From Piromyces finnis finn (taxonomy: Eukaryota; Fungi; Neocallimastigomycota): 64,000 nucleotides of DNA. A program made the translations under genes and the position numbers. Below the pieces are notes generated by a model. It worked only from the letters and a program-made list of their open reading frames with translations. It was not told the DNA's origin and did no database searches. The number at the start of each line of letters is the position of its first letter. The stretch's first letter is position 1. The stretch is from the NCBI GenBank assembly GCA_002104945.1, contig MCFH01000087.1, forward strand, positions 65,308-129,307, read 5' to 3'. Below are positions 1 through 64,000 of the stretch, piece after piece.

Positions 1-49
1 TCCTATTAATTAGTATATTTAGTATAATTATCTTATTTATTTACTAAAT

Positions 50-901
50 ATGACTGAAAATAAAAACAATTTTGAAAGAGCCGCTAGTATGGCTAAAGAA
101 ATAAGCCCTCTTGGCAAGAAAGATACTAAGTTCTTCAGATGGAAAATGGAACTTGAAGATATCTTAGAAGACTTAGCTCTTTCTGAAAAAGAAAAGAAGA
201 GAATTGCTTTGCTTGCTACTACCGGTAACTCAAAGGATCTTTGTAGTGATATTTATTATGAAGATAGATCCCTATCTTATAATGAATTTATCAATAAAAT
301 ATCTAACTTATTTGAGGATGATAAAACCTCTAATAGAAACCTAAATAAGTTAGAAAAAATAAAAGTAAACAAAAGCTCTGTTAGAGAATTTAACCGTTCT
401 TTTAACGACCTTTTGAAAGAAATTAAAGAAAGGGACAAGCCTTCTGAAGAAAGACTTGTTTTTCTTTATACAAAAGCTTTTAATAGGAGAACTTCTATAT
501 TAAATTCTCTTATTAACAAACAACCAAAAACTTTAAAGGATGCTATGGTCATTGCTATTAAAGCAGATGAGCTTCTATCTGCTTATGAAAGTGATGATGA
601 ATATGTACCCAATAAAAGAACTCAAAACAAAAATAATTATTAAGAGAAAAATAGAAGTTGAAGATAAAACCTCTTATAATAATAACGAAAATAATAGTAG
701 TACTGATAATGAAAAGACTACTAAAGAAGAAGCTAAAGAATCAGATCTGGATGCTTTGACCAAAAGCTTTGCCCAGATGAAAATTCATATCTGCACCGTT
801 GTAACCAGAAAGGACATGATGCCCGCTTCTGCCCAAACGAAATGACCGATGTGAACAAAATCATAGCTACCCTCCTCAAAACCCAAAACCATTTAAATTA
901 A
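50..901 (+). pseudogene. gag: gag of element B, broken by small indels
   Basis: ORFs 50-643 and 540-845 overlap in different frames. Restoring 1 nt in tgcaccgttgtaaccagaaaggacatgatgcccgcttctgc gives C-T-R-C-N-Q-K-G-H-D-A-R-F-C (CX2CX4HX4C). Stop TAA at 899-901. Confidence 0.8.
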
Positions 902-930
902 ATGGGGGAAGTTCTCAATCTTCCCCTTCT
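892..930 (+). promoter_or_regulatory. -1 ribosomal frameshift signal of element B
   Basis: T TTA AAT heptamer (892-898) directly before the gag stop, followed by hairpin GGGGAAG-ttctcaat-CTTCCCC. Confidence 0.65.
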
Positions 931-1126
931 AACTCCAAAATTGATAATAACCAAACCCACAACATCAACAACATTAATGAGCAAATCTATGTTGATGATA
1001 CACGTGATTCCCATAAAACAAAAAAATTTCCAAATTCTAAAGAAAAATTCTCTGACCCTTTGGTGGATGATCCAATCAATGAAAATGATAAGGATTATGT
1101 TAAACGTGATCACGTGACAAATACAG

Positions 1127-1696
1127 TGATATGAAATTAATATGTCTAGCTACATATTAGCCAATATTTAAAATAATTTTTATTATTTAAAATATTCAAT
1201 TTCATCTTTAGAAATTTATATATAATATTTCATAATAATAATATAATAATTGATATATATTATAATACATTATTTATATATTAGTTATAGAATTCATGTA
1301 CATATTTCATTATATTCTTAAATATTAATATTATATATTAGTATTAATTTTATTGTAATACTTATTTGTATTACATTACCTTTCCTTATATAGTAATATT
1401 TCATATAAAATGTAAAATATATAATATTATATCCTATTTAATTATTATTCATATATTATGAATACATTACATTATATAATTGATATTCAATTATAGGAAT
1501 TTTATAATATAAAAATATTCATGTAAAAATAATTAATAATTAGAAAGGGAAGAGCTTTAATAATTAATAAGAAAATATTATAAGTGAAATTATTAATAAG
1601 AGAGAAGTTAATAGTAATAAAATATTTTTCACCTAATATAATAAATTATAAATAAACTAATATTAAATTACTACAACATAAAAGAAACTTATATCA
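1127..1696 (+). repeat. 5' LTR of element A
   Basis: Direct repeat of 8236-8805 with TGATAT/ATATCA termini. Confidence 0.97.
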
Positions 1697-1699
1697 AAT

Positions 1700-1716
1700 T
1701 GGTGCGAAGTGTGAGG
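1700..1716 (+). promoter_or_regulatory. tRNA primer-binding site of element A
   Basis: TGGTGCGAAGTGTGAGG starts 3 nt after the LTR. Its complement is CCUCACACUUCGCA-CCA, shaped like a tRNA 3' end. Confidence 0.8.
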
Positions 1717-2253
1717 TTGTAGAATAAAAGATATTAATATTAGTTAATTAAATCTATAATATAGGTGAATTTAATTATTTAGTTTGAGTGTTTTATTATT
1801 AAGTGGAAAATAAACGCGATATTATTGAATTGAATTAATTGTTATTTTTATTTTCTTTATTTTACCTTTGTATTTTGTGAAATTTAGAGTATTTACTTTA
1901 GTCAAGTTATATTCTAATATCCACAAGAATATTATTATTAATACAATTTTATTATTTTTATATAATTGAATAAGAGAAACTGGGGAAATCGGACCAGAAT
2001 AAAAACGATTAATCTTTTATTCATATATGTTTATTAGTTGGTAGATTATTTATTTTATTTTTATTCAATAGTTTGAAAAGTTTTATGTTATATTACTATA
2101 TAACATTATATTATATATAAAGAATTTTATATTTAAGAATTATTATTACATATTTTATAATATTTTTACTTATTTTATAATATCTGATTAAGCTTACTAC
2201 CAACTATATTAGTTATAGTGAGTTTTATTTTAAAGAAATTTTCATATTATTTT

Positions 2254-2440
2254 AAGTGAATTAAAATATTGTATTCTCTTACTTATTTTAATTCTAATTA
2301 TTTTATAATTATCATTATCTAAGTGAATTAAAATATTGTATCTTCTTACTTATTTTAATTCTAACTATTTTAATTATTTTATTTTATTTTATTTTATTTA
2401 AAGAGAATTAAAATATTGTATTATTTACATTATTTTAATC
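2254..2440 (+). repeat. ~67-80-bp degenerate tandem repeat (3 copies) in the 5' UTR of element A
   Basis: aagtgaattaaaatattgta… at 2254 and 2321, with a diverged copy at 2401. Confidence 0.75.
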
Positions 2441-2535
2441 TTATAATTAAGAATTACATTTATTTTTATTTTATTTTTTTTTTTTATTTCATATAATATT
2501 ACCAATTAATTATTTATTCTATTTTCAATTCAATA

Positions 2536-3465
2536 ATGGGTGAATTTAAAATTCCACTTCCAACAATTGGAGGAACTAACCAAGATGTAGATACCTGGGT
2601 GGATCTTTTAGAAAATTGGTTAGCTATAGAAAAGGTAGCTAATGAAGATATCTACCGTTATATTTTGGCTAGTACGCGTGAAGAAGCTACCAAAGCGATT
2701 CTGGAACATAGGAGAAAAGTAAATAGAGACTTATCTCTTAATGAATGTAAAGTAATACTTATGAAGAAATATCATTCAAACAATGATAAAGCTGCCAAAT
2801 TTAGGAAATTAAAAATGTTAAAAATTGAAGTTAATGAAAATGTATTAGAATTTGATAAAAAGTTTATGAAGCTTTATGATGATCTGCCAGATGAATTCAA
2901 AGACAAGATTTCTGTGTATGACTATGAATTCGCTCTAGTTGCACAAGATGATGTTTATGAAAAGGTTGCATTCGCAGATCCAAAATCAATTGAAGATGCT
3001 ATGGGGATTGCTGAAAGATATTATGAAATTCATAATGGTCCAAATCTTAGAGCTAGTACTTCGTCTATGAACTACCGTCGTACTAATAATAACAATTATA
3101 ATAATTCGAATTATACTTATAGTAGGCCTAGATATTCGAATAATTACAATAATTACAATCCTCCACATAATATTAAAGTAAATAATAATGTTAATAATAA
3201 TAGTAATAATAATGGTAATAATGTTAATTATAGTAAAAGCTATAATAGTATGAATAATGGTGCTAGTACACAATATTCTAATATATCAAATTCTAATAAT
3301 AATACAAGATTAACTACTAGCATTAATAATCAAAATGATGAAATGAATGATTTGATTAACGGAATGCAGAACTTACACATAAAGACCTGTTATTTCTGCC
3401 ATGAACCAGGTCATATTGCCAGATTTTGCCCACACATGAACTCTACATATTATACAAAAAACTAG
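2536..3465 (+). CDS. gag: Gag of element A (309 aa)
   Basis: C-terminal CYFCHEPGHIARFC zinc knuckle, Asn-rich linker, position between PBS and pol. Confidence 0.92.
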   Translation: MGEFKIPLPTIGGTNQDVDTWVDLLENWLAIEKVANEDIYRYILASTREEATKAILEHRRKVNRDLSLNECKVILMKKYHSNNDKAAKFRKLKMLKIEVNENVLEFDKKFMKLYDDLPDEFKDKISVYDYEFALVAQDDVYEKVAFADPKSIEDAMGIAERYYEIHNGPNLRASTSSMNYRRTNNNNYNNSNYTYSRPRYSNNYNNYNPPHNIKVNNNVNNNSNNNGNNVNYSKSYNSMNNGASTQYSNISNSNNNTRLTTSINNQNDEMNDLINGMQNLHIKTCYFCHEPGHIARFCPHMNSTYYTKN

Positions 3466-6400
3466 GTTATGGAAGAGGGCAAACTTCCGTTAATCAAACT
3501 GCCAACACTAATAATAACTATTACTATAATAATAATAATACAATGAATCCCGATGTTACAGCAACTACTTATTCACCTAATTATGAAGCTATTGTTGCTG
3601 CAGCTAAAAGACATCGAGATGAGAAATTAAAAGCTAAAAATCCATATTCCAGAATTCCTAATACAGAAAGAGAAAAGAATAATTTTAAAAATATTAATAC
3701 TAATATTAACACTAATAATAACATTAATAATATGAATAAAACTAATTTAAATAATAATATGAATAATAACAATTTTAATAATATGAATAGCAATATGACA
3801 AATGAAAATAATTTTAACAATAATATTAGTAATAATTTTGATGATATCTATAATAATAATTTTAATACCAATAATAATACTAATAATTCTAGTAATAATT
3901 TTAACAATAATAATTTAAATAATAATGATAATAATAATATTAATAACAATATCAATATCAATAATAAAAATAATTATAGCAATATTAAAGATAACACTTC
4001 GGATAATAATAATAATGAAAAAGATATAAATAATAATATAAAATTGAATAATAATATTAATGATAATTCAATTGATAAGAATAATAAAACCAGGAAAGTA
4101 AATTTTAAATTAGAAAATGAAGATAAATCAAAGAAAAATAAGACTACTAGTTTAAATACCGATATAGATATGAAAGAAGCTAATAAGGTAAAGAAAACGC
4201 GTAAAAACACGCGTATAAATGAAGAATCCACTTTGGAAAATATATTACCTAGTGATAATTCTAATAGTATAAAAACAAAAACTTCAATCCAAATGCTAAA
4301 AGATTCAGAAGAATATAATATATGTACCGATTTATTAAATACTCCAGCTAATATTACTTTTGGACAACTTTTAGGTGTTAGTAAAACGTCCAAAGCTGAA
4401 TTAATTAAGGGATTAAAGAATTTAAAGTTGGATAATATTACTATTAGTACCACTGAAGTTGATGAAAATAATAATAATTTGTATAAATTAAATAATAATT
4501 TCATTAATATCGATGGAAGAACCAAAGTAAACGATCATGATGTTGCAGTTGTTCATGGTACAATCAATTCCCATTCAGCAGCTATATTTATTGATGCATG
4601 TAGTAATACAAATTTAATTACGCGCTCCTTTTTAGATAATAAAATTAAAGATTTTGAAATTGTAGGACAAATTAGAGGAAGAATAAGACAAGCAATGGTT
4701 GATGATGTTGCTAGAGTATATGATCTAGTGAAACTTCATGTAAAAATAGGCAAAATTGAATTTGATTCTATATTTAGAATATCAGATAAAAACGATTCAT
4801 TTTATGATGCTATTATTGGATTTAAAACACAAAATGAAAATCGCATTATGATTGATACAGTTGATAAAACATTAATTTTGAAATCTTCTGATAATAAATT
4901 TATTCCTATTGTTGATGTTGAAGATATTTCTATATTTCAATCCCAAGCTCTTTCTTGCTATTCCAATGATGTAGAAGATATTTATTTTGATTATGAAGAT
5001 ATAACCGCTAGTACTATTTTAGCTGTAGTTGAAGAAAATAGATCTAACAAAATAGAAAATAATAATAATAATAAAATGGATATTATTAATAATATAATTT
5101 CTAATATCAAAGTTGATAACGATGTTGATAAAAATTTATTTAGTTCTCTTCTTAAAAATTTTAATGATGTTATTGCTGTATCTTCTGATGATTTGGAACC
5201 ATCAAATTTGTTACCACACCACATTATTTTGGAGGATAATGTGCGCCCTATTAAACAAAAAGCTTATAATATTTCACAAGTTCAATTATCAGGTTTAAAA
5301 GAAGAATTAGAAAAACTAATTAATAAAGGTCTAATTGAACCGTCTCATTCTCCGTGGGCTTCTCCAGTGGTTATGGTTAAGAAGAAAAATGGAAAATGGC
5401 GCCTTTGCATTGATTTTAGAAAATTAAATAATGTAACTGTTAAAGATGCATACGCCCTACCTAAAATCAAAGAAATTTTTGACTCACTTAAAGATTCAAA
5501 AATCTTTTCAACAATCGATTTATTTAGTGGATATCATCAAATTCCTATGTTCAAAGAAGATATGGATAAAACTTCTTTTACCACTAAATTTGGTAACTAT
5601 TATTTTAAAGTTATGCCTTTTGGATTAACTAATGCTCCTGCCACTTTTCAGCGCGAAATGAATCGTATCTTTTTCGATTTAATTAATGAATGTGTTCAAA
5701 TATATTTAGATGATATTATTATTTATTCTCCTAGTTTTGAAAATCATATTAATGACTTAAGAAAAGTTTTTACTATTTTACGTAATAACAAATTAAAGTT
5801 AAATATTGAGAAATGTTCTTTTTGTCAACTTGAAATAGAGGCTTTAGGTCATCGGGTTACTATTGATGGTTTACTTCCTTTGGAAAAGAAAGTCGCATCT
5901 ATTAAAGAAATGAACCCACCACGAGATATTTCTGAACTACGTTCATTTTTAGGTATGACTAGTTATTACAGAAATTTTATTGAAAATTATTCTGCTATTG
6001 CAGCTCCTCTTTGCAAACTATTAAAGAAAAAAATTAAATATGAATGGACAGAAATTCAAGAACAAAGTTTCAGAAATCTGATATATTGCCTAGTTAATGC
6101 ACCAATTCTTTGTTTTCCTAAATTTGATGTTCCTTTTATAATTAGATCTGATGCTTGTGGATATGGAATTGGTGGTGTTTTACTACAGTTATATGATGAC
6201 AATATTGAGCATCCAGTTTATTTTGTTAGTAGAAGTATTAAGAAAACGGAAGAAAATTATACCACTACTGAATTAGAAGGTACTGCTGCTTATTATTGTC
6301 TTTTACAATTTGAACCATATATTCTAGGGAATCCATTTCAAACCATTCTTTATACTGATCATGAACCTTTAGTTCCCATCATTAAGAAAGGAGAACCGAA

Positions 6401-7889
6401 TACAAAGAAACATCAACGCTGGTGTGATAAATTTAGTCAATTAAAAGTTAATATTATTTATCAACCAGGAAAAGCTAATAAAATTGCTGATGCTTTATCC
6501 AGAATAACTTTGAAAGAGAATTTAATTGTTAACACTACTATTTCTGATGGTAATGACAATAATAATAAAGATGAGAATAATAGTAACATTAATAAGCTTA
6601 TTGCTAATAATTTGGATAATTTGGAAATTAATAATAATAATAATAATAATGATAATAATAATAATAATATCAATAATATCGATATTTCCAACAAAACCAA
6701 TAGTTCCAATTTTACCGAGGAGGAGAACGAAAAATTTGTTTCCGATTTTATGAAAAAATTTTTAAATGATAAAATTGTCACTATTGACAATAAATTATAT
6801 TTCAAGGATAATAATAATTTTAGGGAGATTATTGATGACCCTTACACTAAAATTAAAATAATTGCAAAAGAGCATAGAATTGGACATGAAGGAGTACAGA
6901 AAACTTATGAAAGAATCAAAAACAAATTTTATTGGAAAAATTTAATCATTGATGTAAAAAAATATGTCTCCTTATGTAAAATATGTCAGTTAAATAAATC
7001 TGAGCCATTACCAAAGCCGACAGAAAAGTTTAGAACTCCTGTAGAAGCACCCTTTGTCAGACTTGGTCTTGATATTATAGGTCCATTAAGAGAAACCACA
7101 CTTGGGAATAAATATATAATGGTATGTGTGGATTACTTTACAAAATGGGTGGAAGCAAAACCAGTTAGAACTACTACTTCTCAAGACGTAACTAATTTCT
7201 TAGTTGAAGTATTTAGTAGGCATGGAACTCCACAATTAATAATAACAGATAATGGTGTACAATTTGTTTCAGAGTACACAAAAATATTTGTAGATCTTTA
7301 TGATGTATACATTCATTTCATTAGTACATACCATCCGGAATCTAATGGACTGGTGGAAAACAGAAACAGAGAAATTGGTAAGCAATTAAGAAATTTCTCT
7401 GATAACAATGAAAACTGGGATGTATTGTTACCAATTGCATTATGGGCTATTCGAACTTGTAAATCTGTTTCTACTGGTTATTCAAGTTTTGAACTCTTGT
7501 ATGGAAGATCAGAAAATATTCCAATTGATATAAATATAAGAAATTCAATATTAAGTATAGAAGAAAGATCAATAGAAGAATTATTAATGGAAAGATTTAT
7601 AGACCACGCCAAATGGGTAAAACAAGCTGCCAGTAAAATGCTAGGGACGATAAATTATTGGAAAAGTAGAAGATTAGCTCAACAAAGTATGAACAATAAA
7701 AATAACTACAAAATAGGGGATAAGGTAAAGATTAGGAACCAACAAAGAAACAAGTTAGAACCCTATTTTATTGGTCCTTTTATTATTAGAGAAATATCTT
7801 GGAACACAGCTAAATTACAAGATGAACTGACGGGACAATATTTAGAAAGAAATGTCCATTTTAAAAATATATTACCATTCAGGGAGTAG
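3426..7889 (+). CDS. pol: Pol of element A (PR-RT-RNaseH-IN), probably made as Gag-Pol by -1 frameshift
   Basis: IFIDACSNTN protease, WRLCIDFRKLN and YLDD RT motifs, SDACGYGIGGVL and TDH RNase H, H-X4-GH…CKIC zinc finger, LGLDIIGP / TDNG / E integrase core. No chromodomain. Confidence 0.96.
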   Translation: MPTHELYILYKKLGYGRGQTSVNQTANTNNNYYYNNNNTMNPDVTATTYSPNYEAIVAAAKRHRDEKLKAKNPYSRIPNTEREKNNFKNINTNINTNNNINNMNKTNLNNNMNNNNFNNMNSNMTNENNFNNNISNNFDDIYNNNFNTNNNTNNSSNNFNNNNLNNNDNNNINNNININNKNNYSNIKDNTSDNNNNEKDINNNIKLNNNINDNSIDKNNKTRKVNFKLENEDKSKKNKTTSLNTDIDMKEANKVKKTRKNTRINEESTLENILPSDNSNSIKTKTSIQMLKDSEEYNICTDLLNTPANITFGQLLGVSKTSKAELIKGLKNLKLDNITISTTEVDENNNNLYKLNNNFINIDGRTKVNDHDVAVVHGTINSHSAAIFIDACSNTNLITRSFLDNKIKDFEIVGQIRGRIRQAMVDDVARVYDLVKLHVKIGKIEFDSIFRISDKNDSFYDAIIGFKTQNENRIMIDTVDKTLILKSSDNKFIPIVDVEDISIFQSQALSCYSNDVEDIYFDYEDITASTILAVVEENRSNKIENNNNNKMDIINNIISNIKVDNDVDKNLFSSLLKNFNDVIAVSSDDLEPSNLLPHHIILEDNVRPIKQKAYNISQVQLSGLKEELEKLINKGLIEPSHSPWASPVVMVKKKNGKWRLCIDFRKLNNVTVKDAYALPKIKEIFDSLKDSKIFSTIDLFSGYHQIPMFKEDMDKTSFTTKFGNYYFKVMPFGLTNAPATFQREMNRIFFDLINECVQIYLDDIIIYSPSFENHINDLRKVFTILRNNKLKLNIEKCSFCQLEIEALGHRVTIDGLLPLEKKVASIKEMNPPRDISELRSFLGMTSYYRNFIENYSAIAAPLCKLLKKKIKYEWTEIQEQSFRNLIYCLVNAPILCFPKFDVPFIIRSDACGYGIGGVLLQLYDDNIEHPVYFVSRSIKKTEENYTTTELEGTAAYYCLLQFEPYILGNPFQTILYTDHEPLVPIIKKGEPNTKKHQRWCDKFSQLKVNIIYQPGKANKIADALSRITLKENLIVNTTISDGNDNNNKDENNSNINKLIANNLDNLEINNNNNNNDNNNNNINNIDISNKTNSSNFTEEENEKFVSDFMKKFLNDKIVTIDNKLYFKDNNNFREIIDDPYTKIKIIAKEHRIGHEGVQKTYERIKNKFYWKNLIIDVKKYVSLCKICQLNKSEPLPKPTEKFRTPVEAPFVRLGLDIIGPLRETTLGNKYIMVCVDYFTKWVEAKPVRTTTSQDVTNFLVEVFSRHGTPQLIITDNGVQFVSEYTKIFVDLYDVYIHFISTYHPESNGLVENRNREIGKQLRNFSDNNENWDVLLPIALWAIRTCKSVSTGYSSFELLYGRSENIPIDINIRNSILSIEERSIEELLMERFIDHAKWVKQAASKMLGTINYWKSRRLAQQSMNNKNNYKIGDKVKIRNQQRNKLEPYFIGPFIIREISWNTAKLQDELTGQYLERNVHFKNILPFRE
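3456..3501 (+). promoter_or_regulatory. -1 frameshift signal of element A (slippery site and H-type pseudoknot)
   Basis: A AAA AAC (3456-3462) before the gag TAG, 6-nt spacer, stem ATGGAAG/CTTCCGT, loop GGCA able to pair with downstream TGCC. The pol ORF is in the -1 frame. Confidence 0.8.
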
Positions 7890-8235
7890 AAATAAAATGA
7901 AATAAAATTATAAATGTATTAAAATATATATATACTAACTATATAAGTATATAATTATAATAATAAGTAAGAGGAAGATTGATAACTTAGTAGATTAATA
8001 ATTATATTAATTATTAATAATAATAGAAAGATATATACATATATATATAAACAAAACAAAAAAAAAAAAAAAAAAAAAATTTTTAAATATAAAAATTTTT
8101 ATAAAAATTTTTAATTTTTTTTTATATAATTATAAAAATATTTCAATATAAATTTTATTAAATTATTTCGCATATAATTATTTTAATTATATCAAATAAT
8201 TAATAATTATAGCTCAATTCTAGCAGGGAAGTTTC

Positions 8236-8805
8236 TGATATGAAATTAATATGTCTAGCTACATATTAGCCAATATTTAAAATAATTTTTATTATTTAAA
8301 ATATTCAATTTCATCTTTAGAAATTTATATATAATATTTCATAATAATAATATAATAATTGATATATATTATAATACATTATTTATATATTAGTTATAGA
8401 ATTCATGTACATATTTCATTATATTCTTAAATATTAATATTATATATTAGTATTAATTTTATTGTAATACTTATTTGTATTACATTACCTTTCCTTATAT
8501 AGTAATATTTCATATAAAATGTAAAATATATAATATTATATCCTATTTAATTATTATTCATATATTATGAATACATTACATTATATAATTGATATTCAAT
8601 TATAGGAATTTTATAATATAAAAATATTCATGTAAAAATAATTAATAATTAGAAAGGGAAGAGCTTTAATAATTAATAAGAAAATATTATAAGTGAAATT
8701 ATTAATAAGAGAGAAGTTAATAGTAATAAAATATTTTTCACCTAATATAATAAATTATAAATAAACTAATATTAAATTACTACAACATAAAAGAAACTTA
8801 TATCA
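8236..8805 (+). repeat. 3' LTR of element A
   Basis: Repeat of 1127-1696, preceded by purine-rich GCAGGGAAG. Confidence 0.97.
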
Positions 8806-8895
8806 ACAGTCGATGATAAGGACATCGAAAACCTTATTTATGCATTCAAGAGAAAAAGTTCTGAAGAAAGTGAAGAAAGTGATGATGAGGATCAC

Positions 8896-10572
8896 GTGAC
8901 TCAGTCGAAGAAAAAGAAACTTCGAGAAAATCCATTACCAATACACACAAAGGCCACTCAGATGAAAGAACAGCAAGAAATTCGTAATGAGAAAAATTCA
9001 AATTTTCATACCACTACTTCCCGCCTAGACATCTTAGACCCCTCGGTAATTGCAGGCAAGAATATTTCCTCTGCTAAGATGAAAAATAAAGAAACCAGAA
9101 ATAAAAGAAGAATTGGTCCAGATATACCAAGTAAACAGGACGAATTAGAAGAAGTTATAGATAGCAAAAAGTCTCCCAAAAACAACTATTATGACTTCCT
9201 ACGTTCTATTGTCATGTTGGGCAAAAATAAAGAATATAATATTTTTGATGCCCTTAATAATACAAATGCTGGTATCTCTTTTGCACAATTACTTGCAGTC
9301 AGTCCTATCATCAGAAGACTTTGTGCCAAAGGTTTAAAGCTTGATCCAAATGACGTTCGGAAAATAAACGCCATTCAAAATTTGGATCTTAATGATGATG
9401 ATATTAATTCATTTATTAATATCATTAATGAAAATTATAATAATAAAAATAATGAAAACAATGATGATGCTGATAATGACAATGATGATGATATTATCAA
9501 TATAGCAGATAACGAAATTAATGTCATTAATAAAATCAACATTGCTTCTGTCATTGGCTCAATTGATAATAACATTGTCCGAGTTTTAGTAGATACTGGT
9601 TCTGATGTTAATGTTATTACTAAATCCTTCTTTAATTTAATATCAGCAAATCATAATATTACACATTTTAAGAGAACTTTCTTTAAATTAGCTAGCAAAC
9701 AAGTTATTTCAACAAATCAAGCTGTTAATTTAACTCTTAAATTTGGTGATTTAAAAATCTATGCATTATTCTGGATTCTAGAAGATGAAGATTCATGTTA
9801 TGATATTATATTAGGTCGTCAATCTCAAAAGGATCACCGATTATACATTGATCCTGATGATGACTCTCTCTACATGAAAACTAATTCATCTCCTATTATG
9901 GTTGCTCGTCCCTCAAATTTTAAACAAAATAAAAATAATCTTTCAAATATTTCAATGATTCATTGTTTCAATCCATCAAATATTAATGAATCTCAATTTA
10001 ATTCATTTAATAATAATATCAAAATTCAAAATTTTAATTCGACTTTTAACAATAAAAACAAACTTTTATATTCAATTAAATTTCGACATTTATTCAAATT
10101 TAAAAATAAATATTTTTATCCAAAATATCACATTTTTCATTCAAATTTCAGCAAATTTCCAAAAAGAATTAAAAACGATTCACTTATTAAATTTTCAATT
10201 AATAAGTCAAATCTTGTCGGCCGTGATGAAGCAGAAAAAACGCCAATTATTCACGAAAAATGCCACAAAATCAAGATATATAAAAATAAAAGTAAAATTC
10301 TAAAATATAATCATTTGAATATTAATATTAACAGGAAATTAAAATCAAGAAAAAAGCGAAATAAACAAAATGATATAATCAAAAATTCATCAAATAATTC
10401 GTTTAAGAATATATATTTCAGTATAATAAAAAGTGTAAAAGAAAGTATTTCAAATTCAATTATTTTCAATCTAAAAGATTATATCAAATCAGTAACTTCA
10501 ATTTTAAAACGACATTATTTCGACATATTAAAATCAAAATTTCATCTATTTTCAAAGTTTAAAGAAAGATAA
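8896..10572 (+). CDS. Retroviral-type aspartic protease region with a ~220-aa basic low-complexity tail (element B). The listed start is a GTG inside a longer frame.
   Basis: VLVDTGSDVN and YDIILGRQ protease motifs, plus the ISFAQLLAVSP block shared with pol of A and C. No RT motif follows. Confidence 0.85.
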   Translation: MTQSKKKKLRENPLPIHTKATQMKEQQEIRNEKNSNFHTTTSRLDILDPSVIAGKNISSAKMKNKETRNKRRIGPDIPSKQDELEEVIDSKKSPKNNYYDFLRSIVMLGKNKEYNIFDALNNTNAGISFAQLLAVSPIIRRLCAKGLKLDPNDVRKINAIQNLDLNDDDINSFINIINENYNNKNNENNDDADNDNDDDIINIADNEINVINKINIASVIGSIDNNIVRVLVDTGSDVNVITKSFFNLISANHNITHFKRTFFKLASKQVISTNQAVNLTLKFGDLKIYALFWILEDEDSCYDIILGRQSQKDHRLYIDPDDDSLYMKTNSSPIMVARPSNFKQNKNNLSNISMIHCFNPSNINESQFNSFNNNIKIQNFNSTFNNKNKLLYSIKFRHLFKFKNKYFYPKYHIFHSNFSKFPKRIKNDSLIKFSINKSNLVGRDEAEKTPIIHEKCHKIKIYKNKSKILKYNHLNININRKLKSRKKRNKQNDIIKNSSNNSFKNIYFSIIKSVKESISNSIIFNLKDYIKSVTSILKRHYFDILKSKFHLFSKFKER

Positions 10573-10917
10573 AACCACATTAAACATTTATATACAAATA
10601 ATACGACAATTACATTACAAAAATATATAAAAACACAAAAATATTTACACTACGACATTTAACAAAATTTCACTTCATTTTTTTTATTTCTCTTTGAAAA
10701 AAAAAAATTTTATTAATAAAAATTTTCAAATTTTTCATCATTTTTTTATAAACCTTATTTTATATTATTTTTATCATATATATATATATATATATAGAAA
10801 AAAAAAATTTAAATTTTTAAATATTTAGTATAAAAATATCAAAAACTTATATATTTATTATTATTTATGAATATTTTTATCAGCTACCACTAAGTCGTAT
10901 CTTAGGGGAGGAAATCT

Positions 10918-11538
10918 TGATAAATAATAATTATAAATATATTATAAATTTGATATTAGTAGAAAATTTTATTATAAAATAATTATTAAATAATTTTATA
11001 TAGTTTATTATAAAAATATAATTTACATAAAATCAAATATTTTATAAATTTATATATTTGATTGGGTTAAATTATAAAAATAATTTTTAATATAAAGAAT
11101 AATAATAATTTTTAGTAGAAAATAAGAAGACTTAGATTATTAATAATAAGTTAAATTTTAATAATAGTTAATATAATTAATTAGTGAATACATAATAATA
11201 TTTAAAAGACAAAAATAAGTTTTTATATAATAAAAATTATTGTTAAAAAGAGCGTAAGAACAATAAATAAAAGAAAATATAAAAACGAAATTAAACTTGT
11301 CTAATTTGTAATTATTGTGTTAATAATAAATAATATTTTATAGAATAAATCTGGTGTTATTATTCTATATAAATATTATTAAAATAATAAAACTATTAAA
11401 ACTATAAAATAACTTAAAATAAATTAATAAAACTAGTAGATATTGTTAAAGCTCGTACAATAGCTGTCGAGATAAAACAATATAAGATAACAGAAGAAGT
11501 AGTTAAAAAGTTATAATATAACTACCAATCCGTTATCA
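10918..11538 (+). repeat. 3' LTR of element B (621 bp)
   Basis: TGATAA…TTATCA termini. A second diverged copy lies at 33356-33972. Confidence 0.9.
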
Positions 11539-11574
11539 ACAATGATGCGTTGACCGATACATTTTTGAATAATA

Positions 11575-12617
11575 TGATATTTTTAATAAATAATAAATTC
11601 TAATATTTATGATGAAACAATAAATTTAAAATAAAATAAAATATGTTTTATAATTAACAAATAAATCACTCAAAAACTCGAAAATAAACTCTTTTTATTA
11701 TGTTTAAATTATCTCTTTATTATATTTATAATTTATTTATTGTCTATTTATTGTCCGCCTTTTTTATAAAGAAGAATTTTATCTTCTTTTTATACATTTT
11801 TCATTTATTACATGTATTATTATTTTTAACTATTAAATATTATTACTATTGTGATTATTTATTAAAATTAAAGAATAAATTAAAATTATGTCTTAATATT
11901 ATAAAAATGTTATAGAATATTACTTATTTGATTTTCTTATTACTTCAAAATGTTTAAAATTAGAAAAACTATTATAAATTATCATTAACTATCATTAAAT
12001 GTATAATACCTTGAATAAAATAATTAAAATTTAAAATTAAAATAATATTAAAATAAAATTAAAATGAAATTAAAATATTAAAAGTATCAATTATTATAAA
12101 CACTCATTTTATACAGAAACATAAAAGAGTTCTGTATTTTATCTTTGGAATTGTTATTATTGTTCTATTTCCAGGCTTTAAATTAATCACTTTTAGTAAT
12201 AATTACTCAGTTATTTATTTGTTAATTTATATATATAAGTTTGAAAGAATTTCTAAAGAACACTTGGATAAAACACTAGAATTAATAATTTAATGTATAT
12301 CATTTTATTTTTTAGTTTATTTATTCATTTTTATTTACTTATTATTATTTTATTATTTTAATACATTTTTGGATTGAGTCGTTTTATTTTATTTAATAAT
12401 TTATTTTATTATTATCACTATTAGGTCGTTTTTATTCATAATTTATTATTTAATAAAGAGAATATTATTTATTTAAAAGAAAGGGTTATATTTCCATAAA
12501 ATTATTATTTATTCATTTTTAAGGGTTATTATCTTTTATTTTTATTATAAGTCGTTATGGGTTAAGTCGTGTTTATTCGGCTAGTTTTTATTACGTTTTT
12601 ATGTGAGTAGCGTATCA
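11575..12617 (-). repeat. 3' LTR of element C (left boundary uncertain)
   Basis: On the minus strand TGATACG starts at 12617 right after a GTGGGGGGA purine tract. The left end is only guessed from a TGATAT at 11575 because no partner LTR is available. Confidence 0.5.
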
Positions 12618-12629
12618 AGATCCCCCCAC

Positions 12630-15600
12630 TTAAGTTTGGACTTCGTCCCTGGAAGTCTCATTGTGCCAAGTATGATAATGAACTAAATTCTTTTGATGAA
12701 CATTTCTTTCAGCTATTGCACCACTAATAGGGTCACATAATGTAGCAGTATTAAATTCCATTTTAATAATACGGAAAGGTCCCATGAAAAATGGATCTAA
12801 CTTTCTTCTTGAAAAATTTCTAACAAGTACTAAATCACCAGCTGAGAATGCAGTATTCATTGAAGCTTTTTGTTTTCTTCTATTTTCCCATAATTTATTA
12901 GCATTCTGAATATTTTTGGTAACTTCAATAATCCATTCCCAATGTGTAGTAAATTTATTTATTAAATATTCTTCTGGAGTTTCGTATTCATTTTTATTAT
13001 TATATTCTATCATAAGTTCAAATGGTTGAATGTCAGTACGACCATATAATAATTCAAAACTGGAAAATTTTGTTACTTCATTTTTACAAGTACGTAGAGC
13101 CCATAGAGCAGATGGTAGAACTTCGTCCCATTCTTTATTTGAGTTTCCTAGTAGTCGAATATTTTTAACAATTTCTCTATTACGATTTTCTACTTGCCCA
13201 TTTGTTTCTGGATGATAAGTGCTAGAATATTGAACATATATATTATATAAATCAAGGAAGCCTTTAGTAGCATCAGAAGTAAATTGTGGACCATTATCAG
13301 TAATTAATATTTCCGGAGTACCATGTCTAGAAAATACATTTGTAAGAAATTTTATAACATCCGTAGATTCAATTGACTTTAGTGGTTCAGCTTCAACCCA
13401 TTTGGTAAAATAGTCTACAAGTACTATTATATATTTATTATTATTTTTAGTTATTGGTAGTGGTCCAATAATATCTAAACCAACTCTAGTGAATGGTAGA
13501 CCTGGTTTTGTAGCAAATGATTCAGTACCACTATTAATAGGTTGAGGTCTCTTTAATTGACAATCATGACAAGTTTTTACAAGTAGTTCTACATCTTTAG
13601 CCATATTTTTCCAATAATAACTTTTCTTCAGTCTATTATAAGTTTTATAAAATCCTTCATGACCTATTGAATGCGCAGCTAATAGTAATTCTATTTTCTC
13701 TTCTTTATCTTCAACAACTTTTCTGATATTGTCTCCATCTTTATAATATTTTATTCCATTTATTAAGATAATTTTCTTTTTAAGAAATTCTTTAATTTTA
13801 TTACTTCCTGGATATTCATTTGAATTATTTTCACTGGTGGTACCAATAGATGTATCAGTTACTTCAGTTACAAGTACAGCTTCTAAGTCAGTATCATTAT
13901 CTAATACTTCTTCTTTTTCATTTTCAAATGAAACGGAGGATATTTTTATTTTATTTTCTATATTAAAATAATTATTTTTATCAATATTAAAAATATTAGA
14001 TGGTTCAAATGAATGAATTTTATTAAGATTATTATTATTGTGGATGTTAGAATTATAATAGTTAGTTGTAGTATTTTCATTTAATTTAGGAAAATCATTT
14101 TTATTTATATCTATTTTATTATTTAAGTAGCAAGTGTTATTTAAGTCATTGATATCACTATTCATTACTTTATTATAAACAGTACCATTATCATAGTCAG
14201 ATAATTTATTTATTTCATTATTTTTAAAATAATTATTATTCTGGCCCTTATCAATATCATTTTTAAAATTTATATTATTATTAGTAGAAATATAATTATT
14301 TAAATCAACATTATTAAGTTTAGGATTTTTAATTGAATTTACACTTTCATTAACACAAGAATTTTTATTTAAGTCAATGTTTTTATCAATATAAGGATTA
14401 ATATTATTATTTTTATTTATTTTATTATCATTAATACATGAATTATTAAAATTACAAGAATAGACTATATTTTCATTATTTTTAGAGTAAAAATCTTTAT
14501 TTGAATTTAAGATATTATTTCTAGTGGTTTCATCATTATTATTATTAAAAGTAGCTAGTGAAAATTTTATATTACTTTTATCATTTGGTATTAGTCTAGA
14601 TAATGCATCAGCGACTACATTTTTCTTTCCTTGTTCATATTTGACTTTTACTTTGAGCATACTAAGTGTAGTAACCCAGCGTGTTTGACGAGCATTATTT
14701 GGTTCTTTATTATTAAATAAACCAACTAAAGGTTTATGGTCAGTATATAATATTGTTTCTTCTTTATTTCCACTTATATAAGATTTAAATTTCTTACAAC
14801 AATAAAAAGCTGCAGTTCCTTCTAAGTCAGTTATACTATAATTAAGTTCGCTATCATTTAAAGACCTACTAACATAATGAATTGGATGTTCAACATTATT
14901 TCCATCTTTTTGAAGTAGTACACCACCAATACCATTAAGTGATGCGTCAGTTCTTATAATAAAATTTTTATCATAGTCAGGATATTTTAAAATAGGAGAC
15001 TTAATCAGTCTTTCTTTTAGCATTTGAAAACTTTCTTCAGTTTCAGATGTCCATTCAAATTTTATACCCTTTTTTAATAGTTTAAATAGTGGATGAGCAA
15101 TTTTGGCAAATTCTTTTATAAACTTCCTGTAATATCCTATAGCTCCTAAAAATGATCTTAGCTGTGTAAGGTTTGTTGGTGACTTCCAATTTTTAATAGT
15201 TTCAATTTTCTTTTCAACTGGTTTGACACCTTCTACTGATAGAATATGACCAAGGACCTCTACTTCTTGTTTTAAGAAATGACATTTAGAAAGATTTGCT
15301 TTTATACCATTTTCTTTTATTATATTAAAAACCTTTTGAAGATCTAATATATGTTGTTCAAGACTTGGAGAAAATACTAAAAGGTCATCCATATAAACAA
15401 ATAAACATTTTCCAATAAGTGGTAGAAATATACGGTTCATTTCTCTTTGAAAGGTTGCTGGAGCATTACATAAACCAAAAGGCATTACTTTGTAATTATA
15501 ATTTCCAAATATTGTTGTAAAACATGTTTTATCAATATCTTCTTTCTTCATTGGTATTTGATGAAAACCAGAGAATAAATCCAATGTAGATAAATATTTT

Positions 15601-17342
15601 ACATTATTACCAATAGAAAATAATATTTCTTCAATATATGGAAGTGGATATGAATCTTTTATTGTTATAGAATTTAATTTTCTATAATCGACACACATTC
15701 TCCATTTTCCATTCTTTTTTGGTACTAATAAAACTGGAGAAGACCAAGATGATTGTGATGGTTCAATTAAATCATTCTTTAATAGCTTACCTATTTCTTC
15801 TTTTAGAATTTCCATATGTTCTTTATTAGAAATACGATACATTTTCTGTTTAATAGGATCCTCTTGATTTAATTTAATTTCATGAGCTAATAATTTTGAT
15901 TTTCCCAAATCATCAGTATCATTAGCTAGAACATCTATATTGGTTACTAAAAGATTCTTTAATTGGTCTTTTGCTTCTTCTTGTGCTTCGTCTACTATTT
16001 TATTAATAAGTTGTAGTTTAGAATCATTAGTAGTTTTTATCTCTAAATCTTGATATTTAGCATTCTGACTAGTTAAGTAGTATATTAATGCACCTTGATT
16101 AACTTCTTCATCAAATTCTTCTATTAAGTTAATTGGATTCATTTCATTAATACTTTCAAAGGATCCGATTTTGTGAATATCATCAGTTTTCTGATATAAA
16201 GTATGATCAGAAAAGTCCATAATTAATTTCATATTGGCTAGAGTTTCTACACCTATTAAAACTTGGAATATATCTTCTTTCTCAATAAGTCTAAATATTT
16301 CTATAGATGTTATATCACCAATAGTAATTTCAATTTCGTATAGATGCGACTCAATAGTAGTATTAGAATAAGCTTGATATAAAGTCTCTCTAATTTTTGA
16401 AACTGGTTTTAATGGAATATTATTTTCTAATAGGAACTTTCTAGTAATCATATTTATAGATGAACAGGAATCCAAATATACAGTAGTTTCTATTCCTTCT
16501 ATTTTGCATTTTGATTTCACAACTTTATCTTTTCTTATGGTGGAAAGAATTGTAGATTCATCCTCAATAATTTTAGTAAATTTTAATGCTTTTGAAAGTT
16601 CTGTTTTTAATTTAGGACTAATTTCAAGTAGTTGACCTATTGTTATATTTGCAAATTTTTCTCCTATATCTTTAGTTATATTATATTTTTCTTGATCTGC
16701 TGATATAACTAATCTTTTTGTACCTTTTTCATTTGGTACATCTTTTTCTTTTTGACTTGGAAGTTCAATCTCTTTTGCTAATTCTATTATTTCCTTTTCT
16801 CGTTCTTTTCGTTCTTTTTTATTATTTCGTTTAGCTTTATCTATAGTGGGTTGATTAATGAATGAGGGATCTAATTGTTTTAATGCTTCTGTTGAATTAG
16901 TGTTATTATTATTATTGTTATTAATATTATTATTTATATTGATATCATTATTTATTTTATTATTTTCATTATTATTTATATTAATGTCATTATTCATATT
17001 CATATTATTATTAATATTATTATTATAATTTTTATTAAGATTTTTATTATTATTATTATTTTCATTTTCAATTACAGACTCCATTTCTACTTCGTTATTT
17101 GGAACTTCAATTATATCTTTATAAATATTATTCAATGGTTCTCTAGTCTCATTACTTGGAACTCTAATTGGTTGTGGATTGTCACTTAATTTTTCTTTGG
17201 TAGTTCTTTTATATGGTTTAATATCAGTATTCTTTTTAGCTTTTCTTATTACTGGAATAGTAATTTCTTCATTTACTGGTACTGATATTGTAGCAAAAGT
17301 AGTATTGGTTTGATTTATGGGAGTATTCCTTCTCCCACTCAT
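12630..17342 (-). CDS. pol: Pol of Ty3/gypsy element C (PR-RT-RNaseH-IN)
   Basis: VYLDSCSSIN protease, WRMCVDYRKLN and YMDD RT, TDASLNGIG RNase H, HSIGH…CHDC, VGLDIIGP / TDNG integrase. ~200-aa Asn-rich insert between RH and IN. Confidence 0.96.
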   Translation of the reverse strand: MSGRRNTPINQTNTTFATISVPVNEEITIPVIRKAKKNTDIKPYKRTTKEKLSDNPQPIRVPSNETREPLNNIYKDIIEVPNNEVEMESVIENENNNNNKNLNKNYNNNINNNMNMNNDININNNENNKINNDININNNINNNNNNNTNSTEALKQLDPSFINQPTIDKAKRNNKKERKEREKEIIELAKEIELPSQKEKDVPNEKGTKRLVISADQEKYNITKDIGEKFANITIGQLLEISPKLKTELSKALKFTKIIEDESTILSTIRKDKVVKSKCKIEGIETTVYLDSCSSINMITRKFLLENNIPLKPVSKIRETLYQAYSNTTIESHLYEIEITIGDITSIEIFRLIEKEDIFQVLIGVETLANMKLIMDFSDHTLYQKTDDIHKIGSFESINEMNPINLIEEFDEEVNQGALIYYLTSQNAKYQDLEIKTTNDSKLQLINKIVDEAQEEAKDQLKNLLVTNIDVLANDTDDLGKSKLLAHEIKLNQEDPIKQKMYRISNKEHMEILKEEIGKLLKNDLIEPSQSSWSSPVLLVPKKNGKWRMCVDYRKLNSITIKDSYPLPYIEEILFSIGNNVKYLSTLDLFSGFHQIPMKKEDIDKTCFTTIFGNYNYKVMPFGLCNAPATFQREMNRIFLPLIGKCLFVYMDDLLVFSPSLEQHILDLQKVFNIIKENGIKANLSKCHFLKQEVEVLGHILSVEGVKPVEKKIETIKNWKSPTNLTQLRSFLGAIGYYRKFIKEFAKIAHPLFKLLKKGIKFEWTSETEESFQMLKERLIKSPILKYPDYDKNFIIRTDASLNGIGGVLLQKDGNNVEHPIHYVSRSLNDSELNYSITDLEGTAAFYCCKKFKSYISGNKEETILYTDHKPLVGLFNNKEPNNARQTRWVTTLSMLKVKVKYEQGKKNVVADALSRLIPNDKSNIKFSLATFNNNNDETTRNNILNSNKDFYSKNNENIVYSCNFNNSCINDNKINKNNNINPYIDKNIDLNKNSCVNESVNSIKNPKLNNVDLNNYISTNNNINFKNDIDKGQNNNYFKNNEINKLSDYDNGTVYNKVMNSDINDLNNTCYLNNKIDINKNDFPKLNENTTTNYYNSNIHNNNNLNKIHSFEPSNIFNIDKNNYFNIENKIKISSVSFENEKEEVLDNDTDLEAVLVTEVTDTSIGTTSENNSNEYPGSNKIKEFLKKKIILINGIKYYKDGDNIRKVVEDKEEKIELLLAAHSIGHEGFYKTYNRLKKSYYWKNMAKDVELLVKTCHDCQLKRPQPINSGTESFATKPGLPFTRVGLDIIGPLPITKNNNKYIIVLVDYFTKWVEAEPLKSIESTDVIKFLTNVFSRHGTPEILITDNGPQFTSDATKGFLDLYNIYVQYSSTYHPETNGQVENRNREIVKNIRLLGNSNKEWDEVLPSALWALRTCKNEVTKFSSFELLYGRTDIQPFELMIEYNNKNEYETPEEYLINKFTTHWEWIIEVTKNIQNANKLWENRRKQKASMNTAFSAGDLVLVRNFSRRKLDPFFMGPFRIIKMEFNTATLCDPISGAIAERNVHQKNLVHYHTWHNETSRDEVQT

Positions 17343-17351
17343 AAGTTTAAA
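17317..17351 (-). promoter_or_regulatory. -1 frameshift signal of element C
   Basis: T TTA AAC heptamer (plus-strand 17345-17351), 6-nt spacer, hairpin GTGGGAG-aaggaata-CTCCCAT. pol is in the -1 frame. Confidence 0.8.
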
Positions 17352-18562
17352 TGATTTTGATTAGAGTTTATAAGGCCTTGTTTTTCCATTTCTGCAAGTT
17401 CTTGGAATGTATATTTGCAATCTTGCATTTTGTGGCCTACTTGTTGACATCTAAAACATTTATTTCTTTGAGACTGGTTAAACATATTCACTTGACTTTG
17501 AGATGTAGTTTGATTAACTTTATTAGTAGTAGTATTCATTTTATTAGCATTAACATTATTAGAATAATTAGTGGAATTTTGATATGATTTATTTTCTTCC
17601 ATATTGGAATAATTATTGTTATTAAATGTACTAGAATTATAAGGGTATTTACTATAACCATTATTATATGCATTTTGATCACCTTGATAGTTGTTATAAT
17701 TATTGTTATAATTATTATTATAATTGTTACTATAACTATTATTATTAGTATTGAAATTATTTGGGTAATTATTTCTGTAATTATTTCTCTTATTAAAACG
17801 TTGATTTCTCATATTATAGTTTCCATTGAATCGCATATTATAATTATTATAATTATTATTATTATCATAATTATTATTGTAGTTATTATTGTAGTATCCA
17901 TTATAAGTATATGGACTATCATTATTATTAAAATAATTATAATTAGTTCCACCACTATGTTGAGTAAATAGATTATAATTTTGGTTTTGATATGGATCAA
18001 AGTAAGGTTGGTTATCAGTAAACATATTTACATTATGATACTGAGGAACTTCAGTTGCTGATTCAGCTAATTCGGCAACCTTAAAAGCGGCTTCTATATC
18101 TTTAGGTTGGGCAGTGATTACTTGAGTTCTGATAAAAGGACGAGAAATAATGGAATTAGTATAATCCTTAACAGTAACGAATAGTTGGGATCCAACATTA
18201 AGATTTTTATATAAGTTTCCATATCTCCAGTTGAAATCCTTAATACTTTCTCCCCTTCTAATTTTTAGAGCCTTAATATTAAAACATTTTTCTTGAGGCG
18301 TAATTTCTAAGTATTCTTCAATAGCCTCCTTAATATCTTCGATACTAGGGTAATTTATTCCAGTATCACTTTCTGTTTTTAAATCATCAATGATTCCTTT
18401 TAATCTACCTTGGACACTTTCCTTTGCCCAAGCAAATATCTTTTTGGGATCATTGATGTCAGATAGGTCCATAACTCTGCTGAATTCTTCAGCCCAGCTT
18501 TCGATATCCCTATCTTGACTACCAATTCTAGGTAGCATTTTAGTGATTTCACTGATCTTCAT
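17339..18562 (-). CDS. gag: Gag of element C (407 aa)
   Basis: CFRCQQVGHKMQDC zinc knuckle and Asn/Tyr-rich linker. No 5' LTR or PBS is found upstream, so the element is 5'-truncated. Confidence 0.92.
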   Translation of the reverse strand: MKISEITKMLPRIGSQDRDIESWAEEFSRVMDLSDINDPKKIFAWAKESVQGRLKGIIDDLKTESDTGINYPSIEDIKEAIEEYLEITPQEKCFNIKALKIRRGESIKDFNWRYGNLYKNLNVGSQLFVTVKDYTNSIISRPFIRTQVITAQPKDIEAAFKVAELAESATEVPQYHNVNMFTDNQPYFDPYQNQNYNLFTQHSGGTNYNYFNNNDSPYTYNGYYNNNYNNNYDNNNNYNNYNMRFNGNYNMRNQRFNKRNNYRNNYPNNFNTNNNSYSNNYNNNYNNNYNNYQGDQNAYNNGYSKYPYNSSTFNNNNYSNMEENKSYQNSTNYSNNVNANKMNTTTNKVNQTTSQSQVNMFNQSQRNKCFRCQQVGHKMQDCKYTFQELAEMEKQGLINSNQNHLNL

Positions 18563-18790
18563 TTTTGTATATATAAATTTCTTATAAGGTAAAATAATTA
18601 AAATAAAAGAATAATTTAATTTGAAATAAATGATAATAAAGAAAATAATTGGAATTTATATATTATATATATATATATGTGTTTTGAACTTTAATAATAT
18701 AATAATATTAATAATATTTATAAAATTAAAAATGAAAAGAATTGAATATATAAATAATTGATAAATTGATAAAGTATAAAATAATATAAA

Positions 18791-18831
<41 letters not shown>

Positions 18832-20031
18832 AAAAAAATTAAAGAAAATTATTTAGAAATTGAGAAGTATATTAAAGAAAAATAAAAGAATAAAAAATAA
18901 GTAATACAACAGAAATCTATATATATATTGTATAAATTATATATATTATATGGATTATATAAATTATAAAAATTATATAAATAAATGAAATTTAATATTG
19001 AATGAGATCAGATCAGAGAAGTATTTTATAGAAAGTATATTATATTATTATTATTAGTCAGGAATAATAGAAGCTTTACGGAATAATATCTAATTATAAA
19101 TTTAAATGCAATTTATTAACTCTCAATTTTAAATGATCAAGGAAGAATGAAAGAATAATTTTTTTTTTTTTTTTTTTTTTTTTGCAATTAGGAATTTATA
19201 AGAATATGTATATTTTTTTTTATTTAATTTAATTATAATAGTTTATATATATTGTTACAATTATTTATTTATTTTTAGGCACCCGAGGCACAGTGACTAT
19301 AAAGACTTTCGGATCCCTACTAAACCCCCACCTTTAAATGATAAATTTTCACTTCCAAAGTTCTGCTCCTTACTCAGGATTTTCAGCCGAACTTGCTACT
19401 CTCTTACTTGAGAATCAAATAAAGGCTGTCTAGTATACCTACTCCCTCTTGCTGAGTGTGTACCCGCCTTACTCTCTAAATAATAATTGCTTTAATTATT
19501 GCTATATTTCGAACTCAGTCTATTATATAACAACAACCAATATATACTTACTATTTTTTTTTTGTTATAATTTAAATTAAAAAATTTTTAGTCAATAATT
19601 AAGAATATTGAAATAAATTATTCGCTTAATATGTAGGTAGCCTTAAGCTAAGAAGTTTTTCATTCAACAGCCGCCTCTACAAATAAGCACTGGTGAATTA
19701 ATTTATTCTCTTAATTAAGAAATAAAAATTGTATATTTAATTCAAATTATGATCTTATTATTAACTGCTGAGAAGGATTAACTTTTTTTCCTAGTTTTTA
19801 CTATCACACTGATCCCCTGGATAGATCAGAAATATAACAAACTAACTGAATGGATTAAGTTATCCTTATTAATAATAAGAACGGAAACGATTATAGGAAT
19901 TATAGAAATTTTCTTCCTTGTGTAACGTATATGACTAACTATTAATCACTTAGTCTTTAATTTCTTAAATACCCTTTTTAGAAATATTAAAATTTTTATA
20001 ATTTTAAAATTATATATATTTCCTTTTATAT

Positions 20032-20440
20032 TGTAACGAATCATAGAAATTAGTAACCTGTCTTAGTGGTTAGTAACTAAGACCTTGGTTTGAACTACTC
20101 GAGTTCGAAACCTCATTAATATCTTTTTTTTAATTATTAAAATATTTTATAACGAAATTTTACCAAAGAAGATAATTTCTGATTGGCTTAAAAAATTAAG
20201 TTGTAAAATTTTTATAAATTTACTTTTAAAAACATTTATATAAATACGAGTGAAATTTCTCAAAAAATTATTTTGAATTCGAGTTTTTATTAACAAAGAA
20301 ATTTTATAATAAAAATAAAATTATTAAACACTAACCTGTTATAATTTTGTTAAGTGTTCAATAATAAAATTTTTATTTGCTTTTATTATTTTCCTTTTTA
20401 TATATTTGTGTTTTTATTTATTGAACATTAGTTCTTTACA
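20032..20440 (+). repeat. 5' LTR of element D
   Basis: Direct repeat of 25755-26164. Confidence 0.96.
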
Positions 20441-21142
20441 ATAAAAACTCCTAAAATATATAATAACACCTTAGTGTTTAAAAAAGGAAGAATTTTTAAT
20501 TTATTAAAAAATTAAGTAAGTCAGTGAAGCTTATTTTAACAATAAGGGTACTGAAAACAAAAGTAAAACCCACAGTTATTATAAGGGGAGCGCCAGGACG
20601 CTTAATTTAATAATAAAGAAAAAATTCATTTTCTAATAAAACGTTTTCTACTTTTAATAAATAAAATTAAATTTTATTTATTATTTTTGAAAAAATATTA
20701 AAATAACAAAGAAGTTAGGATTCAATACCTCCCTTAGCGTGGATAGTTGGACACCTATACGTAATACTTTGTTGTTTAGATATTATTAATAATCGGGGAA
20801 TTAAACCTATTTTTTTTCTTTCCGCTTAATTAAGTAAGTGACAATAAAGAAACTAATACCGTTAATTCCTTTTATTGAAAATTTTCATTTCCAATATTAA
20901 CAATTGATAATATCTACGTTATCAACAAAGAGCTACAAGGGACCTAGTATTGAATACTAATAAAATTAAATATTTGATGGTCCAATACTATTTAATTTGA
21001 CTCTTTGTCTATATTTAAAATATTTTAATCAATAAATAATAATAAAGATTTAATTTTTTTTTTCTTTCTTAATTTCTTCAAACATAACTTTATCTTATTT
21101 ACATAATTTTTATTTTCAAACAATTATATTTTTTTAATTTTA

Positions 21143-24100
21143 ATGGAAGGACAAATATTTGATAACGCCTCACTAAAAGACGGTTTCGCAGGAGACAGAA
21201 AATATCTCAAAGGTTTCTTAGCCAAAATAGAACTTGTTTTTCTCCTTTATCCCGAAAGATATCAAGATGAAGAGAGCAAGGTTATCTACCTGATTTCTCG
21301 CCTTTATGGAAATGCATTAAATTGGGCCGCTACGCTTATTGACAACCATGATCCATGTCTGACCAACTACCAAGCATTCAAGGAAAGACTAAAGGCATTC
21401 TACGGGAACAATGATGCAGTCTACGTAGCCAATCAAATGCTACGTACTCTCAAGCAACATCGTTTGGGCGGCATCAGAGGATACATCCTTGAATTTAACA
21501 AATACTCTGATGAATCTAACTGGAATGAAGAGGCTAAGATGGATGCTTTTATCGCTGGGCTCAACCAAGAAGTTGCAATGAAGATATTAGAGATGTTCCC
21601 AGGACCAAGAGATTTGTTTTCCCTCCAAACTATTGCAGCTAGAATAGACTCCAGACTTGCTACCAGGGGATTATTTTTTGACAAAAATACTAAGGGACCA
21701 AGTTCTAATTCCAGCAATGGCTCCAGAAAGGCTTCCACAAATCTAAAAGAACATCCCAAGAAGAAAAGATACTTTGGTCCGTTATCCAAGGAAGAAAAAG
21801 AAAGAAGAAGTAAGGAAAACTTATGTGTCTATTGTGGATCTCCAGGACACCAACTGAAAGATTGTCATAAGAGAAGAAATAAAAACTCAGCATTCGAATC
21901 TTTAGTTTCTCTACAAAATAATTCTACCAATTCCAAGAAAAATCAACAAGATAGGGTAACCTCAAATTTTAAATTATCGTTTGAACTAGACACAAAAATT
22001 CTTATAGACTCCGGTTCTACACTTAATCTAATAGATGTCGACTATTGCAACGATCACAATATTCCCTACCACTATGAAGAAGATTTACCCAACGTATTCG
22101 GTATTGGTGGTAGCCAAAAACTGTTCGGAGTTACTCCACTTCTTAATCTTCGCTACATGGATCACCTATGCCGTACTGTCTTTTACGTTACTGATCTACC
22201 TGTATATCCTTGTATTCTAGGTCTACGTTGGCTTAAGGAACATAATCCAAGTATTGACTTTGAAAATAATAAATTATCCTTTGGTTCTTCATATTGCTTG
22301 GATCATTGTATGACTCTCCCTTCGAATGTTCCCGAATTCCATCAGGAAACTTCTGTTTTTTCTACTGATTGCAATAACTCTTCTTCTGTTTCTTTGCCTA
22401 TTTTTATTGACAAACCTAAATCTTCTTTTTCAAATTCTAAGTTATCTCATTCTCGTAATCCCAAAGAAAATCGTTCTAAATCTGTCTTAATTAACAATGA
22501 ATCTGTTAACGATCCTTTATCACAAGAGACTTGTACTGTCATGGCTTCTAATATATCTCTTTCTAAAGTTGATTCTTGTTCACCAAAAAACTCTTTTAAA
22601 GACTCAAATCCTACTACTAAACTTCCGAAGGAATTAGAATCATATATGGACGTCTTTAGCGAATCTTCTGCTGCTCAATTACCACCTCATCGTCCTTATG
22701 ATTGCCAAATAAACCTAATCGAAAATGCCAAGCTATTTTATGGACCAATCTACCCACTAACAGACGAAGAAACAAGAGTTTTGAAGGATTATATCGATGA
22801 AAACCTCAAAAAGGGTTTCATTAGGAAATCCAAATCTCCTGCTGGTGCGCCTGTACTTTTCGTTCCTAAAAAGAATGGTGAACTCCGTCTTTGTCAAGAT
22901 TATAGGGAACTCAACAAAATTACCATTAGAGATTCCTATCCTCTACCTCTGATTCAAGATATGCTAGAGCATCTTGGTAAAGCGAAAATCTTCTCAAAAT
23001 TGGATTTACGATCAGCATATAATTTGGTCCGAATCAAAAAGGGTGATGAATATAAAACAGCTTTCACCTGCAAATTCGGCCACTTTGAATACCTGGTAAT
23101 GCCATTCGGACTGAAAAACGCCCCGGCTGTTTTTCAGCATTTTATCAATGATGTTCTGGAAAATATTCTAGGGATTTTTGTTTATTCATATATTGACGAT
23201 TTAATTATTTTTTCTGAAAACCATAAATCCCACATTAAGCACGTTATCGAAGTCCTGGATCGCTTAAGAAATGCTGGTCTTTATGCTAAGCTTGAAAAGT
23301 GTGAATTCTTTGTTTCCTCTATTGATTTCCTTGGTCATCGGATATCCTCTGAAGGTATACATATGGACCCCAATAAAGTTTCTGCTATTATTAATTGGCC
23401 AGTTCCGTCCAGTGTCAAGGAAGTTCAATCTTTTATTGGCCTAGCCAACTACTATCGTCGGTTTATTCCTAATTTTGCCAAAGTTGCACAACCCCTTCAC
23501 AGACTACTTCGTAAAAACGTTAAATTTGATTTTTCCTCTGAAGCTCTTGATGCATTTAATACCATTAAATCATTAATTTCATCTGCTCCCATCCTGTCTC
23601 ACCCAAATCGTGATCTTCCCTTTATTGTTGAAACCGACTCTAGCAACTTTGCTATAGGAGCAGTTCTGTCTCAAAAATCTCCTGATGATAAAATGATCCA
23701 TCCTGTCGCTTTCTATTCAAGATCTCTTACTTCCGCTGAAAGAAACTATCCTATATACGATAAAGAACTTTTAGCTATTGTTAATGCTCTTGAAACTTGG
23801 CGACATTTTCTCAAAGGTGCTTTAACCCCGTTTACTATTTATTCAGATCATCGAAACTTACTATATCAAAAGAAACCGGAAAAAATGTCACAACGTCTTG
23901 TTCGTTGGGCCCTTTTCCTTTCCGAATTTAACTTTAAAATTCTCTACCGCTCTGGTTCATCTAATGGTAAACCTGATGCGCTTTCACGAAGACCTGATTA
24001 TATGGATTCCTCTCTTCCTTCTGATGCTCCTTTTTCGGTTTTACGCCCTGAGAATTTCTGCGCTTTGATTTGTTCCATTTCTTCTCTTAATGATGAAATA

Positions 24101-25507
24101 TTATCTGAATATGTGAACGACTCTTTTTACATTGACATTTGCAATTTTCTTGAAAATAAGAATCTCCCAGCTCCACATCCACAAAGTAATAAATTCTCCC
24201 TTAGTAATAGTTTTCTTCTTTTTGATAGTAGAATCTATGTCCCTTTAAAATGCCGTCCCTCCGTTTTGAAACTCTGTCATGATTCCCCCTCTGCCGGTCA
24301 TTTTGGTATCCGCAAAACTATTTCTTTGATCTCTCGTGACTTTTGGTGGCCATCCATTTCTATTGATGTTAAGAATTATATCCGATCTTGCGAGATTTGT
24401 TGCCGCTCCAAGCCTTCTCGTCATAAACCATATGGTTTACTTCAACCCCTTGAGATTAGTGACCATCCTTGGGCTTCTATTTCTATGGATTTCATTACTG
24501 ACCTCCCTCCTTCGGATGGATTTAACACTATTCTTGTTGTAGTTGACCGCCTTACTAAAATGTGCCACCTCATTCCCTTTAAAGGTATTCCTTCTGCTTC
24601 TGATACTGCTTTTGCTTTTTTGAATTATATTTTCAAAATTCACGGTCTCCCCTCTGAAATTATTTCCGATAGAGGCGCGCAATTCACTTCGAAATTTTGG
24701 AAATCTATTTGTCAATCTTTGGACGTCAATGTTAAATATTCTTCACCATATCATCATCAATCCAATGGCCAAACGGAGAGGGTAAACTCCGTTGTTGAAC
24801 AATATTTAAGATGCTTTTCTAATTATAAAGGAACAAACTGGATCAACTTTCTTCCATTGGCAGAATTCAGTTACAATAATGCTGTTCAAGACTCAACAAA
24901 ATTCTCACCATTCTTCCTAAATTATGGTTATCACCCAAAATACTCTCCGGTAATTCCTGACCAAACGAATGTTCCAAGAGCTGAAGAGTTTACAAGAGAC
25001 TTTGAAGACCTAATGGAGAAACTAAAAGAAAACTTAAAGAAGGCCATCCAAGTTCAAAAGAAATATGCCGACAAGTATAGACAAGAACCTCCGACATTCA
25101 AGACTGGTGACAAAGTATGGTTGGATAGCTCCTTGATAATTCATAAAGGAAATAAAAAATTTAATCCTAGGAAACTTGGCCCGTTTAGGATAATTAGTAA
25201 AATCTCTAATCTCACTTATAAATTAGAATTACCAAAATCGCTGAAGATTTACCCAATTGTTCATGTTTCAAACCTAGAACCGTATTATGAAGATAGTTTT
25301 GGAAGAATCAAAGATCCACCTCCACCTATAATAGTAAATGAAGAAGAAGAATACGAAGTAGAAGAAATACTTGATAAAAGAAAGCATTATGGGAAGATTC
25401 AATATCTAATAAAATGGAAAGGTTATCCGCTTTCAGAAGCATCTTGGGAACCTGAAAGTAATTTAAACTGCGATGAACTAATTAAAAACTTTAATAATTC
25501 ACATTAG
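21143..25507 (+). CDS. Gag-Pol polyprotein with C-terminal chromodomain (element D, 1454 aa)
   Basis: CVYCGSPGHQLKDC knuckle, LIDSGS protease, YIDD RT, ETDSSNFAIG RNase H, CHDSPSAGHFG…CEIC and [10 protein letters not shown] integrase, [10 protein letters not shown]…YLIKWKGY…SWEP chromodomain. Confidence 0.97.
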   Translation: MEGQIFDNASLKDGFAGDRKYLKGFLAKIELVFLLYPERYQDEESKVIYLISRLYGNALNWAATLIDNHDPCLTNYQAFKERLKAFYGNNDAVYVANQMLRTLKQHRLGGIRGYILEFNKYSDESNWNEEAKMDAFIAGLNQEVAMKILEMFPGPRDLFSLQTIAARIDSRLATRGLFFDKNTKGPSSNSSNGSRKASTNLKEHPKKKRYFGPLSKEEKERRSKENLCVYCGSPGHQLKDCHKRRNKNSAFESLVSLQNNSTNSKKNQQDRVTSNFKLSFELDTKILIDSGSTLNLIDVDYCNDHNIPYHYEEDLPNVFGIGGSQKLFGVTPLLNLRYMDHLCRTVFYVTDLPVYPCILGLRWLKEHNPSIDFENNKLSFGSSYCLDHCMTLPSNVPEFHQETSVFSTDCNNSSSVSLPIFIDKPKSSFSNSKLSHSRNPKENRSKSVLINNESVNDPLSQETCTVMASNISLSKVDSCSPKNSFKDSNPTTKLPKELESYMDVFSESSAAQLPPHRPYDCQINLIENAKLFYGPIYPLTDEETRVLKDYIDENLKKGFIRKSKSPAGAPVLFVPKKNGELRLCQDYRELNKITIRDSYPLPLIQDMLEHLGKAKIFSKLDLRSAYNLVRIKKGDEYKTAFTCKFGHFEYLVMPFGLKNAPAVFQHFINDVLENILGIFVYSYIDDLIIFSENHKSHIKHVIEVLDRLRNAGLYAKLEKCEFFVSSIDFLGHRISSEGIHMDPNKVSAIINWPVPSSVKEVQSFIGLANYYRRFIPNFAKVAQPLHRLLRKNVKFDFSSEALDAFNTIKSLISSAPILSHPNRDLPFIVETDSSNFAIGAVLSQKSPDDKMIHPVAFYSRSLTSAERNYPIYDKELLAIVNALETWRHFLKGALTPFTIYSDHRNLLYQKKPEKMSQRLVRWALFLSEFNFKILYRSGSSNGKPDALSRRPDYMDSSLPSDAPFSVLRPENFCALICSISSLNDEILSEYVNDSFYIDICNFLENKNLPAPHPQSNKFSLSNSFLLFDSRIYVPLKCRPSVLKLCHDSPSAGHFGIRKTISLISRDFWWPSISIDVKNYIRSCEICCRSKPSRHKPYGLLQPLEISDHPWASISMDFITDLPPSDGFNTILVVVDRLTKMCHLIPFKGIPSASDTAFAFLNYIFKIHGLPSEIISDRGAQFTSKFWKSICQSLDVNVKYSSPYHHQSNGQTERVNSVVEQYLRCFSNYKGTNWINFLPLAEFSYNNAVQDSTKFSPFFLNYGYHPKYSPVIPDQTNVPRAEEFTRDFEDLMEKLKENLKKAIQVQKKYADKYRQEPPTFKTGDKVWLDSSLIIHKGNKKFNPRKLGPFRIISKISNLTYKLELPKSLKIYPIVHVSNLEPYYEDSFGRIKDPPPPIIVNEEEEYEVEEILDKRKHYGKIQYLIKWKGYPLSEASWEPESNLNCDELIKNFNNSH

Positions 25508-25610
25508 TAATAGTTATTAATTTAAAAAAAAATTAGTAATTGATAAGAGAAAAAGAGAATAGAAAATAGAAAATAGAAAATGAAAAAATATATTTATAAT
25601 TTAATATTCA

Positions 25611-25656
<46 letters not shown>

Positions 25657-25754
25657 TTCAAAATGTATTCACTCGTTTCAATTATTTCTTTTATAATAAA
25701 GTAACAAATAAATTTAGTTGATTCGTCTGGTATCCGAATCCTGGAGGAGGACCA

Positions 25755-26164
25755 TGTAACGAATCATAGAAATTAGTAACCTGTCTTAGTGGTTAGTAAC
25801 TAAGACCTTGGTTTGAACTACTCGAGTTCGAAACCTCATTAATATCTTTTTTTTTAATTATTAAAATATTTTATAACGAAATTTTACCAAAGAAGATAAT
25901 TTCTGATTGGCTTAAAAAATTAAGTTGTAAAATTTTTATAAATTTACTTTTAAAAACATTTATATAAATACGAGTGAAATTTCTCAAAAAATTATTTGGA
26001 ATTCGAGTTTTTATTAACAAAGAAATTTTATAATAAAAATAAAATTATTAAACACTAACCTGTTATAATTTTGTTAAGTGTTCAATAATAAAATTTTTAT
26101 TTGCTTTTATTATTTTCCTTTTTATATATTTGTGTTTTTATTTATTGAACATTAGTTCTTTACA
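25755..26164 (+). repeat. 3' LTR of element D
   Basis: Repeat of 20032-20440. Confidence 0.96.
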
Positions 26165-26193
26165 CTTATAATTTAATATTAAAATATCAAATT

Positions 26194-26574
26194 TGTAACG
26201 AAATATTATAATAATAAACACACACACTCTAATGTATCAAATATATGTATTTTTTTTTTAATAATGTTTATTTATTAAATTTATTATTATAATACGACTA
26301 ACTCGCTAGGTCAGTGTATTATCAAACTAAAGACGAAACAAAAAAAAACTAATTTTTATTAATTATTAATAAAAACACTAAAGAACTATTTTATCTTTCT
26401 TATTCTCTCTTTTATACATGAAAATTATTTTTTTTTTTTTTTTTTTTTAATACAATTTGATAAGTGAATTAATTACTTAATGATTGGTTATAAAAATATA
26501 ATTATGAAATTTTCATTAATCTAACCTTAATGATTTTCTAGTCTAACCCTTATCATTAGATATACCTCATTACA
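26194..26574 (-). repeat. 3' LTR of element E
   Basis: Repeat of 31299-31680. Confidence 0.96.
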
Positions 26575-26989
26575 AGCTCCTCCTCTAAATTCGGATTCCA
26601 GACGAATTTATAAGCTAATAATTTTTTTTTTTTTTTTTTTTTTTTTAAATAGGCAGTTGATTTCATATGAGAATTAAAAGGTGTGGTACAATGGTCGAGT
26701 AGTTGGCAATGAACTAGAAGGTTGTGGGTTCGAAGTCGGGGTTGGTAGAGTAACTTTGATGTAAGGCGGGTTGGCGCCAAGACTAAAGTATGTCCAACAA
26801 GTACTAGAGGTTTCATAGGCAAGGTTCCAATATGGCCGTTTGATAGTACTTGTTCTTGGTACGCTTGTAAGTCCAGTAAATCCCTATGGGAGCTTCGCCA
26901 AAACGGTATCGGTTAAGTTTATTCTAAAAATTAATATTCCCTCATTTGTGTCTAAAAATTAATGAAAATTAGTTAATTTTATTATTATT

Positions 26990-27029
<40 letters not shown>

Positions 27030-27034
<5 letters not shown>

Positions 27035-30000
27035 GGGTCTTGTTGAATTCTCTTAGCTTTGCTGGACAGTTCAGATTTTCTTCGGGTTCCCATGAGGCTT
27101 CTGAAATAGGATATCCTTTCCATTTGATCAAGTACTGAGTTTTGTTATAGCGTCTTCTTTTGTCCAGAATTTCTTCTACTTCGTATTCCTCCTCTTCGTT
27201 TATAATGACAGGTGGTGGAGGTTGAACTTTTCGGTTTGTACTTTTCCCTTCGAAGTAAGGCTCGAGAGATGATTTATGGAATACCGGATCAATCTTCATG
27301 TTACCAGGGAGTTTCAATTTAAATGAGACTTCTGATATTTGTTGTTCAATTTCATAGGGACCGAGTTTCCGAGGGGTGAATTTTTTATTTCCCTTAACTA
27401 AATTATTATTGATTAACCATACCTTTTCTCCTGGTTTGAATGACGGGCCTGGTTGTCTATGTCTATTGGCGAAATGTTCTTGTTTCTTTTGGGCTTCCGA
27501 AAGGTTTTTCTTGAGGGTGCTGATAATTTCTTTTAATTCTTTTGTGTATTCTTCAGCTCTTGGAACTTCACTTGTTGTTGGAATTGTTGGATTAAAATTA
27601 GGATGGAAACCATAGTTCAAGAAGAAGGGTGTTTGTTTTGCAGATTCTTGAACTGAATTATTGTAACTAAATTCAGCTAGGCTTAAGTATTCGATCCAGT
27701 TAGTGCCTTTGTAATTTGAGAAGCAGCGTAGATATTGTTCTACAACGGAGTTCACTCTCTCCGTCTGGCCATTGGATTGGTGGTGATAAGCAGAAGAGTA
27801 TTTCAAATCAATCTTGAGGGTAGCAAAGAATTTCTTCCAAAACTTTGAAGTGAACTGAGAACCTTGGTCGAGAACAATGTCGGAGGGGCATCCATGAAGT
27901 TTGAAGACGTTGTTAATGAAAGCTTCGGCAGCACGTTCAGCAGTGGGAACTTTTTCAAGAGGGATAAAGTGAGCCATTTTTGTCAATCGATCAATGACAA
28001 CGAAGATACAGGTAAATCCACGAGAAGAGGGGAGGTCAGTGATAAAATCCATAGCAATGGAAGACCAGGGACGTTCACCTAAAGGAAGAGTGGATAATAA
28101 CCCGTAAGGTTTATGTCTAGAGGATTTCGAACGACAGCAGACCTCACAAGAACGGACATAGTCCTTAACATCCTGATACATTTTGGGCCACCAGTAGTTA
28201 CGGGAAATCAAGGATAAAGTTTTTGAAATACCAAAATGGCCGGCAGCAGGGGAGTCATGACAAGAAGACAGAATTTCAACTCGGCAATCATTAGGAACAT
28301 AGATTTTATCTTGGAAAAGGAGGACGTTGTTACTAAGTTTGTAGTCAGAAGAACAATTATCATTGAGAAGTTGATTAGAAGTCTCAATGAAGAATTTGTC
28401 AAGTTTACAAGAGAGAGCAATTTTTTCAAGAAGAGAAGAAGGAGTGGATGAAGCAAAGCAGGAGCTGAAATTTTCGGGACGAAAGACAGAGTTATTAGAA
28501 TCGGAATTGCAAGAGTGAACAAGATAGTCAGGTCTTCTTGACAAGGCATCGGTTTTCCCGTTCGAGGAACCAGGGCGATATTCAATGACAAAATCGAATT
28601 CAGCAAGGAAAAGGGACCATCTAATTAATCTCTGAGTCATCTTCTCCGGTTTCTTCTGAAAAAGGAGGTTTCTGTGGTCTGATATAATTTTGAAAGGATG
28701 ATTCGCACCTTTCAAAAAATGTCTCCACACTTCTAAGGACGCGACGATAGCCAAAAGTTCTTTATCATAGATAGGGTAGTTCTTCTCCGGGTTTGTAAGG
28801 GATCTAGAAAAGAACGCAACAGGGTGAAGAATATTGTCGGACTTGTTGACTTGAGACAATACAGCACCTATGGCGAAGCTGCTTGCATCGGTTTCGACAA
28901 CGAAAGGTAGGTCAACATCAGGATATGCAAGGATAGGCTGACTAATAAAATGCTTAACCAAAGCATCAAAAGCATCTTGAGCGGTATCGTTCCAAACGAA
29001 GGCGGTGTTCTTCTTGCAAAGTTGGTGGAGTGGGTGAGCAATCTTAGCAAAGCCAGGAATAAATCTACGATAATAGTTGGCTAAGCCTAGGAAAGATTGT
29101 AGTTCATGGACCGATTTAGGAGTCGGCCATTCCGCAATGGCTTTCACCTTATTAGGGTCCATTCCGATACCAGAGGCAGAGATTCTATGACCAAGGAAGT
29201 CAAGACAAGGAGAGTCGAATAGACATTTTTCAAGTTTAGCGTACAGTCCGGCTTCTTCGAGTCTACGAAGGACTTCATTGACGTGTTCATGATGTTCGGC
29301 TATATTATCAGAGAAAATGATAATATCGTCAATATACGAAAAGACGAATTTACCGATAATGCCTTCAAGAACGTCGTTAATAAAATGTTGGAAGACTGCA
29401 GGAGCGTTCTTGAGACCGAAAGGCATTACCAGATATTCGAAATGGCCAAATTGACAGGTGAAGGCGGTCTTATATTCATCGCCTTCTTTGATTCTTACCA
29501 AGTTATAGGCGGATCGAAGATCTAACTTCGAGAACACCTTAGCTTTTCCTAGATGATCCAACATGTCTTGGATCAATGGGAGAGGGTACGAGTTCCTAAT
29601 GGTGATTTCGTTCAAGCGGCGGTAGTCGATACACATACGAAGTTCTCCACTCTTCTTCGGGACAAACAGAACGGGAGCACCAGCTGGCGATTTGGATTTG
29701 CGGATAAACCCCTTTTTTAAATTTTCATTAATGGTTTCTTCTAATACCTTTGATTCTTTCTCAGTAAGTCGGTAGATTGGACCATAAAACAAGTTGCTAT
29801 TTGGTCTCAGGTTGATCTCACAGTCGTACGGGCGATGAGGAGGGAGTTTATCAGCGAGCCTTTCCTCGAACACTTTGGAGTGTTGAGAGTAGTGAATTGG
29901 AATTTGGGGTGACTCAACTTCAGGTTCTTCTAAACAAGTGAATACATTGAAAGGGTATTCAGGTGTATTTCCAACTGACATTTCGTCCTTCGATTGGTCT

Positions 30001-31229
30001 TCGAGTTCAGAAGTGGTAGAGCTAGCAGATTCTTTCCTTAAGCAATTTTCCTTACAGTATTCAGAATGATAGGAAACGTCCTTACTAGCAAAATTGATTG
30101 TCGGATTGTGAAGGGCCAGCCAATCAGAGCCAAGAATACAACAGTAAGAAGGCAATTCTACGACGTAAAATTGTAACTGGCATGAGTGATTCATGTGTTC
30201 CACAGTTATAGGCCAAGTCTGGCCGATAATCTTTTGGTGACCTCCGATACCTATAATTTGTGGGCATTTTACTTTGGTAATTATAGGGATCTCATGGGCC
30301 TTAACAAAGGCGTGGTCTATCAAACAGAATTGTGAACCACTATCTAAGAGAACTTTAGTTCCGACAGATTTGTATGGAAGAACAACATCAACATCGATAA
30401 CAGTTTGAGGTAAAGAGGAGTTATCCGAAAGTCGAGTGGATTTTTCTTGTTCATTCAAAACATGGACCCCAGCATTATTAGTATGGTTTTCCTTTTTGGT
30501 TCTAATAGGGCATTCAGATAATCGGTGACCAGGTTTACCACAATATAAGCAGAGATTCTCTTTCATTCGGCGGCTACGTTCTTCACTTGAAATGGGGCCA
30601 AAATTATTTTCCTTCTTGGGCTGAGTGGATTTACTTGTAGATCTTTCTGAGGAGCGGGATTGGAAGCTTTGTTTAGAACGGAAACTTCTATTGGATCTTC
30701 TGTTTATTTCCTCTTGGTGGCATGCCAATCTACTTCCTATACGACTGGCTATTGTTTGTAAGTTTATCAAGGTAGAAGGGCCAGGAAACATCTGAAGGAT
30801 ATGGGTGGCGATTCTATCGTCCAACCCATCAACAAAAGCATCCATCTTGGCTTGTTCATTCCAAGTGGATTCATCAGCATAGTAGTTAAATTCCTTGATA
30901 TACTCTTGAGTATTGGATAGGCCATGTTGTTTGATCTTCTTGAGCTTTTGGTTGGCAGTATAGACCATATCCTGAAAACCAAAAGCAGCCTTCAGCTTTC
31001 CAACAAAGGCGCCATAATCCTGTAAGCAAGGATCATGGTTGTTAATCAAGGTAGCAGCCCAATTCATTGCATCCCCGTAGAGGCGACTAACGACGTAGAA
31101 GACCTTTTCTCCATCGTCCCTTCCTATTTCAGGATGGATCATAAAGATCATGTCCATTTTGGCTAAGAATCCCTTCAGGTAGCGACGGTTGCCATCAAAA
31201 CCGTTCTTCAAATCAGCAGAGTTATCCAT
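27030..31229 (-). CDS. Gag-Pol polyprotein with chromodomain (element E, 1399 aa)
   Basis: [41 protein letters not shown]…[24 protein letters not shown]…WKGY…SWEP. Homologous to D throughout. Confidence 0.97.
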
Positions 31230-31298
31230 AAAAAAAATTAGAAGTAAGCAAATAAACGAGGCACTGAGGTAGCGATCTTTTTCTTAGAGTGTTTTTAT

Positions 31299-31680
31299 TG
31301 TAACGAAATATTATAATAATAAACACACACACTCTAATGTATCAAATATATGTATTTTTTTTTTAATAATGTTTATTTATTAAATTTATTATTATAATAC
31401 GACTAACTCGCTAGGTCAGTGTATTATCAAACTAAAGACGAAACAAAAAAAAACTAATTTTTATTAATTATTAATAAAAACACTAAAGAACTATTTTATC
31501 TTTCTTATTCTCTCTTTTATACATGAAAATTATTTTTTTTTTTTTTTTTTTTTTAATACAATTTGATAAGTGAATTAATTACTTAATGATTGGTTATAAA
31601 AATATAATTATGAAATTTTCATTAATCTAACCTTAATGATTTTCTAGTCTAACCCTTATCATTAGATATACCTCATTACA
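31299..31680 (-). repeat. 5' LTR of element E
   Basis: Repeat of 26194-26574. Confidence 0.96.
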
Positions 31681-32715
31681 AAATTAAATAAAAGGTTAAA
31701 AGATAACTAGGTTAGAAAAAAAAAATGTTTTATTAAAATAATCTTAATTGATTTATAAATGAATAATTAAATTATGTATTATAGTTAAAATAATTCCTTT
31801 TTATTTTATTTAAAGAATATATATAATAATAAGATTATTTAATAGTAATACTTATTAAGTATTAATAAGATAATAATCTTTACAAAGATTTAATTCATAA
31901 AACTATTCTAAACTATTTATACTATTTGTAATTTTACATTTAATACTAAAATAACTTTTTAGTACATGATTATATTCATAATATATTTTATAATACTAAG
32001 GCTAAACTTAAGACTTACTACTAATTATTAAAAATAACTATTGTTTATAATATTCATAATATTAATTATTTCTTAATTATAATATAATTCATTGAATATA
32101 ATATTAATAATTATAATCCTCTAGTTCAAAGATTATAAATTATGTTGTTGAAATAATTATTATAAAATAAAGTTAATTAGTTCCGGAAAATAATTTTAAT
32201 TTAATTAAACAATAATTTTTTATACTTTGAGTGAATGATTTATGTTTGATATATCAGGGGTGATCATTCTCTGAATAAACAATTAATCATTGCTAACAAA
32301 ATATCTTTAAATTGGAATATCTCGTGAACCAGCAGAGATATTGACCTGATTTTAAGATATGTTGTTTGTCTCGAGCGTGGCTTTCTAACGAACTTAATTA
32401 TAACCAAAACATTTTTATTCAAAAATCGTCATTCGTTGAGGAGATACGCGTGTTTTTTCTTATTCCATTTTAACGATAAGGGTTAAAGTTATTTATTATA
32501 AAAATTATTAAGGGTTAAGGTCATATTTTAACCTTTTCTAAATTTTTAAATATTTCTTAATAAAATTTTATAATTTATTTGAAAATAAAATATTTGTTGA
32601 TTTTGAATTTTCATAAGTGATTTCACAATTCCAAGTGATCTTGAAATTGTAATTTCACTAGTATTCGTGACAAAATCCTAAAATTCTAGCTAATTCAACT
32701 ATTTATGTTCATTCC

Positions 32716-33269
32716 TTAACAACGAATCTATTAGATAATTAATATTGTCTTAATGGTTAGTATTTAAGACATTAATATGGATCACTCGGGTTCGACTCAC
32801 ACCTTGATCCGAAATCTATTTTAGATTATTTGTTTAACAATTTAATTTACGACTCATAGAAACTTATAGAACTTATTCGAAAAAGAATAAGTTCGAATAT
32901 TCGAAAAATCAAATATTTTTTGTAATTTTATCACGGGATTCATTTTATGCAATTTTTAATTAATTTAAAGAACAATCTAGAAAGATAATTAAAATTTTTG
33001 ATTTAGCCACATCAGATTTAGAAAAAGTATAAATAGAAGTGGTTTGAATCGAAAATTAAAAAAATTGTGTTTTTATTAACTATTAACTTTTAACTTTTAA
33101 ATTTTAAAAAAAAAAAAAAAAAATATTTATTATTAAAAAATAATTTAAATAAAAAATAATTAAAAATTTTAATAAATAAAATTAATTGACTTATTGGGAT
33201 CAAAATTATTATCTATATAAAGTTTATTAATTACCACATTATTAAATACTTATATAGATACGCGTTACA
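32716..33269 (+). repeat. Old LTR remnant F, distantly related to the LTR of D
   Basis: AACGAATC start, GTCTTAATGGTTAGTATTTAAGAC hairpin, GGGTTCGACTC and TATAAATAGAAGTG parallel the D LTR. Ends in CGTTACA. Confidence 0.55.
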
Positions 33270-33972
33270 ATATCAAAAACTTATATATTTATTTATTATT
33301 ATTTATGAATATTTTTATCAGCTACCACTAAGTCGTATCTTAGGGGAGGAAATCTTGATAAATAATAATTATAAATATATTATAAACTTGATATTAGTAG
33401 AATATTTTATTATAAAAATAATTATTAAATAATTTTATATAGTTTATTATAAAAATATAATTTACATGAAATCAAATATTTTATAAATTTATATATTTGA
33501 TTGGGTTAAATTATAAAAATCATTTTTAATATAAAGAATAATAATATTTTTTAGTACAAAATAAGAAGACTTAGATTATTAATAAGTAAAAATTTTAATA
33601 ATAGTTAATATAATTAATTAAATAATACATAATAATATTTAAAAGACAAAAATAAGTTTTTATATAATAAAAATTATTGTTAAAAAAAAAGTGTAAAAAC
33701 AATAAATAAAAGAAAATATAAAAACGAAATTAAACTTGTCTAATTTGTAATTATTGTGTTAATAATAAATAATATTTTATAGAATAAATCTGGTGCTATT
33801 ATTCTATATTAATATTATTAAAATAATAAAACTATTAAAATTATAAAACAAATTAAATTTATTAAATAAAACTAGTAGATATTATTAAAGCTCGTACAAT
33901 AACTGTCGAGATAAAACAATATAACAGAAGAAGTAGTTAAAAAGTTGTAATATAACTACCAATCAGTTATCA
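33270..33972 (+). mobile_element. Second copy of the element-B 3' end (86-bp 3' UTR, PPT and LTR 33356-33972)
   Basis: Aligns to ~10836-11538, roughly 90-95% identical by eye. Confidence 0.9.
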
Positions 33973-34585
33973 ATAATTTCTTGGAAAAGGTACAAAACCT
34001 TTATACGTTACAACAATTTTTATTTTTATATTTAATTTTGGTGTTATTGTAATAGAATAGATATCCTAATCTATTCTTTTAGTGTTAATATTACAGAAAT
34101 CAAGAGTTATTATTATATAAATTTATTAATAAATAAAGTATTAATTATTTTAAAAAGTAATGTTTATTTAACGTGTGTTTTTATATTTAAGTGTTAATAT
34201 TTAATATTTTTGTTTATTAGTATTTTTATATAATAAATTCGAAATTAATGTTTTATTTTCTTTCTCAAATTAGTAATAGTTAATTATTTAACTATTATTA
34301 ATTTGTAGAAGAAGTTATTTATAATTTATTTATAAGTAACTTCTTACATTTTGATACATGATAAAATTATATAGTTAAAAATATTAAACTTATATAGTTG
34401 AATTAAGGGTTAGGAATTATTTAATAGCTTAATTAGTTATTAACTAACCAATAAAATATTATAAAAATTTCATATAAAAGTAACAAAGAATAACTTTTAT
34501 TTAAAAGAGAGAGTTCTTTTATAAAATATAATTAATTATTGAGAATTTTTATAGTTATTTTAACTTAAATATTTTTATATTAAAT

Positions 34586-34915
34586 ATGAGAAAACAAAAC
34601 TATCTGACTAATCAACATATAAAGGAATAAAAGAACAAAGAATAAGTAATAAACTAGGATAACAAAATGTCTATGAAAAATATTCAAAATCAGTATTTAA
34701 TACTACCGAATCAAACAATATTAAGTTAAATATTATGTTATAAAGATTATAAAAAAAAACTATTATCTAATATAAGTTGTAGGTGTATGAGAAATATGAT
34801 ATAACAACTAACATTCAGATTATCAACTCTACTCGCTCAGTAACATGAGCATTAGTAGGGCCCCTTAAGAAGCTTCATTTATTAAATAAATGAAGGTACG
34901 TTCCCAATAGGGAAG
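34586..34915. repeat. Isolated copy of hairpin-rich repeat X
   Basis: Aligns to ~42330-42755 and, as reverse complement, to ~59525-59960. Confidence 0.8.
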
Positions 34916-35228
34916 GTTATATATGATAAGTATCTAATATTTTTGTTTTTAAAATATATTTTATTTTAATAATTTTTTTTACATTTATTTCATATTTATA
35001 GCAAATTTATTACATTATTATGCTACATCATTTCATTACATTATATAAATACTTTATATTACATTATAATTTATAATGTATTATATGATTTTTGTAATGC
35101 TAACAATTATTATAATTATTATTATTTTTATTTATATATATAATAGAATCACTTTTAAACCAAAACATTATAAATATATAAATATATAAATTGTATTATT
35201 TCATATTTTTGTTTAAAAATTTTCCATT

Positions 35229-38200
35229 TTATTTTATGTTTGAATCCCTTTTTATCCATTTTGTGAATTTTTCATTCATCATCATTAATTTATTTGATGT
35301 TGGGCTAGAGGTACTTGAACTAAAACCTGATTTTTTATTTCCAAATAATTTATTTGATGTAGTACTTATACTACTAATAGTACTATTTCTACGATATTGT
35401 TTTAAATCATCTTCATTATTTATTTGTATTACTATATTTAAATTACTATTTAACTTATCACTTGATGTTGAAGATTTTGTAGTTGTATATGGAGCTGGGG
35501 AAGAAAAAGAAGTTGTACGATGTTTTGAAATTACTGGTGACGTATGATATGAAAAATTAACATTATCCTTAATCATATAACTATTACCACTACTCCTACG
35601 AATACTTCCAATTGTTGGATTAGTATACGTTGTATTAAGAGTATTTGCGGACATGGGTCCATTTTCTGATAAAGATTTGTCTGTATCTGACTTATTAATT
35701 AAAAGATGTTTTGGTATAAATGTATTAGCAAAAGTATATGATGCTGAAGACAAAGAATTAGAAAATTGATTTGGTGTCTGACCCACAATATTTGATATAA
35801 TATTTATAGCACTCGTTTTTGTCGATGAATTAAAGTTAGAATTTGTCTTAAGAAAAAATTGTGTATCATCATTATTATCTTTATTTTTAGCACTCTTAAG
35901 TATGCAACTTTTTTCAAATTTATCAAGTATAGGCTGTTGTTCTGAACGCTTTAATCCTTTTAATTCTAAAATTTTTTGTAAATTATTATAATTGCTATTT
36001 TCAGCATATAATAATTCATAATTTGATAATAATACATCAAGAGTATCAATAGGAATCATAATAACCTTTAAAAGTGATTCGATTTTATTTACGCCATTAT
36101 TTAAAATTTTCATGAATCTTTAAATAATATACAATTATAATTATATGATTATTAGTAATATTATTTTTATATATATTAATACTTGATATATAAGAATTTA
36201 AATATAATACTTACGAAGTTGAGAAGGTTTGTTTAAAATCTTTTTCTTTATTTAAATTTGGTATTTTTTGAATAATACTCTTCAATGCTAATATATCTAA
36301 TAACAACTATTTATAATACAAGAATTACTACAAATTATATTTATTTTTGAATAATAATAAATAAATAAATAAAAACTATTTTTAATTTATTTGTTTTAAT
36401 AATTTTAATACCTGCTCTGCTCCAATTGTAGAAATTGGTTTACATTTATATATATTATTTAAATATTCAATTAAAAAGGATCTATAAAATATTTTATAAA
36501 AGATATTATAATACAATTAGTTTCCATTAATAATTATAATAATAATTCTTATAAATATTTACTCTGTAAATTTATCTATAAAAACTTTAAAGTAACTATT
36601 ATTATTAATATTTTTTTGAATAGTTTGAATATACTTAAATATATTATTTCCTATATCTGTTACATAAATAGATTGATCACCAACTGATTCAATGGATGAC
36701 CAATTAATCTTTGTCATAGCTACCATACATGATTCAATTAACAGATCTAAACTTCTTACTAAAGATTTTATTGATGAAGTTATTGTACTATTGTGTTTGT
36801 ATAAAAATAAAAAATAAAAAATTAAAAATAAATAAAAAAAAAAAAAAAAGAAAAAGAAAAAAGAAAATTAATAATAAATATATAAAACCTTTATATGTAT
36901 ATATATAATAGAATGCAATAAAATACAATAAAATATAATATTTTTAAATATAATATAAAAAATAAACATTAAATACTTCATAAAAGAGTCTTCTTGATTT
37001 GAAAAATCGATTCTATCCTTATATTTAATATCTATTAGCTCAGTGATTTTTAATTGAAGCTTTGAATAATATTAGTTAATTTTTTTTTAAAAAAAAAAAA
37101 AGATTTTTTTATTTATTGTTTTTTTAAATATTTATAATCAAACTTTTATATTTATATATATATATTACCTGAGACGTTGTAGAATAACAATAATCAGATG
37201 TATTTAATATTAATGTACATATTCTAAGTTCACTTTCTACTGCTACTTTTCTGTCATCTCTTATATTTTTAATCAAATGTTAATATTTTTAATTGCTAAA
37301 CAATTATTTAATATAACTCATAAAAATTACATAAAATACTTACTTTGGTAGTTTACTTGCCATAAAATTTGAATAACTCAATAAATACTTTCCAAAAATT
37401 TTATACAAATCAAATAATGGTTTTGAATTACTCATTTTTGATAACTGATTTAATGCTTCGCGATAATATATATACAGTTCTGTTCCAGAAGATAATAGTA
37501 ATACCGACTGATCATCTTCAAGAATTGGCTTTAATCGATATGTATTTATCATTAATTCTATTGACCTTTATATTTATAGATTTTTAAAATAGGTATTAAA
37601 TTAATATATTATTAATACTATTTCAACTTTTAATTGCTAAATTTCTATTTACGTACTTTTCTTGATCATTAGTATATATATGTAAAAAATCCTCAAAACA
37701 TGATGATATTGATCCCTTAAATGAATAATTAATTTGAGTTGCACTATTTATTTTATTCTTAATAAATTAAAATAAAATCGAATGATCAATTATAAATTAA
37801 ATTAAATAATAGATCTAAACATATTAAATATCAAATATTTTATAAATTAATTTACTTTATCATTAAAACGTTTTTCTAACTTCATCTCAAAATTATTAGT
37901 ATATTGAATAATTTGTAATAATATTTGGGAGCTTAATTCATTTGATTTTTTTAATGATTTTATTAATCCTTCCCTATTATTTAATAATAAAAAATGATGA
38001 AAGTATATAAGAATGTTAATTCTATAAATTAAATATATATATTGAAAAAAAAATAATTCCTAATTTATATTACTTTGTAATATCACAAAACTTTATGCAT
38101 AAATATTTTCCAACTTCCCATTCTTTTGGGAAAATTTTTGAACGTTCTTCATCAAAACGTTTTAAATTTTGTTTTAACCAAGAATATCTTTGGGTAATGT

Positions 38201-39762
38201 TTTCTACTGATGTAATCTTCAATTTATTTTATTTATTCAAGATTTTATCAATAAATAAGAATTTAATAATAATAATATTTATAAATTAATCTACCTCATC
38301 ATTTGCTCTAAATATACTTTCATATTCTTGTAATTGTTGTTTGCAGTACCACTCTATTAGTTCGGTTCTAAAATATATTATATTAATAAAATAATAGCTT
38401 ACTATTCTATTTCTCCTTTAAATTATATTTTTAAAAAATAAAAAGTACTTTTCATTATTATTCATTTTTTCAATAACTAGACAAGCATCGCTTAAATGAA
38501 TTATATCGACATTTACTATATCTTCCTGAGTAAAACTAATAGCAACAAAAAAATAATAGTAAATAAATAAAATATTTAATAGTACAATAATTTATTATAG
38601 TTATTAATATTTATTATTTATGCATTTACTTATACTAACCATGCTTCAAACTCATTGAAAATTTGTCGTTTAAGAGTTGTTTGTATTGAATTAATATCAA
38701 CATACAATGCATCAATTTGTAAAATACTTCTATATGTTGAAAAATGAATTAATAATTCATATATAACCTTGTTTATAAAATAATAAAACAAAAACAATTT
38801 TATAATAAAATCAGCATTTCTATATATTATTATATTACATTATTTTTTTATTATTGTTTTCTACATACTTCTAATAATTGTGCTGTTTCTTTATATTGTT
38901 TTGTTGGTATCATGTTTTTTAATTGTGTAATTGCTAATCCTATTAAAAAATATTAATTTTAATAACGATAATAGCAATAATAAAATAGCATAATAAAATA
39001 AAATAAAAAATCATTAAATTTTATTTTTATGTATTTAATAATATATATAAATATAAAGCAATATATTAAGTTACCAAACATTTGTAATCTCTTAATAACC
39101 GTTATTGAAGAAGTCAAATGGGTTTTAGCATAATCTAATGATTTTATATCCTTTGTAATATCTTGCACTAATCTCTCTGAATTGCTTGCTTTTAACTTTA
39201 TACTCTGTAATCTCTTATATAATTGCTATTTATAATTAATATAATATTTTAATCATTTTTTAATTTATTTATTAAACTTTCAATGGTAATCTTTTTAAAA
39301 TAAACTATAATAATTTTACAGTAATTGTTTTTTTCGTTTCTTCTAATTTTTGAAAAGCTTGCTGTCCTGCATCAGTTTGTGTTCTTAACAATTCTCGAAT
39401 ATTCTTATCTAATTGATTTATTTTATTCTTTAAATCTGCTAATACAATATCAATTGTGGCCAATGATTGTTCTTTTATGTTTTTTATAATTACATTTGAT
39501 ATTTATAAATTATAAGTAGTAATTAAGATTTAACAATTTATTTTTATTATGTTTTTTAAAAATAAAGAATAAGTTTTAAAACTTTACTACTTTATTATAA
39601 AACATATATTTCAATTATTTATAACATTTAAATTTAAAATTTACCATGAGGAAAAATTTTATTTATATATGAAATAACATCAAAATCTTGTTCACTTAAA
39701 AGATCATTTTCTTTTATCTCATTAGAAAATAATTTATTATCCTTACTATCATTGTTCATCAT
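35229..39762 (-). CDS. VPS53: GARP complex subunit Vps53, multi-exon
   Basis: Exon 1 (39762-39645) MMNN…DFDVISYINKIFPH splices GT-AG to exon 2 (39471-39320) EQSLATID…QTDAG. Later exons give ITKDIKSLDYAKTHLTSSITVIKRLQM, LSSGTELYIYYREAL…FGKYL and LLKVIMIP…LQKILELKGLKRSEQ, all recognisable Vps53 blocks. Internal exon bounds were not all mapped. Confidence 0.9.
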
Positions 39763-40319
39763 TTCAGAACTATTTATTTTTTATTTATTTACTTATTTAT
39801 TTACTTTACTTTAAAATTCTATATTAACATAACTTCTAGTTTGGTTTTGTTCTTTTTTTTTAAAAAAAAATAATTGTTATTTTAAGTTGGTTTTATTAAT
39901 AAAGTCTATTTATAATAAATATAAAATAGGTAATTACGATAAATTAATTACAATTTACAAAATTTATATACTATAATAAGTGGCTGATAATATTAATAAA
40001 ATTTTTATACATGAATATTATTAGAACATGTGTTTCTGATATATATTTCTTTTATGTAGTAATTTAATATTAGTTTATTTATAATTTATTATATTAGGTG
40101 AGAAATATTTTATTATTATAATTAATTCTTCTTTCTAATTATTAGAAAAAGACTATATTATAAACTTTATTAATAAGTAAAATGTAGTTAACATAATGTA
40201 ATGTATTGATAATGTATGTACTTTAGCATAAGCCATAAATTTAGTATAAATATAAAAACATAGTTGTTAATTAAATCTTTGTAATGAAGTATTAATAAAT
40301 CATAATAAAGTAAATATCA

Positions 40320-40490
40320 ACATCAATCTCAAGAGACTTTTGGTGGCCAAGATTTCATTCAGATGTTAAATCCTTTATTAAATCTTGCGTGACTTGTTAC
40401 AAATCCAAAGTCCCCAGACATAAGCCTTAAGGATTGCTATCCCCTTTGTACACTCCTAATAGGCCTTGGTCTGATATTTCTATCGACTTT
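40320..40490 (+). pseudogene. Chromovirus integrase zinc-finger fragment
   Basis: Translates as SRDFWWPRFHSDVKSFIKSCVTCYKSKVPRHKP*GLLSPLYTPNRPWSDISIDF. Confidence 0.88.
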
Positions 40491-40656
40491 AAGCATTAAT
40501 TCCATCAAGTAATAATTCTAATAATGCTACAGATAATAATTCTTCTGGTAATACCACTTCAGATAATGATGCTCATGGTTTAAATTTTATTCTTAAATTA
40601 TTCAACCGTATTTGGGATGGTGACTTCCCCAGCTCATGGAATGAATCCAGTATTGT
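40491..40656 (+). pseudogene. Fragment of LINE family 1 RT region, in opposite orientation to the full copies
   Basis: ALIPSSNNSNNATDNNSSGNTTSDNDAHGLNFILKLFNRIWDGDFPSSWNESSIV matches ORF 43099-45561. Confidence 0.92.
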
Positions 40657-42824
40657 AACTGAAATGATGTACTTATATAGAAGAGGTTCAGGAGTAAAGG
40701 AACAAGAGTTATGAACACCAATGTAAAGTCCTCTCATACCTGGAACTTTAGGATTAGCACGTCTATGTACTGGCTTATAGTTTGGTAGGCATGAGGAGGA
40801 AATTGCATTACCACAGAGGAATTGGCTGTTACCTACTTCTTGAAGACAGACACATACAGGTTTGAAAACAGAGATGAAGTATAAAACACCATCCTTTTTC
40901 TCAGGGTTCCAACCATTGATGTTCCAACAAGTACATAAGTTGAAAAAGGAAGCATTAGAGCTTAAATGATTAAAATAGAAATCGTTAGAGTGGACCAGTA
41001 GTGGATTTGATAGATCGTTTGTTTTTGTATGATCTATTGTTTTTGAGCTTATCAATGAATTTCCAAGATATTTTACTAGAGATTGGGAGTTTTTTAGAAA
41101 GTGAGTGTATAAGTAACATGGCTTTAAGCGGACATTTTCCATTGACTTTTAGAATGAAATAGGTACCGAGTGATTGTGAATATTTTTTGGTGAGGGATTG
41201 AAGAATATCATTGAAAGGTTGAATGTCCTTTAAAAGAAATTCCATTAGTCGTTGTTTTGACCATGAACTAAGATCATGGATAAAATTAGGTATGATTTAT
41301 TGGAGTTAGATCCGAGGAAACGAAGACCACGACGTAAGGTAGGTACAGTACAATTGGTATTGTTCATTTTTGAAAGAACTTATTATGACAATAGATATTA
41401 ATAAATTGAAGTATTGATATATCGATATAAATAAGATAATGAAATAAAAAATATTTAGTAAAATAAAAATAATAATAGCAAAGACGGATATATTATATAG
41501 CTAGTGGATTATTTGTCAAACAATATTTTAAATTTTATAACTGGAAAAGTGGCTAAGTTATTGAAAAACTTAGTTCTAGCTCTACTGAAGATTTTGAATG
41601 GGAAAATAAATTTTGAATATCTATCACTTTGAATTTCTGTGTTATAACTGTATTTTGAAAGTTCTTTATATTTATAAGATTTGTATAATTTGTTGGATGA
41701 TTATTGTATTGTGTTGATTCTGATTGTTGAATTTGAACATTCATTTAGGTTATTTATGTTGTAAGGTAGAGAGATAATAAGAGTGAAAAGTTGTTAAATC
41801 AAAATATAATAGAAAAAGATGAAGAATTTTGGGTAAACATAATAAATATTTTTAAAAAAAATAAAATAGAAACAAAAGTAATATTTATAATATAAAAAAT
41901 AGAATACTCGATTTTCCAGGATTGAAGCTTTGATAACAAAAAATGTTAAAAAAAAAAAAGGGAGTTAACACTTACCATAAGAGTCCATAATAAACTTAAT
42001 AAAATTATACAAATATATAAATATACATATAATATAAAGTATAAAAAACATACATATATATAGAAAAGAGATAGAGAAAGTATATAAAAGAATGTTAGTA
42101 GAAAAGAGATTCTTTGGAAAATCTAGAGTTACAAAAAATAAGAAATAAAAAAGATATTATTAGAATCATATAAAATCATAAAAGAAAAATAAAAAAGCCG
42201 CGCCCCTCGAAAAAATTAAAAATAGAAATAGAAAAATAAAAAGATTAAATAAAGATGATTATAGTAATGAAAGCCGCACCCCACAACGAAACCTCAAGAA
42301 TAAATGAAAGGAATAACAAACTAACTGAGAAAACAAAACTATCTGACTAATCAACATATAGAGAATAAAAAGGAATAAAAGAACAAAGAGAATAAGTAGT
42401 AAACTGGGATAACAAATTATCAATGAAAGCTAAAAATAAAATCAAAAAATATTCAAAATCAGTATTAAATACTACCGAATCAAACAATTTTAAGTTTAAA
42501 ATAATATGTTATTAAGGTTATAAAAAACAACTACTTTAATATAAGTTGAAGGTGTAAGAGAAATATGAAATAACAACTAACACTCAGATTATCAACTCTA
42601 CTCGTTCAGTACCATGAGCTTAGTCCTAATAATATTTCCAAATAAAGACTAACCAAGCATCCATTGCGCAATACTTGGATTTAATTCATTCTACTCTCAG
42701 TACCATGAGCATGAGTAGAGCCCCTTGAGAAACTTCATTTATTAAATAAATGGAGGAAAGTATATATATAAAACTATAATTTTCATATTACCAAATCAAA
42801 TCAAAGCTTTATGCCTTTTTCATA

Positions 42825-42828
<4 letters not shown>
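40651..42828 (-). mobile_element. 5' portion of LINE family 2 with upstream region and repeat X (inverted counterpart of ~59449-61640)
   Basis: Minus-strand ORF pieces 40985-41245 and 40573-41142 match 60921-61937 (WNINGWNPEKKDG APE start, one frameshift). The non-coding upstream DNA also aligns. Confidence 0.9.
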
Positions 42829-42862
<34 letters not shown>

Positions 42863-43098
42863 GGCATCAAATATTTTAAACTTTATTATTAATTTAATTA
42901 AAATTATAATACATGTAATAAAAAATTAAAAATAAAAATAAAAATAAAAAGAATATGTTTAAATAAACACAAATGAATAAAAATTGGGTATAATGTATTC
43001 TAGTAATTTTAATTAAAGTAAAAAAGCCACTATCATACTAAAGTATAATAATTGTATTTGACCTCCAATGGGACACCGAGCCAAAGATCAAAATTTTG

Positions 43099-45561
43099 TC
43101 ATGGAACAAAATTATGATCACCATTGGTTGCGCTGGCCCTCCTGGCCTGTCTTACTGTTTCTTCAGCATTGACGCTCTTGGATGTTGCTTCAAACCTTTT
43201 GAACATTGACCATTGCTGGCCAATAGCAAAAGGCATGATTTTGGTTAGAAGTTCCGCGGTTACCGTCAAGAATGGTGTTCCTTCGTTAGTACCAGATTGA
43301 ATCTGACGCTTACAAAGTTCTTTCCATTCCCTTGAATTGTAATTGATATTGTTAAAACTTCTTCCCCCAAGAAGGAATTTAAATATTTTACTGCACACAC
43401 TAGAATAATCATACACATTAATATTCACCGGATTATTAGAACTATTACTATCATTAACTAAATTACTATCTAAATTAGAATTATTATCTTCACTATTGCT
43501 ATCATTACTAATATTATTATTTCTATTACTACTATTGTTATTATTACTATTGTTATTACTACTATTATTACTATTACTATTAATGTTATTGCTGTCTCTA
43601 CTGATATTAACGTTTTCATTATTATTGATAGGACTATTGGAATTACGTTGACTGAAAAAATTTAGTAGCTGGACTATGGAATCATAATGTTTAATACGGA
43701 TATCTCTAAATGTTGGACAATCTAATAACCAATGTTTAATACTTTGAACACCACACTTGCAACATGGACAGTAGTTAGGACAAACTGGATCAACAAATTT
43801 AGCAGCTTTGGCAACTCTAGCATCCAACTTGTATCCGCTTCTTGCTTTCAATAGCCAGTAGAAGCCATAGGCAAACTCTGGGTATTCATAACATAATTTG
43901 ATAAAATCTTTAGTTTCAATAAATTTATTATCATCATAATATTGCGCTTTGATTGAATTCCCTTTGAGATCTTTCCAATAAAAGTTTTTAACTGCTTTAA
44001 CATCTCCATGTTTCTTTAGTTTTTTATCAAGTGTCCTACTTGATTTGCACCACGTGTATTTTCTAAATTTAGGAATGTAATTGACAAGGTGTGAGATAAT
44101 ACAATTTGAGTTTTTCCATTTGTTAAAACATCTAACCTGAGCTAACGCACATTTGGCTGACAATGGAGGAATATTCAAATCTTTTGAGATAGAGTATAAA
44201 GATATAAACGATACAGCTTTATGAACTCCGGCAACCCATCGTATTCCTTTGTTAACATGCTTCTGAGCAATCCTAGACCTAGCTTTGTTGGATCCAAGTA
44301 ATGGTGCAAAGTATGAAACTCTGCTAATCACTTGAGAGTTAAGTACTAGTTTTTTGAAAGGAATAGGAATATTAGGATTTCTTAAGAATTTACTGACTGA
44401 GAAAAGTCCTTTCAAAACCTTGTTATTAAGAGTTTTAATAACTGGTTTAAGGGATAAATTCTTATCAAATGGAACACCAAGATAAGTATAACAATCAGTA
44501 GTTGGAATGGGTTGTCCTGCTAAGTAAAATGTTGGATCTCTCTTGTTCTGATTTTCTATTGATTCAGGACGAATCACCATCGTTGAACATTTCTGGATAC
44601 CAAATTCCATTTCATTATACAAGGCCCATTCATTAACTCTTCTAAGCATCTTTTTTAAGCATCCTCTTGTTGGAGCACAAATAACTATATCATCTGCAAA
44701 AAGTCCACCACAGCATCGAGTGTCACCTAAACTGACTCCTAGATCTTCGCACTCTCTAAATATATCATTAATAAAGAGATTAAAGAGAATAGGAGAAAGA
44801 GGGCAACCTTGACGGACTCCTTTCTTCACATCAAAAGATTTCGAGAATTGTCCATCTAATTTGACATTAGCCTTAGATGTTAAATATAAATTTTTGATAA
44901 ATTGTAAACTCTTACCTCGGATTCCTAAACAATCTAATTTATGGAGAATATTACCGATTGGGACTGAATCGTATGCTTTCCTGAGATCTAAAAAGGCCAA
45001 ATATGTCTCTTTATTATCTAATTGACGTCTACGGCATATTTCTTGGATTGAAATGAAAAGACTGATACTTTCTTCCTTTTTTCGAAAACTAAATTGTTCA
45101 GGTCTAATGAAATTATTCTTTAAACCATATTCTGAGATTCTAGTGGTGACAATTTTGGAAATCAACTTAATACCATTATTGATAAGTGATATACCTCGAT
45201 AGTTATCACAATCTGTCAAATCTCCCTTCTTAGGAATAGAAACAATACTGGATTCATTCCATGAGTTGGGGAAGTCTCCATCCCAAATACGGTTAAATAA
45301 TTTAAGAATAAAATTTAAACCATGAGCATCATTATCTGAAGTGATATTACCAGAAGAATTATTATCTGTAGCATTATTAGAATCATTACTTGATGGAATT
45401 AATGCTTTGTAAAATTCAATTGGAATACCATCCGGACCCTGATGCTTTATAATTTGGAGTAGAGAGGATAGCTGACTTGACCTCATCAATACTAATATCT
45501 TGGTTGATATCCCACTCATCAAGCATAGGAAGTGAAAAACGTTTATTCGTTGGTTCTTCAT
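43099..45561 (-). CDS. RT and zinc-knuckle part of the LINE1a polyprotein
   Basis: GPDGIP, NYRGISL, FLDLRKAYDSV, GVRQGCPLSPILFN, FADD, CPCC…HWLLDCP. Confidence 0.93.
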   Translation of the reverse strand: MKNQRINVFHFLCLMSGISTKILVLMRSSQLSSLLQIIKHQGPDGIPIEFYKALIPSSNDSNNATDNNSSGNITSDNDAHGLNFILKLFNRIWDGDFPNSWNESSIVSIPKKGDLTDCDNYRGISLINNGIKLISKIVTTRISEYGLKNNFIRPEQFSFRKKEESISLFISIQEICRRRQLDNKETYLAFLDLRKAYDSVPIGNILHKLDCLGIRGKSLQFIKNLYLTSKANVKLDGQFSKSFDVKKGVRQGCPLSPILFNLFINDIFRECEDLGVSLGDTRCCGGLFADDIVICAPTRGCLKKMLRRVNEWALYNEMEFGIQKCSTMVIRPESIENQNKRDPTFYLAGQPIPTTDCYTYLGVPFDKNLSLKPVIKTLNNKVLKGLFSVSKFLRNPNIPIPFKKLVLNSQVISRVSYFAPLLGSNKARSRIAQKHVNKGIRWVAGVHKAVSFISLYSISKDLNIPPLSAKCALAQVRCFNKWKNSNCIISHLVNYIPKFRKYTWCKSSRTLDKKLKKHGDVKAVKNFYWKDLKGNSIKAQYYDDNKFIETKDFIKLCYEYPEFAYGFYWLLKARSGYKLDARVAKAAKFVDPVCPNYCPCCKCGVQSIKHWLLDCPTFRDIRIKHYDSIVQLLNFFSQRNSNSPINNNENVNISRDSNNINSNSNNSSNNNSNNNNSSNRNNNISNDSNSEDNNSNLDSNLVNDSNSSNNPVNINVYDYSSVCSKIFKFLLGGRSFNNINYNSREWKELCKRQIQSGTNEGTPFLTVTAELLTKIMPFAIGQQWSMFKRFEATSKSVNAEETVRQARRASATNGDHNFVP

Positions 45562-47599
45562 ACCAATGCTCTAAATCAAGACTTACACCACTTGGATCTG
45601 ATGCAAGATTTTCGAAATGATCATGCCACACATCTAGTTGTTCTTCCGTAGCAACAACTAATTCTCCGTTTTTGTTTTTAATTGGTTGAGCAATAAAGAA
45701 AGAATCTTTTCCAATTTTTGCAGTTTTCTTGATCCATTTCCAGGCCTTCTTAGGATTATGACTCTTCATATACTCACATCCTGTTTTAATCCAATGAAGA
45801 TATTCTTGCTTCCTAAATTCATTACATCTTTTGTGGATGTAATCAATGAGCTTACGGTAGATTTTAATTCTTTTAATAAATTCATCTATATCATAAATTC
45901 TTTCTTTTTTAAATCTCTTATACAACTTCATTTTGATTTTTTGGAGATTAAAAATTTGTTGTGAAATATGAAATGAAGACTTTATAACATTATTTGCTGA
46001 GGTAATACTGAGCTCGTCTGCAATTGAAAAAGCAGTTGAAGTAAACTCTTTGGAAAGTTCATCTGTAGAAACATTAAGATCGTTGAATTTTGCTGAAAGA
46101 ATTTGGAATTTATTATGACTGAGAATAGATTCCTTTTCCTCAATACATTTTAATCTATTCCATTTCAGAATTTTCTTAGGAACATTAAAGTCATTAGAAA
46201 AATCTTCCATAGGAATAACTTTACCATTAATAAGAAGTGGCTTATGGTCTGATACAGGATAAAAATTATTTATAAATGATCCTGAGTGAATAAGATCTTT
46301 CATCTTCGAATTGATAAGAGCATGGTCAATGTCGGAAGATTGATCACCTCGAGTCCAAGAGATAGTCGACCCTCTAAGCAGAAGAATTTCCCAATCTCCT
46401 AATCCATTAGTTGATAACCAGTTGGATAATTTTACTTTAGACATATTAAAATCACCAACAAGAATCGATGGATGGGATGAATGAGTTTGTAACCACAAGC
46501 GAACTTCTAACTTTGCATGATCAACATAGATGTTGTGATGACTATGAGGCATATAAACATTTCCAATCGAGCATTTGAATCTATTCCAGAGACTAAAAGT
46601 ATAAATAGAAATAATATACTTTCCAGAGAAGTTTTCAAGTGAGGCTTGACACGAATTGTGAAAACCTAAATATAAACCTCTCATTCCCGGAACTGATTCG
46701 TCAGCTTTCTTGAAAAAGTGTCTATAGTTTCGCAAAGTAACACGACAAGGATAATCTGTATTCGAACCAGAACCATTACCAGTTTCTTGGAAACATAAAA
46801 ATAATGGTTTGAAAATAGCTGTGAAATAGCTAATACTATCTCTCTTTTCGTGATTCCACCCATTGGTGTTCCAACTAAGACAAAAAGAAAAGTTATCAGG
46901 CTTGTTGGATGAGGAAGAATCGTTGCTATTATTATTATTATTAAAGTCATCATTATTAATGGATGATGCATCAGAGGAATAAGTAGAACTATTACTAGAT
47001 GGCTGTGAAACTGAAGAACTATCAACTATTGAACTGTTATCAGAGTTGATAGAACTATTAGAATTAATTGTTGAATGTTGAGATTGAAATTGTGTTTGCT
47101 GTAGATCTGGAATATTTTCATGATGGAAAACTTGTTGAAGATCCTGTTGAAGATCTTGTTGAAGATCGGATTGTTGATGAGATTGTTGAACTGATTGTTG
47201 AAATGATTGTTGAATAGAATGTTGATGTTTATTAGAAACTAAAATTTTACGTTTGAGAGTGGAAAAAGTATATTTGTGATTCCTTCTACTACGAGCTGAA
47301 AAGGAAATTGAGGTAACTGAAAGTTTCTTCTTTAATATGTGTAAGATTTTAATACAATCTTTCGATGAACCATGAACCTTGACTAAGAAAAAGTGATCAT
47401 TGAAAGTTTGAAAATATTTAACACTAATAACTGAATTAAATTTATCTTCTAGAATAACCTCGAGTTTTTCCCATAGCATATTTACTGACCATGATCGAAT
47501 ACCACGGATAAAGAAGGAGCGAATATCATCTAAGGGGATACCATAAGACCGGGTACCACGTCTGATATAATTCTTATCTTTAATATAAAGGACTGACAT
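45416..47599 (-). CDS. N-terminal and APE endonuclease part of the LINE1a polyprotein
   Basis: SWNTNG, FQET, VGDFN, IDHAL, SDHKP APE motifs. The frame breaks by 1 nt at KASG|PDG. Confidence 0.92.
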   Translation of the reverse strand: MSVLYIKDKNYIRRGTRSYGIPLDDIRSFFIRGIRSWSVNMLWEKLEVILEDKFNSVISVKYFQTFNDHFFLVKVHGSSKDCIKILHILKKKLSVTSISFSARSRRNHKYTFSTLKRKILVSNKHQHSIQQSFQQSVQQSHQQSDLQQDLQQDLQQVFHHENIPDLQQTQFQSQHSTINSNSSINSDNSSIVDSSSVSQPSSNSSTYSSDASSINNDDFNNNNNSNDSSSSNKPDNFSFCLSWNTNGWNHEKRDSISYFTAIFKPLFLCFQETGNGSGSNTDYPCRVTLRNYRHFFKKADESVPGMRGLYLGFHNSCQASLENFSGKYIISIYTFSLWNRFKCSIGNVYMPHSHHNIYVDHAKLEVRLWLQTHSSHPSILVGDFNMSKVKLSNWLSTNGLGDWEILLLRGSTISWTRGDQSSDIDHALINSKMKDLIHSGSFINNFYPVSDHKPLLINGKVIPMEDFSNDFNVPKKILKWNRLKCIEEKESILSHNKFQILSAKFNDLNVSTDELSKEFTSTAFSIADELSITSANNVIKSSFHISQQIFNLQKIKMKLYKRFKKERIYDIDEFIKRIKIYRKLIDYIHKRCNEFRKQEYLHWIKTGCEYMKSHNPKKAWKWIKKTAKIGKDSFFIAQPIKNKNGELVVATEEQLDVWHDHFENLASDPSGVSLDLEHWYEEPTNKRFSLPMLDEWDINQDISIDEVKSAILSTPNYKASGSGWYSN

Positions 47600-48041
47600 G
47601 ATAATAAATTCTAATTAAAAAATATTGAATATAAAAGAAATACTAATAGAAATTACAAATATAACGTATATGGAAAAAAATCTGTCTCTCTCTCTCTTCT
47701 TAAGTACTGGATAGTACAAAAATTGTTACGATGCTTTGTTTAAAGTTTCTTTTTTTTGAATTCTAGTTGTAAATTTTCTTTAAAAATTCTAATTTTGGTT
47801 TGTTGTTAGTAAATTCGATTCGCTTTTTGACACTAAAATTGTTTGACTTTACTTTTCATTAAATATTTAAATTGGTAAAAAATTTGAATCAAGAATGTCG
47901 ACACCAGAAAGCTTGTGAATAGTATTTTTACATGATGTAGAGTGAATCAGTCTCTTACAAGAAACAATACAACAATAGCTACATGAATATAAAAATACAA
48001 TGCAAATGCTAAAGTTGACTACATTGGATTCTTACAAGAGA

Positions 48042-48099
<58 letters not shown>

Positions 48100-48333
48100 G
48101 GCATCAAATATTTTAAACTTTATTATTAATTTAATTAAAATTATAATACATGAAATATAAAAATTAAAATAAAATAAAAATAAAAAAATATGTTTAAATA
48201 AACACAAATGAATAAAAATTGGGTATAATGTATTCTAGTAATTTTAATTAAAGTAAGAAAGCCACTATCATACTAAAGTATAATAATTGTATTTGACTTC
48301 CAATGGGACACCGAGCCAAAGATCAAAATTTTA

Positions 48334-50823
48334 TCATGGGACAAAATTATGATCTCCATTGGTTGCGCTGGCCCTCCTGGCCTGTCTTACTGTTTCTTCA
48401 GCATTGACGCTCTTGGATGTTGCTTCAAACCTTTTGAACATTGACCATTGCTGGCCAATAGCAAAAGGCATGATTTTGGTTAGAAGTTCCGCGGTTACCG
48501 TCAAGAATGGTGTTCCTTCATTAGTACCAGATTGAATCTGACGCTTACAAAGTTCTTTCCATTCCCTTGAATTGTAATTGATATTGTTAAAACTTCTTCC
48601 CCCAAGAAGGAATTTAAATATTTTACTGCACACACTAGAATAATCATACACATTAATATTCACCGGATTATTAGAACTATTACTATCATTAACTAAATTA
48701 CTATCTAAATTAGAATTATTATCTTCACTATTGCTATCATTACTAATATTATTATTTCTATTATTGTTATTATTACTATTGTTACTATTACTATTGTTAT
48801 TATTACTATTGTTACTATTACTATTAATATTATTACTATCTCTACTGATATTATCAATTTCATTATTATTGATAGGACTATTGGAATTACGTTGACTGAA
48901 AAAATTTAATAGCTGGACTATGGAATCATAATGTTTAATACGGATATCTCTAAATGTTGGACAATCTAATAACCAATGTTTAATACTTTGATCTCCACAC
49001 TTGCAACATGGACAGTAGTTAGGACAAACTGGATCAACAAATTTGGCAGCTTTGGCAACTCTAGCATCCAACTTGTATCCGCTTCTTGCTTTCAATAGCC
49101 AGTAGAAGCCATAGGCAAACTCTGGGTACTCATAACATAATTTAATAAAATCTTTAGTTTCAATAAACTTATTATCATCATAATATTGCGCTTTGATTGA
49201 ATTCCCTTTGAGATCTTTCCAATAAAAGTTTTTAACTGCTTTAACATCTCCATGTTTCTTTAGTTTTTTATCAAGTGTCCTACTTGATTTGCACCACGTG
49301 TATTTTCTAAATTTAGGAATGTAATTGACAAGGTATGAGATAATACAATTTGAGTTTTTCCATTTGTTAAAACATCTAACCTGAGCTAACGCACATTTGG
49401 CTGACAATGGAGGAATATTCAAATCTTTTGAAATAGAGTATAAAGATATAAACGATACAGCTTTATGAACTCCGGCAACCCATCGTATTCCTTTGTTAAC
49501 ATGCTTCTGTGCAATTCTAGACCTGGCTTTGTTGGATCCAAGTAATGGTGCAAAGTATGAAACTCTGCTAATCACTTGTGAGTTAAGTACTAGCTTTTTG
49601 AAGGGAATAGGAATATTAGGATTTCTTAAGAATTTACTGACTGAAAAAAGCCCTTTCAAAACCTTGTTATTAAGAGCTTTAATAACTGGTTTAAGGGACA
49701 GATTCTTATCAAATGGAACACCAAGATAAGTATAACAATCAGTAGTTGGAATGGGTTGTCCTGCTAAGTAAAATGTTGGATCTCTCTTGTTCTGATTTTC
49801 TATTGATTCAGGACGAATCACCATCGTTGAACACTTCTGGATACCAAATTCCATTTCATTATACAAGGCCCATTCATTAACTCTTCTAAGCATCTTTTTT
49901 AAGCATCCTCTTGTTGGAGCACAAATAACTATATCATCTGCAAAAAGTCCACCACAGCATCGAGTGTCACCTAAACTGACTCCGAGATCTTCACACTCTT
50001 TAAATATATCATTAATAAAGAGATTAAAGAGAATAGGAGAAAGAGGGCATCCTTGACGGACTCCTTTCTTCACATCAAAAGATTTCGAGAATTGTCCATC
50101 TAATTTGACATTAGCCTTAGATGTTAAATATAAATTTTTGATGAATTGTAAACTCTTACCTCGGATTCCTAAACAATCTAATTTATGGAGAATATTACCG
50201 ATTGGGACTGAATCGTATGCTTTCCTGAGATCTAAAAAGGCCAAATATGTCTCTTTATTATCTAATTGACGTCTACGGCATATTTCTTGGATTGAAATGA
50301 AAAGACTGATACTTTCTTCCTTTTTTCGAAAACCAAATTGTTCAGGTCTAATGAAATTATTCTTTAGACCATATTCTGAGATTCTAGTGGTGACAATTTT
50401 GGAAATCAACTTAATACCATTATTGATAAGTGATATACCTCGATAGTTATCACAATCTGTCAAATCTCCCTTCTTAGGAATAGAAACAATACTGGATTCA
50501 TTCCATGAGTTGGGGAAGTCTCCATCCCAAATACGGTTGAATAATTTAAGAATAAAATTTAAACCATAAGCATCATTATCTGAAGTGGTATTACCGGAAG
50601 AATTATTATCTGTAGCATTATTAGAATCATTACTTGATGGAATTAATGCTTTGTAAAATTCAATTGGAATACCATCCGGACCCTGATGCTTTATAATTCG
50701 GAGTAGTGAGGATAGCTGACTTGACTTCATCAATACTAATATCTTGGTTGATATCCCATTCATCAAGCATAGGGAGTGAAAAACGTTTATTCGTTGGTTC
50801 TTCATACCAATGCTCCAAATCAA
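48334..50823 (-). CDS. RT and zinc-knuckle part of the LINE1b polyprotein
   Basis: Same RT motifs as copy a, with EQFGFR intact. Confidence 0.93.
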   Translation of the reverse strand: MIWSIGMKNQRINVFHSLCLMNGISTKILVLMKSSQLSSLLRIIKHQGPDGIPIEFYKALIPSSNDSNNATDNNSSGNTTSDNDAYGLNFILKLFNRIWDGDFPNSWNESSIVSIPKKGDLTDCDNYRGISLINNGIKLISKIVTTRISEYGLKNNFIRPEQFGFRKKEESISLFISIQEICRRRQLDNKETYLAFLDLRKAYDSVPIGNILHKLDCLGIRGKSLQFIKNLYLTSKANVKLDGQFSKSFDVKKGVRQGCPLSPILFNLFINDIFKECEDLGVSLGDTRCCGGLFADDIVICAPTRGCLKKMLRRVNEWALYNEMEFGIQKCSTMVIRPESIENQNKRDPTFYLAGQPIPTTDCYTYLGVPFDKNLSLKPVIKALNNKVLKGLFSVSKFLRNPNIPIPFKKLVLNSQVISRVSYFAPLLGSNKARSRIAQKHVNKGIRWVAGVHKAVSFISLYSISKDLNIPPLSAKCALAQVRCFNKWKNSNCIISYLVNYIPKFRKYTWCKSSRTLDKKLKKHGDVKAVKNFYWKDLKGNSIKAQYYDDNKFIETKDFIKLCYEYPEFAYGFYWLLKARSGYKLDARVAKAAKFVDPVCPNYCPCCKCGDQSIKHWLLDCPTFRDIRIKHYDSIVQLLNFFSQRNSNSPINNNEIDNISRDSNNINSNSNNSNNNNSNSNNSNNNNNRNNNISNDSNSEDNNSNLDSNLVNDSNSSNNPVNINVYDYSSVCSKIFKFLLGGRSFNNINYNSREWKELCKRQIQSGTNEGTPFLTVTAELLTKIMPFAIGQQWSMFKRFEATSKSVNAEETVRQARRASATNGDHNFVP

Positions 50824-52855
50824 GACTTACACCACTTGGATCTGATGCAAGCTTTTCGAAATGATCATGCCACACATCTAGTTGTTCTTCCGTAGCAACA
50901 ACTAATTCTCCATTTTTGTTTTTAATTGGTTGAGCAATAAAGAAAGAATCTTTTCCAATTTTTGCAGTTTTCTTGATCCATTTCCAGGCCTTCTTAGGAT
51001 TATGACTCTTCATATACTCACATCCTGTTTTAATCCAATGAAGATATTCTTGCTTCCTAAATTCATTACATCTTTTGTGGATGTAATCAATGAGCTTACG
51101 GTAGATTTTAATTCTTTTAATAAATTCATCTATATCATAAATTCTTTCTTTTTTAAATCTCTTATACAACTTCATTTTGATTTTTTGGAGATTAAAAATT
51201 TGTTGTGAAATATGAAATGAAGACTTTATAACATTATTTGCTGAGGTAATACTGAGCTCGTCTGCAATTGAAAAAGCAGTTGAAGTAAACTCTTTGGAAA
51301 GTTCATCTGTAGAAACATTAGGATCGTTGAATTTTGCTGAAAGTATTTGGAATTTATTATGACTGAGAATAGATTCCTTTTCCTCAATACATTTTAATCT
51401 ATTCCATTTCAGAATTTTCTTAGGAACATTAAAGTCATTAGAAAAATCTTCCATAGGAATAATTTTACCATTAATAAGAAGTGGCTTATGGTCTGATACA
51501 GGATAAAAATTATTTATAAATGATCCTGAGTGAATAAGATCTTTCATCTTCGAATTGATAAGAGCATGGTCAATGTCGGAAGATTGATCACCTCGAGTCC
51601 AAGAGATAGTAGACCCTCTAAGCGGAAGAATTTCCCAATCTCCTAATCCATTAGTTGATAACCAGTTGGATAATTTTACTTTAGACATATTAAAATCACC
51701 AACAAGAATCGATGGATGGGATGAATGAGTTTGTAACCACAAGCGAACTTCTAACTTTGCATGATCAACATAGATGTTGTGATGACTATGAGGCATATAA
51801 ACATTTCCAATCGAGCATTTGAATCTATTCCAGAGACTAAAAGTATAAATAGAAATAATATACTTTCCAGAGAAGTTTTCAAGTGAGGCTTGACACGAAT
51901 TGTGAAAACCTAAATATAAACCTCTCATTCCCGGAACTGATTCGTCAGCTTTCTTGAAAAAGTGTCTATAGTTTCGCAAAGTAACACGACAAGGATAATC
52001 TGTATTCGATCCAGAACCATTACCAGTTTCTTGGAAACATAAGAATAATGGTTTGAAAATAGCTGTGAAATAGCTAATACTATCTCTCTTTTCGTGATTC
52101 CACCCATTGGTGTTCCAACTAAGACAAAAAGAAAAGTTATCAGGCTTGTTGGATGAGGAAGAATCGTTGCTATTATTATTATTATTAAAGTCATCGTTAT
52201 TAATGGATGATGCATCAGAGGAATAAGTAGAACTATTACTAGATGGCTGTGAAACTGAAGAACTATCAACTATTGAACTGTTATCAGAGTTGATAGAACT
52301 ATTAGAATTAATTGTTGAATGTTGAGATTGAAATTGTGTTTGCTGTAGATCTGGAATATTTTCATGATGGGAAACTTGTTGAAGATCCTGTTGAAGATCT
52401 TGTTGAAGATCGGATTGTTGATGAGATTGTTGAACTGATTGTTGAACTGATTGTTGAAATGATTGTTGAATAGAATGTTGATGTTTATTAGAAACTAAAA
52501 TTTTACGTTTGAGAGTGGAAAAAGTGTATTTGTGATTCCTTCTACTACGAGCTGAAAAGGAAATTGAGGTAACTGAAAGTTTCTTCTTTAACATGTGTAA
52601 GATTTTAATACAATCTTTTGATGAACCATGAACCTTGACTAAGAAAAAGTGATCATTGAAAGTTTGAAAATATTTAACACTAATAACTGAATTAAATTTA
52701 TCTTCTAGAATAACCTCGAGTTTTTCCCATAGCATATTTACTGACCATGATCGAATACCACGGATAAAGAAGGAGCGAATATCATCTAAGGGGATACCAT
52801 AAGACCGGGTACCACGTCTGATATAATTCTTATCTTTAATATAAAGGACTGACAT
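50660..52855 (-). CDS. N-terminal and APE endonuclease part of the LINE1b polyprotein
   Basis: Same APE motifs, one extra QQSV repeat, same frame break as copy a. Confidence 0.92.
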   Translation of the reverse strand: MSVLYIKDKNYIRRGTRSYGIPLDDIRSFFIRGIRSWSVNMLWEKLEVILEDKFNSVISVKYFQTFNDHFFLVKVHGSSKDCIKILHMLKKKLSVTSISFSARSRRNHKYTFSTLKRKILVSNKHQHSIQQSFQQSVQQSVQQSHQQSDLQQDLQQDLQQVSHHENIPDLQQTQFQSQHSTINSNSSINSDNSSIVDSSSVSQPSSNSSTYSSDASSINNDDFNNNNNSNDSSSSNKPDNFSFCLSWNTNGWNHEKRDSISYFTAIFKPLFLCFQETGNGSGSNTDYPCRVTLRNYRHFFKKADESVPGMRGLYLGFHNSCQASLENFSGKYIISIYTFSLWNRFKCSIGNVYMPHSHHNIYVDHAKLEVRLWLQTHSSHPSILVGDFNMSKVKLSNWLSTNGLGDWEILPLRGSTISWTRGDQSSDIDHALINSKMKDLIHSGSFINNFYPVSDHKPLLINGKIIPMEDFSNDFNVPKKILKWNRLKCIEEKESILSHNKFQILSAKFNDPNVSTDELSKEFTSTAFSIADELSITSANNVIKSSFHISQQIFNLQKIKMKLYKRFKKERIYDIDEFIKRIKIYRKLIDYIHKRCNEFRKQEYLHWIKTGCEYMKSHNPKKAWKWIKKTAKIGKDSFFIAQPIKNKNGELVVATEEQLDVWHDHFEKLASDPSGVSLDLEHWYEEPTNKRFSLPMLDEWDINQDISIDEVKSAILTTPNYKASGSGWYSN

Positions 52856-53500
52856 GATAATAAATTCTAATTAAAAAATATTGAATATAAAATAAATACT
52901 AATAAAAATTACAAATATAACGTATATGGAAAAAAATCTGTCTCTCTCTCTCTTCTTAAAAGTACTGGATAGTACAAAAATTGTTACGATGCTTTGTTTA
53001 AAGTTTCTTATTTTTTGAATTCTAGTTGTAAATTTTCTTTAAAAATTCTAGTTTTGGTTTGTTGTTAGTAAATTCGATTCGCTTTTTGACACTAAACTTG
53101 TTTGACTTTACTTTTCATTAAATATTTAAATTGGTAAAAAATTTGAATCAAGAATGTCGACACCAGAAAGCTTGTGAATAGTATTTTTACATGATGTAGA
53201 GTGAATCAGTCTCTTACAAGAAACAATACAACAATAGCTACATGAATATAAAAGTACAATGCAAATGCTAAAGTTGACTACATTGGATTCTTACAAGAGA
53301 AGAGTAGTACTACATGAATACATGAATAAAAGAAAAAATACAGCAACAAAATGTATTACTCTTCTAATTAAATACTATACAAACTTACCTGAAAAATCAA
53401 ACATTCACTTATTCATCAAATACTTAAATTTGATGAATAAAATGTTTTTTAATCGCTCAGTACCATGAGCTTAGTCCTAATAATTTTCCCTTGAAGACTA

Positions 53501-53857
53501 ACCAAGCATCCATTGCGCAATGCTTGGATTTAATTCTTTCTACTCTCTCAGTACCATGAGCATGAGTAGACCCCCTTGAGAAATTACATTTATTAAATAA
53601 ATGAAGGCACATTCCTAAGAGGGCACCAAGCATCCATTGCGCAATACTTGGATTTAATTCTTTCTACTCTCTCAGTACCATGAGCATGAGTAGACCCCCT
53701 TGATAAACTCCATTATTGAATAAATGAAGGCACATTCCTAAGAGGGCACCAAGCATCCATTGCGCAATACTTGGATTTAATTCTTTCTACTCTCTCAGTA
53801 CCATGAGCATGAGTAGACCCCCTTGAGAAACTACATTTATTAAATAAATGAAGGCAC
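53501..53857. repeat. Tandem array of a ~123-bp hairpin-rich unit of repeat X (~2.9 copies)
   Basis: Units start with accaagcatccattgcgcaat at 53501, 53625 and 53748. Confidence 0.93.
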
Positions 53858-54439
53858 GAATACCACGGATAAAGAACTATAATTTTCATATTACCAAATC
53901 AAATCAAAGCTTTATGCCTTTTTCATACCATACACCTAAAAAACGTTCAACCTTCAATCAAATACATAACATTTTAAAAGGAAATTATCATCTTTTTAAC
54001 AACAATACAATTTAAATGAAAAAGGAGTGAAAAAAAAAGAATAACAACCATTTTCTTTAACAACCACAAATCTTTCAATAATAAATAACCTTTTATAAAT
54101 CCCTTAATAATAAGAGGATATTTATTTTTATTTTACAAATTTATTATAATTTTTATTAAACCAATTAAAATTAAGATTTACATTAATTTATATTTAGGTT
54201 TTTTCTTTTTAATTTATGTAGAAATTATTTTATTATTTTCTATAATTTATTAAGTTCTATTTTCTTATCCTATTATTACTATTACATTTTTTTTATTTTA
54301 ATTTTCTTATTTATTATTATCCTCATACAATGAGGACTTTCAATTAAAAAAAAAAAACTTTCAATTAAGGATTGTCGCTTATTATTAGAATATTAACAAT
54401 AATAAACTTTTTCTTTTACTATTTCATTCAATAGTGCGT

Positions 54440-55993
54440 TTAAGCCTTACCAGCCATCTTGGCATCCATTTCTTCAAGAGTAAGACCCTTACATTCAATA
54501 ACGTAGAATTGAGAGTAAATCCAAGCGAGGAAACTGGCAGCAGCAAAAAGAATGAAAGTGTTAGTAGACCATTTCTTCATGAGGAATGGACCAACAAAAC
54601 CAATAATCCAATTGTTTAAGAAGTTAGAGACAGTACCAACAGCAGAACCCTTAACTCTGACACGAAGTGGGAAAACTTCAGCTTGGTAAACCCATGGAAC
54701 TGGACCCCAAGTCCAAGCGAATGAGAATACGAATAAGAAAACGGAAGCAACAGCAGCGTATTGCCATCCCTTGATTGGTTGTTCAATGAACTTACCATTA
54801 GCATCCTTCTTACCACCAGTTAACTTAGAGCAAGCCCAAGTAGAAAGATGGAAGACCATCATCATAAGAGAACCAATAACTAAAAGAGTCTTACGACCTA
54901 ATCTTTCAATACCCCACATACCTGGGAAGGTGGAAACAAAGTTAACGAGGTTGTTGACGTTTGGTAAAACAACAGTAGACATAACCTTGTTGAAACCCAT
55001 TTCAGAGTAAATTTGACTTTGGTAGTACATAATAACGTTAATACCAGTCCATTGTTGGAAAAGTTGCATTAAGAAAGTAATGAAAGTACGACGACGAATG
55101 ACGGAACTGAAAAGTTCACCGAATGAAGAGGAACCAGCAGCACGAGTAGCAGCAACATCTTCTTGAATAGCCTTAAGTTCTTCTTGAACAACAGCATCAG
55201 AAGTAGAGGCGGCATTAAGCTTAGCAAGAATTTCAACAGCTTCTTCATCACGATCCTTAGAACATAACCATCTTGGGGACTTTGGAACGAAGCACATAAG
55301 AGTAGCAAGACCAAGACCTGGAACAACTTGTAATAAAAGAGCTAATCTCCATTCAAGGTTAGAGATTTCTTCATCACCCTTTCTAGTGAAAGAAAGTAAA
55401 CCTTCTGGCTTACGGTTAGTCTTGTACCAGATAAGAGCATTGATAAGAGAAGCAACAATAATACCAAAAGTAGTCATAAGTTGATAACAAGAAGAAAGAG
55501 TACCTCTAAGGTTAGATGGAGCAACTTCTGAAATGTAGGTTGGGCAAAGTACACCATTACAACCAATAGAAAGACCAGTGATAAGACGACCAATGGCAAT
55601 CATAACAGAGGAACGGATAGAAGAACCTTGAATAATAGCACCACAGGTGAAGATACAAGCACCAACCATAATGGTTCTTTGACGACCAAACTTTTCACCA
55701 AGGTAAGTAGCCATAAGAGCACCACAAAGAGCACCAAGAACGAAACTAGAAGTAATAACACCTTCAAGGAAAGCCTTATTACCTTTTTCTTCTAAATCAC
55801 GGTACATAGCCTTTGAGGCATCATCAGTAGATTCACCAACTTCATCAATAGCTTTTCCCTTCCATTCGTGGAATCTGAAGAAAATACGGAATGAGTCCAT
55901 AACAAGAACAACATTCATAACACCAACTTCATAACCAAAAAGAAGACCACCAAGTGAGGCGGTAACAGCGACTAAAAATTGAAAGCTGTTCAT
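54440..55993 (-). CDS. MFS sugar porter (hexose/pentose transporter family), intronless, 517 aa
   Basis: GGLLFGYE, GEKFGRQ, YISEVAP…RG, PKSPRW, QLFQQWTGINVIMYY, ERLGRK, WGPVPWVYQAEVFPLRVR, ECKGLTLEEMD. Strong codon bias (GGT, GCT, AAG, TTC). Confidence 0.96.
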   Translation of the reverse strand: MNSFQFLVAVTASLGGLLFGYEVGVMNVVLVMDSFRIFFRFHEWKGKAIDEVGESTDDASKAMYRDLEEKGNKAFLEGVITSSFVLGALCGALMATYLGEKFGRQRTIMVGACIFTCGAIIQGSSIRSSVMIAIGRLITGLSIGCNGVLCPTYISEVAPSNLRGTLSSCYQLMTTFGIIVASLINALIWYKTNRKPEGLLSFTRKGDEEISNLEWRLALLLQVVPGLGLATLMCFVPKSPRWLCSKDRDEEAVEILAKLNAASTSDAVVQEELKAIQEDVAATRAAGSSSFGELFSSVIRRRTFITFLMQLFQQWTGINVIMYYQSQIYSEMGFNKVMSTVVLPNVNNLVNFVSTFPGMWGIERLGRKTLLVIGSLMMMVFHLSTWACSKLTGGKKDANGKFIEQPIKGWQYAAVASVFLFVFSFAWTWGPVPWVYQAEVFPLRVRVKGSAVGTVSNFLNNWIIGFVGPFLMKKWSTNTFILFAAASFLAWIYSQFYVIECKGLTLEEMDAKMAGKA

Positions 55994-56800
55994 TTTTTTT
56001 TAAAAAAAAAATTAAACTTAAATTAAACTTAAATTAATATTATTATTAAATAATAATGATTTTTTTTTAAAAGAAAATTTATTTCTTTTATACAAAATTT
56101 CAATATAAAGATAAAATCATAATATTTAATTATAATTATATATAATTAATTGTATTTGTATATAAATTATTTTTAAATTAATAATTATTTTCAATTTATT
56201 TTAATATGTTATGATTATTGCTTTATTATATTTATTATATTTATGAATATTAAAATTTAATTTTAATTCTTTCGAGAATTAAAATTAAATATTAAAATAA
56301 ATTATAATATAATATTTTATAAATAGAAATTTTTATAATTAATTAAAATAAATTATTTAAATTTATTATTAACCTTTTTTATTTAAACAATTGAGATGTA
56401 AATTTATTGGTTATTACAATATTAAATATATATTAAAATATTTTCTTTTAATATATATTTAATAATTTAGTGTTTCATTTTAAGAGGATATTTATTATTT
56501 AATAAAAAACTTTATTCAAATTTTAAATTTTGTAAAATATTATAATTTCTTTTATAATTTAAAAAATGTTAAATTATTATTAGTAAATAATAAAAATATA
56601 TTTAATCTTAAAAAAATTAAAAATTCATAAATTTTATGTGTTATTTAAAAAATATTATTTTTATCAATTTATTAAAAATATTTAAAATAAAAGTTAAATT
56701 TATATAATTCCTAATAATTACTAAACTTTAAATATTATAAATTAAAAAATTTTAATAAAAATATAAATTATTATTTTATTAAGTTTATCTTATGATTTTT

Positions 56801-57014
56801 ATAATATAATATAATATAATATAATATAATATAATATAATATAATATAATATAATATAATATAATATAATATAATATAATATAATATAATATAATATAAT
56901 ATAATATAATATAATATAATATAATATAATATAATATAATATAATATAATATAATATAATATAATATAATATAATATAATATAATATAATATAATATAAT
57001 ATAATATAATATAA
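56801..57014. repeat. (ATAAT)n microsatellite, ~42 perfect copies
   Basis: Pure 5-mer array inside the palindrome spacer. Confidence 0.98.
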
Positions 57015-57387
57015 ATTTTGTGTACATTTTTGAAACAAATGTAAAGTTTATTATATAAAAGTTAAATATTATATTATAATTTATTTTAATATTTAATTTT
57101 AATTCTCGAAAGAATTAAAATTAAATTTTAATATTCATAAATATAATAAATATAATAAAGCAATAATCATAACATATTAAAATAAATTGAAAATAATTAT
57201 TAATTTAAAAATAATTTATATACAAATACAATTAATTATATATAATTATAATTAAATATTATGATTTTATCTTTATATTGAAATTTTGTATAAAAGAAAT
57301 AAATTTTCTTTTAAAAAAAAATCATTATTATTTAATAATAATATTAATTTAAGTTTAATTTAAGTTTAATTTTTTTTTTAAAAAAAA

Positions 57388-58941
57388 ATGAACAGCTTTC
57401 AATTTTTAGTCGCTGTTACCGCCTCACTTGGTGGTCTTCTTTTTGGTTATGAAGTTGGTGTTATGAATGTTGTTCTTGTTATGGACTCATTCCGTATTTT
57501 CTTCAGATTCCACGAATGGAAGGGAAAAGCTATTGATGAAGTTGGTGAATCTACTGATGATGCCTCAAAGGCTATGTACCGTGATTTAGAAGAAAAAGGT
57601 AATAAGGCTTTCCTTGAAGGTGTTATTACTTCTAGTTTCGTTCTTGGTGCTCTTTGTGGTGCTCTTATGGCTACTTACCTTGGTGAAAAGTTTGGTCGTC
57701 AAAGAACCATTATGGTTGGTGCTTGTATCTTCACCTGTGGTGCTATTATTCAAGGTTCTTCTATCCGTTCCTCTGTTATGATTGCCATTGGTCGTCTTAT
57801 CACTGGTCTTTCTATTGGTTGTAATGGTGTACTTTGCCCAACCTACATTTCAGAAGTTGCTCCATCTAACCTTAGAGGTACTCTTTCTTCTTGTTATCAA
57901 CTTATGACTACTTTTGGTATTATTGTTGCTTCTCTTATCAATGCTCTTATCTGGTACAAGACTAACCGTAAGCCAGAAGGTTTACTTTCTTTCACTAGAA
58001 AGGGTGATGAAGAAATCTCTAACCTTGAATGGAGATTAGCTCTTTTATTACAAGTTGTTCCAGGTCTTGGTCTTGCTACTCTTATGTGCTTCGTTCCAAA
58101 GTCCCCAAGATGGTTATGTTCTAAGGATCGTGATGAAGAAGCTGTTGAAATTCTTGCTAAGCTTAATGCCGCCTCTACTTCTGATGCTGTTGTTCAAGAA
58201 GAACTTAAGGCTATTCAAGAAGATGTTGCTGCTACTCGTGCTGCTGGTTCCTCTTCATTCGGTGAACTTTTCAGTTCCGTCATTCGTCGTCGTACTTTCA
58301 TTACTTTCTTAATGCAACTTTTCCAACAATGGACTGGTATTAACGTTATTATGTACTACCAAAGTCAAATTTACTCTGAAATGGGTTTCAACAAGGTTAT
58401 GTCTACTGTTGTTTTACCAAACGTCAACAACCTCGTTAACTTTGTTTCCACCTTCCCAGGTATGTGGGGTATTGAAAGATTAGGTCGTAAGACTCTTTTA
58501 GTTATTGGTTCTCTTATGATGATGGTCTTCCATCTTTCTACTTGGGCTTGCTCTAAGTTAACTGGTGGTAAGAAGGATGCTAATGGTAAGTTCATTGAAC
58601 AACCAATCAAGGGATGGCAATACGCTGCTGTTGCTTCCGTTTTCTTATTCGTATTCTCATTCGCTTGGACTTGGGGTCCAGTTCCATGGGTTTACCAAGC
58701 TGAAGTTTTCCCACTTCGTGTCAGAGTTAAGGGTTCTGCTGTTGGTACTGTCTCTAACTTCTTAAACAATTGGATTATTGGTTTTGTTGGTCCATTCCTC
58801 ATGAAGAAATGGTCTACTAACACTTTCATTCTTTTTGCTGCTGCCAGTTTCCTCGCTTGGATTTACTCTCAATTCTACGTTATTGAATGTAAGGGTCTTA
58901 CTCTTGAAGAAATGGATGCCAAGATGGCTGGTAAGGCTTAA
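57388..58941 (+). CDS. MFS sugar porter, identical inverted copy
   Basis: Protein identical to 54440-55993. Confidence 0.96.
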   Translation: MNSFQFLVAVTASLGGLLFGYEVGVMNVVLVMDSFRIFFRFHEWKGKAIDEVGESTDDASKAMYRDLEEKGNKAFLEGVITSSFVLGALCGALMATYLGEKFGRQRTIMVGACIFTCGAIIQGSSIRSSVMIAIGRLITGLSIGCNGVLCPTYISEVAPSNLRGTLSSCYQLMTTFGIIVASLINALIWYKTNRKPEGLLSFTRKGDEEISNLEWRLALLLQVVPGLGLATLMCFVPKSPRWLCSKDRDEEAVEILAKLNAASTSDAVVQEELKAIQEDVAATRAAGSSSFGELFSSVIRRRTFITFLMQLFQQWTGINVIMYYQSQIYSEMGFNKVMSTVVLPNVNNLVNFVSTFPGMWGIERLGRKTLLVIGSLMMMVFHLSTWACSKLTGGKKDANGKFIEQPIKGWQYAAVASVFLFVFSFAWTWGPVPWVYQAEVFPLRVRVKGSAVGTVSNFLNNWIIGFVGPFLMKKWSTNTFILFAAASFLAWIYSQFYVIECKGLTLEEMDAKMAGKA

Positions 58942-59448
58942 ACGCACTATTGAATGAAATAGTAAAAGAAAAAGTTTATTATTGTTAATATTCTAATAAT
59001 AAGCGACAATCCTTAATTGAAAGTTTTTTTTTTTAATTGAAAGTCCTCATTGTATGAGGATAATAATAAATAAGAAAATTAAAATAAAAAAAATGTAATA
59101 GTAATAATAGGATAAGAAAATAGAACTTAATAAATTATAGAAAATAATAAAATAATTTCTACATAAATTAAAAAGAAAAAACCTAAATATAAATTAATGT
59201 AAATCTTAATTTTAATTGGTTTAATAAAAATTATAATAAATTTGTAAAATAAAAATAAATATCCTCTTATTATTAAGGGATTTATAAAAGGTTATTTATT
59301 ATTGAAAGATTTGTGGTTGTTAAAGAAAATGGTTGTTATTCTTTTTTTTTCACTCCTTTTTCATTTAAATTGTATTGTTGTTAAAAAGATGATAATTTCC
59401 TTTTAAAATGTTATGTATTTGATTGAAGGTTGAACGTTTTTTAGGTGT

Positions 59449-62400
59449 ATGGTATGAAAAAGGCATAAAGCTTTGATTTGATTTGGTAATATGAAAATTA
59501 TAGTTCTTTATCCGTGGTATTCGTGCCTTCATTTATTTAATAAATGTAGTTTCTCAAGGGGGTCTACTCATGCTCATGGTACTGAGAGAGTAGAAAGAAT
59601 TAAATCCAAGTATTGCGCAATGGATACTTGGTTAGTCTTTATTTGGAAATATTATTAGGACTAAGCTCATGGTACTGAGCGAACAGAGTTGATAATTTGA
59701 GTGTTAGTTGTTATATCATATATCCCTTACACCTTCAACTTATTTTTTAGATAGTAGTTGCTTTAACAACTTTTATAACATATTATTTTAAACTTAAAAT
59801 TGTTTGATTCGGTAGTATTAAATACTGATTTTGAATATTTCTTGATTTCATTTTTATTTTAGCTTTCATCGATAATTTGTTATCCCAGTTTACTACTTAT
59901 TCTCTTTGTTCTTTTATTCCTTTTTTATTCTTTATATGTTGATTAGTCAGATAGTTTTGTTTTTTCAGTTAGTTGGTTATTCCTTTCATTTATTCTTGAG
60001 TTTCGTGTGGGGTGCAGCTTTCATTACTATAATCATATTTAATCTTTTATTTTTTCTATTTTTATTATTTACGAGGGGCGCGGCTTTTTTTTATTTTTCC
60101 TTTATGATTTTATATGATTCTAGTAATATCTTTTTTTATTTCTTATTTTTTTGTAACTCTAGATTTTCCAAGGAATCTCTTTTCTACTAACATTCTTTTG
60201 TATACTTTTTCTATCTCTTTTCTATATATATATATTTCTTATACTTTATATTATATGTATATTTATATATCTGTATAACTTAATTAGGTTTATTATGGAC
60301 TATTATGGTAAGTATTAACACCTTTTTTTCTTTAACATTTCTATTATCAAAGCTTCTATCCTGGAAAATCGAGTATTCTATTTTTATATTGTAAATACTA
60401 CTCTTGTTTCAATTTTATCTTTAAAAAAAAAAAAAAAAAAAAAATTTTATTATGTTTACCCAAAATTCTTCAACTTTTTTCCATTATTTTTGTTATAACA
60501 ACTTTTCACTCTTATTATCTCTCTACCTTACAACATAAACAACCTATATGAATGTTCAATTTCAACAATCAGAATCAACACAATACAATAATCATCCAAT
60601 AAATTATACAATTCTTATTAATATAAAGAGCTTTCAAAATACAGTTATAATACAGAAATCCAAAGTGATAGATATTCAAAATTTATCTTCCCGTTTAAAG
60701 TCTTCAGTAGAGTTAGAACTAAGTTTGTCAACAACTTAGCCACTTTTCCAGTTATAAATTTAAAATATTGTTTGACAAATAATCCACTTGCTATATAATA
60801 TATCCGTCTTTACTATTATTATTTTTATTTTACTATATATTTTATTTCATTATCTTATTTATATCATTATATCAATACTTCAAACTATTAATATCTATTG
60901 TCATAATAAGTTCTTTCAAAATGAACAATACCAATTGTACTGTACCTACCTTACGACGTGGTCTTCGTTTCTTCGGATCTAACTCCAATAAATCATATCT
61001 AATTTTTATCCATGATCTTAGTTCATGGTCAAAACAACGACTAATGGAATTTCTTTTAAAGGACATTCAACCTTTCAATGATATTCTTCAATCCCTCACC
61101 AAAAAATATTCACAATCACTCGGTATCTATTTCATTCTTAAAGTCAATGGAAAATGTCCGCTTAAAGCCATGTTACTTATACACTCACTTTCTGAAAAAC
61201 TCCCAATCTCTAGTAAAATATCTTGGAAATTCATTGATAAGCTCAAAAACAATAGATCATACAAAAACAAACGATCTATCAAATCTACTACTGGTCCACT
61301 CTCTGACGATTTCTATTTTAGTCATCTAAGCTCTAATGCTTCCTTTTTCAACTTATGTACTTGTTGGAACATCAATGGTTGGAACCCGGAGAAAAAGGAC
61401 GGTGTTTTATACTTCATCTCTGTTTTCAAACCTGTATGTGTCTGTCTTCAAGAAGTAGGTAACAGCCAATTCCTCTGTGGTAATGCAATTTCCTCCCCAT
61501 GCCTACTGAACTATAAACCAGTACACAGACGTGCTAATCCTAAAGTTCCAGGTATGAGAGGACTTTACATTGGTGTTCATAATTCTTGTTCCTTTACTCC
61601 TGAACCTCTTCTATATAAGTACATCATTTCAGTTACAATATTGTCATTTTGGAACCAGAGATGTACCATTGGTAATATTTACTTCCCGCAAACTAGATGG
61701 CCGGATGCTAGATTAATTGCCTTTGATGAACTTGATAAGTGGTTAACAACGCATAACAAATTCAACCACCCAGCTATCCTTGTAGGAGACTTTAATATGT
61801 CAGCTATTAAAATCAAATCTTATATATCACAACACTTCCCGGATTGGACTATGGCTGAGTTAACTGGTAATAATTTACCTGGGAAAAAGGATCTAAATCT
61901 TCATGCATTGATCATATTATATACAACAAAGCTATGACAGAACACATAAACAAATCTTCAGTTTGTGAAGTTTTCCACGATGTTTCTGATCACAAACCGA
62001 TCCTTGTGTCTTGTAAAAAAGACTCTTCGGATGATTTCAAAAAGCCTAAGAAGACCTTTAAGTGGTCAAGTCATATCTGTAACACAAAGTGTTCTGACAT
62101 TCTTACTAGTAATCGCTTTGCTGTTCTAGCTTCCGAGCTTGAAGCTAATTGCGATAGCCTTTCGGCTGACGATATGGTTTCAAGATTTTTAGATACTTCC
62201 AAAACTATAGGTAAAGAAATAAAAGCCATTGTGCCTGCAGATTTAAAAGGTCCAGCATTCCATTGCCCTCAATACATCAAAAACTTATCACATGAAAAAC
62301 ACCTGGCTTACAAAAATATTAAGCCCCTTTCAGATTGCGCTGACATGGAAAATTATCTTAACCAGTTCTCCATATACCAAAATCTATGTAATACCATCAA

Positions 62401-64000
62401 AAAGGTTAAGAGCAAATTCAGATCCAATCTCTATAAAGCTAATATTGTTTCTATCGGTAAACATTTTATTGATAAAAGCTTTAGACAAGGTTGGAAAGGC
62501 CTTAAAAAACTTGCCAAACCAAGTTATTCGTCCTCCCATGTTTCAACTATTAAGGACAAGAATGGCAAGGATTTATTTACTCCTCAAGAACAATTAAAAC
62601 GTTGGGCTGAACATTATGAAAATCTTGCATCTGATGTTACAAATCACAGCTTAAATCGTGGTTACTGGGAAAGAGCCTTCCAATTCAACCATATCAATCA
62701 AATAGCATGGGATATAAATGGTCCCATTTCTATTGAGGAAATTAGAAATGTTGTTCTGTCAATGAAGAATAACAAGGCTCCAGGTCCCGATGGTATCCCA
62801 ATTGAATTTTCAAAGCTTTCTTTTGTAACGAAGAACTGGAGAAAGAACATAAGTCTGCTGGAAATTGTCTTAAATTAATTTTTAATAAAATCTGGAATGG
62901 TTCCTTTCCTTTGAAATGGAACTCTGCTTCCATTGTTTCTATTCCAAAGAAAGGCGATCTTTCAGACTGTAATAATTATCGTGGTATTTCTCTCATCAAT
63001 GTAGGTTTAAAATTATTTCAAAATTGTAACTAATAGAATTTCAAAGTATGCTCTTTCTCATAATTTTATAAGACCTGAGCAATTTGGTTTTCGCAATAAA
63101 GAAGAATGATTAGCTTATTTATTTCCATTAGAGAAATCTGTCAAAGAAGGAAATTTAAAGGAAAAGCCACTTATGTCGCCTTTCTAGACCTTAAAAAGCA
63201 TACGACTCAGTTCCTATTTTTAATATCCTTACAAAGTTATATAAATTAGGTATACGTGGTAAATGTTTTTGATTTTCTCAATATCTCTACTCTACCTCTA
63301 AAGTTCGTGCACGTTTCTTGGATATGCTTTCCAATGAATTCCCTGTAAACCGTGGTGTAAGACAAGGATGTCCTCTTTCTCCTATACTGTTTAACCTCTT
63401 TATCAATGATATTTTAAATAAATGTGAAAGGCTTGGAGTTAGCTTAGGTAATAAACGTTGTTGTGGTGGCCTTTTCGCTGATGACATTGTTTTGATTGCT
63501 CCTAGTAAGAAGAACCTTCAAAAGATGCTTCAATCTAGTCCTTGTTGGGCTAATTTAAATGAAATGTCTTTTGGAATAAATAAATGTGCAACTATTGTTG
63601 TTAAACCTATCAACTTTAATAGATCCCCTAGTTATGTCGACCCAACATTTTACATCGGTATGTACTCGATTCCAAAGGTTTCTTGCTATACTTATCTTGG
63701 AATCCCATTCGACGAAGATCTTTCTTTGACTCCTATTCTGTCTAATATGTACAAAAAAGTTCAGAAATCTTTATTCTCTTTTAAGAACTTCCTCACCAAC
63801 AATTGTGTTCCTATTGGCTTAAAAAACATAGTAATTCATTCTTATATTTTAAGCAAAGTCTCTTATTATGCTCCTTTGCTTGGTTCCAACAAAAATAGAA
63901 CTAGAAGAGTCCAATCTCTTATCAATACTGCTGTTTTATGGAGTGTCAATAGCTTTCACAATAAAAGTTTTAATAACAAAGATTTTGTTTTTGAACGAAA
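59449..64000 (+). mobile_element. LINE family 2 (APE-RT) with upstream region and repeat X; true 5' end uncertain; runs off the window end
   Basis: ORFs 60921-61937 (WNINGWN, LQEVG, VGDFN) and 61934-62878 (SDHKP, KAPGPDGIP), then out-of-frame NYRGISL, GVRQGCPLSPILFNLFIND, GGLFADD, YAPLLGSNK. Confidence 0.88.
60921..64000 (+). pseudogene. LINE2 polyprotein with several 1-nt deletions (decay or consensus error)
   Basis: Frame breaks near 61875, 62808, 63108 and 63195, mostly single-base losses in homopolymers. Confidence 0.8.

Follow-up and report, generated by a model that had tools for sequence, protein, structure and literature searches.

Around an inverted pair of sugar-transporter genes in the window (the whole 64,000-nucleotide stretch of Piromyces finnis DNA analysed here), two further sequences face each other in mirror image. 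Are they the worn outer arms of an older and larger palindrome, and is the transporter palindrome itself kept identical by arm-to-arm gene conversion? The first-pass annotation had answered both questions with yes, and the first answer, if it had held, would have made this the fungal counterpart of a Y-chromosome palindrome whose outer arms are decaying. The reading that we prefer, with a probability of about 70%, combines an old inverted gene pair, independent LINE insertions on its two sides, right-to-left copying between the arms and recurrent homogenisation.

The palindrome and its genes are as follows:
53748-56317, minus strand: left palindrome arm, with its outer 129 bp probably copied from the right arm
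54440-55993, minus strand: left MFS sugar transporter, 517 aa (Pfam Sugar_tr, 3e-115)
56318-57063, unstranded: spacer of 746 bp, AT-rich, with a (TATAA)n array at 56800-57014
57064-59632, plus strand: right palindrome arm, the probable source of the left arm's outer 129 bp
57388-58941, plus strand: right MFS sugar transporter, 517 aa, with 0 differences from the left copy in 1554 bp

Over 2570 bp the arms differ by one mismatch, located at the very end, and one homopolymer indel, and the 746-bp spacer between them is not palindromic. The outer match is also real. When the window was compared with itself by BLAST, 40651-42828 matched the minus strand of 61640-59449 at 92.4% over 2216 columns (about 5.3% divergence when only substitutions are counted), while a repeat search of the window split the same match into blocks of 74-99%. 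This is far above chance, yet not peculiar to this pair: the left copy has at least 54 matches in the genome at 87-96% (91-93% for most of the near-full-length ones). At least 50 other genomic places match it at the same 92-93%, and the copy in the right arm (92%) stands no nearer to it than the others. Both 40651-42828 and 59449-61640 are the 5' parts of members of a dispersed LINE family, LINE2, and not worn outer palindrome arms. LINE2 has an endonuclease ORF (Pfam Exo_endo_phos, 2.6e-7) and a reverse-transcriptase region, recognised by DNA likeness, which is about 60% identical to that of a second family, LINE1; a poly(A) tail, a target-site duplication (TSD) and numerous dispersed copies were all found. 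The elements on the two sides are listed below:
40491-40656, plus strand: LINE1 fragment that matches 45242-45407 in reverse complement at 97% and adjoins LINE2-A where its 3' end is broken off
40651-42756, minus strand: LINE2-A, the 5' part of an old 3'-truncated LINE2 with one monomer (42652-42756), breaking off at the equivalent of 61643
42757-42771, unstranded: junction of LINE2-A and the 57-bp block, about 13-15 bp, unique in the genome
42772-42828, unstranded: 57-bp block, a piece of the transporter 3' flank; 53875-53931 and the mirror position 59449-59505 have the same sequence (100%)
42829-48046, minus strand: LINE1 copy 1, truncated at its 5' end and located in or at the copy 2 poly(A); its own poly(A) spans 42829-42866
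48047-53857, minus strand: LINE1 copy 2, full length, with poly(A) at 48047-48097 and 5'UTR at 53306-53460
59504-59522, plus strand: start of LINE1-D, the first 17-19 nt of a LINE1 fragment, ending in the 5' copy of the LINE2-C TSD, (A)TCCGTGGTATTC (12-13 nt)
59523-64000, plus strand: LINE2-C, a full-length and young member of LINE2, 5.78 kb long in contig C20; its single monomer is 59523-59632, and it runs off the contig end at 64000

The two LINE2 copies are of very different age. Substitutions were counted against a column-majority reference of the 1.95-kb LINE2 5' segment; LINE2-A differs from the family majority by 4.67% and is grouped in the tree with the old copies L025 and L027-L029 (support 0.997). 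RIP-like hypermutation was considered as the origin of this divergence and rejected, as the spectrum is unskewed (36 C>T/G>A, 21 A>G/T>C and 33 transversions). LINE2-C differs by only 0.20-0.46% in substitutions from L019, L012, L013, L018 and L016, and its body shares 96-99.6% identity with more than 20 copies versus 92.5% with LINE2-A.

The window ends where its contig, C219 (129,307 bp), ends, and the 3' side of LINE2-C was read in C20, which shows 0 substitutions from the window over 11.7 kb. There, a poly(A) of 31 nt is followed by TCCGTGGTATTC and then GATCATGGTCAG, while the 5' flank reads ATTATAG, then TTCTTTATCCGTGGTATTC, then the monomer. Joined across the insertion, these flanks give contiguous LINE1 coding sequence, as it stands in both window LINE1 copies. 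LINE2-C is thus a complete insertion by target-primed reverse transcription (TPRT) with a 12-13-bp TSD. LINE1-D resumes beyond the poly(A) (C20:26981-28667) and is a fragment of only 1.7 kb, and therefore the junction between the 57-bp block and LINE1-D could be a rearrangement breakpoint instead of an insertion junction. Past the end of LINE1-D at C20:28667 lies 1.3 kb of unrelated AT-rich DNA.

For the LINE2 family, the monomer occupies positions -159 to -50 from the body in 24 of 30 copies, so what the first-pass annotation had taken for a conversion mosaic in the right arm is the canonical LINE2 5' end. Its observations themselves stood up to direct reading: 59523-59632 equals the unit 53748-53857 with a single mismatch (53754/59626), and 59633-59680 carries the string of the left copy at 42608-42652, unlike 53470-53500. 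The identity step placed inside a hairpin also exists, since arm identity stops at 53748/59632, a few bases from ATTGCGCAAT. The unit X of that annotation and the 5'UTR are indeed normal LINE2 5' sequence and the right copy has its own TSD, while the 57-bp block, named together with them, is flank of this locus and not LINE2.

LINE2-A and LINE2-C are independent insertions of different age, because LINE2-C is young and arrived by TPRT with its own TSD, whereas LINE2-A is old; the TSD is seen for LINE2-C, and LINE2-A is 3'-truncated. The supposed older arms are therefore ordinary, being two transposon copies of unequal age. That both descend from one larger, older inverted duplication, and that the left one drifted to 92% after the LINE1 insertion took it out of conversion, has next to no chance of being right. 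Such a history could draw on the genuine 2.2-kb inverted match at mirror-image positions, on the 57-bp piece of arm flank adjoining LINE2-A, and on both copies starting at nearly the same distance from that block, to within about 6 bp. However, a 5% divergence accumulated since a shared duplication would lead one to expect LINE2-C at least about 2.5% away from every other copy, and it is only 0.2-0.5% from dispersed copies and 5.3% from LINE2-A, so the two are not each other's closest relatives. LINE2-C also has its own poly(A) and 12-13-bp TSD inside LINE1-D, LINE2-A clusters with other old copies and not with LINE2-C, its junction is unique in the genome, and the DNA beyond LINE1-D is unrelated.

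A related possibility is that the older palindrome did contain LINE2-A, that its right twin was lost later or lies farther out, and that LINE2-C is an unrelated later insertion. The left arm did formerly run through the 57-bp block and 13 bp into LINE2-A, and on the right the block is followed by a LINE1 fragment which might have displaced the continuation. Against this, among the 54 matches listed there is no second A-type copy on C20 or near the start of contig C151; no second copy of the junction 42757-42771 occurs genome-wide at up to 3 mismatches; and the AT-rich DNA past C20:28667 shows no resemblance. We consider a lost twin quite improbable and hold to two independent insertions.

The mirror-image placing of LINE2-A and LINE2-C follows from the mirror-image placing of the transporter genes themselves. 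The usual landing site of LINEs here is about 0.45-0.65 kb past an ORF of the same orientation: 12-13 of 30 LINE2 copies sit just behind the 3' end of a co-oriented LINE1, five further LINE2 loci follow a host gene of the same orientation, 442-654 bp beyond its stop codon, and a long antisense ORF upstream was found for none of the 30 copies. LINEs have landed repeatedly about 0.5-0.6 kb behind each transporter gene, always in the gene's direction, and from this habit alone a divergent gene pair will come to have mirrored LINEs on its two sides. The locus is a worked example of how false "older arms" are created around any divergent gene pair, and is a warning not to interpret inverted repeats elsewhere in this genome in that way. 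LINE2-A starts 13 bp and LINE2-C 19 bp beyond the 57-bp block, about 6 bp apart; for independent insertions this is a tight coincidence unless targeting is precise.

Between LINE2-A and the palindrome stands the LINE1 pair (42828-48046 and 48065-53305; 98%), as the first-pass annotation had noted, with ORFs matching RVT_1 (2.9e-35) and Exo_endo_phos (3.5e-6) in Pfam. The segment 53306-53460 has at least 40 genomic copies at 100%, with monomers after each; it is LINE1's own 5'UTR, and therefore the array at 53501-53857 belongs to LINE1 copy 2, with three 110-bp monomers (53501-53610, 53625-53733 and 53748-53857). At the extreme 5' end, LINE2 copies carry 1-2 monomers and LINE1 copies 2-5, half-units included. 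The two LINE families thus have one 5' monomer in common, and it is at this homology that arm identity stops. The 57-bp block occurs at 7 genomic places, solely in this locus family, and is present on either side of the LINE1 pair. The block at 42772-42828 was severed from the left arm by that pair and is a piece of arm flank, in agreement with the earlier claim that the left LINE2 copy adjoined the arm before the LINE1 pair went in. We rejected the block as a TSD of the LINE1 pair: the apparent "20-nt filler" is LINE1-D sequence bearing the TSD of LINE2-C, and the inner block would have come with the transfer from the right arm.

The outer 129 bp of the left arm consist of the monomer 53748-53857 and 17-19 nt of LINE1-D at 53858-53876, and these LINE1-D nucleotides include a copy of the LINE2-C TSD, next to the first 110-bp monomer of LINE2-C. 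The combination of LINE1-D with the LINE2-C monomer could only arise on the right, and therefore the transfer went from right to left. The left arm, not the right one, appears to be the mosaic, in which the outer 129 bp of the right arm are joined to the array of monomers in a full-length LINE1.

The following course of events would account for this structure. An old inverted pair of sugar-transporter genes had arms of about 2.44 kb each, which began at the 746-bp spacer and had the whole 57-bp block as their outermost part. On the left, the old LINE2-A lay beside the arm end, and later the younger LINE1 pair entered the arm 57 bp from that end; the right arm bordered on the old LINE1-D, and the very young LINE2-C inserted 17-19 nt inside this fragment by TPRT. 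After that, a repair or conversion event probably overwrote the left arm with right-arm sequence, the tract proceeding outward through the flank, the 57-bp block and the LINE1-D piece into the first 110-bp monomer of LINE2-C. Since LINE1 and LINE2 carry the same 5' monomer, resolution would have taken place in the left LINE1, whose monomers are identical, lengthening the identical arms to 2570 bp and making the left arm mosaic. Such transfer may well be recurrent and have maintained arm identity from a time preceding the duplication of the locus. The data fit one large recent re-copying and many small conversions alike.

The duplicated locus is a paralogous palindrome, P2, which lies at the end of contig C195 and the start of contig C163; the window palindrome is termed P1. 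Their centres are colinear across both inner junctions, and their spacers differ by 27 of 739 substitutions (3.65%). In the 3' flank, P1 and P2 differ by 52-55 of 495 substitutions, while the arms differ by 0 of 507 within P1 and by 6 of 516 within P2; overall, the flanks differ by about 5-11% between the palindromes and the arms by 0-1.2% within each. At least 26 P2-specific flank variants are present in both P2 arms, and remnants of the 19 nt of LINE1-D with the monomer were not seen in P2. Arm identity above 99%, palindrome-specific variants in both arms and a directional transfer, all read from sequence, support a long-lived palindrome with arms homogenised by arm-to-arm transfer. This part of the first-pass annotation stands, though on different grounds, namely the right-to-left transfer and the paralogous palindrome. 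Two other possible markers were set aside. The LINE1 copies at P2 are 97.3-97.4% identical to both window copies, and therefore are not orthologues that could mark shared ancestry. The spacer is flipped in P2 and C151 relative to P1, and as crossover evidence this was discarded, P2 having no orthologous outer flank for orientation and the C151 start being possibly chimeric.

Could the identical arms simply be young, the left one made by a single recent inverted duplication through template switching between inverted LINE monomers, with no ongoing conversion? The outer junction does lie inside the 110-bp monomer common to the inverted LINE1 and LINE2, and 2570 bp contain no substitution except one at the very end. 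But the centre, both inner junctions and the spacer are shared with P2 at 3.65% spacer divergence, and therefore the palindrome predates LINE2-C; the isolated 57-bp block beside the old LINE2-A puts the arm flank on the left before the LINE1 pair; and P2 has near-identical arms as well, again with its own variants in both. We regard such a one-step origin as unlikely, and prefer recurrent homogenisation of an old pair.

The redundant contigs disagree: the arms at the C151 start are P2-type up to 59380 and P1-type beyond. As the region also lies at a contig end, the picture partly rests on an imperfect assembly. It is nevertheless very improbable that collapsed or chimeric long-read assembly or polishing made the perfect arms or the whole near-end arrangement. 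The window does stop at the contig end, C20 and the C151 start re-assemble the same LINE2-C with 1-nt indel differences only, the first 5.85 kb of C151 resemble a P2/P1 chimera, and C20 resembles a fold-back of the region. A missed-adapter fold-back, however, would not yield an asymmetric 746-bp spacer, the P2 arms were assembled on different large contigs and yet have all P2-specific variants in common, and the outer flanks of P1 are unique and unlike each other.

APE-type LINEs insert by target-primed reverse transcription, and nested and head-to-tail arrays are among the results. The two "outer arms" are ordinary LINEs of this type with no essential difference: they have endonuclease and reverse-transcriptase ORFs, poly(A) and a 12-13-bp TSD, some copies are 5'-truncated, insertion into an older LINE's poly(A) tail occurs, and the numerous dispersed copies are of graded age. 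Mouse L1 families have 5'UTR promoters built of monomeric tandem repeats. The LINEs here are similar in their variable number (1-5) of tandem 5' units, about 110 bp plus 14 bp, with half-units, for which a promoter role is putative; besides, the same monomer is found in two lineages whose bodies share only about 60% identity, which looks like an exchange of the 5' module. Unlike in mouse L1, the units are shorter and the host is a fungus. In the DUP-TRP/INV-DUP rearrangements of human genomic disorders, template switching mediated by inverted repeats gives inverted duplications. Here too the junction lies within inverted repeats, the LINE monomers, and the DNA between would be copied inverted; unlike there, the palindrome pre-existed and the event would act as gap repair or arm conversion, with no first duplication.

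Our literature search turned up no work on palindromes or LINEs of these fungi, nor on concerted evolution of palindromes in Neocallimastigomycota. The paralogous palindrome and the right-to-left transfer are evidence that a small gene palindrome in this group has undergone concerted evolution. We lean towards regarding the locus as a long-lived small autosomal palindrome of divergent sugar-transporter genes in a gut fungus, kept identical by recurrent arm-to-arm conversion and bearing a directional LINE footprint, in which a TSD-bearing flank and the first putative promoter monomer were copied across and the tract ended in shared monomers. If this is true, together with LINEs homing about 0.5 kb behind co-oriented ORFs, it offers a compact system for palindrome maintenance and retroelement targeting in early-diverging fungi.

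The closest parallel is found in the sex-chromosome palindromes of primates and mouse, which are reported to be kept by arm-to-arm gene conversion (PMC8600007, PMC8327919, bioRxiv 10.1101/800185). The differences are that the arms here measure 2.4-2.6 kb versus 10 kb to 1.5 Mb, that the setting is an anaerobic gut fungus and not a sex chromosome, that paralogous loci of one genome and not different species are compared, and that the outer end of the arm is set by LINE monomer homology. Both have inverted gene-bearing arms around a unique spacer, and in both the arm identity is far above the divergence from a related copy of the same palindrome, which points to concerted evolution by intrachromosomal conversion.

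Self-BLAST of the window (C219:65308-129307, C219 being its contig) confirmed the inverted match noticed in the first-pass annotation: 40651-42828 pairs with 61640-59449 at 92.4% identity over 2216 columns, and a repeat search showed the same match in blocks. Its fine-scale statements, that 59633-59680 equals 42608-42652 and differs from 53470-53500, also held when the sequence was read directly. To place these segments we searched the genome (56.5 Mb in 232 contigs), including C20, C151, C195 and C163, four other contigs of the assembly. C219 terminates at window position 64000, so the window's sugar-transporter palindrome, P1, lies at a contig end. A paralogous palindrome, P2, spans the end of C195 and the start of C163.

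Features of the two palindromes, the LINE monomers and contig C20
53748-56317: P1 left arm
57064-59632: P1 right arm, separated from the left by a spacer of 746 bp
53501-53857, 42652-42756 and 59523-59632: monomers (110-bp 5' unit common to LINE1 and LINE2)
C195:287221-291490 plus C163:1-4198 (sequence pieces L038, L046, L047): P2, the ends overlapping in an expanded (TATAA)n-type array
C20:1-9771: reverse complement of 48050-57861
C20:13958-25683: same as 52233-64000

The only differences between the P1 arms are a mismatch at 53754/59626 and a 1-nt indel in a homopolymer. Each arm has an intact ORF for a 517-aa MFS sugar transporter (Pfam Sugar_tr, 3e-115), and the two genes are divergently oriented. 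Within the spacer, near the right arm, about 43 (TATAA)n units form a perfect array (56800-57014); at P2 and C151 the array is much longer (about 0.7-1 kb), and contigs break there.

The annotation had taken the outer match for the drifted arms of an older palindrome, which is refuted by the genome-wide comparison: the two outer segments are ordinary LINE2 copies, LINE2-A on the left (40651-42756) and LINE2-C on the right (from 59523). The left stretch has at least 54 genome matches by BLAST, most of the near-full-length ones at 91-93%; among these the right arm, at 92%, does not stand out as a closer match. More than 20 of the dispersed copies match the right stretch at 96-99.6%, against 92.5% for the left stretch. 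If both copies came from one duplicated insertion, LINE2-C should show about half of the A-C divergence to every other copy; instead, it and its closest dispersed relatives are 0.20-0.46% apart in substitutions. LINE2-A differs from the family majority by 4.67%, has an unremarkable substitution spectrum, and clusters in the tree with the old copies L025 and L027-L029 (support 0.997), apart from LINE2-C. A mirrored twin of LINE2-A was not found among the genome matches on C20 or C151, and its junction has no second genomic copy at up to 3 mismatches. The LINE2 breakpoints at the paralogous loci fall within 25 bp in LINE2-equivalent positions (LINE2-A 61643, window 40648-40656; P2-right 61635; P2-left 61660); these are different rearrangements in old LINE2 copies (P2-right p2R 807, P2-left p2L 832).

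LINE2-C also has its own target-site duplication. C20 re-assembles the P1 locus with 0 substitutions over 11.7 kb, 1-nt indels only, and extends beyond the window end. There LINE2-C closes with a poly(A) of 31 nt, after which comes TCCGTGGTATTC GATCATGGTCAG...; on its 5' side, the window and C20 alike have ...ATTATAG TTCTTTATCCGTGGTATTC before the first monomer. Since TTCTTTATCCGTGGTATTCGATCATGGTCAG is uninterrupted coding sequence in both window LINE1 copies, the flanks rejoin into contiguous LINE1 coding sequence, which together with the poly(A) identifies LINE2-C as a TPRT insertion, full length at 5.78 kb and flanked by a target-site duplication of 12-13 bp. Its insertion point lies 17-19 nt into LINE1-D, an old LINE1 fragment whose remainder is 1.7 kb long and 5.8% diverged from young LINE1. 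The DNA past LINE1-D is unrelated and AT-rich, with no twin of LINE2-A in C20 as read to 30000 or in C151 as read to 10000.

The right arm had further been described as a conversion mosaic, but its boundary is the canonical LINE2 5' end, and the mosaic is the left arm. In 24 of 30 LINE2 copies the monomer occupies -159 to -50 relative to the body, so monomer, about 50 bp and body form the standard order, and an intact element is all that 59523-59700 represents. On the left, 53306-53460 has at least 40 genome copies at 100%, each followed by monomers at fixed spacing; it is therefore LINE1's own 5'UTR, and LINE1 copy 2 (48047-53857) is full length with three monomers. LINE1 copy 1 (42829-48046) is 5'-truncated and positioned at the poly(A) of copy 2. 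The LINE1 and LINE2 bodies are about 60% identical, yet share the 110-bp monomer and about 50 bp adjoining it. Arrays genome-wide have 1-5 units per element with a 14-bp spacer between units, and half-units are present. By analogy with mouse L1 families, the shared monomer looks like an exchanged 5' putative promoter module.

The left arm's outer end consists of the copy 2 array and a right-derived piece, which holds the outermost monomer, the 17-19 nt of LINE1-D with a copy of the LINE2-C target-site duplication, and a 57-bp block. This piece could originate only on the right, so sequence was copied from right to left after LINE2-C had inserted. The transfer would have been resolved within the monomer common to both families, somewhere from 53755 to 53857. 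The arms cease to match past it because the two families have different sequence there, not through the chance end of a tract. The 57-bp block occurs at seven genome places, all within the transporter locus family, and no other LINE2 copy carries it; it is thus transporter flank, not LINE2. Besides the copies in the arms, one (42772-42828) adjoins LINE2-A directly before the poly(A) of LINE1 copy 1. In the simplest history, the original left arm would have read gene, 3' flank (flank F), 57-bp block, 13 bp, LINE2-A; the LINE1 pair would then have inserted at the boundary of flank F and the block; and the later right-to-left transfer would have put the block back on the inner side, bringing the LINE1-D piece and monomer with it. 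The arms formerly ended at the distal edge of the 57-bp block, outside which lie 13 unique bp and LINE2-A on the left and LINE1-D on the right.

P2 comprises a minus-strand transporter copy at the C195 end and a plus-strand copy at the C163 start, the contig ends overlapping in the spacer repeat array. Its arms contain a 291-bp internal LINE2 fragment. The P2 centre is colinear with P1 across both inner junctions, hence the palindrome is older than the locus duplication.

Differences between and within the palindromes (P1 versus P2; within P1; within P2)
Spacer: 27/739 (3.65%); within-locus not applicable
3' flank F: 52-55/495; 0/507; 6/516, all in one CT-rich run
Promoter: 1/324; 0/324; 0/324
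Coding sequence: 1/1554; 0/1554; 0/1554

By BLAST, flank F differs between P1 and P2 by 26 mismatches plus indels up to 59427. Locus-specific variants common to both arms are a classical sign of arm-to-arm conversion, and since the P2 arms were assembled on separate large contigs, their likeness was not made by polishing. The sequence comparison supports an old inner palindrome that would have been homogenised by arm-to-arm conversion. The annotation's conversion idea therefore stands on different evidence (the P2 comparison and the right-to-left transfer), without the older arms it had proposed. The near-identity of coding sequences between P1 and P2, with flanks 5-11% apart, suggests inter-locus exchange as well as selection.

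The inverted placement of LINEs follows from where they land: LINE2 copies nearly always follow an ORF of their own orientation. In the 1.24 kb 5' of 30 LINE2 copies (flanks of L004-L030 among them), 12-13 have a co-oriented LINE1 3' end directly upstream. At five further loci, LINE2 follows a host gene of the same orientation, 442-654 bp after its stop codon (Sugar_tr, ABC_tran, Aldo_ket_red, CAT, CEP76_C), and two copies lie behind long ORFs without assigned identity; no long antisense ORF was found upstream of any of the 30 within 1.24 kb. The transporter itself has five separate LINE junctions 505-583 bp past its stop codon (window 58942-59523 region), all co-oriented: the LINE1 pair, LINE1-D, LINE2-A, LINE2-C and P2's LINE2 fragment. 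Around a divergent gene pair, LINEs will thus accumulate in mirror image on either side with no need for LINE duplication.

C20 (38.7 kb) carries window 48-64 kb twice, in opposite orientations and with 1-nt indels only (L043, L032, L034, L002, L044), and is probably a redundant, partly folded-back assembly of the P1 locus. Eight of its 1-nt indels relative to the window are common to C151, and the C219 contig end may carry those errors. In C151:1-5900 (L045), the arms and centre are P2-type to window-equivalent 59380 and then the flank is P1-type, followed by the same LINE2-C without real substitutions. Two readings fit the C151 start: a third locus that underwent inter-locus conversion, or a chimeric join where P1/P2 homology ends.

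We found no description in the literature of a conversion-maintained palindrome in these fungi. Mammalian sex-chromosome palindromes are kept by conversion (PMC8600007, PMC8327919, bioRxiv 10.1101/800185); the P1 inner palindrome, much smaller and located in the genome of a gut fungus, behaves alike.

Follow-up and report, generated by a model that had tools for sequence, protein, structure and literature searches.

Head-to-head sugar-porter gene palindromes in the anaerobic gut fungus Piromyces finnis: probably an older duplication in which copy-correction has kept the repeats alike

Within a 64,000-nucleotide stretch of the Piromyces finnis genome (hereafter the window; contig MCFH01000087.1 of assembly GCA_002104945.1, positions 65,308 to 129,307 of the forward strand), two genes for a sugar transporter face each other in a near-perfect palindrome, in which the AT-rich intergenic DNA of the arms matches as closely as the coding sequence. 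Does such uniformity mark a very recent event, perhaps an adaptive rise in transporter dosage as the first-pass annotation suggested, or an older duplication whose copies are being homogenized?

The repeat search, self-BLAST and direct comparison all confirmed the two reverse-complement arms of ~2.57 kb (Table 1), and the first two methods also bore out the head-to-head layout around a 746-nt spacer. The arms of this palindrome, P1, differ by a single substitution, C at window 53754 (arm position 7) against T at 59626, and by one nucleotide in the length of an A-run around 54347-54356; a perfect inverted repeat of 2.57 kb cannot be a product of chance. The arms had been described as comprising the gene together with its flanks, which is correct for the mirrored intergenic DNA but not for the outer ~120 nt of each arm, which are the 5' end of a LINE rather than unique flank. 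The unique part of the spacer, U, was found genome-wide solely at copies of the sugar-porter palindrome. Furthermore, the left arm contains a perfect 16-bp hairpin with a TTCG loop ~30 nt from its inner end, and the DNA fold of 56222-56323 reaches -17.7 kcal/mol (z = -3.9); such hairpins are present inside each arm and none is found at the palindrome center.

Table 1. Features of palindrome P1 and the LINEs surrounding it, in window coordinates
Feature	Position	Strand	Length	Remarks
LINE A	40651-42828	minus		older copy, 92-93% to A', plus 63-nt non-LINE flank
LINE B1	42828-48046	minus		5'-truncated tandem partner of B2, 98% identical
LINE B2	48065-53867	minus		APE and RT ORFs; left flank of P1
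B2 tandem 5' monomers	53466-53835		three x 123 nt	
P1 left arm	53748-56317		2570 nt	reverse complement of 57064-59632 except at one substitution and one indel of 1 nt
LINE 5' end (last monomer), left	53748-53867	minus		outer ~120 nt of left arm; continuous with LINE B2
Left sugar-porter gene	54440-55993	minus		uninterrupted ORF, 517 aa; Pfam Sugar_tr 3e-115
Hairpin	56255-56290			left arm
P1 spacer	56318-57063		746 nt	asymmetric, 5.9% G+C
Spacer unique part U	56318-56799			
Spacer microsatellite (TAATA)42	56802-57011			
Spacer unique piece	57015-57063		49 nt	
P1 right arm	57064-59632		2569 nt	repeat search, self-BLAST, direct comparison
Hairpin, mirror copy	57091-57126			right arm
Right sugar-porter gene	57388-58941	plus		uninterrupted ORF, 517 aa; TIGR00879 367 bits
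LINE 5' end (last monomer), right	59513-59632	plus		outer ~120 nt of right arm; continuous with LINE A'
LINE A'	59513-64000	plus		right flank of P1, reaching contig end; young family member

Each P1 arm indeed carries one complete and intact gene, as first annotated, with 100% protein identity between the left and right copy and 324 nt between start codon and inner arm boundary in both. The 517-aa product is a predicted sugar porter of the major facilitator superfamily (MFS): it scores 367.1 bits against the sugar porter (SP) family model TIGR00879 (cutoff 237.8) and aligns to positions 1-450 of the 452 in the Pfam profile PF00083. When checked for the SP motifs (GRR/K loops, PESPR-like, QQxxGxN in TM7, GPxxW in TM10), the translation was found to contain GEKFGRQRT, ERLGRKT, VPKSPRW, QLFQQWTGINVIMYY and WGPVPW. 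The ERLGRK loop is missing from the 495-aa public model of the protein. Its closest solved relatives are the plant transporters STP10, the best phmmer match in the PDB (6.5e-52), and STP6, followed by GlcP, PfHT1, GLUT1/3/5 and XylE. The next paralog in the genome is only 51% identical, and a metagenome scan returned 19 ortholog loci at 65-82% identity, on contigs that are too short (1.4-3.9 kb) to reveal the gene arrangement.

The first-pass annotation implied a single palindrome; however, the palindrome center is found five times in the assembly, and these copies represent at least two real loci. This assembly was built from PacBio reads only, from inserts size-selected at >10 kb, with Falcon, FinisherSC and Quiver, and comprises 232 contigs (PMC5622200). 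P1 is part of contig C219, whose end is also the end of the window, and is re-assembled in C20, whose 4.4 kb of right flank carry no substitution relative to C219 and whose arms differ from each other by the same single SNP. Positions 1-9771 of C20 are a noisy reverse complement of the adjoining sequence, folded at a LINE poly(A) and with a high indel rate. The second locus, P2, was assembled in two parts, one at the end of C195 and the other at the start of C163; these contigs overlap by 1.44 kb in the spacer, and the P2 arms of ~2680 nt show 0 substitutions between them. P2 shares with P1 identical inner arm boundaries and the unique spacer (U, microsatellite and 49-nt piece), but in inverted orientation, with a longer microsatellite and a spacer length of ~1.6 kb, and it differs in its outer ends and flanks. 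We rejected P1 and P2 as alleles or haplotigs, as no flank collinearity exists over 40 kb to the left or 30 kb to the right; the P2 flanks are collinear neither with the window nor with C151. The start of C151 joins P2-type arms to the right flank of P1: its arms and spacer are P2-type with many frameshifts, its right flank has 2 adjacent differences from P1 in 4.4 kb, and what separates it from C20 farther outward is indel noise. Rather likely, it is a chimeric contig end and not a third palindrome. In total, five intact ORFs encode one identical protein (two in C219, one in C20), which corresponds to four real genes as the C20 copy is redundant with C219.

Divergence between the two loci rises gradually outward, from 0.1% to 2.3%, to 13-15% and then to roughly 30%. 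In detail, P1 and P2 differ by 1 substitution and a 10-nt indel in the spacer, 1 substitution in the 324 nt of the 5' flank, 1 synonymous substitution in the CDS (codon 342), 6 substitutions (2.3%) in the 3' UTR zone (arm positions 431-692), and 24-27 substitutions (13-15%) in the 3' flank (arm positions 251-430), whereas in none of the four arm regions is there a single arm-to-arm substitution within either locus. Thus, the ~32-35 P1/P2 substitutions are all common to both arms of their own palindrome, a pattern of concerted evolution that two recent independent palindrome formations would give equally. The low divergence of positions 431-692 could likewise represent 3' UTR constraint instead of a conversion tract. 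Both P1 and P2 display the traits of conversion-type palindromes, namely arms at least 99.9% identical, a non-duplicated spacer and intact genes. Very recent origin and homogenization had initially been offered as the two options; with arms internally identical and a 3' flank that differs by 13-15% between the loci, homogenization is favored. The palindrome is probably an older duplication that became uniform through copy-correction between repeats, and not a fresh one-off amplification.

Taken as a whole, the account which we hold with moderate confidence is that of a real head-to-head inverted duplication, or gene palindrome, of an intronless MFS sugar-porter gene, which had one origin and was then subject to gene conversion both from arm to arm and from locus to locus, the net outcome being four genes for one identical transporter in two divergently transcribed pairs. 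The same inner boundaries, together with the same unique spacer absent elsewhere, argue that P1 and P2 share one origin. The anatomy, the relations among the copies and the pattern of divergence are observed, whereas conversion as the mechanism and the order of events are what we infer. The two loci would have separated after the palindrome had formed, and homologous repair in the form of gene conversion would then have kept the repeats alike: within each palindrome, arm-to-arm conversion would remove the substitutions between arms, and between the loci, conversion would keep CDS, 5' flank and spacer near-identical while the 3' flank diverged. Opposite spacer orientation is what one would expect from a crossover between the arms, or from the repair of a break within or close to the spacer with the mirror-symmetric arms as template. 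In sex-chromosome palindromes, arm-to-arm conversion and rare spacer inversion are both documented (PMC3723533).

Likely, the outer limits of identity are fixed by the LINEs adjoining the 3' flank. In P1, identity ends inside the last 5' monomer, where the left B-type and the right A-type LINE lose homology, and in P2 at an internal LINE deletion in the right arm, 30 nt short of the LINE that abuts the left arm. The LINE 5' terminus was placed by alignment to other copies, the last monomer measuring 123 nt, and arm positions 1-111 match >100 monomer copies genome-wide; the family of LINE A' counts dozens of copies at 97-100% identity. At the P2 left end, the neighboring LINE stops at its canonical 5' terminus, and a 29-nt filler considered as an end-joining junction was rejected since its bases are normal LINE sequence. 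Similarly, P2 was rejected as a parent locus with an ancestral host gene as its right flank, as the coding-like piece in question belongs to the ORF of an A-type LINE. An older and larger palindrome around the young one, formed by A (40651-42828) and A' (59449-61640), was mostly rejected as well, A' being a member of a multicopy family and A an older copy. The 63-nt non-LINE flank of LINE A (42766-42828) occurs elsewhere only in the palindrome arms, and this sharing is unaccounted for by the proposed history.

Among the alternatives, the one that survives best, though we regard it as doubtful, holds that each palindrome is young and arose independently from old single-copy paralogs, by template switching or break-induced replication, and that the center, with genes, 5' flanks and spacer, was later copied from one locus to the other in a single repair event. 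P1 seems to fit this scenario in two respects. Its outer boundary falls within the monomer homology of two LINEs in inverted orientation, where a homology-guided template switch would be expected to place it. In addition, the LINE 5' end within its arms belongs to a family of 97-100% identity, so that the last event equalizing the outer arms must be young. However, two separate inverted duplications of the same gene would be needed, both head-to-head, and the transfer of the center would have to end in the same SNP-free interval (arm positions 673-1221) in both arms. Furthermore, the P2 arm ends are broken by different secondary events 30 nt apart, which fits arms that were once longer. As even this scenario requires inter-locus gene conversion, conversion stays in the account either way.

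An assembly artefact, in which fold-back or chimeric long reads or LINE mis-joins produced the mirror copy of what is truly a single gene, is unlikely. The assembly is indeed PacBio-only, and all copies of the arm are found at contig ends or close to them, which shows that assembly was difficult at just these places; moreover, the first 9771 positions of C20 resemble a fold-back and the start of C151 a chimera. However, a missed-adapter fold-back leaves no spacer, whereas here 746 nt of asymmetric unique sequence separate the arms, and the 2.6-kb arms are far below the size-selected inserts. P1 itself is internal to C219, with a different LINE on each side and 4.4 kb from the contig end, and the second locus repeats the same architecture with substitutions of its own, a 10-nt spacer indel, a longer microsatellite and other flanks.

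We give little credence, slightly less than to an artefact, to the possibility that the transporter was amplified just once, very recently and adaptively, by a mechanism of the ODIRA or fold-back type and under selection from limiting sugar in the gut or in culture. It would agree with the near-perfect P1 arms, intergenic DNA included, with the strong hairpin ~30 nt from each inner boundary, and with nutrient transporters being classic targets of such events (PMC4689423). The palindrome is also reminiscent of the SUL1 ODIRA amplicons of sulfate-limited yeast, as in both the inverted copies of a nutrient-transporter gene meet at a head-to-head junction (PMC4689423). Yet the products of ODIRA are interstitial inverted triplications (3, 5 or 7 copies), in which an inverted copy sits between two direct ones, with short interrupted inverted repeats at their borders and a replication origin included (PMC4689423). 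As each locus has two copies and neither the window self-BLAST nor the whole-genome search revealed an adjacent third one, the analogy with SUL1 drawn at first fails structurally. In addition, the head-to-head junction is no short loop but a spacer that measures 746 nt in P1 and ~1.6 kb in P2 and consists of unique DNA and a microsatellite, at which short inverted repeats are uninformative given the AT-richness. The same center is present at a second locus whose 3' flank is 13-15% apart, and the palindrome must therefore predate that divergence; unlike an ODIRA amplicon, it is old enough for two diverged loci. The second yeast precedent invoked, HXT6/7 under glucose limitation, is a direct tandem formed by unequal crossover between paralogs under laboratory selection. 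It resembles the P. finnis case in that a member of the sugar-porter family has risen in number through near-identical copies, but the P. finnis genes form no tandem array of this type, as the copies at the locus are inverted and separated by a spacer.

Finally, that the palindrome is a mobile element of the foldback type, one with terminal inverted repeats of 2.3 kb that took the transporter gene along to a second site, is most improbable and was rejected: P1 and P2 do have common arms and spacer in different surroundings, but their homology fades gradually outward without sharp termini, no transposase was found within the unit, the genome search yielded two loci only, and no target-site duplication can be discerned, the sequences beyond the shared part being mirrored within each locus.

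In fungi, Candida albicans among them, long inverted repeats can give rise to inversions and gene conversion, and the palindromes described here resemble such repeats in their kilobase scale, their ORF content, their homogenized sequence and the inverted intervening segment. In contrast, the arrays of LINE 5' monomers at the outer boundaries are specific to the P. finnis locus. To our knowledge, a comparable long-inverted-repeat system has apparently not been described in Neocallimastigomycota. A close comparison is offered by mammalian sex chromosomes (P1-P8 of the human Y, and the X of primates and mouse), in which, as here, arms >99.9% identical surround a unique spacer and carry intact genes (PMC3723533; PMC8327919). 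There, too, palindrome copies differ from each other while their own arms are identical, except that those copies are orthologs and ours two paralogous loci, and the spacer can invert (PMC3723533; PMC8327919), comparable to the opposite orientation at P1 and P2. However, the fungal arms are small (2.6 kb versus 9 kb to 1.45 Mb), they carry a nutrient transporter instead of a testis gene in a genome without a known sex chromosome, and exchange between two loci adds a further layer. Moreover, the case for conversion in P. finnis comes from one assembly of one isolate, whereas that for sex chromosomes comes from comparisons of populations and species.

The transcriptome of P. finnis was found to include seven MFS sugar transporters (PMC5168858). 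With so few, four identical copies make up a sizeable share of the sugar-uptake repertoire, and the four-copy porter could be considered for heterologous use. The raised gene dosage may bring a benefit. Should the conversion reading hold, palindrome maintenance could be studied in P. finnis on a compact model within reach of PCR, with its arms of 2.6 kb and diagnostic SNPs at two loci, and arm-to-arm conversion, inter-locus exchange and spacer flipping would be directly measurable in a culturable early-diverging fungus. More tentatively, anaerobic gut fungi might regularly hold extra copies of nutrient-uptake and fiber-degrading genes as small palindromes that are kept identical by arm-to-arm and inter-locus conversion, that are seeded and bounded by homology from abundant LINEs with tandem 5' monomers, and whose spacers flip in vivo; if so, the sex-chromosome palindromes would have an autosomal counterpart in fungi, and the flipping would also explain why long-read assemblies break at such loci. 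For the present reference, the practical consequence is that five contig ends terminate in one and the same sugar-porter palindrome repeat, and that C151 is very probably the continuation of C219, and C163 that of C195.

The palindrome in the window (P1) consists of two inverted arms around a 746-nt spacer, and the near-perfect symmetry described in the first-pass annotation was borne out by repeat search, self-BLAST of the window and direct comparison of the arms, which differ by one substitution (arm position 7, counting from the outer end to the inner boundary at 2570) and by 1 nt in an A-run. The spacer, with a G+C content of 5.9%, is made up of 482 nt of unique sequence (U), a (TAATA)42 microsatellite and a further unique piece of 49 nt. 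The corresponding microsatellite at a second palindrome (P2, see below) spans about 1 kb. About 30 nt inside each inner boundary lies a perfect 16-bp stem with a TTCG loop (DNA fold, z = -3.9).

Each P1 arm carries an uninterrupted 517-codon ORF, the pair lying head-to-head with 324 nt between the inner boundary and each start codon. That these are complete, identical MFS sugar porters, as previously proposed, agrees with their matches to Pfam Sugar_tr (3e-115) and TIGR00879 'sugar porter' (367 bits; cutoff 237.8); among solved proteins, plant STP10 and STP6 are nearest, followed by GlcP, PfHT1, GLUTs and XylE. The intact ORF copies all encode a single protein sequence, to which the next paralogue in the genome shows 51% identity. 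The public 495-aa model (P0001) splices out as introns two in-frame 11-residue pieces, one of which contains the conserved ERLGRK loop motif. Since solved sugar porters align across both pieces, the 517-aa ORF is, judged from sequence, the better gene model. As MFS sugar transporters are few in P. finnis (PMC5168858), an adaptive dosage effect of the candidate amplification is possible.

The P. finnis assembly is PacBio-only (Falcon/FinisherSC/Quiver; PMC5622200), and P1 lies 4.4 kb from the end of its contig, C219, of which the window is the final 64 kb. Searching the genome (56.46 Mb, 232 contigs) with one arm revealed copies on four other contigs, C20 (two pairs), C151, C195 and C163, all located at contig ends. 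In C20, 9828-25683 covers the window locus itself: the arms are identical, the right flank has 0 substitutions over 4.4 kb, and the single left/right SNP of the window arms is present. C151 has the window's right flank with 2 adjacent differences in 4.4 kb, so C219 very probably runs on into C151; further out, differences between C151 and C20 are indel noise. The C195 end and the C163 start overlap by 1.44 kb inside a (TATTA)n spacer and together form P2. Its two arms, about 2680 nt in length, show 0 substitutions when compared with each other, and its spacer, with a longer microsatellite than at P1, measures about 1.6 kb. Since the P2 flanks show collinearity neither with those of the window nor with those of C151, P2 is, on sequence grounds, a separate locus. 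The reference assembly could be joined at two places, C195 with C163, and C219 with C151 and C20, both of which it overlaps.

Two contig ends deserve separate mention. C20 1-9771 matches the adjoining 9.8 kb in reverse complement, with much noise, and the fold lies at a LINE poly(A)/poly(T); the indel rate in these first 9.8 kb is much higher, the LINE there is a mosaic of B1 and B2 (the elements left of P1), and this end of the contig is probably of poor quality or chimeric. At the start of C151 (positions 1-6100), P2-type arms and spacer with many frameshifts join the P1 outer arm and right flank at arm position ~251; either the contig end is chimeric, or it marks a third palindrome.

The inner arm boundaries of P1 and P2 coincide to the nucleotide. 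Their spacers are homologous, in opposite orientation relative to the flanks, and differ by only a 10-nt indel in U and one base in the 49-nt piece; in the whole-genome search, U occurred at palindrome copies only. Because the identical inner boundaries and the unique spacer are common to both loci, one origin of the palindrome centre is the simplest account. Divergence between P1 and P2 is graded along the arm (see table), no relatedness was found outward of arm position ~250, and at each difference site both arms of a given palindrome carry the same base. From this pattern we infer that the arms evolve in concert through arm-to-arm gene conversion, the process known from sex-chromosome palindromes (PMC3723533). 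Besides such conversion within each palindrome, the centre was probably exchanged recently between the loci, since CDS, 5' flank and spacer are near-identical against 13-15% in the 3' flank; and because the arms are mirror-symmetric, repair from them could install the spacer in either orientation, consistent with the inverted P2 spacer.

Positions of features (window coordinates unless a contig, locus or arm is stated)
Feature	Position	Remark
P1 left arm	53748-56317	Repeat search and self-BLAST of window
P1 right arm	57064-59632	Repeat search and self-BLAST of window
Hairpins	56255-56290; 57091-57126	
Spacer microsatellite	56802-57011 (P1); C163 1-1020 (P2)	
517-aa ORF of right arm (compared with public 495-aa model)	57388-58941	
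123-nt 5' monomer	53466-53835; 42599-42765; 59513-59632	
63-nt sequence	42766-42828; 53869-53931; 59449-59511	
Chimeric region of LINE A	40491-40660	
Matches to its inverted segment	45242-45407; 50486-50651	97%
Head-to-tail B-type LINEs	42828-48046 / 48065-53305; C195 end (L017) 3220-10195; L022	
3' flank	arm 251-430	P1 vs P2: 24-27 substitutions (13-15%)
3' UTR zone	arm 431-692	P1 vs P2: 6 substitutions (2.3%)
CDS (1554 nt)	arm 693-2246	P1 vs P2: 1 substitution (synonymous, codon 342)
5' flank (324 nt)	arm 2247-2570	P1 vs P2: 1 substitution

An alternative would be that two inverted duplications arose recently and independently, with one transfer of the centre between the loci afterwards. An assembly artefact is unlikely: all copies do lie at contig ends, and two of these (C20 1-9771 and the C151 start) look wrong, but the spacer is asymmetric and unique, the LINEs on the two sides of the palindrome differ in C219, and the independent second locus has variants of its own. 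Metagenome loci were too short for gene context. The ODIRA-like amplification initially suggested does not fit, as ODIRA yields inverted triplications that include an origin and are bounded by short interrupted repeats (PMC4689423), whereas here the spacer is long and unique, the structure recurs at two diverged loci, and neither window self-BLAST nor the whole-genome arm search found a third gene copy next to the palindrome.

P1 arm positions 1-120 are a LINE 5' end (the last 123-nt monomer), and positions 121-250 are flank occurring only at this locus in the genome search. To the left the monomer continues into two further monomers and LINE B2 (APE and RT ORFs), which forms a tandem with B1; to the right the monomer continues into LINE A', whose family numbers dozens of copies at 97-100% identity. 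Arm identity ends where homology between A-type and B-type LINEs ends, and the sole arm substitution is the base distinguishing the monomers of the two types. This edge probably arose by gap repair: arm homology would have anchored one end and LINE-monomer homology the other, and the LINE junction would have been copied into both arms. The outermost ~290 nt of the P2 arms belong to an A-type LINE ORF. Beyond them, the right arm runs into a deletion of about 2 kb internal to a LINE; the left arm continues for 30 nt more and reaches a B-like LINE at its canonical 5' terminus.

The 123-nt monomer is common to two LINE families with differing bodies (RT region about 71% identity), about three in tandem in B-type copies and one in A-type, and is present in >100 genomic copies at 96-100% identity, reminiscent of mouse L1 monomeric promoters. 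A 63-nt non-LINE sequence adjoins the 5' end of the older LINE copy A (40651-42828) and the LINE 5' end in both P1 arms (97-100% identical); absent from the rest of the genome by genome search, it flanks the B1-B2 insertion on both sides, like a very long target-site duplication. A possible older palindrome outside P1, made up of A and A', is mostly accounted for by these being two copies of an abundant LINE. LINE A itself is chimeric: at about 40651, A-type sequence meets an inverted B-type segment via the microhomology TATTGT, a junction resembling a twin-priming or template-switch product. B-type LINEs lie head-to-tail, poly(A) against the next 5' region, at several unrelated loci; such arrangements suggest that LINE insertion favours the 5' ends of existing copies.
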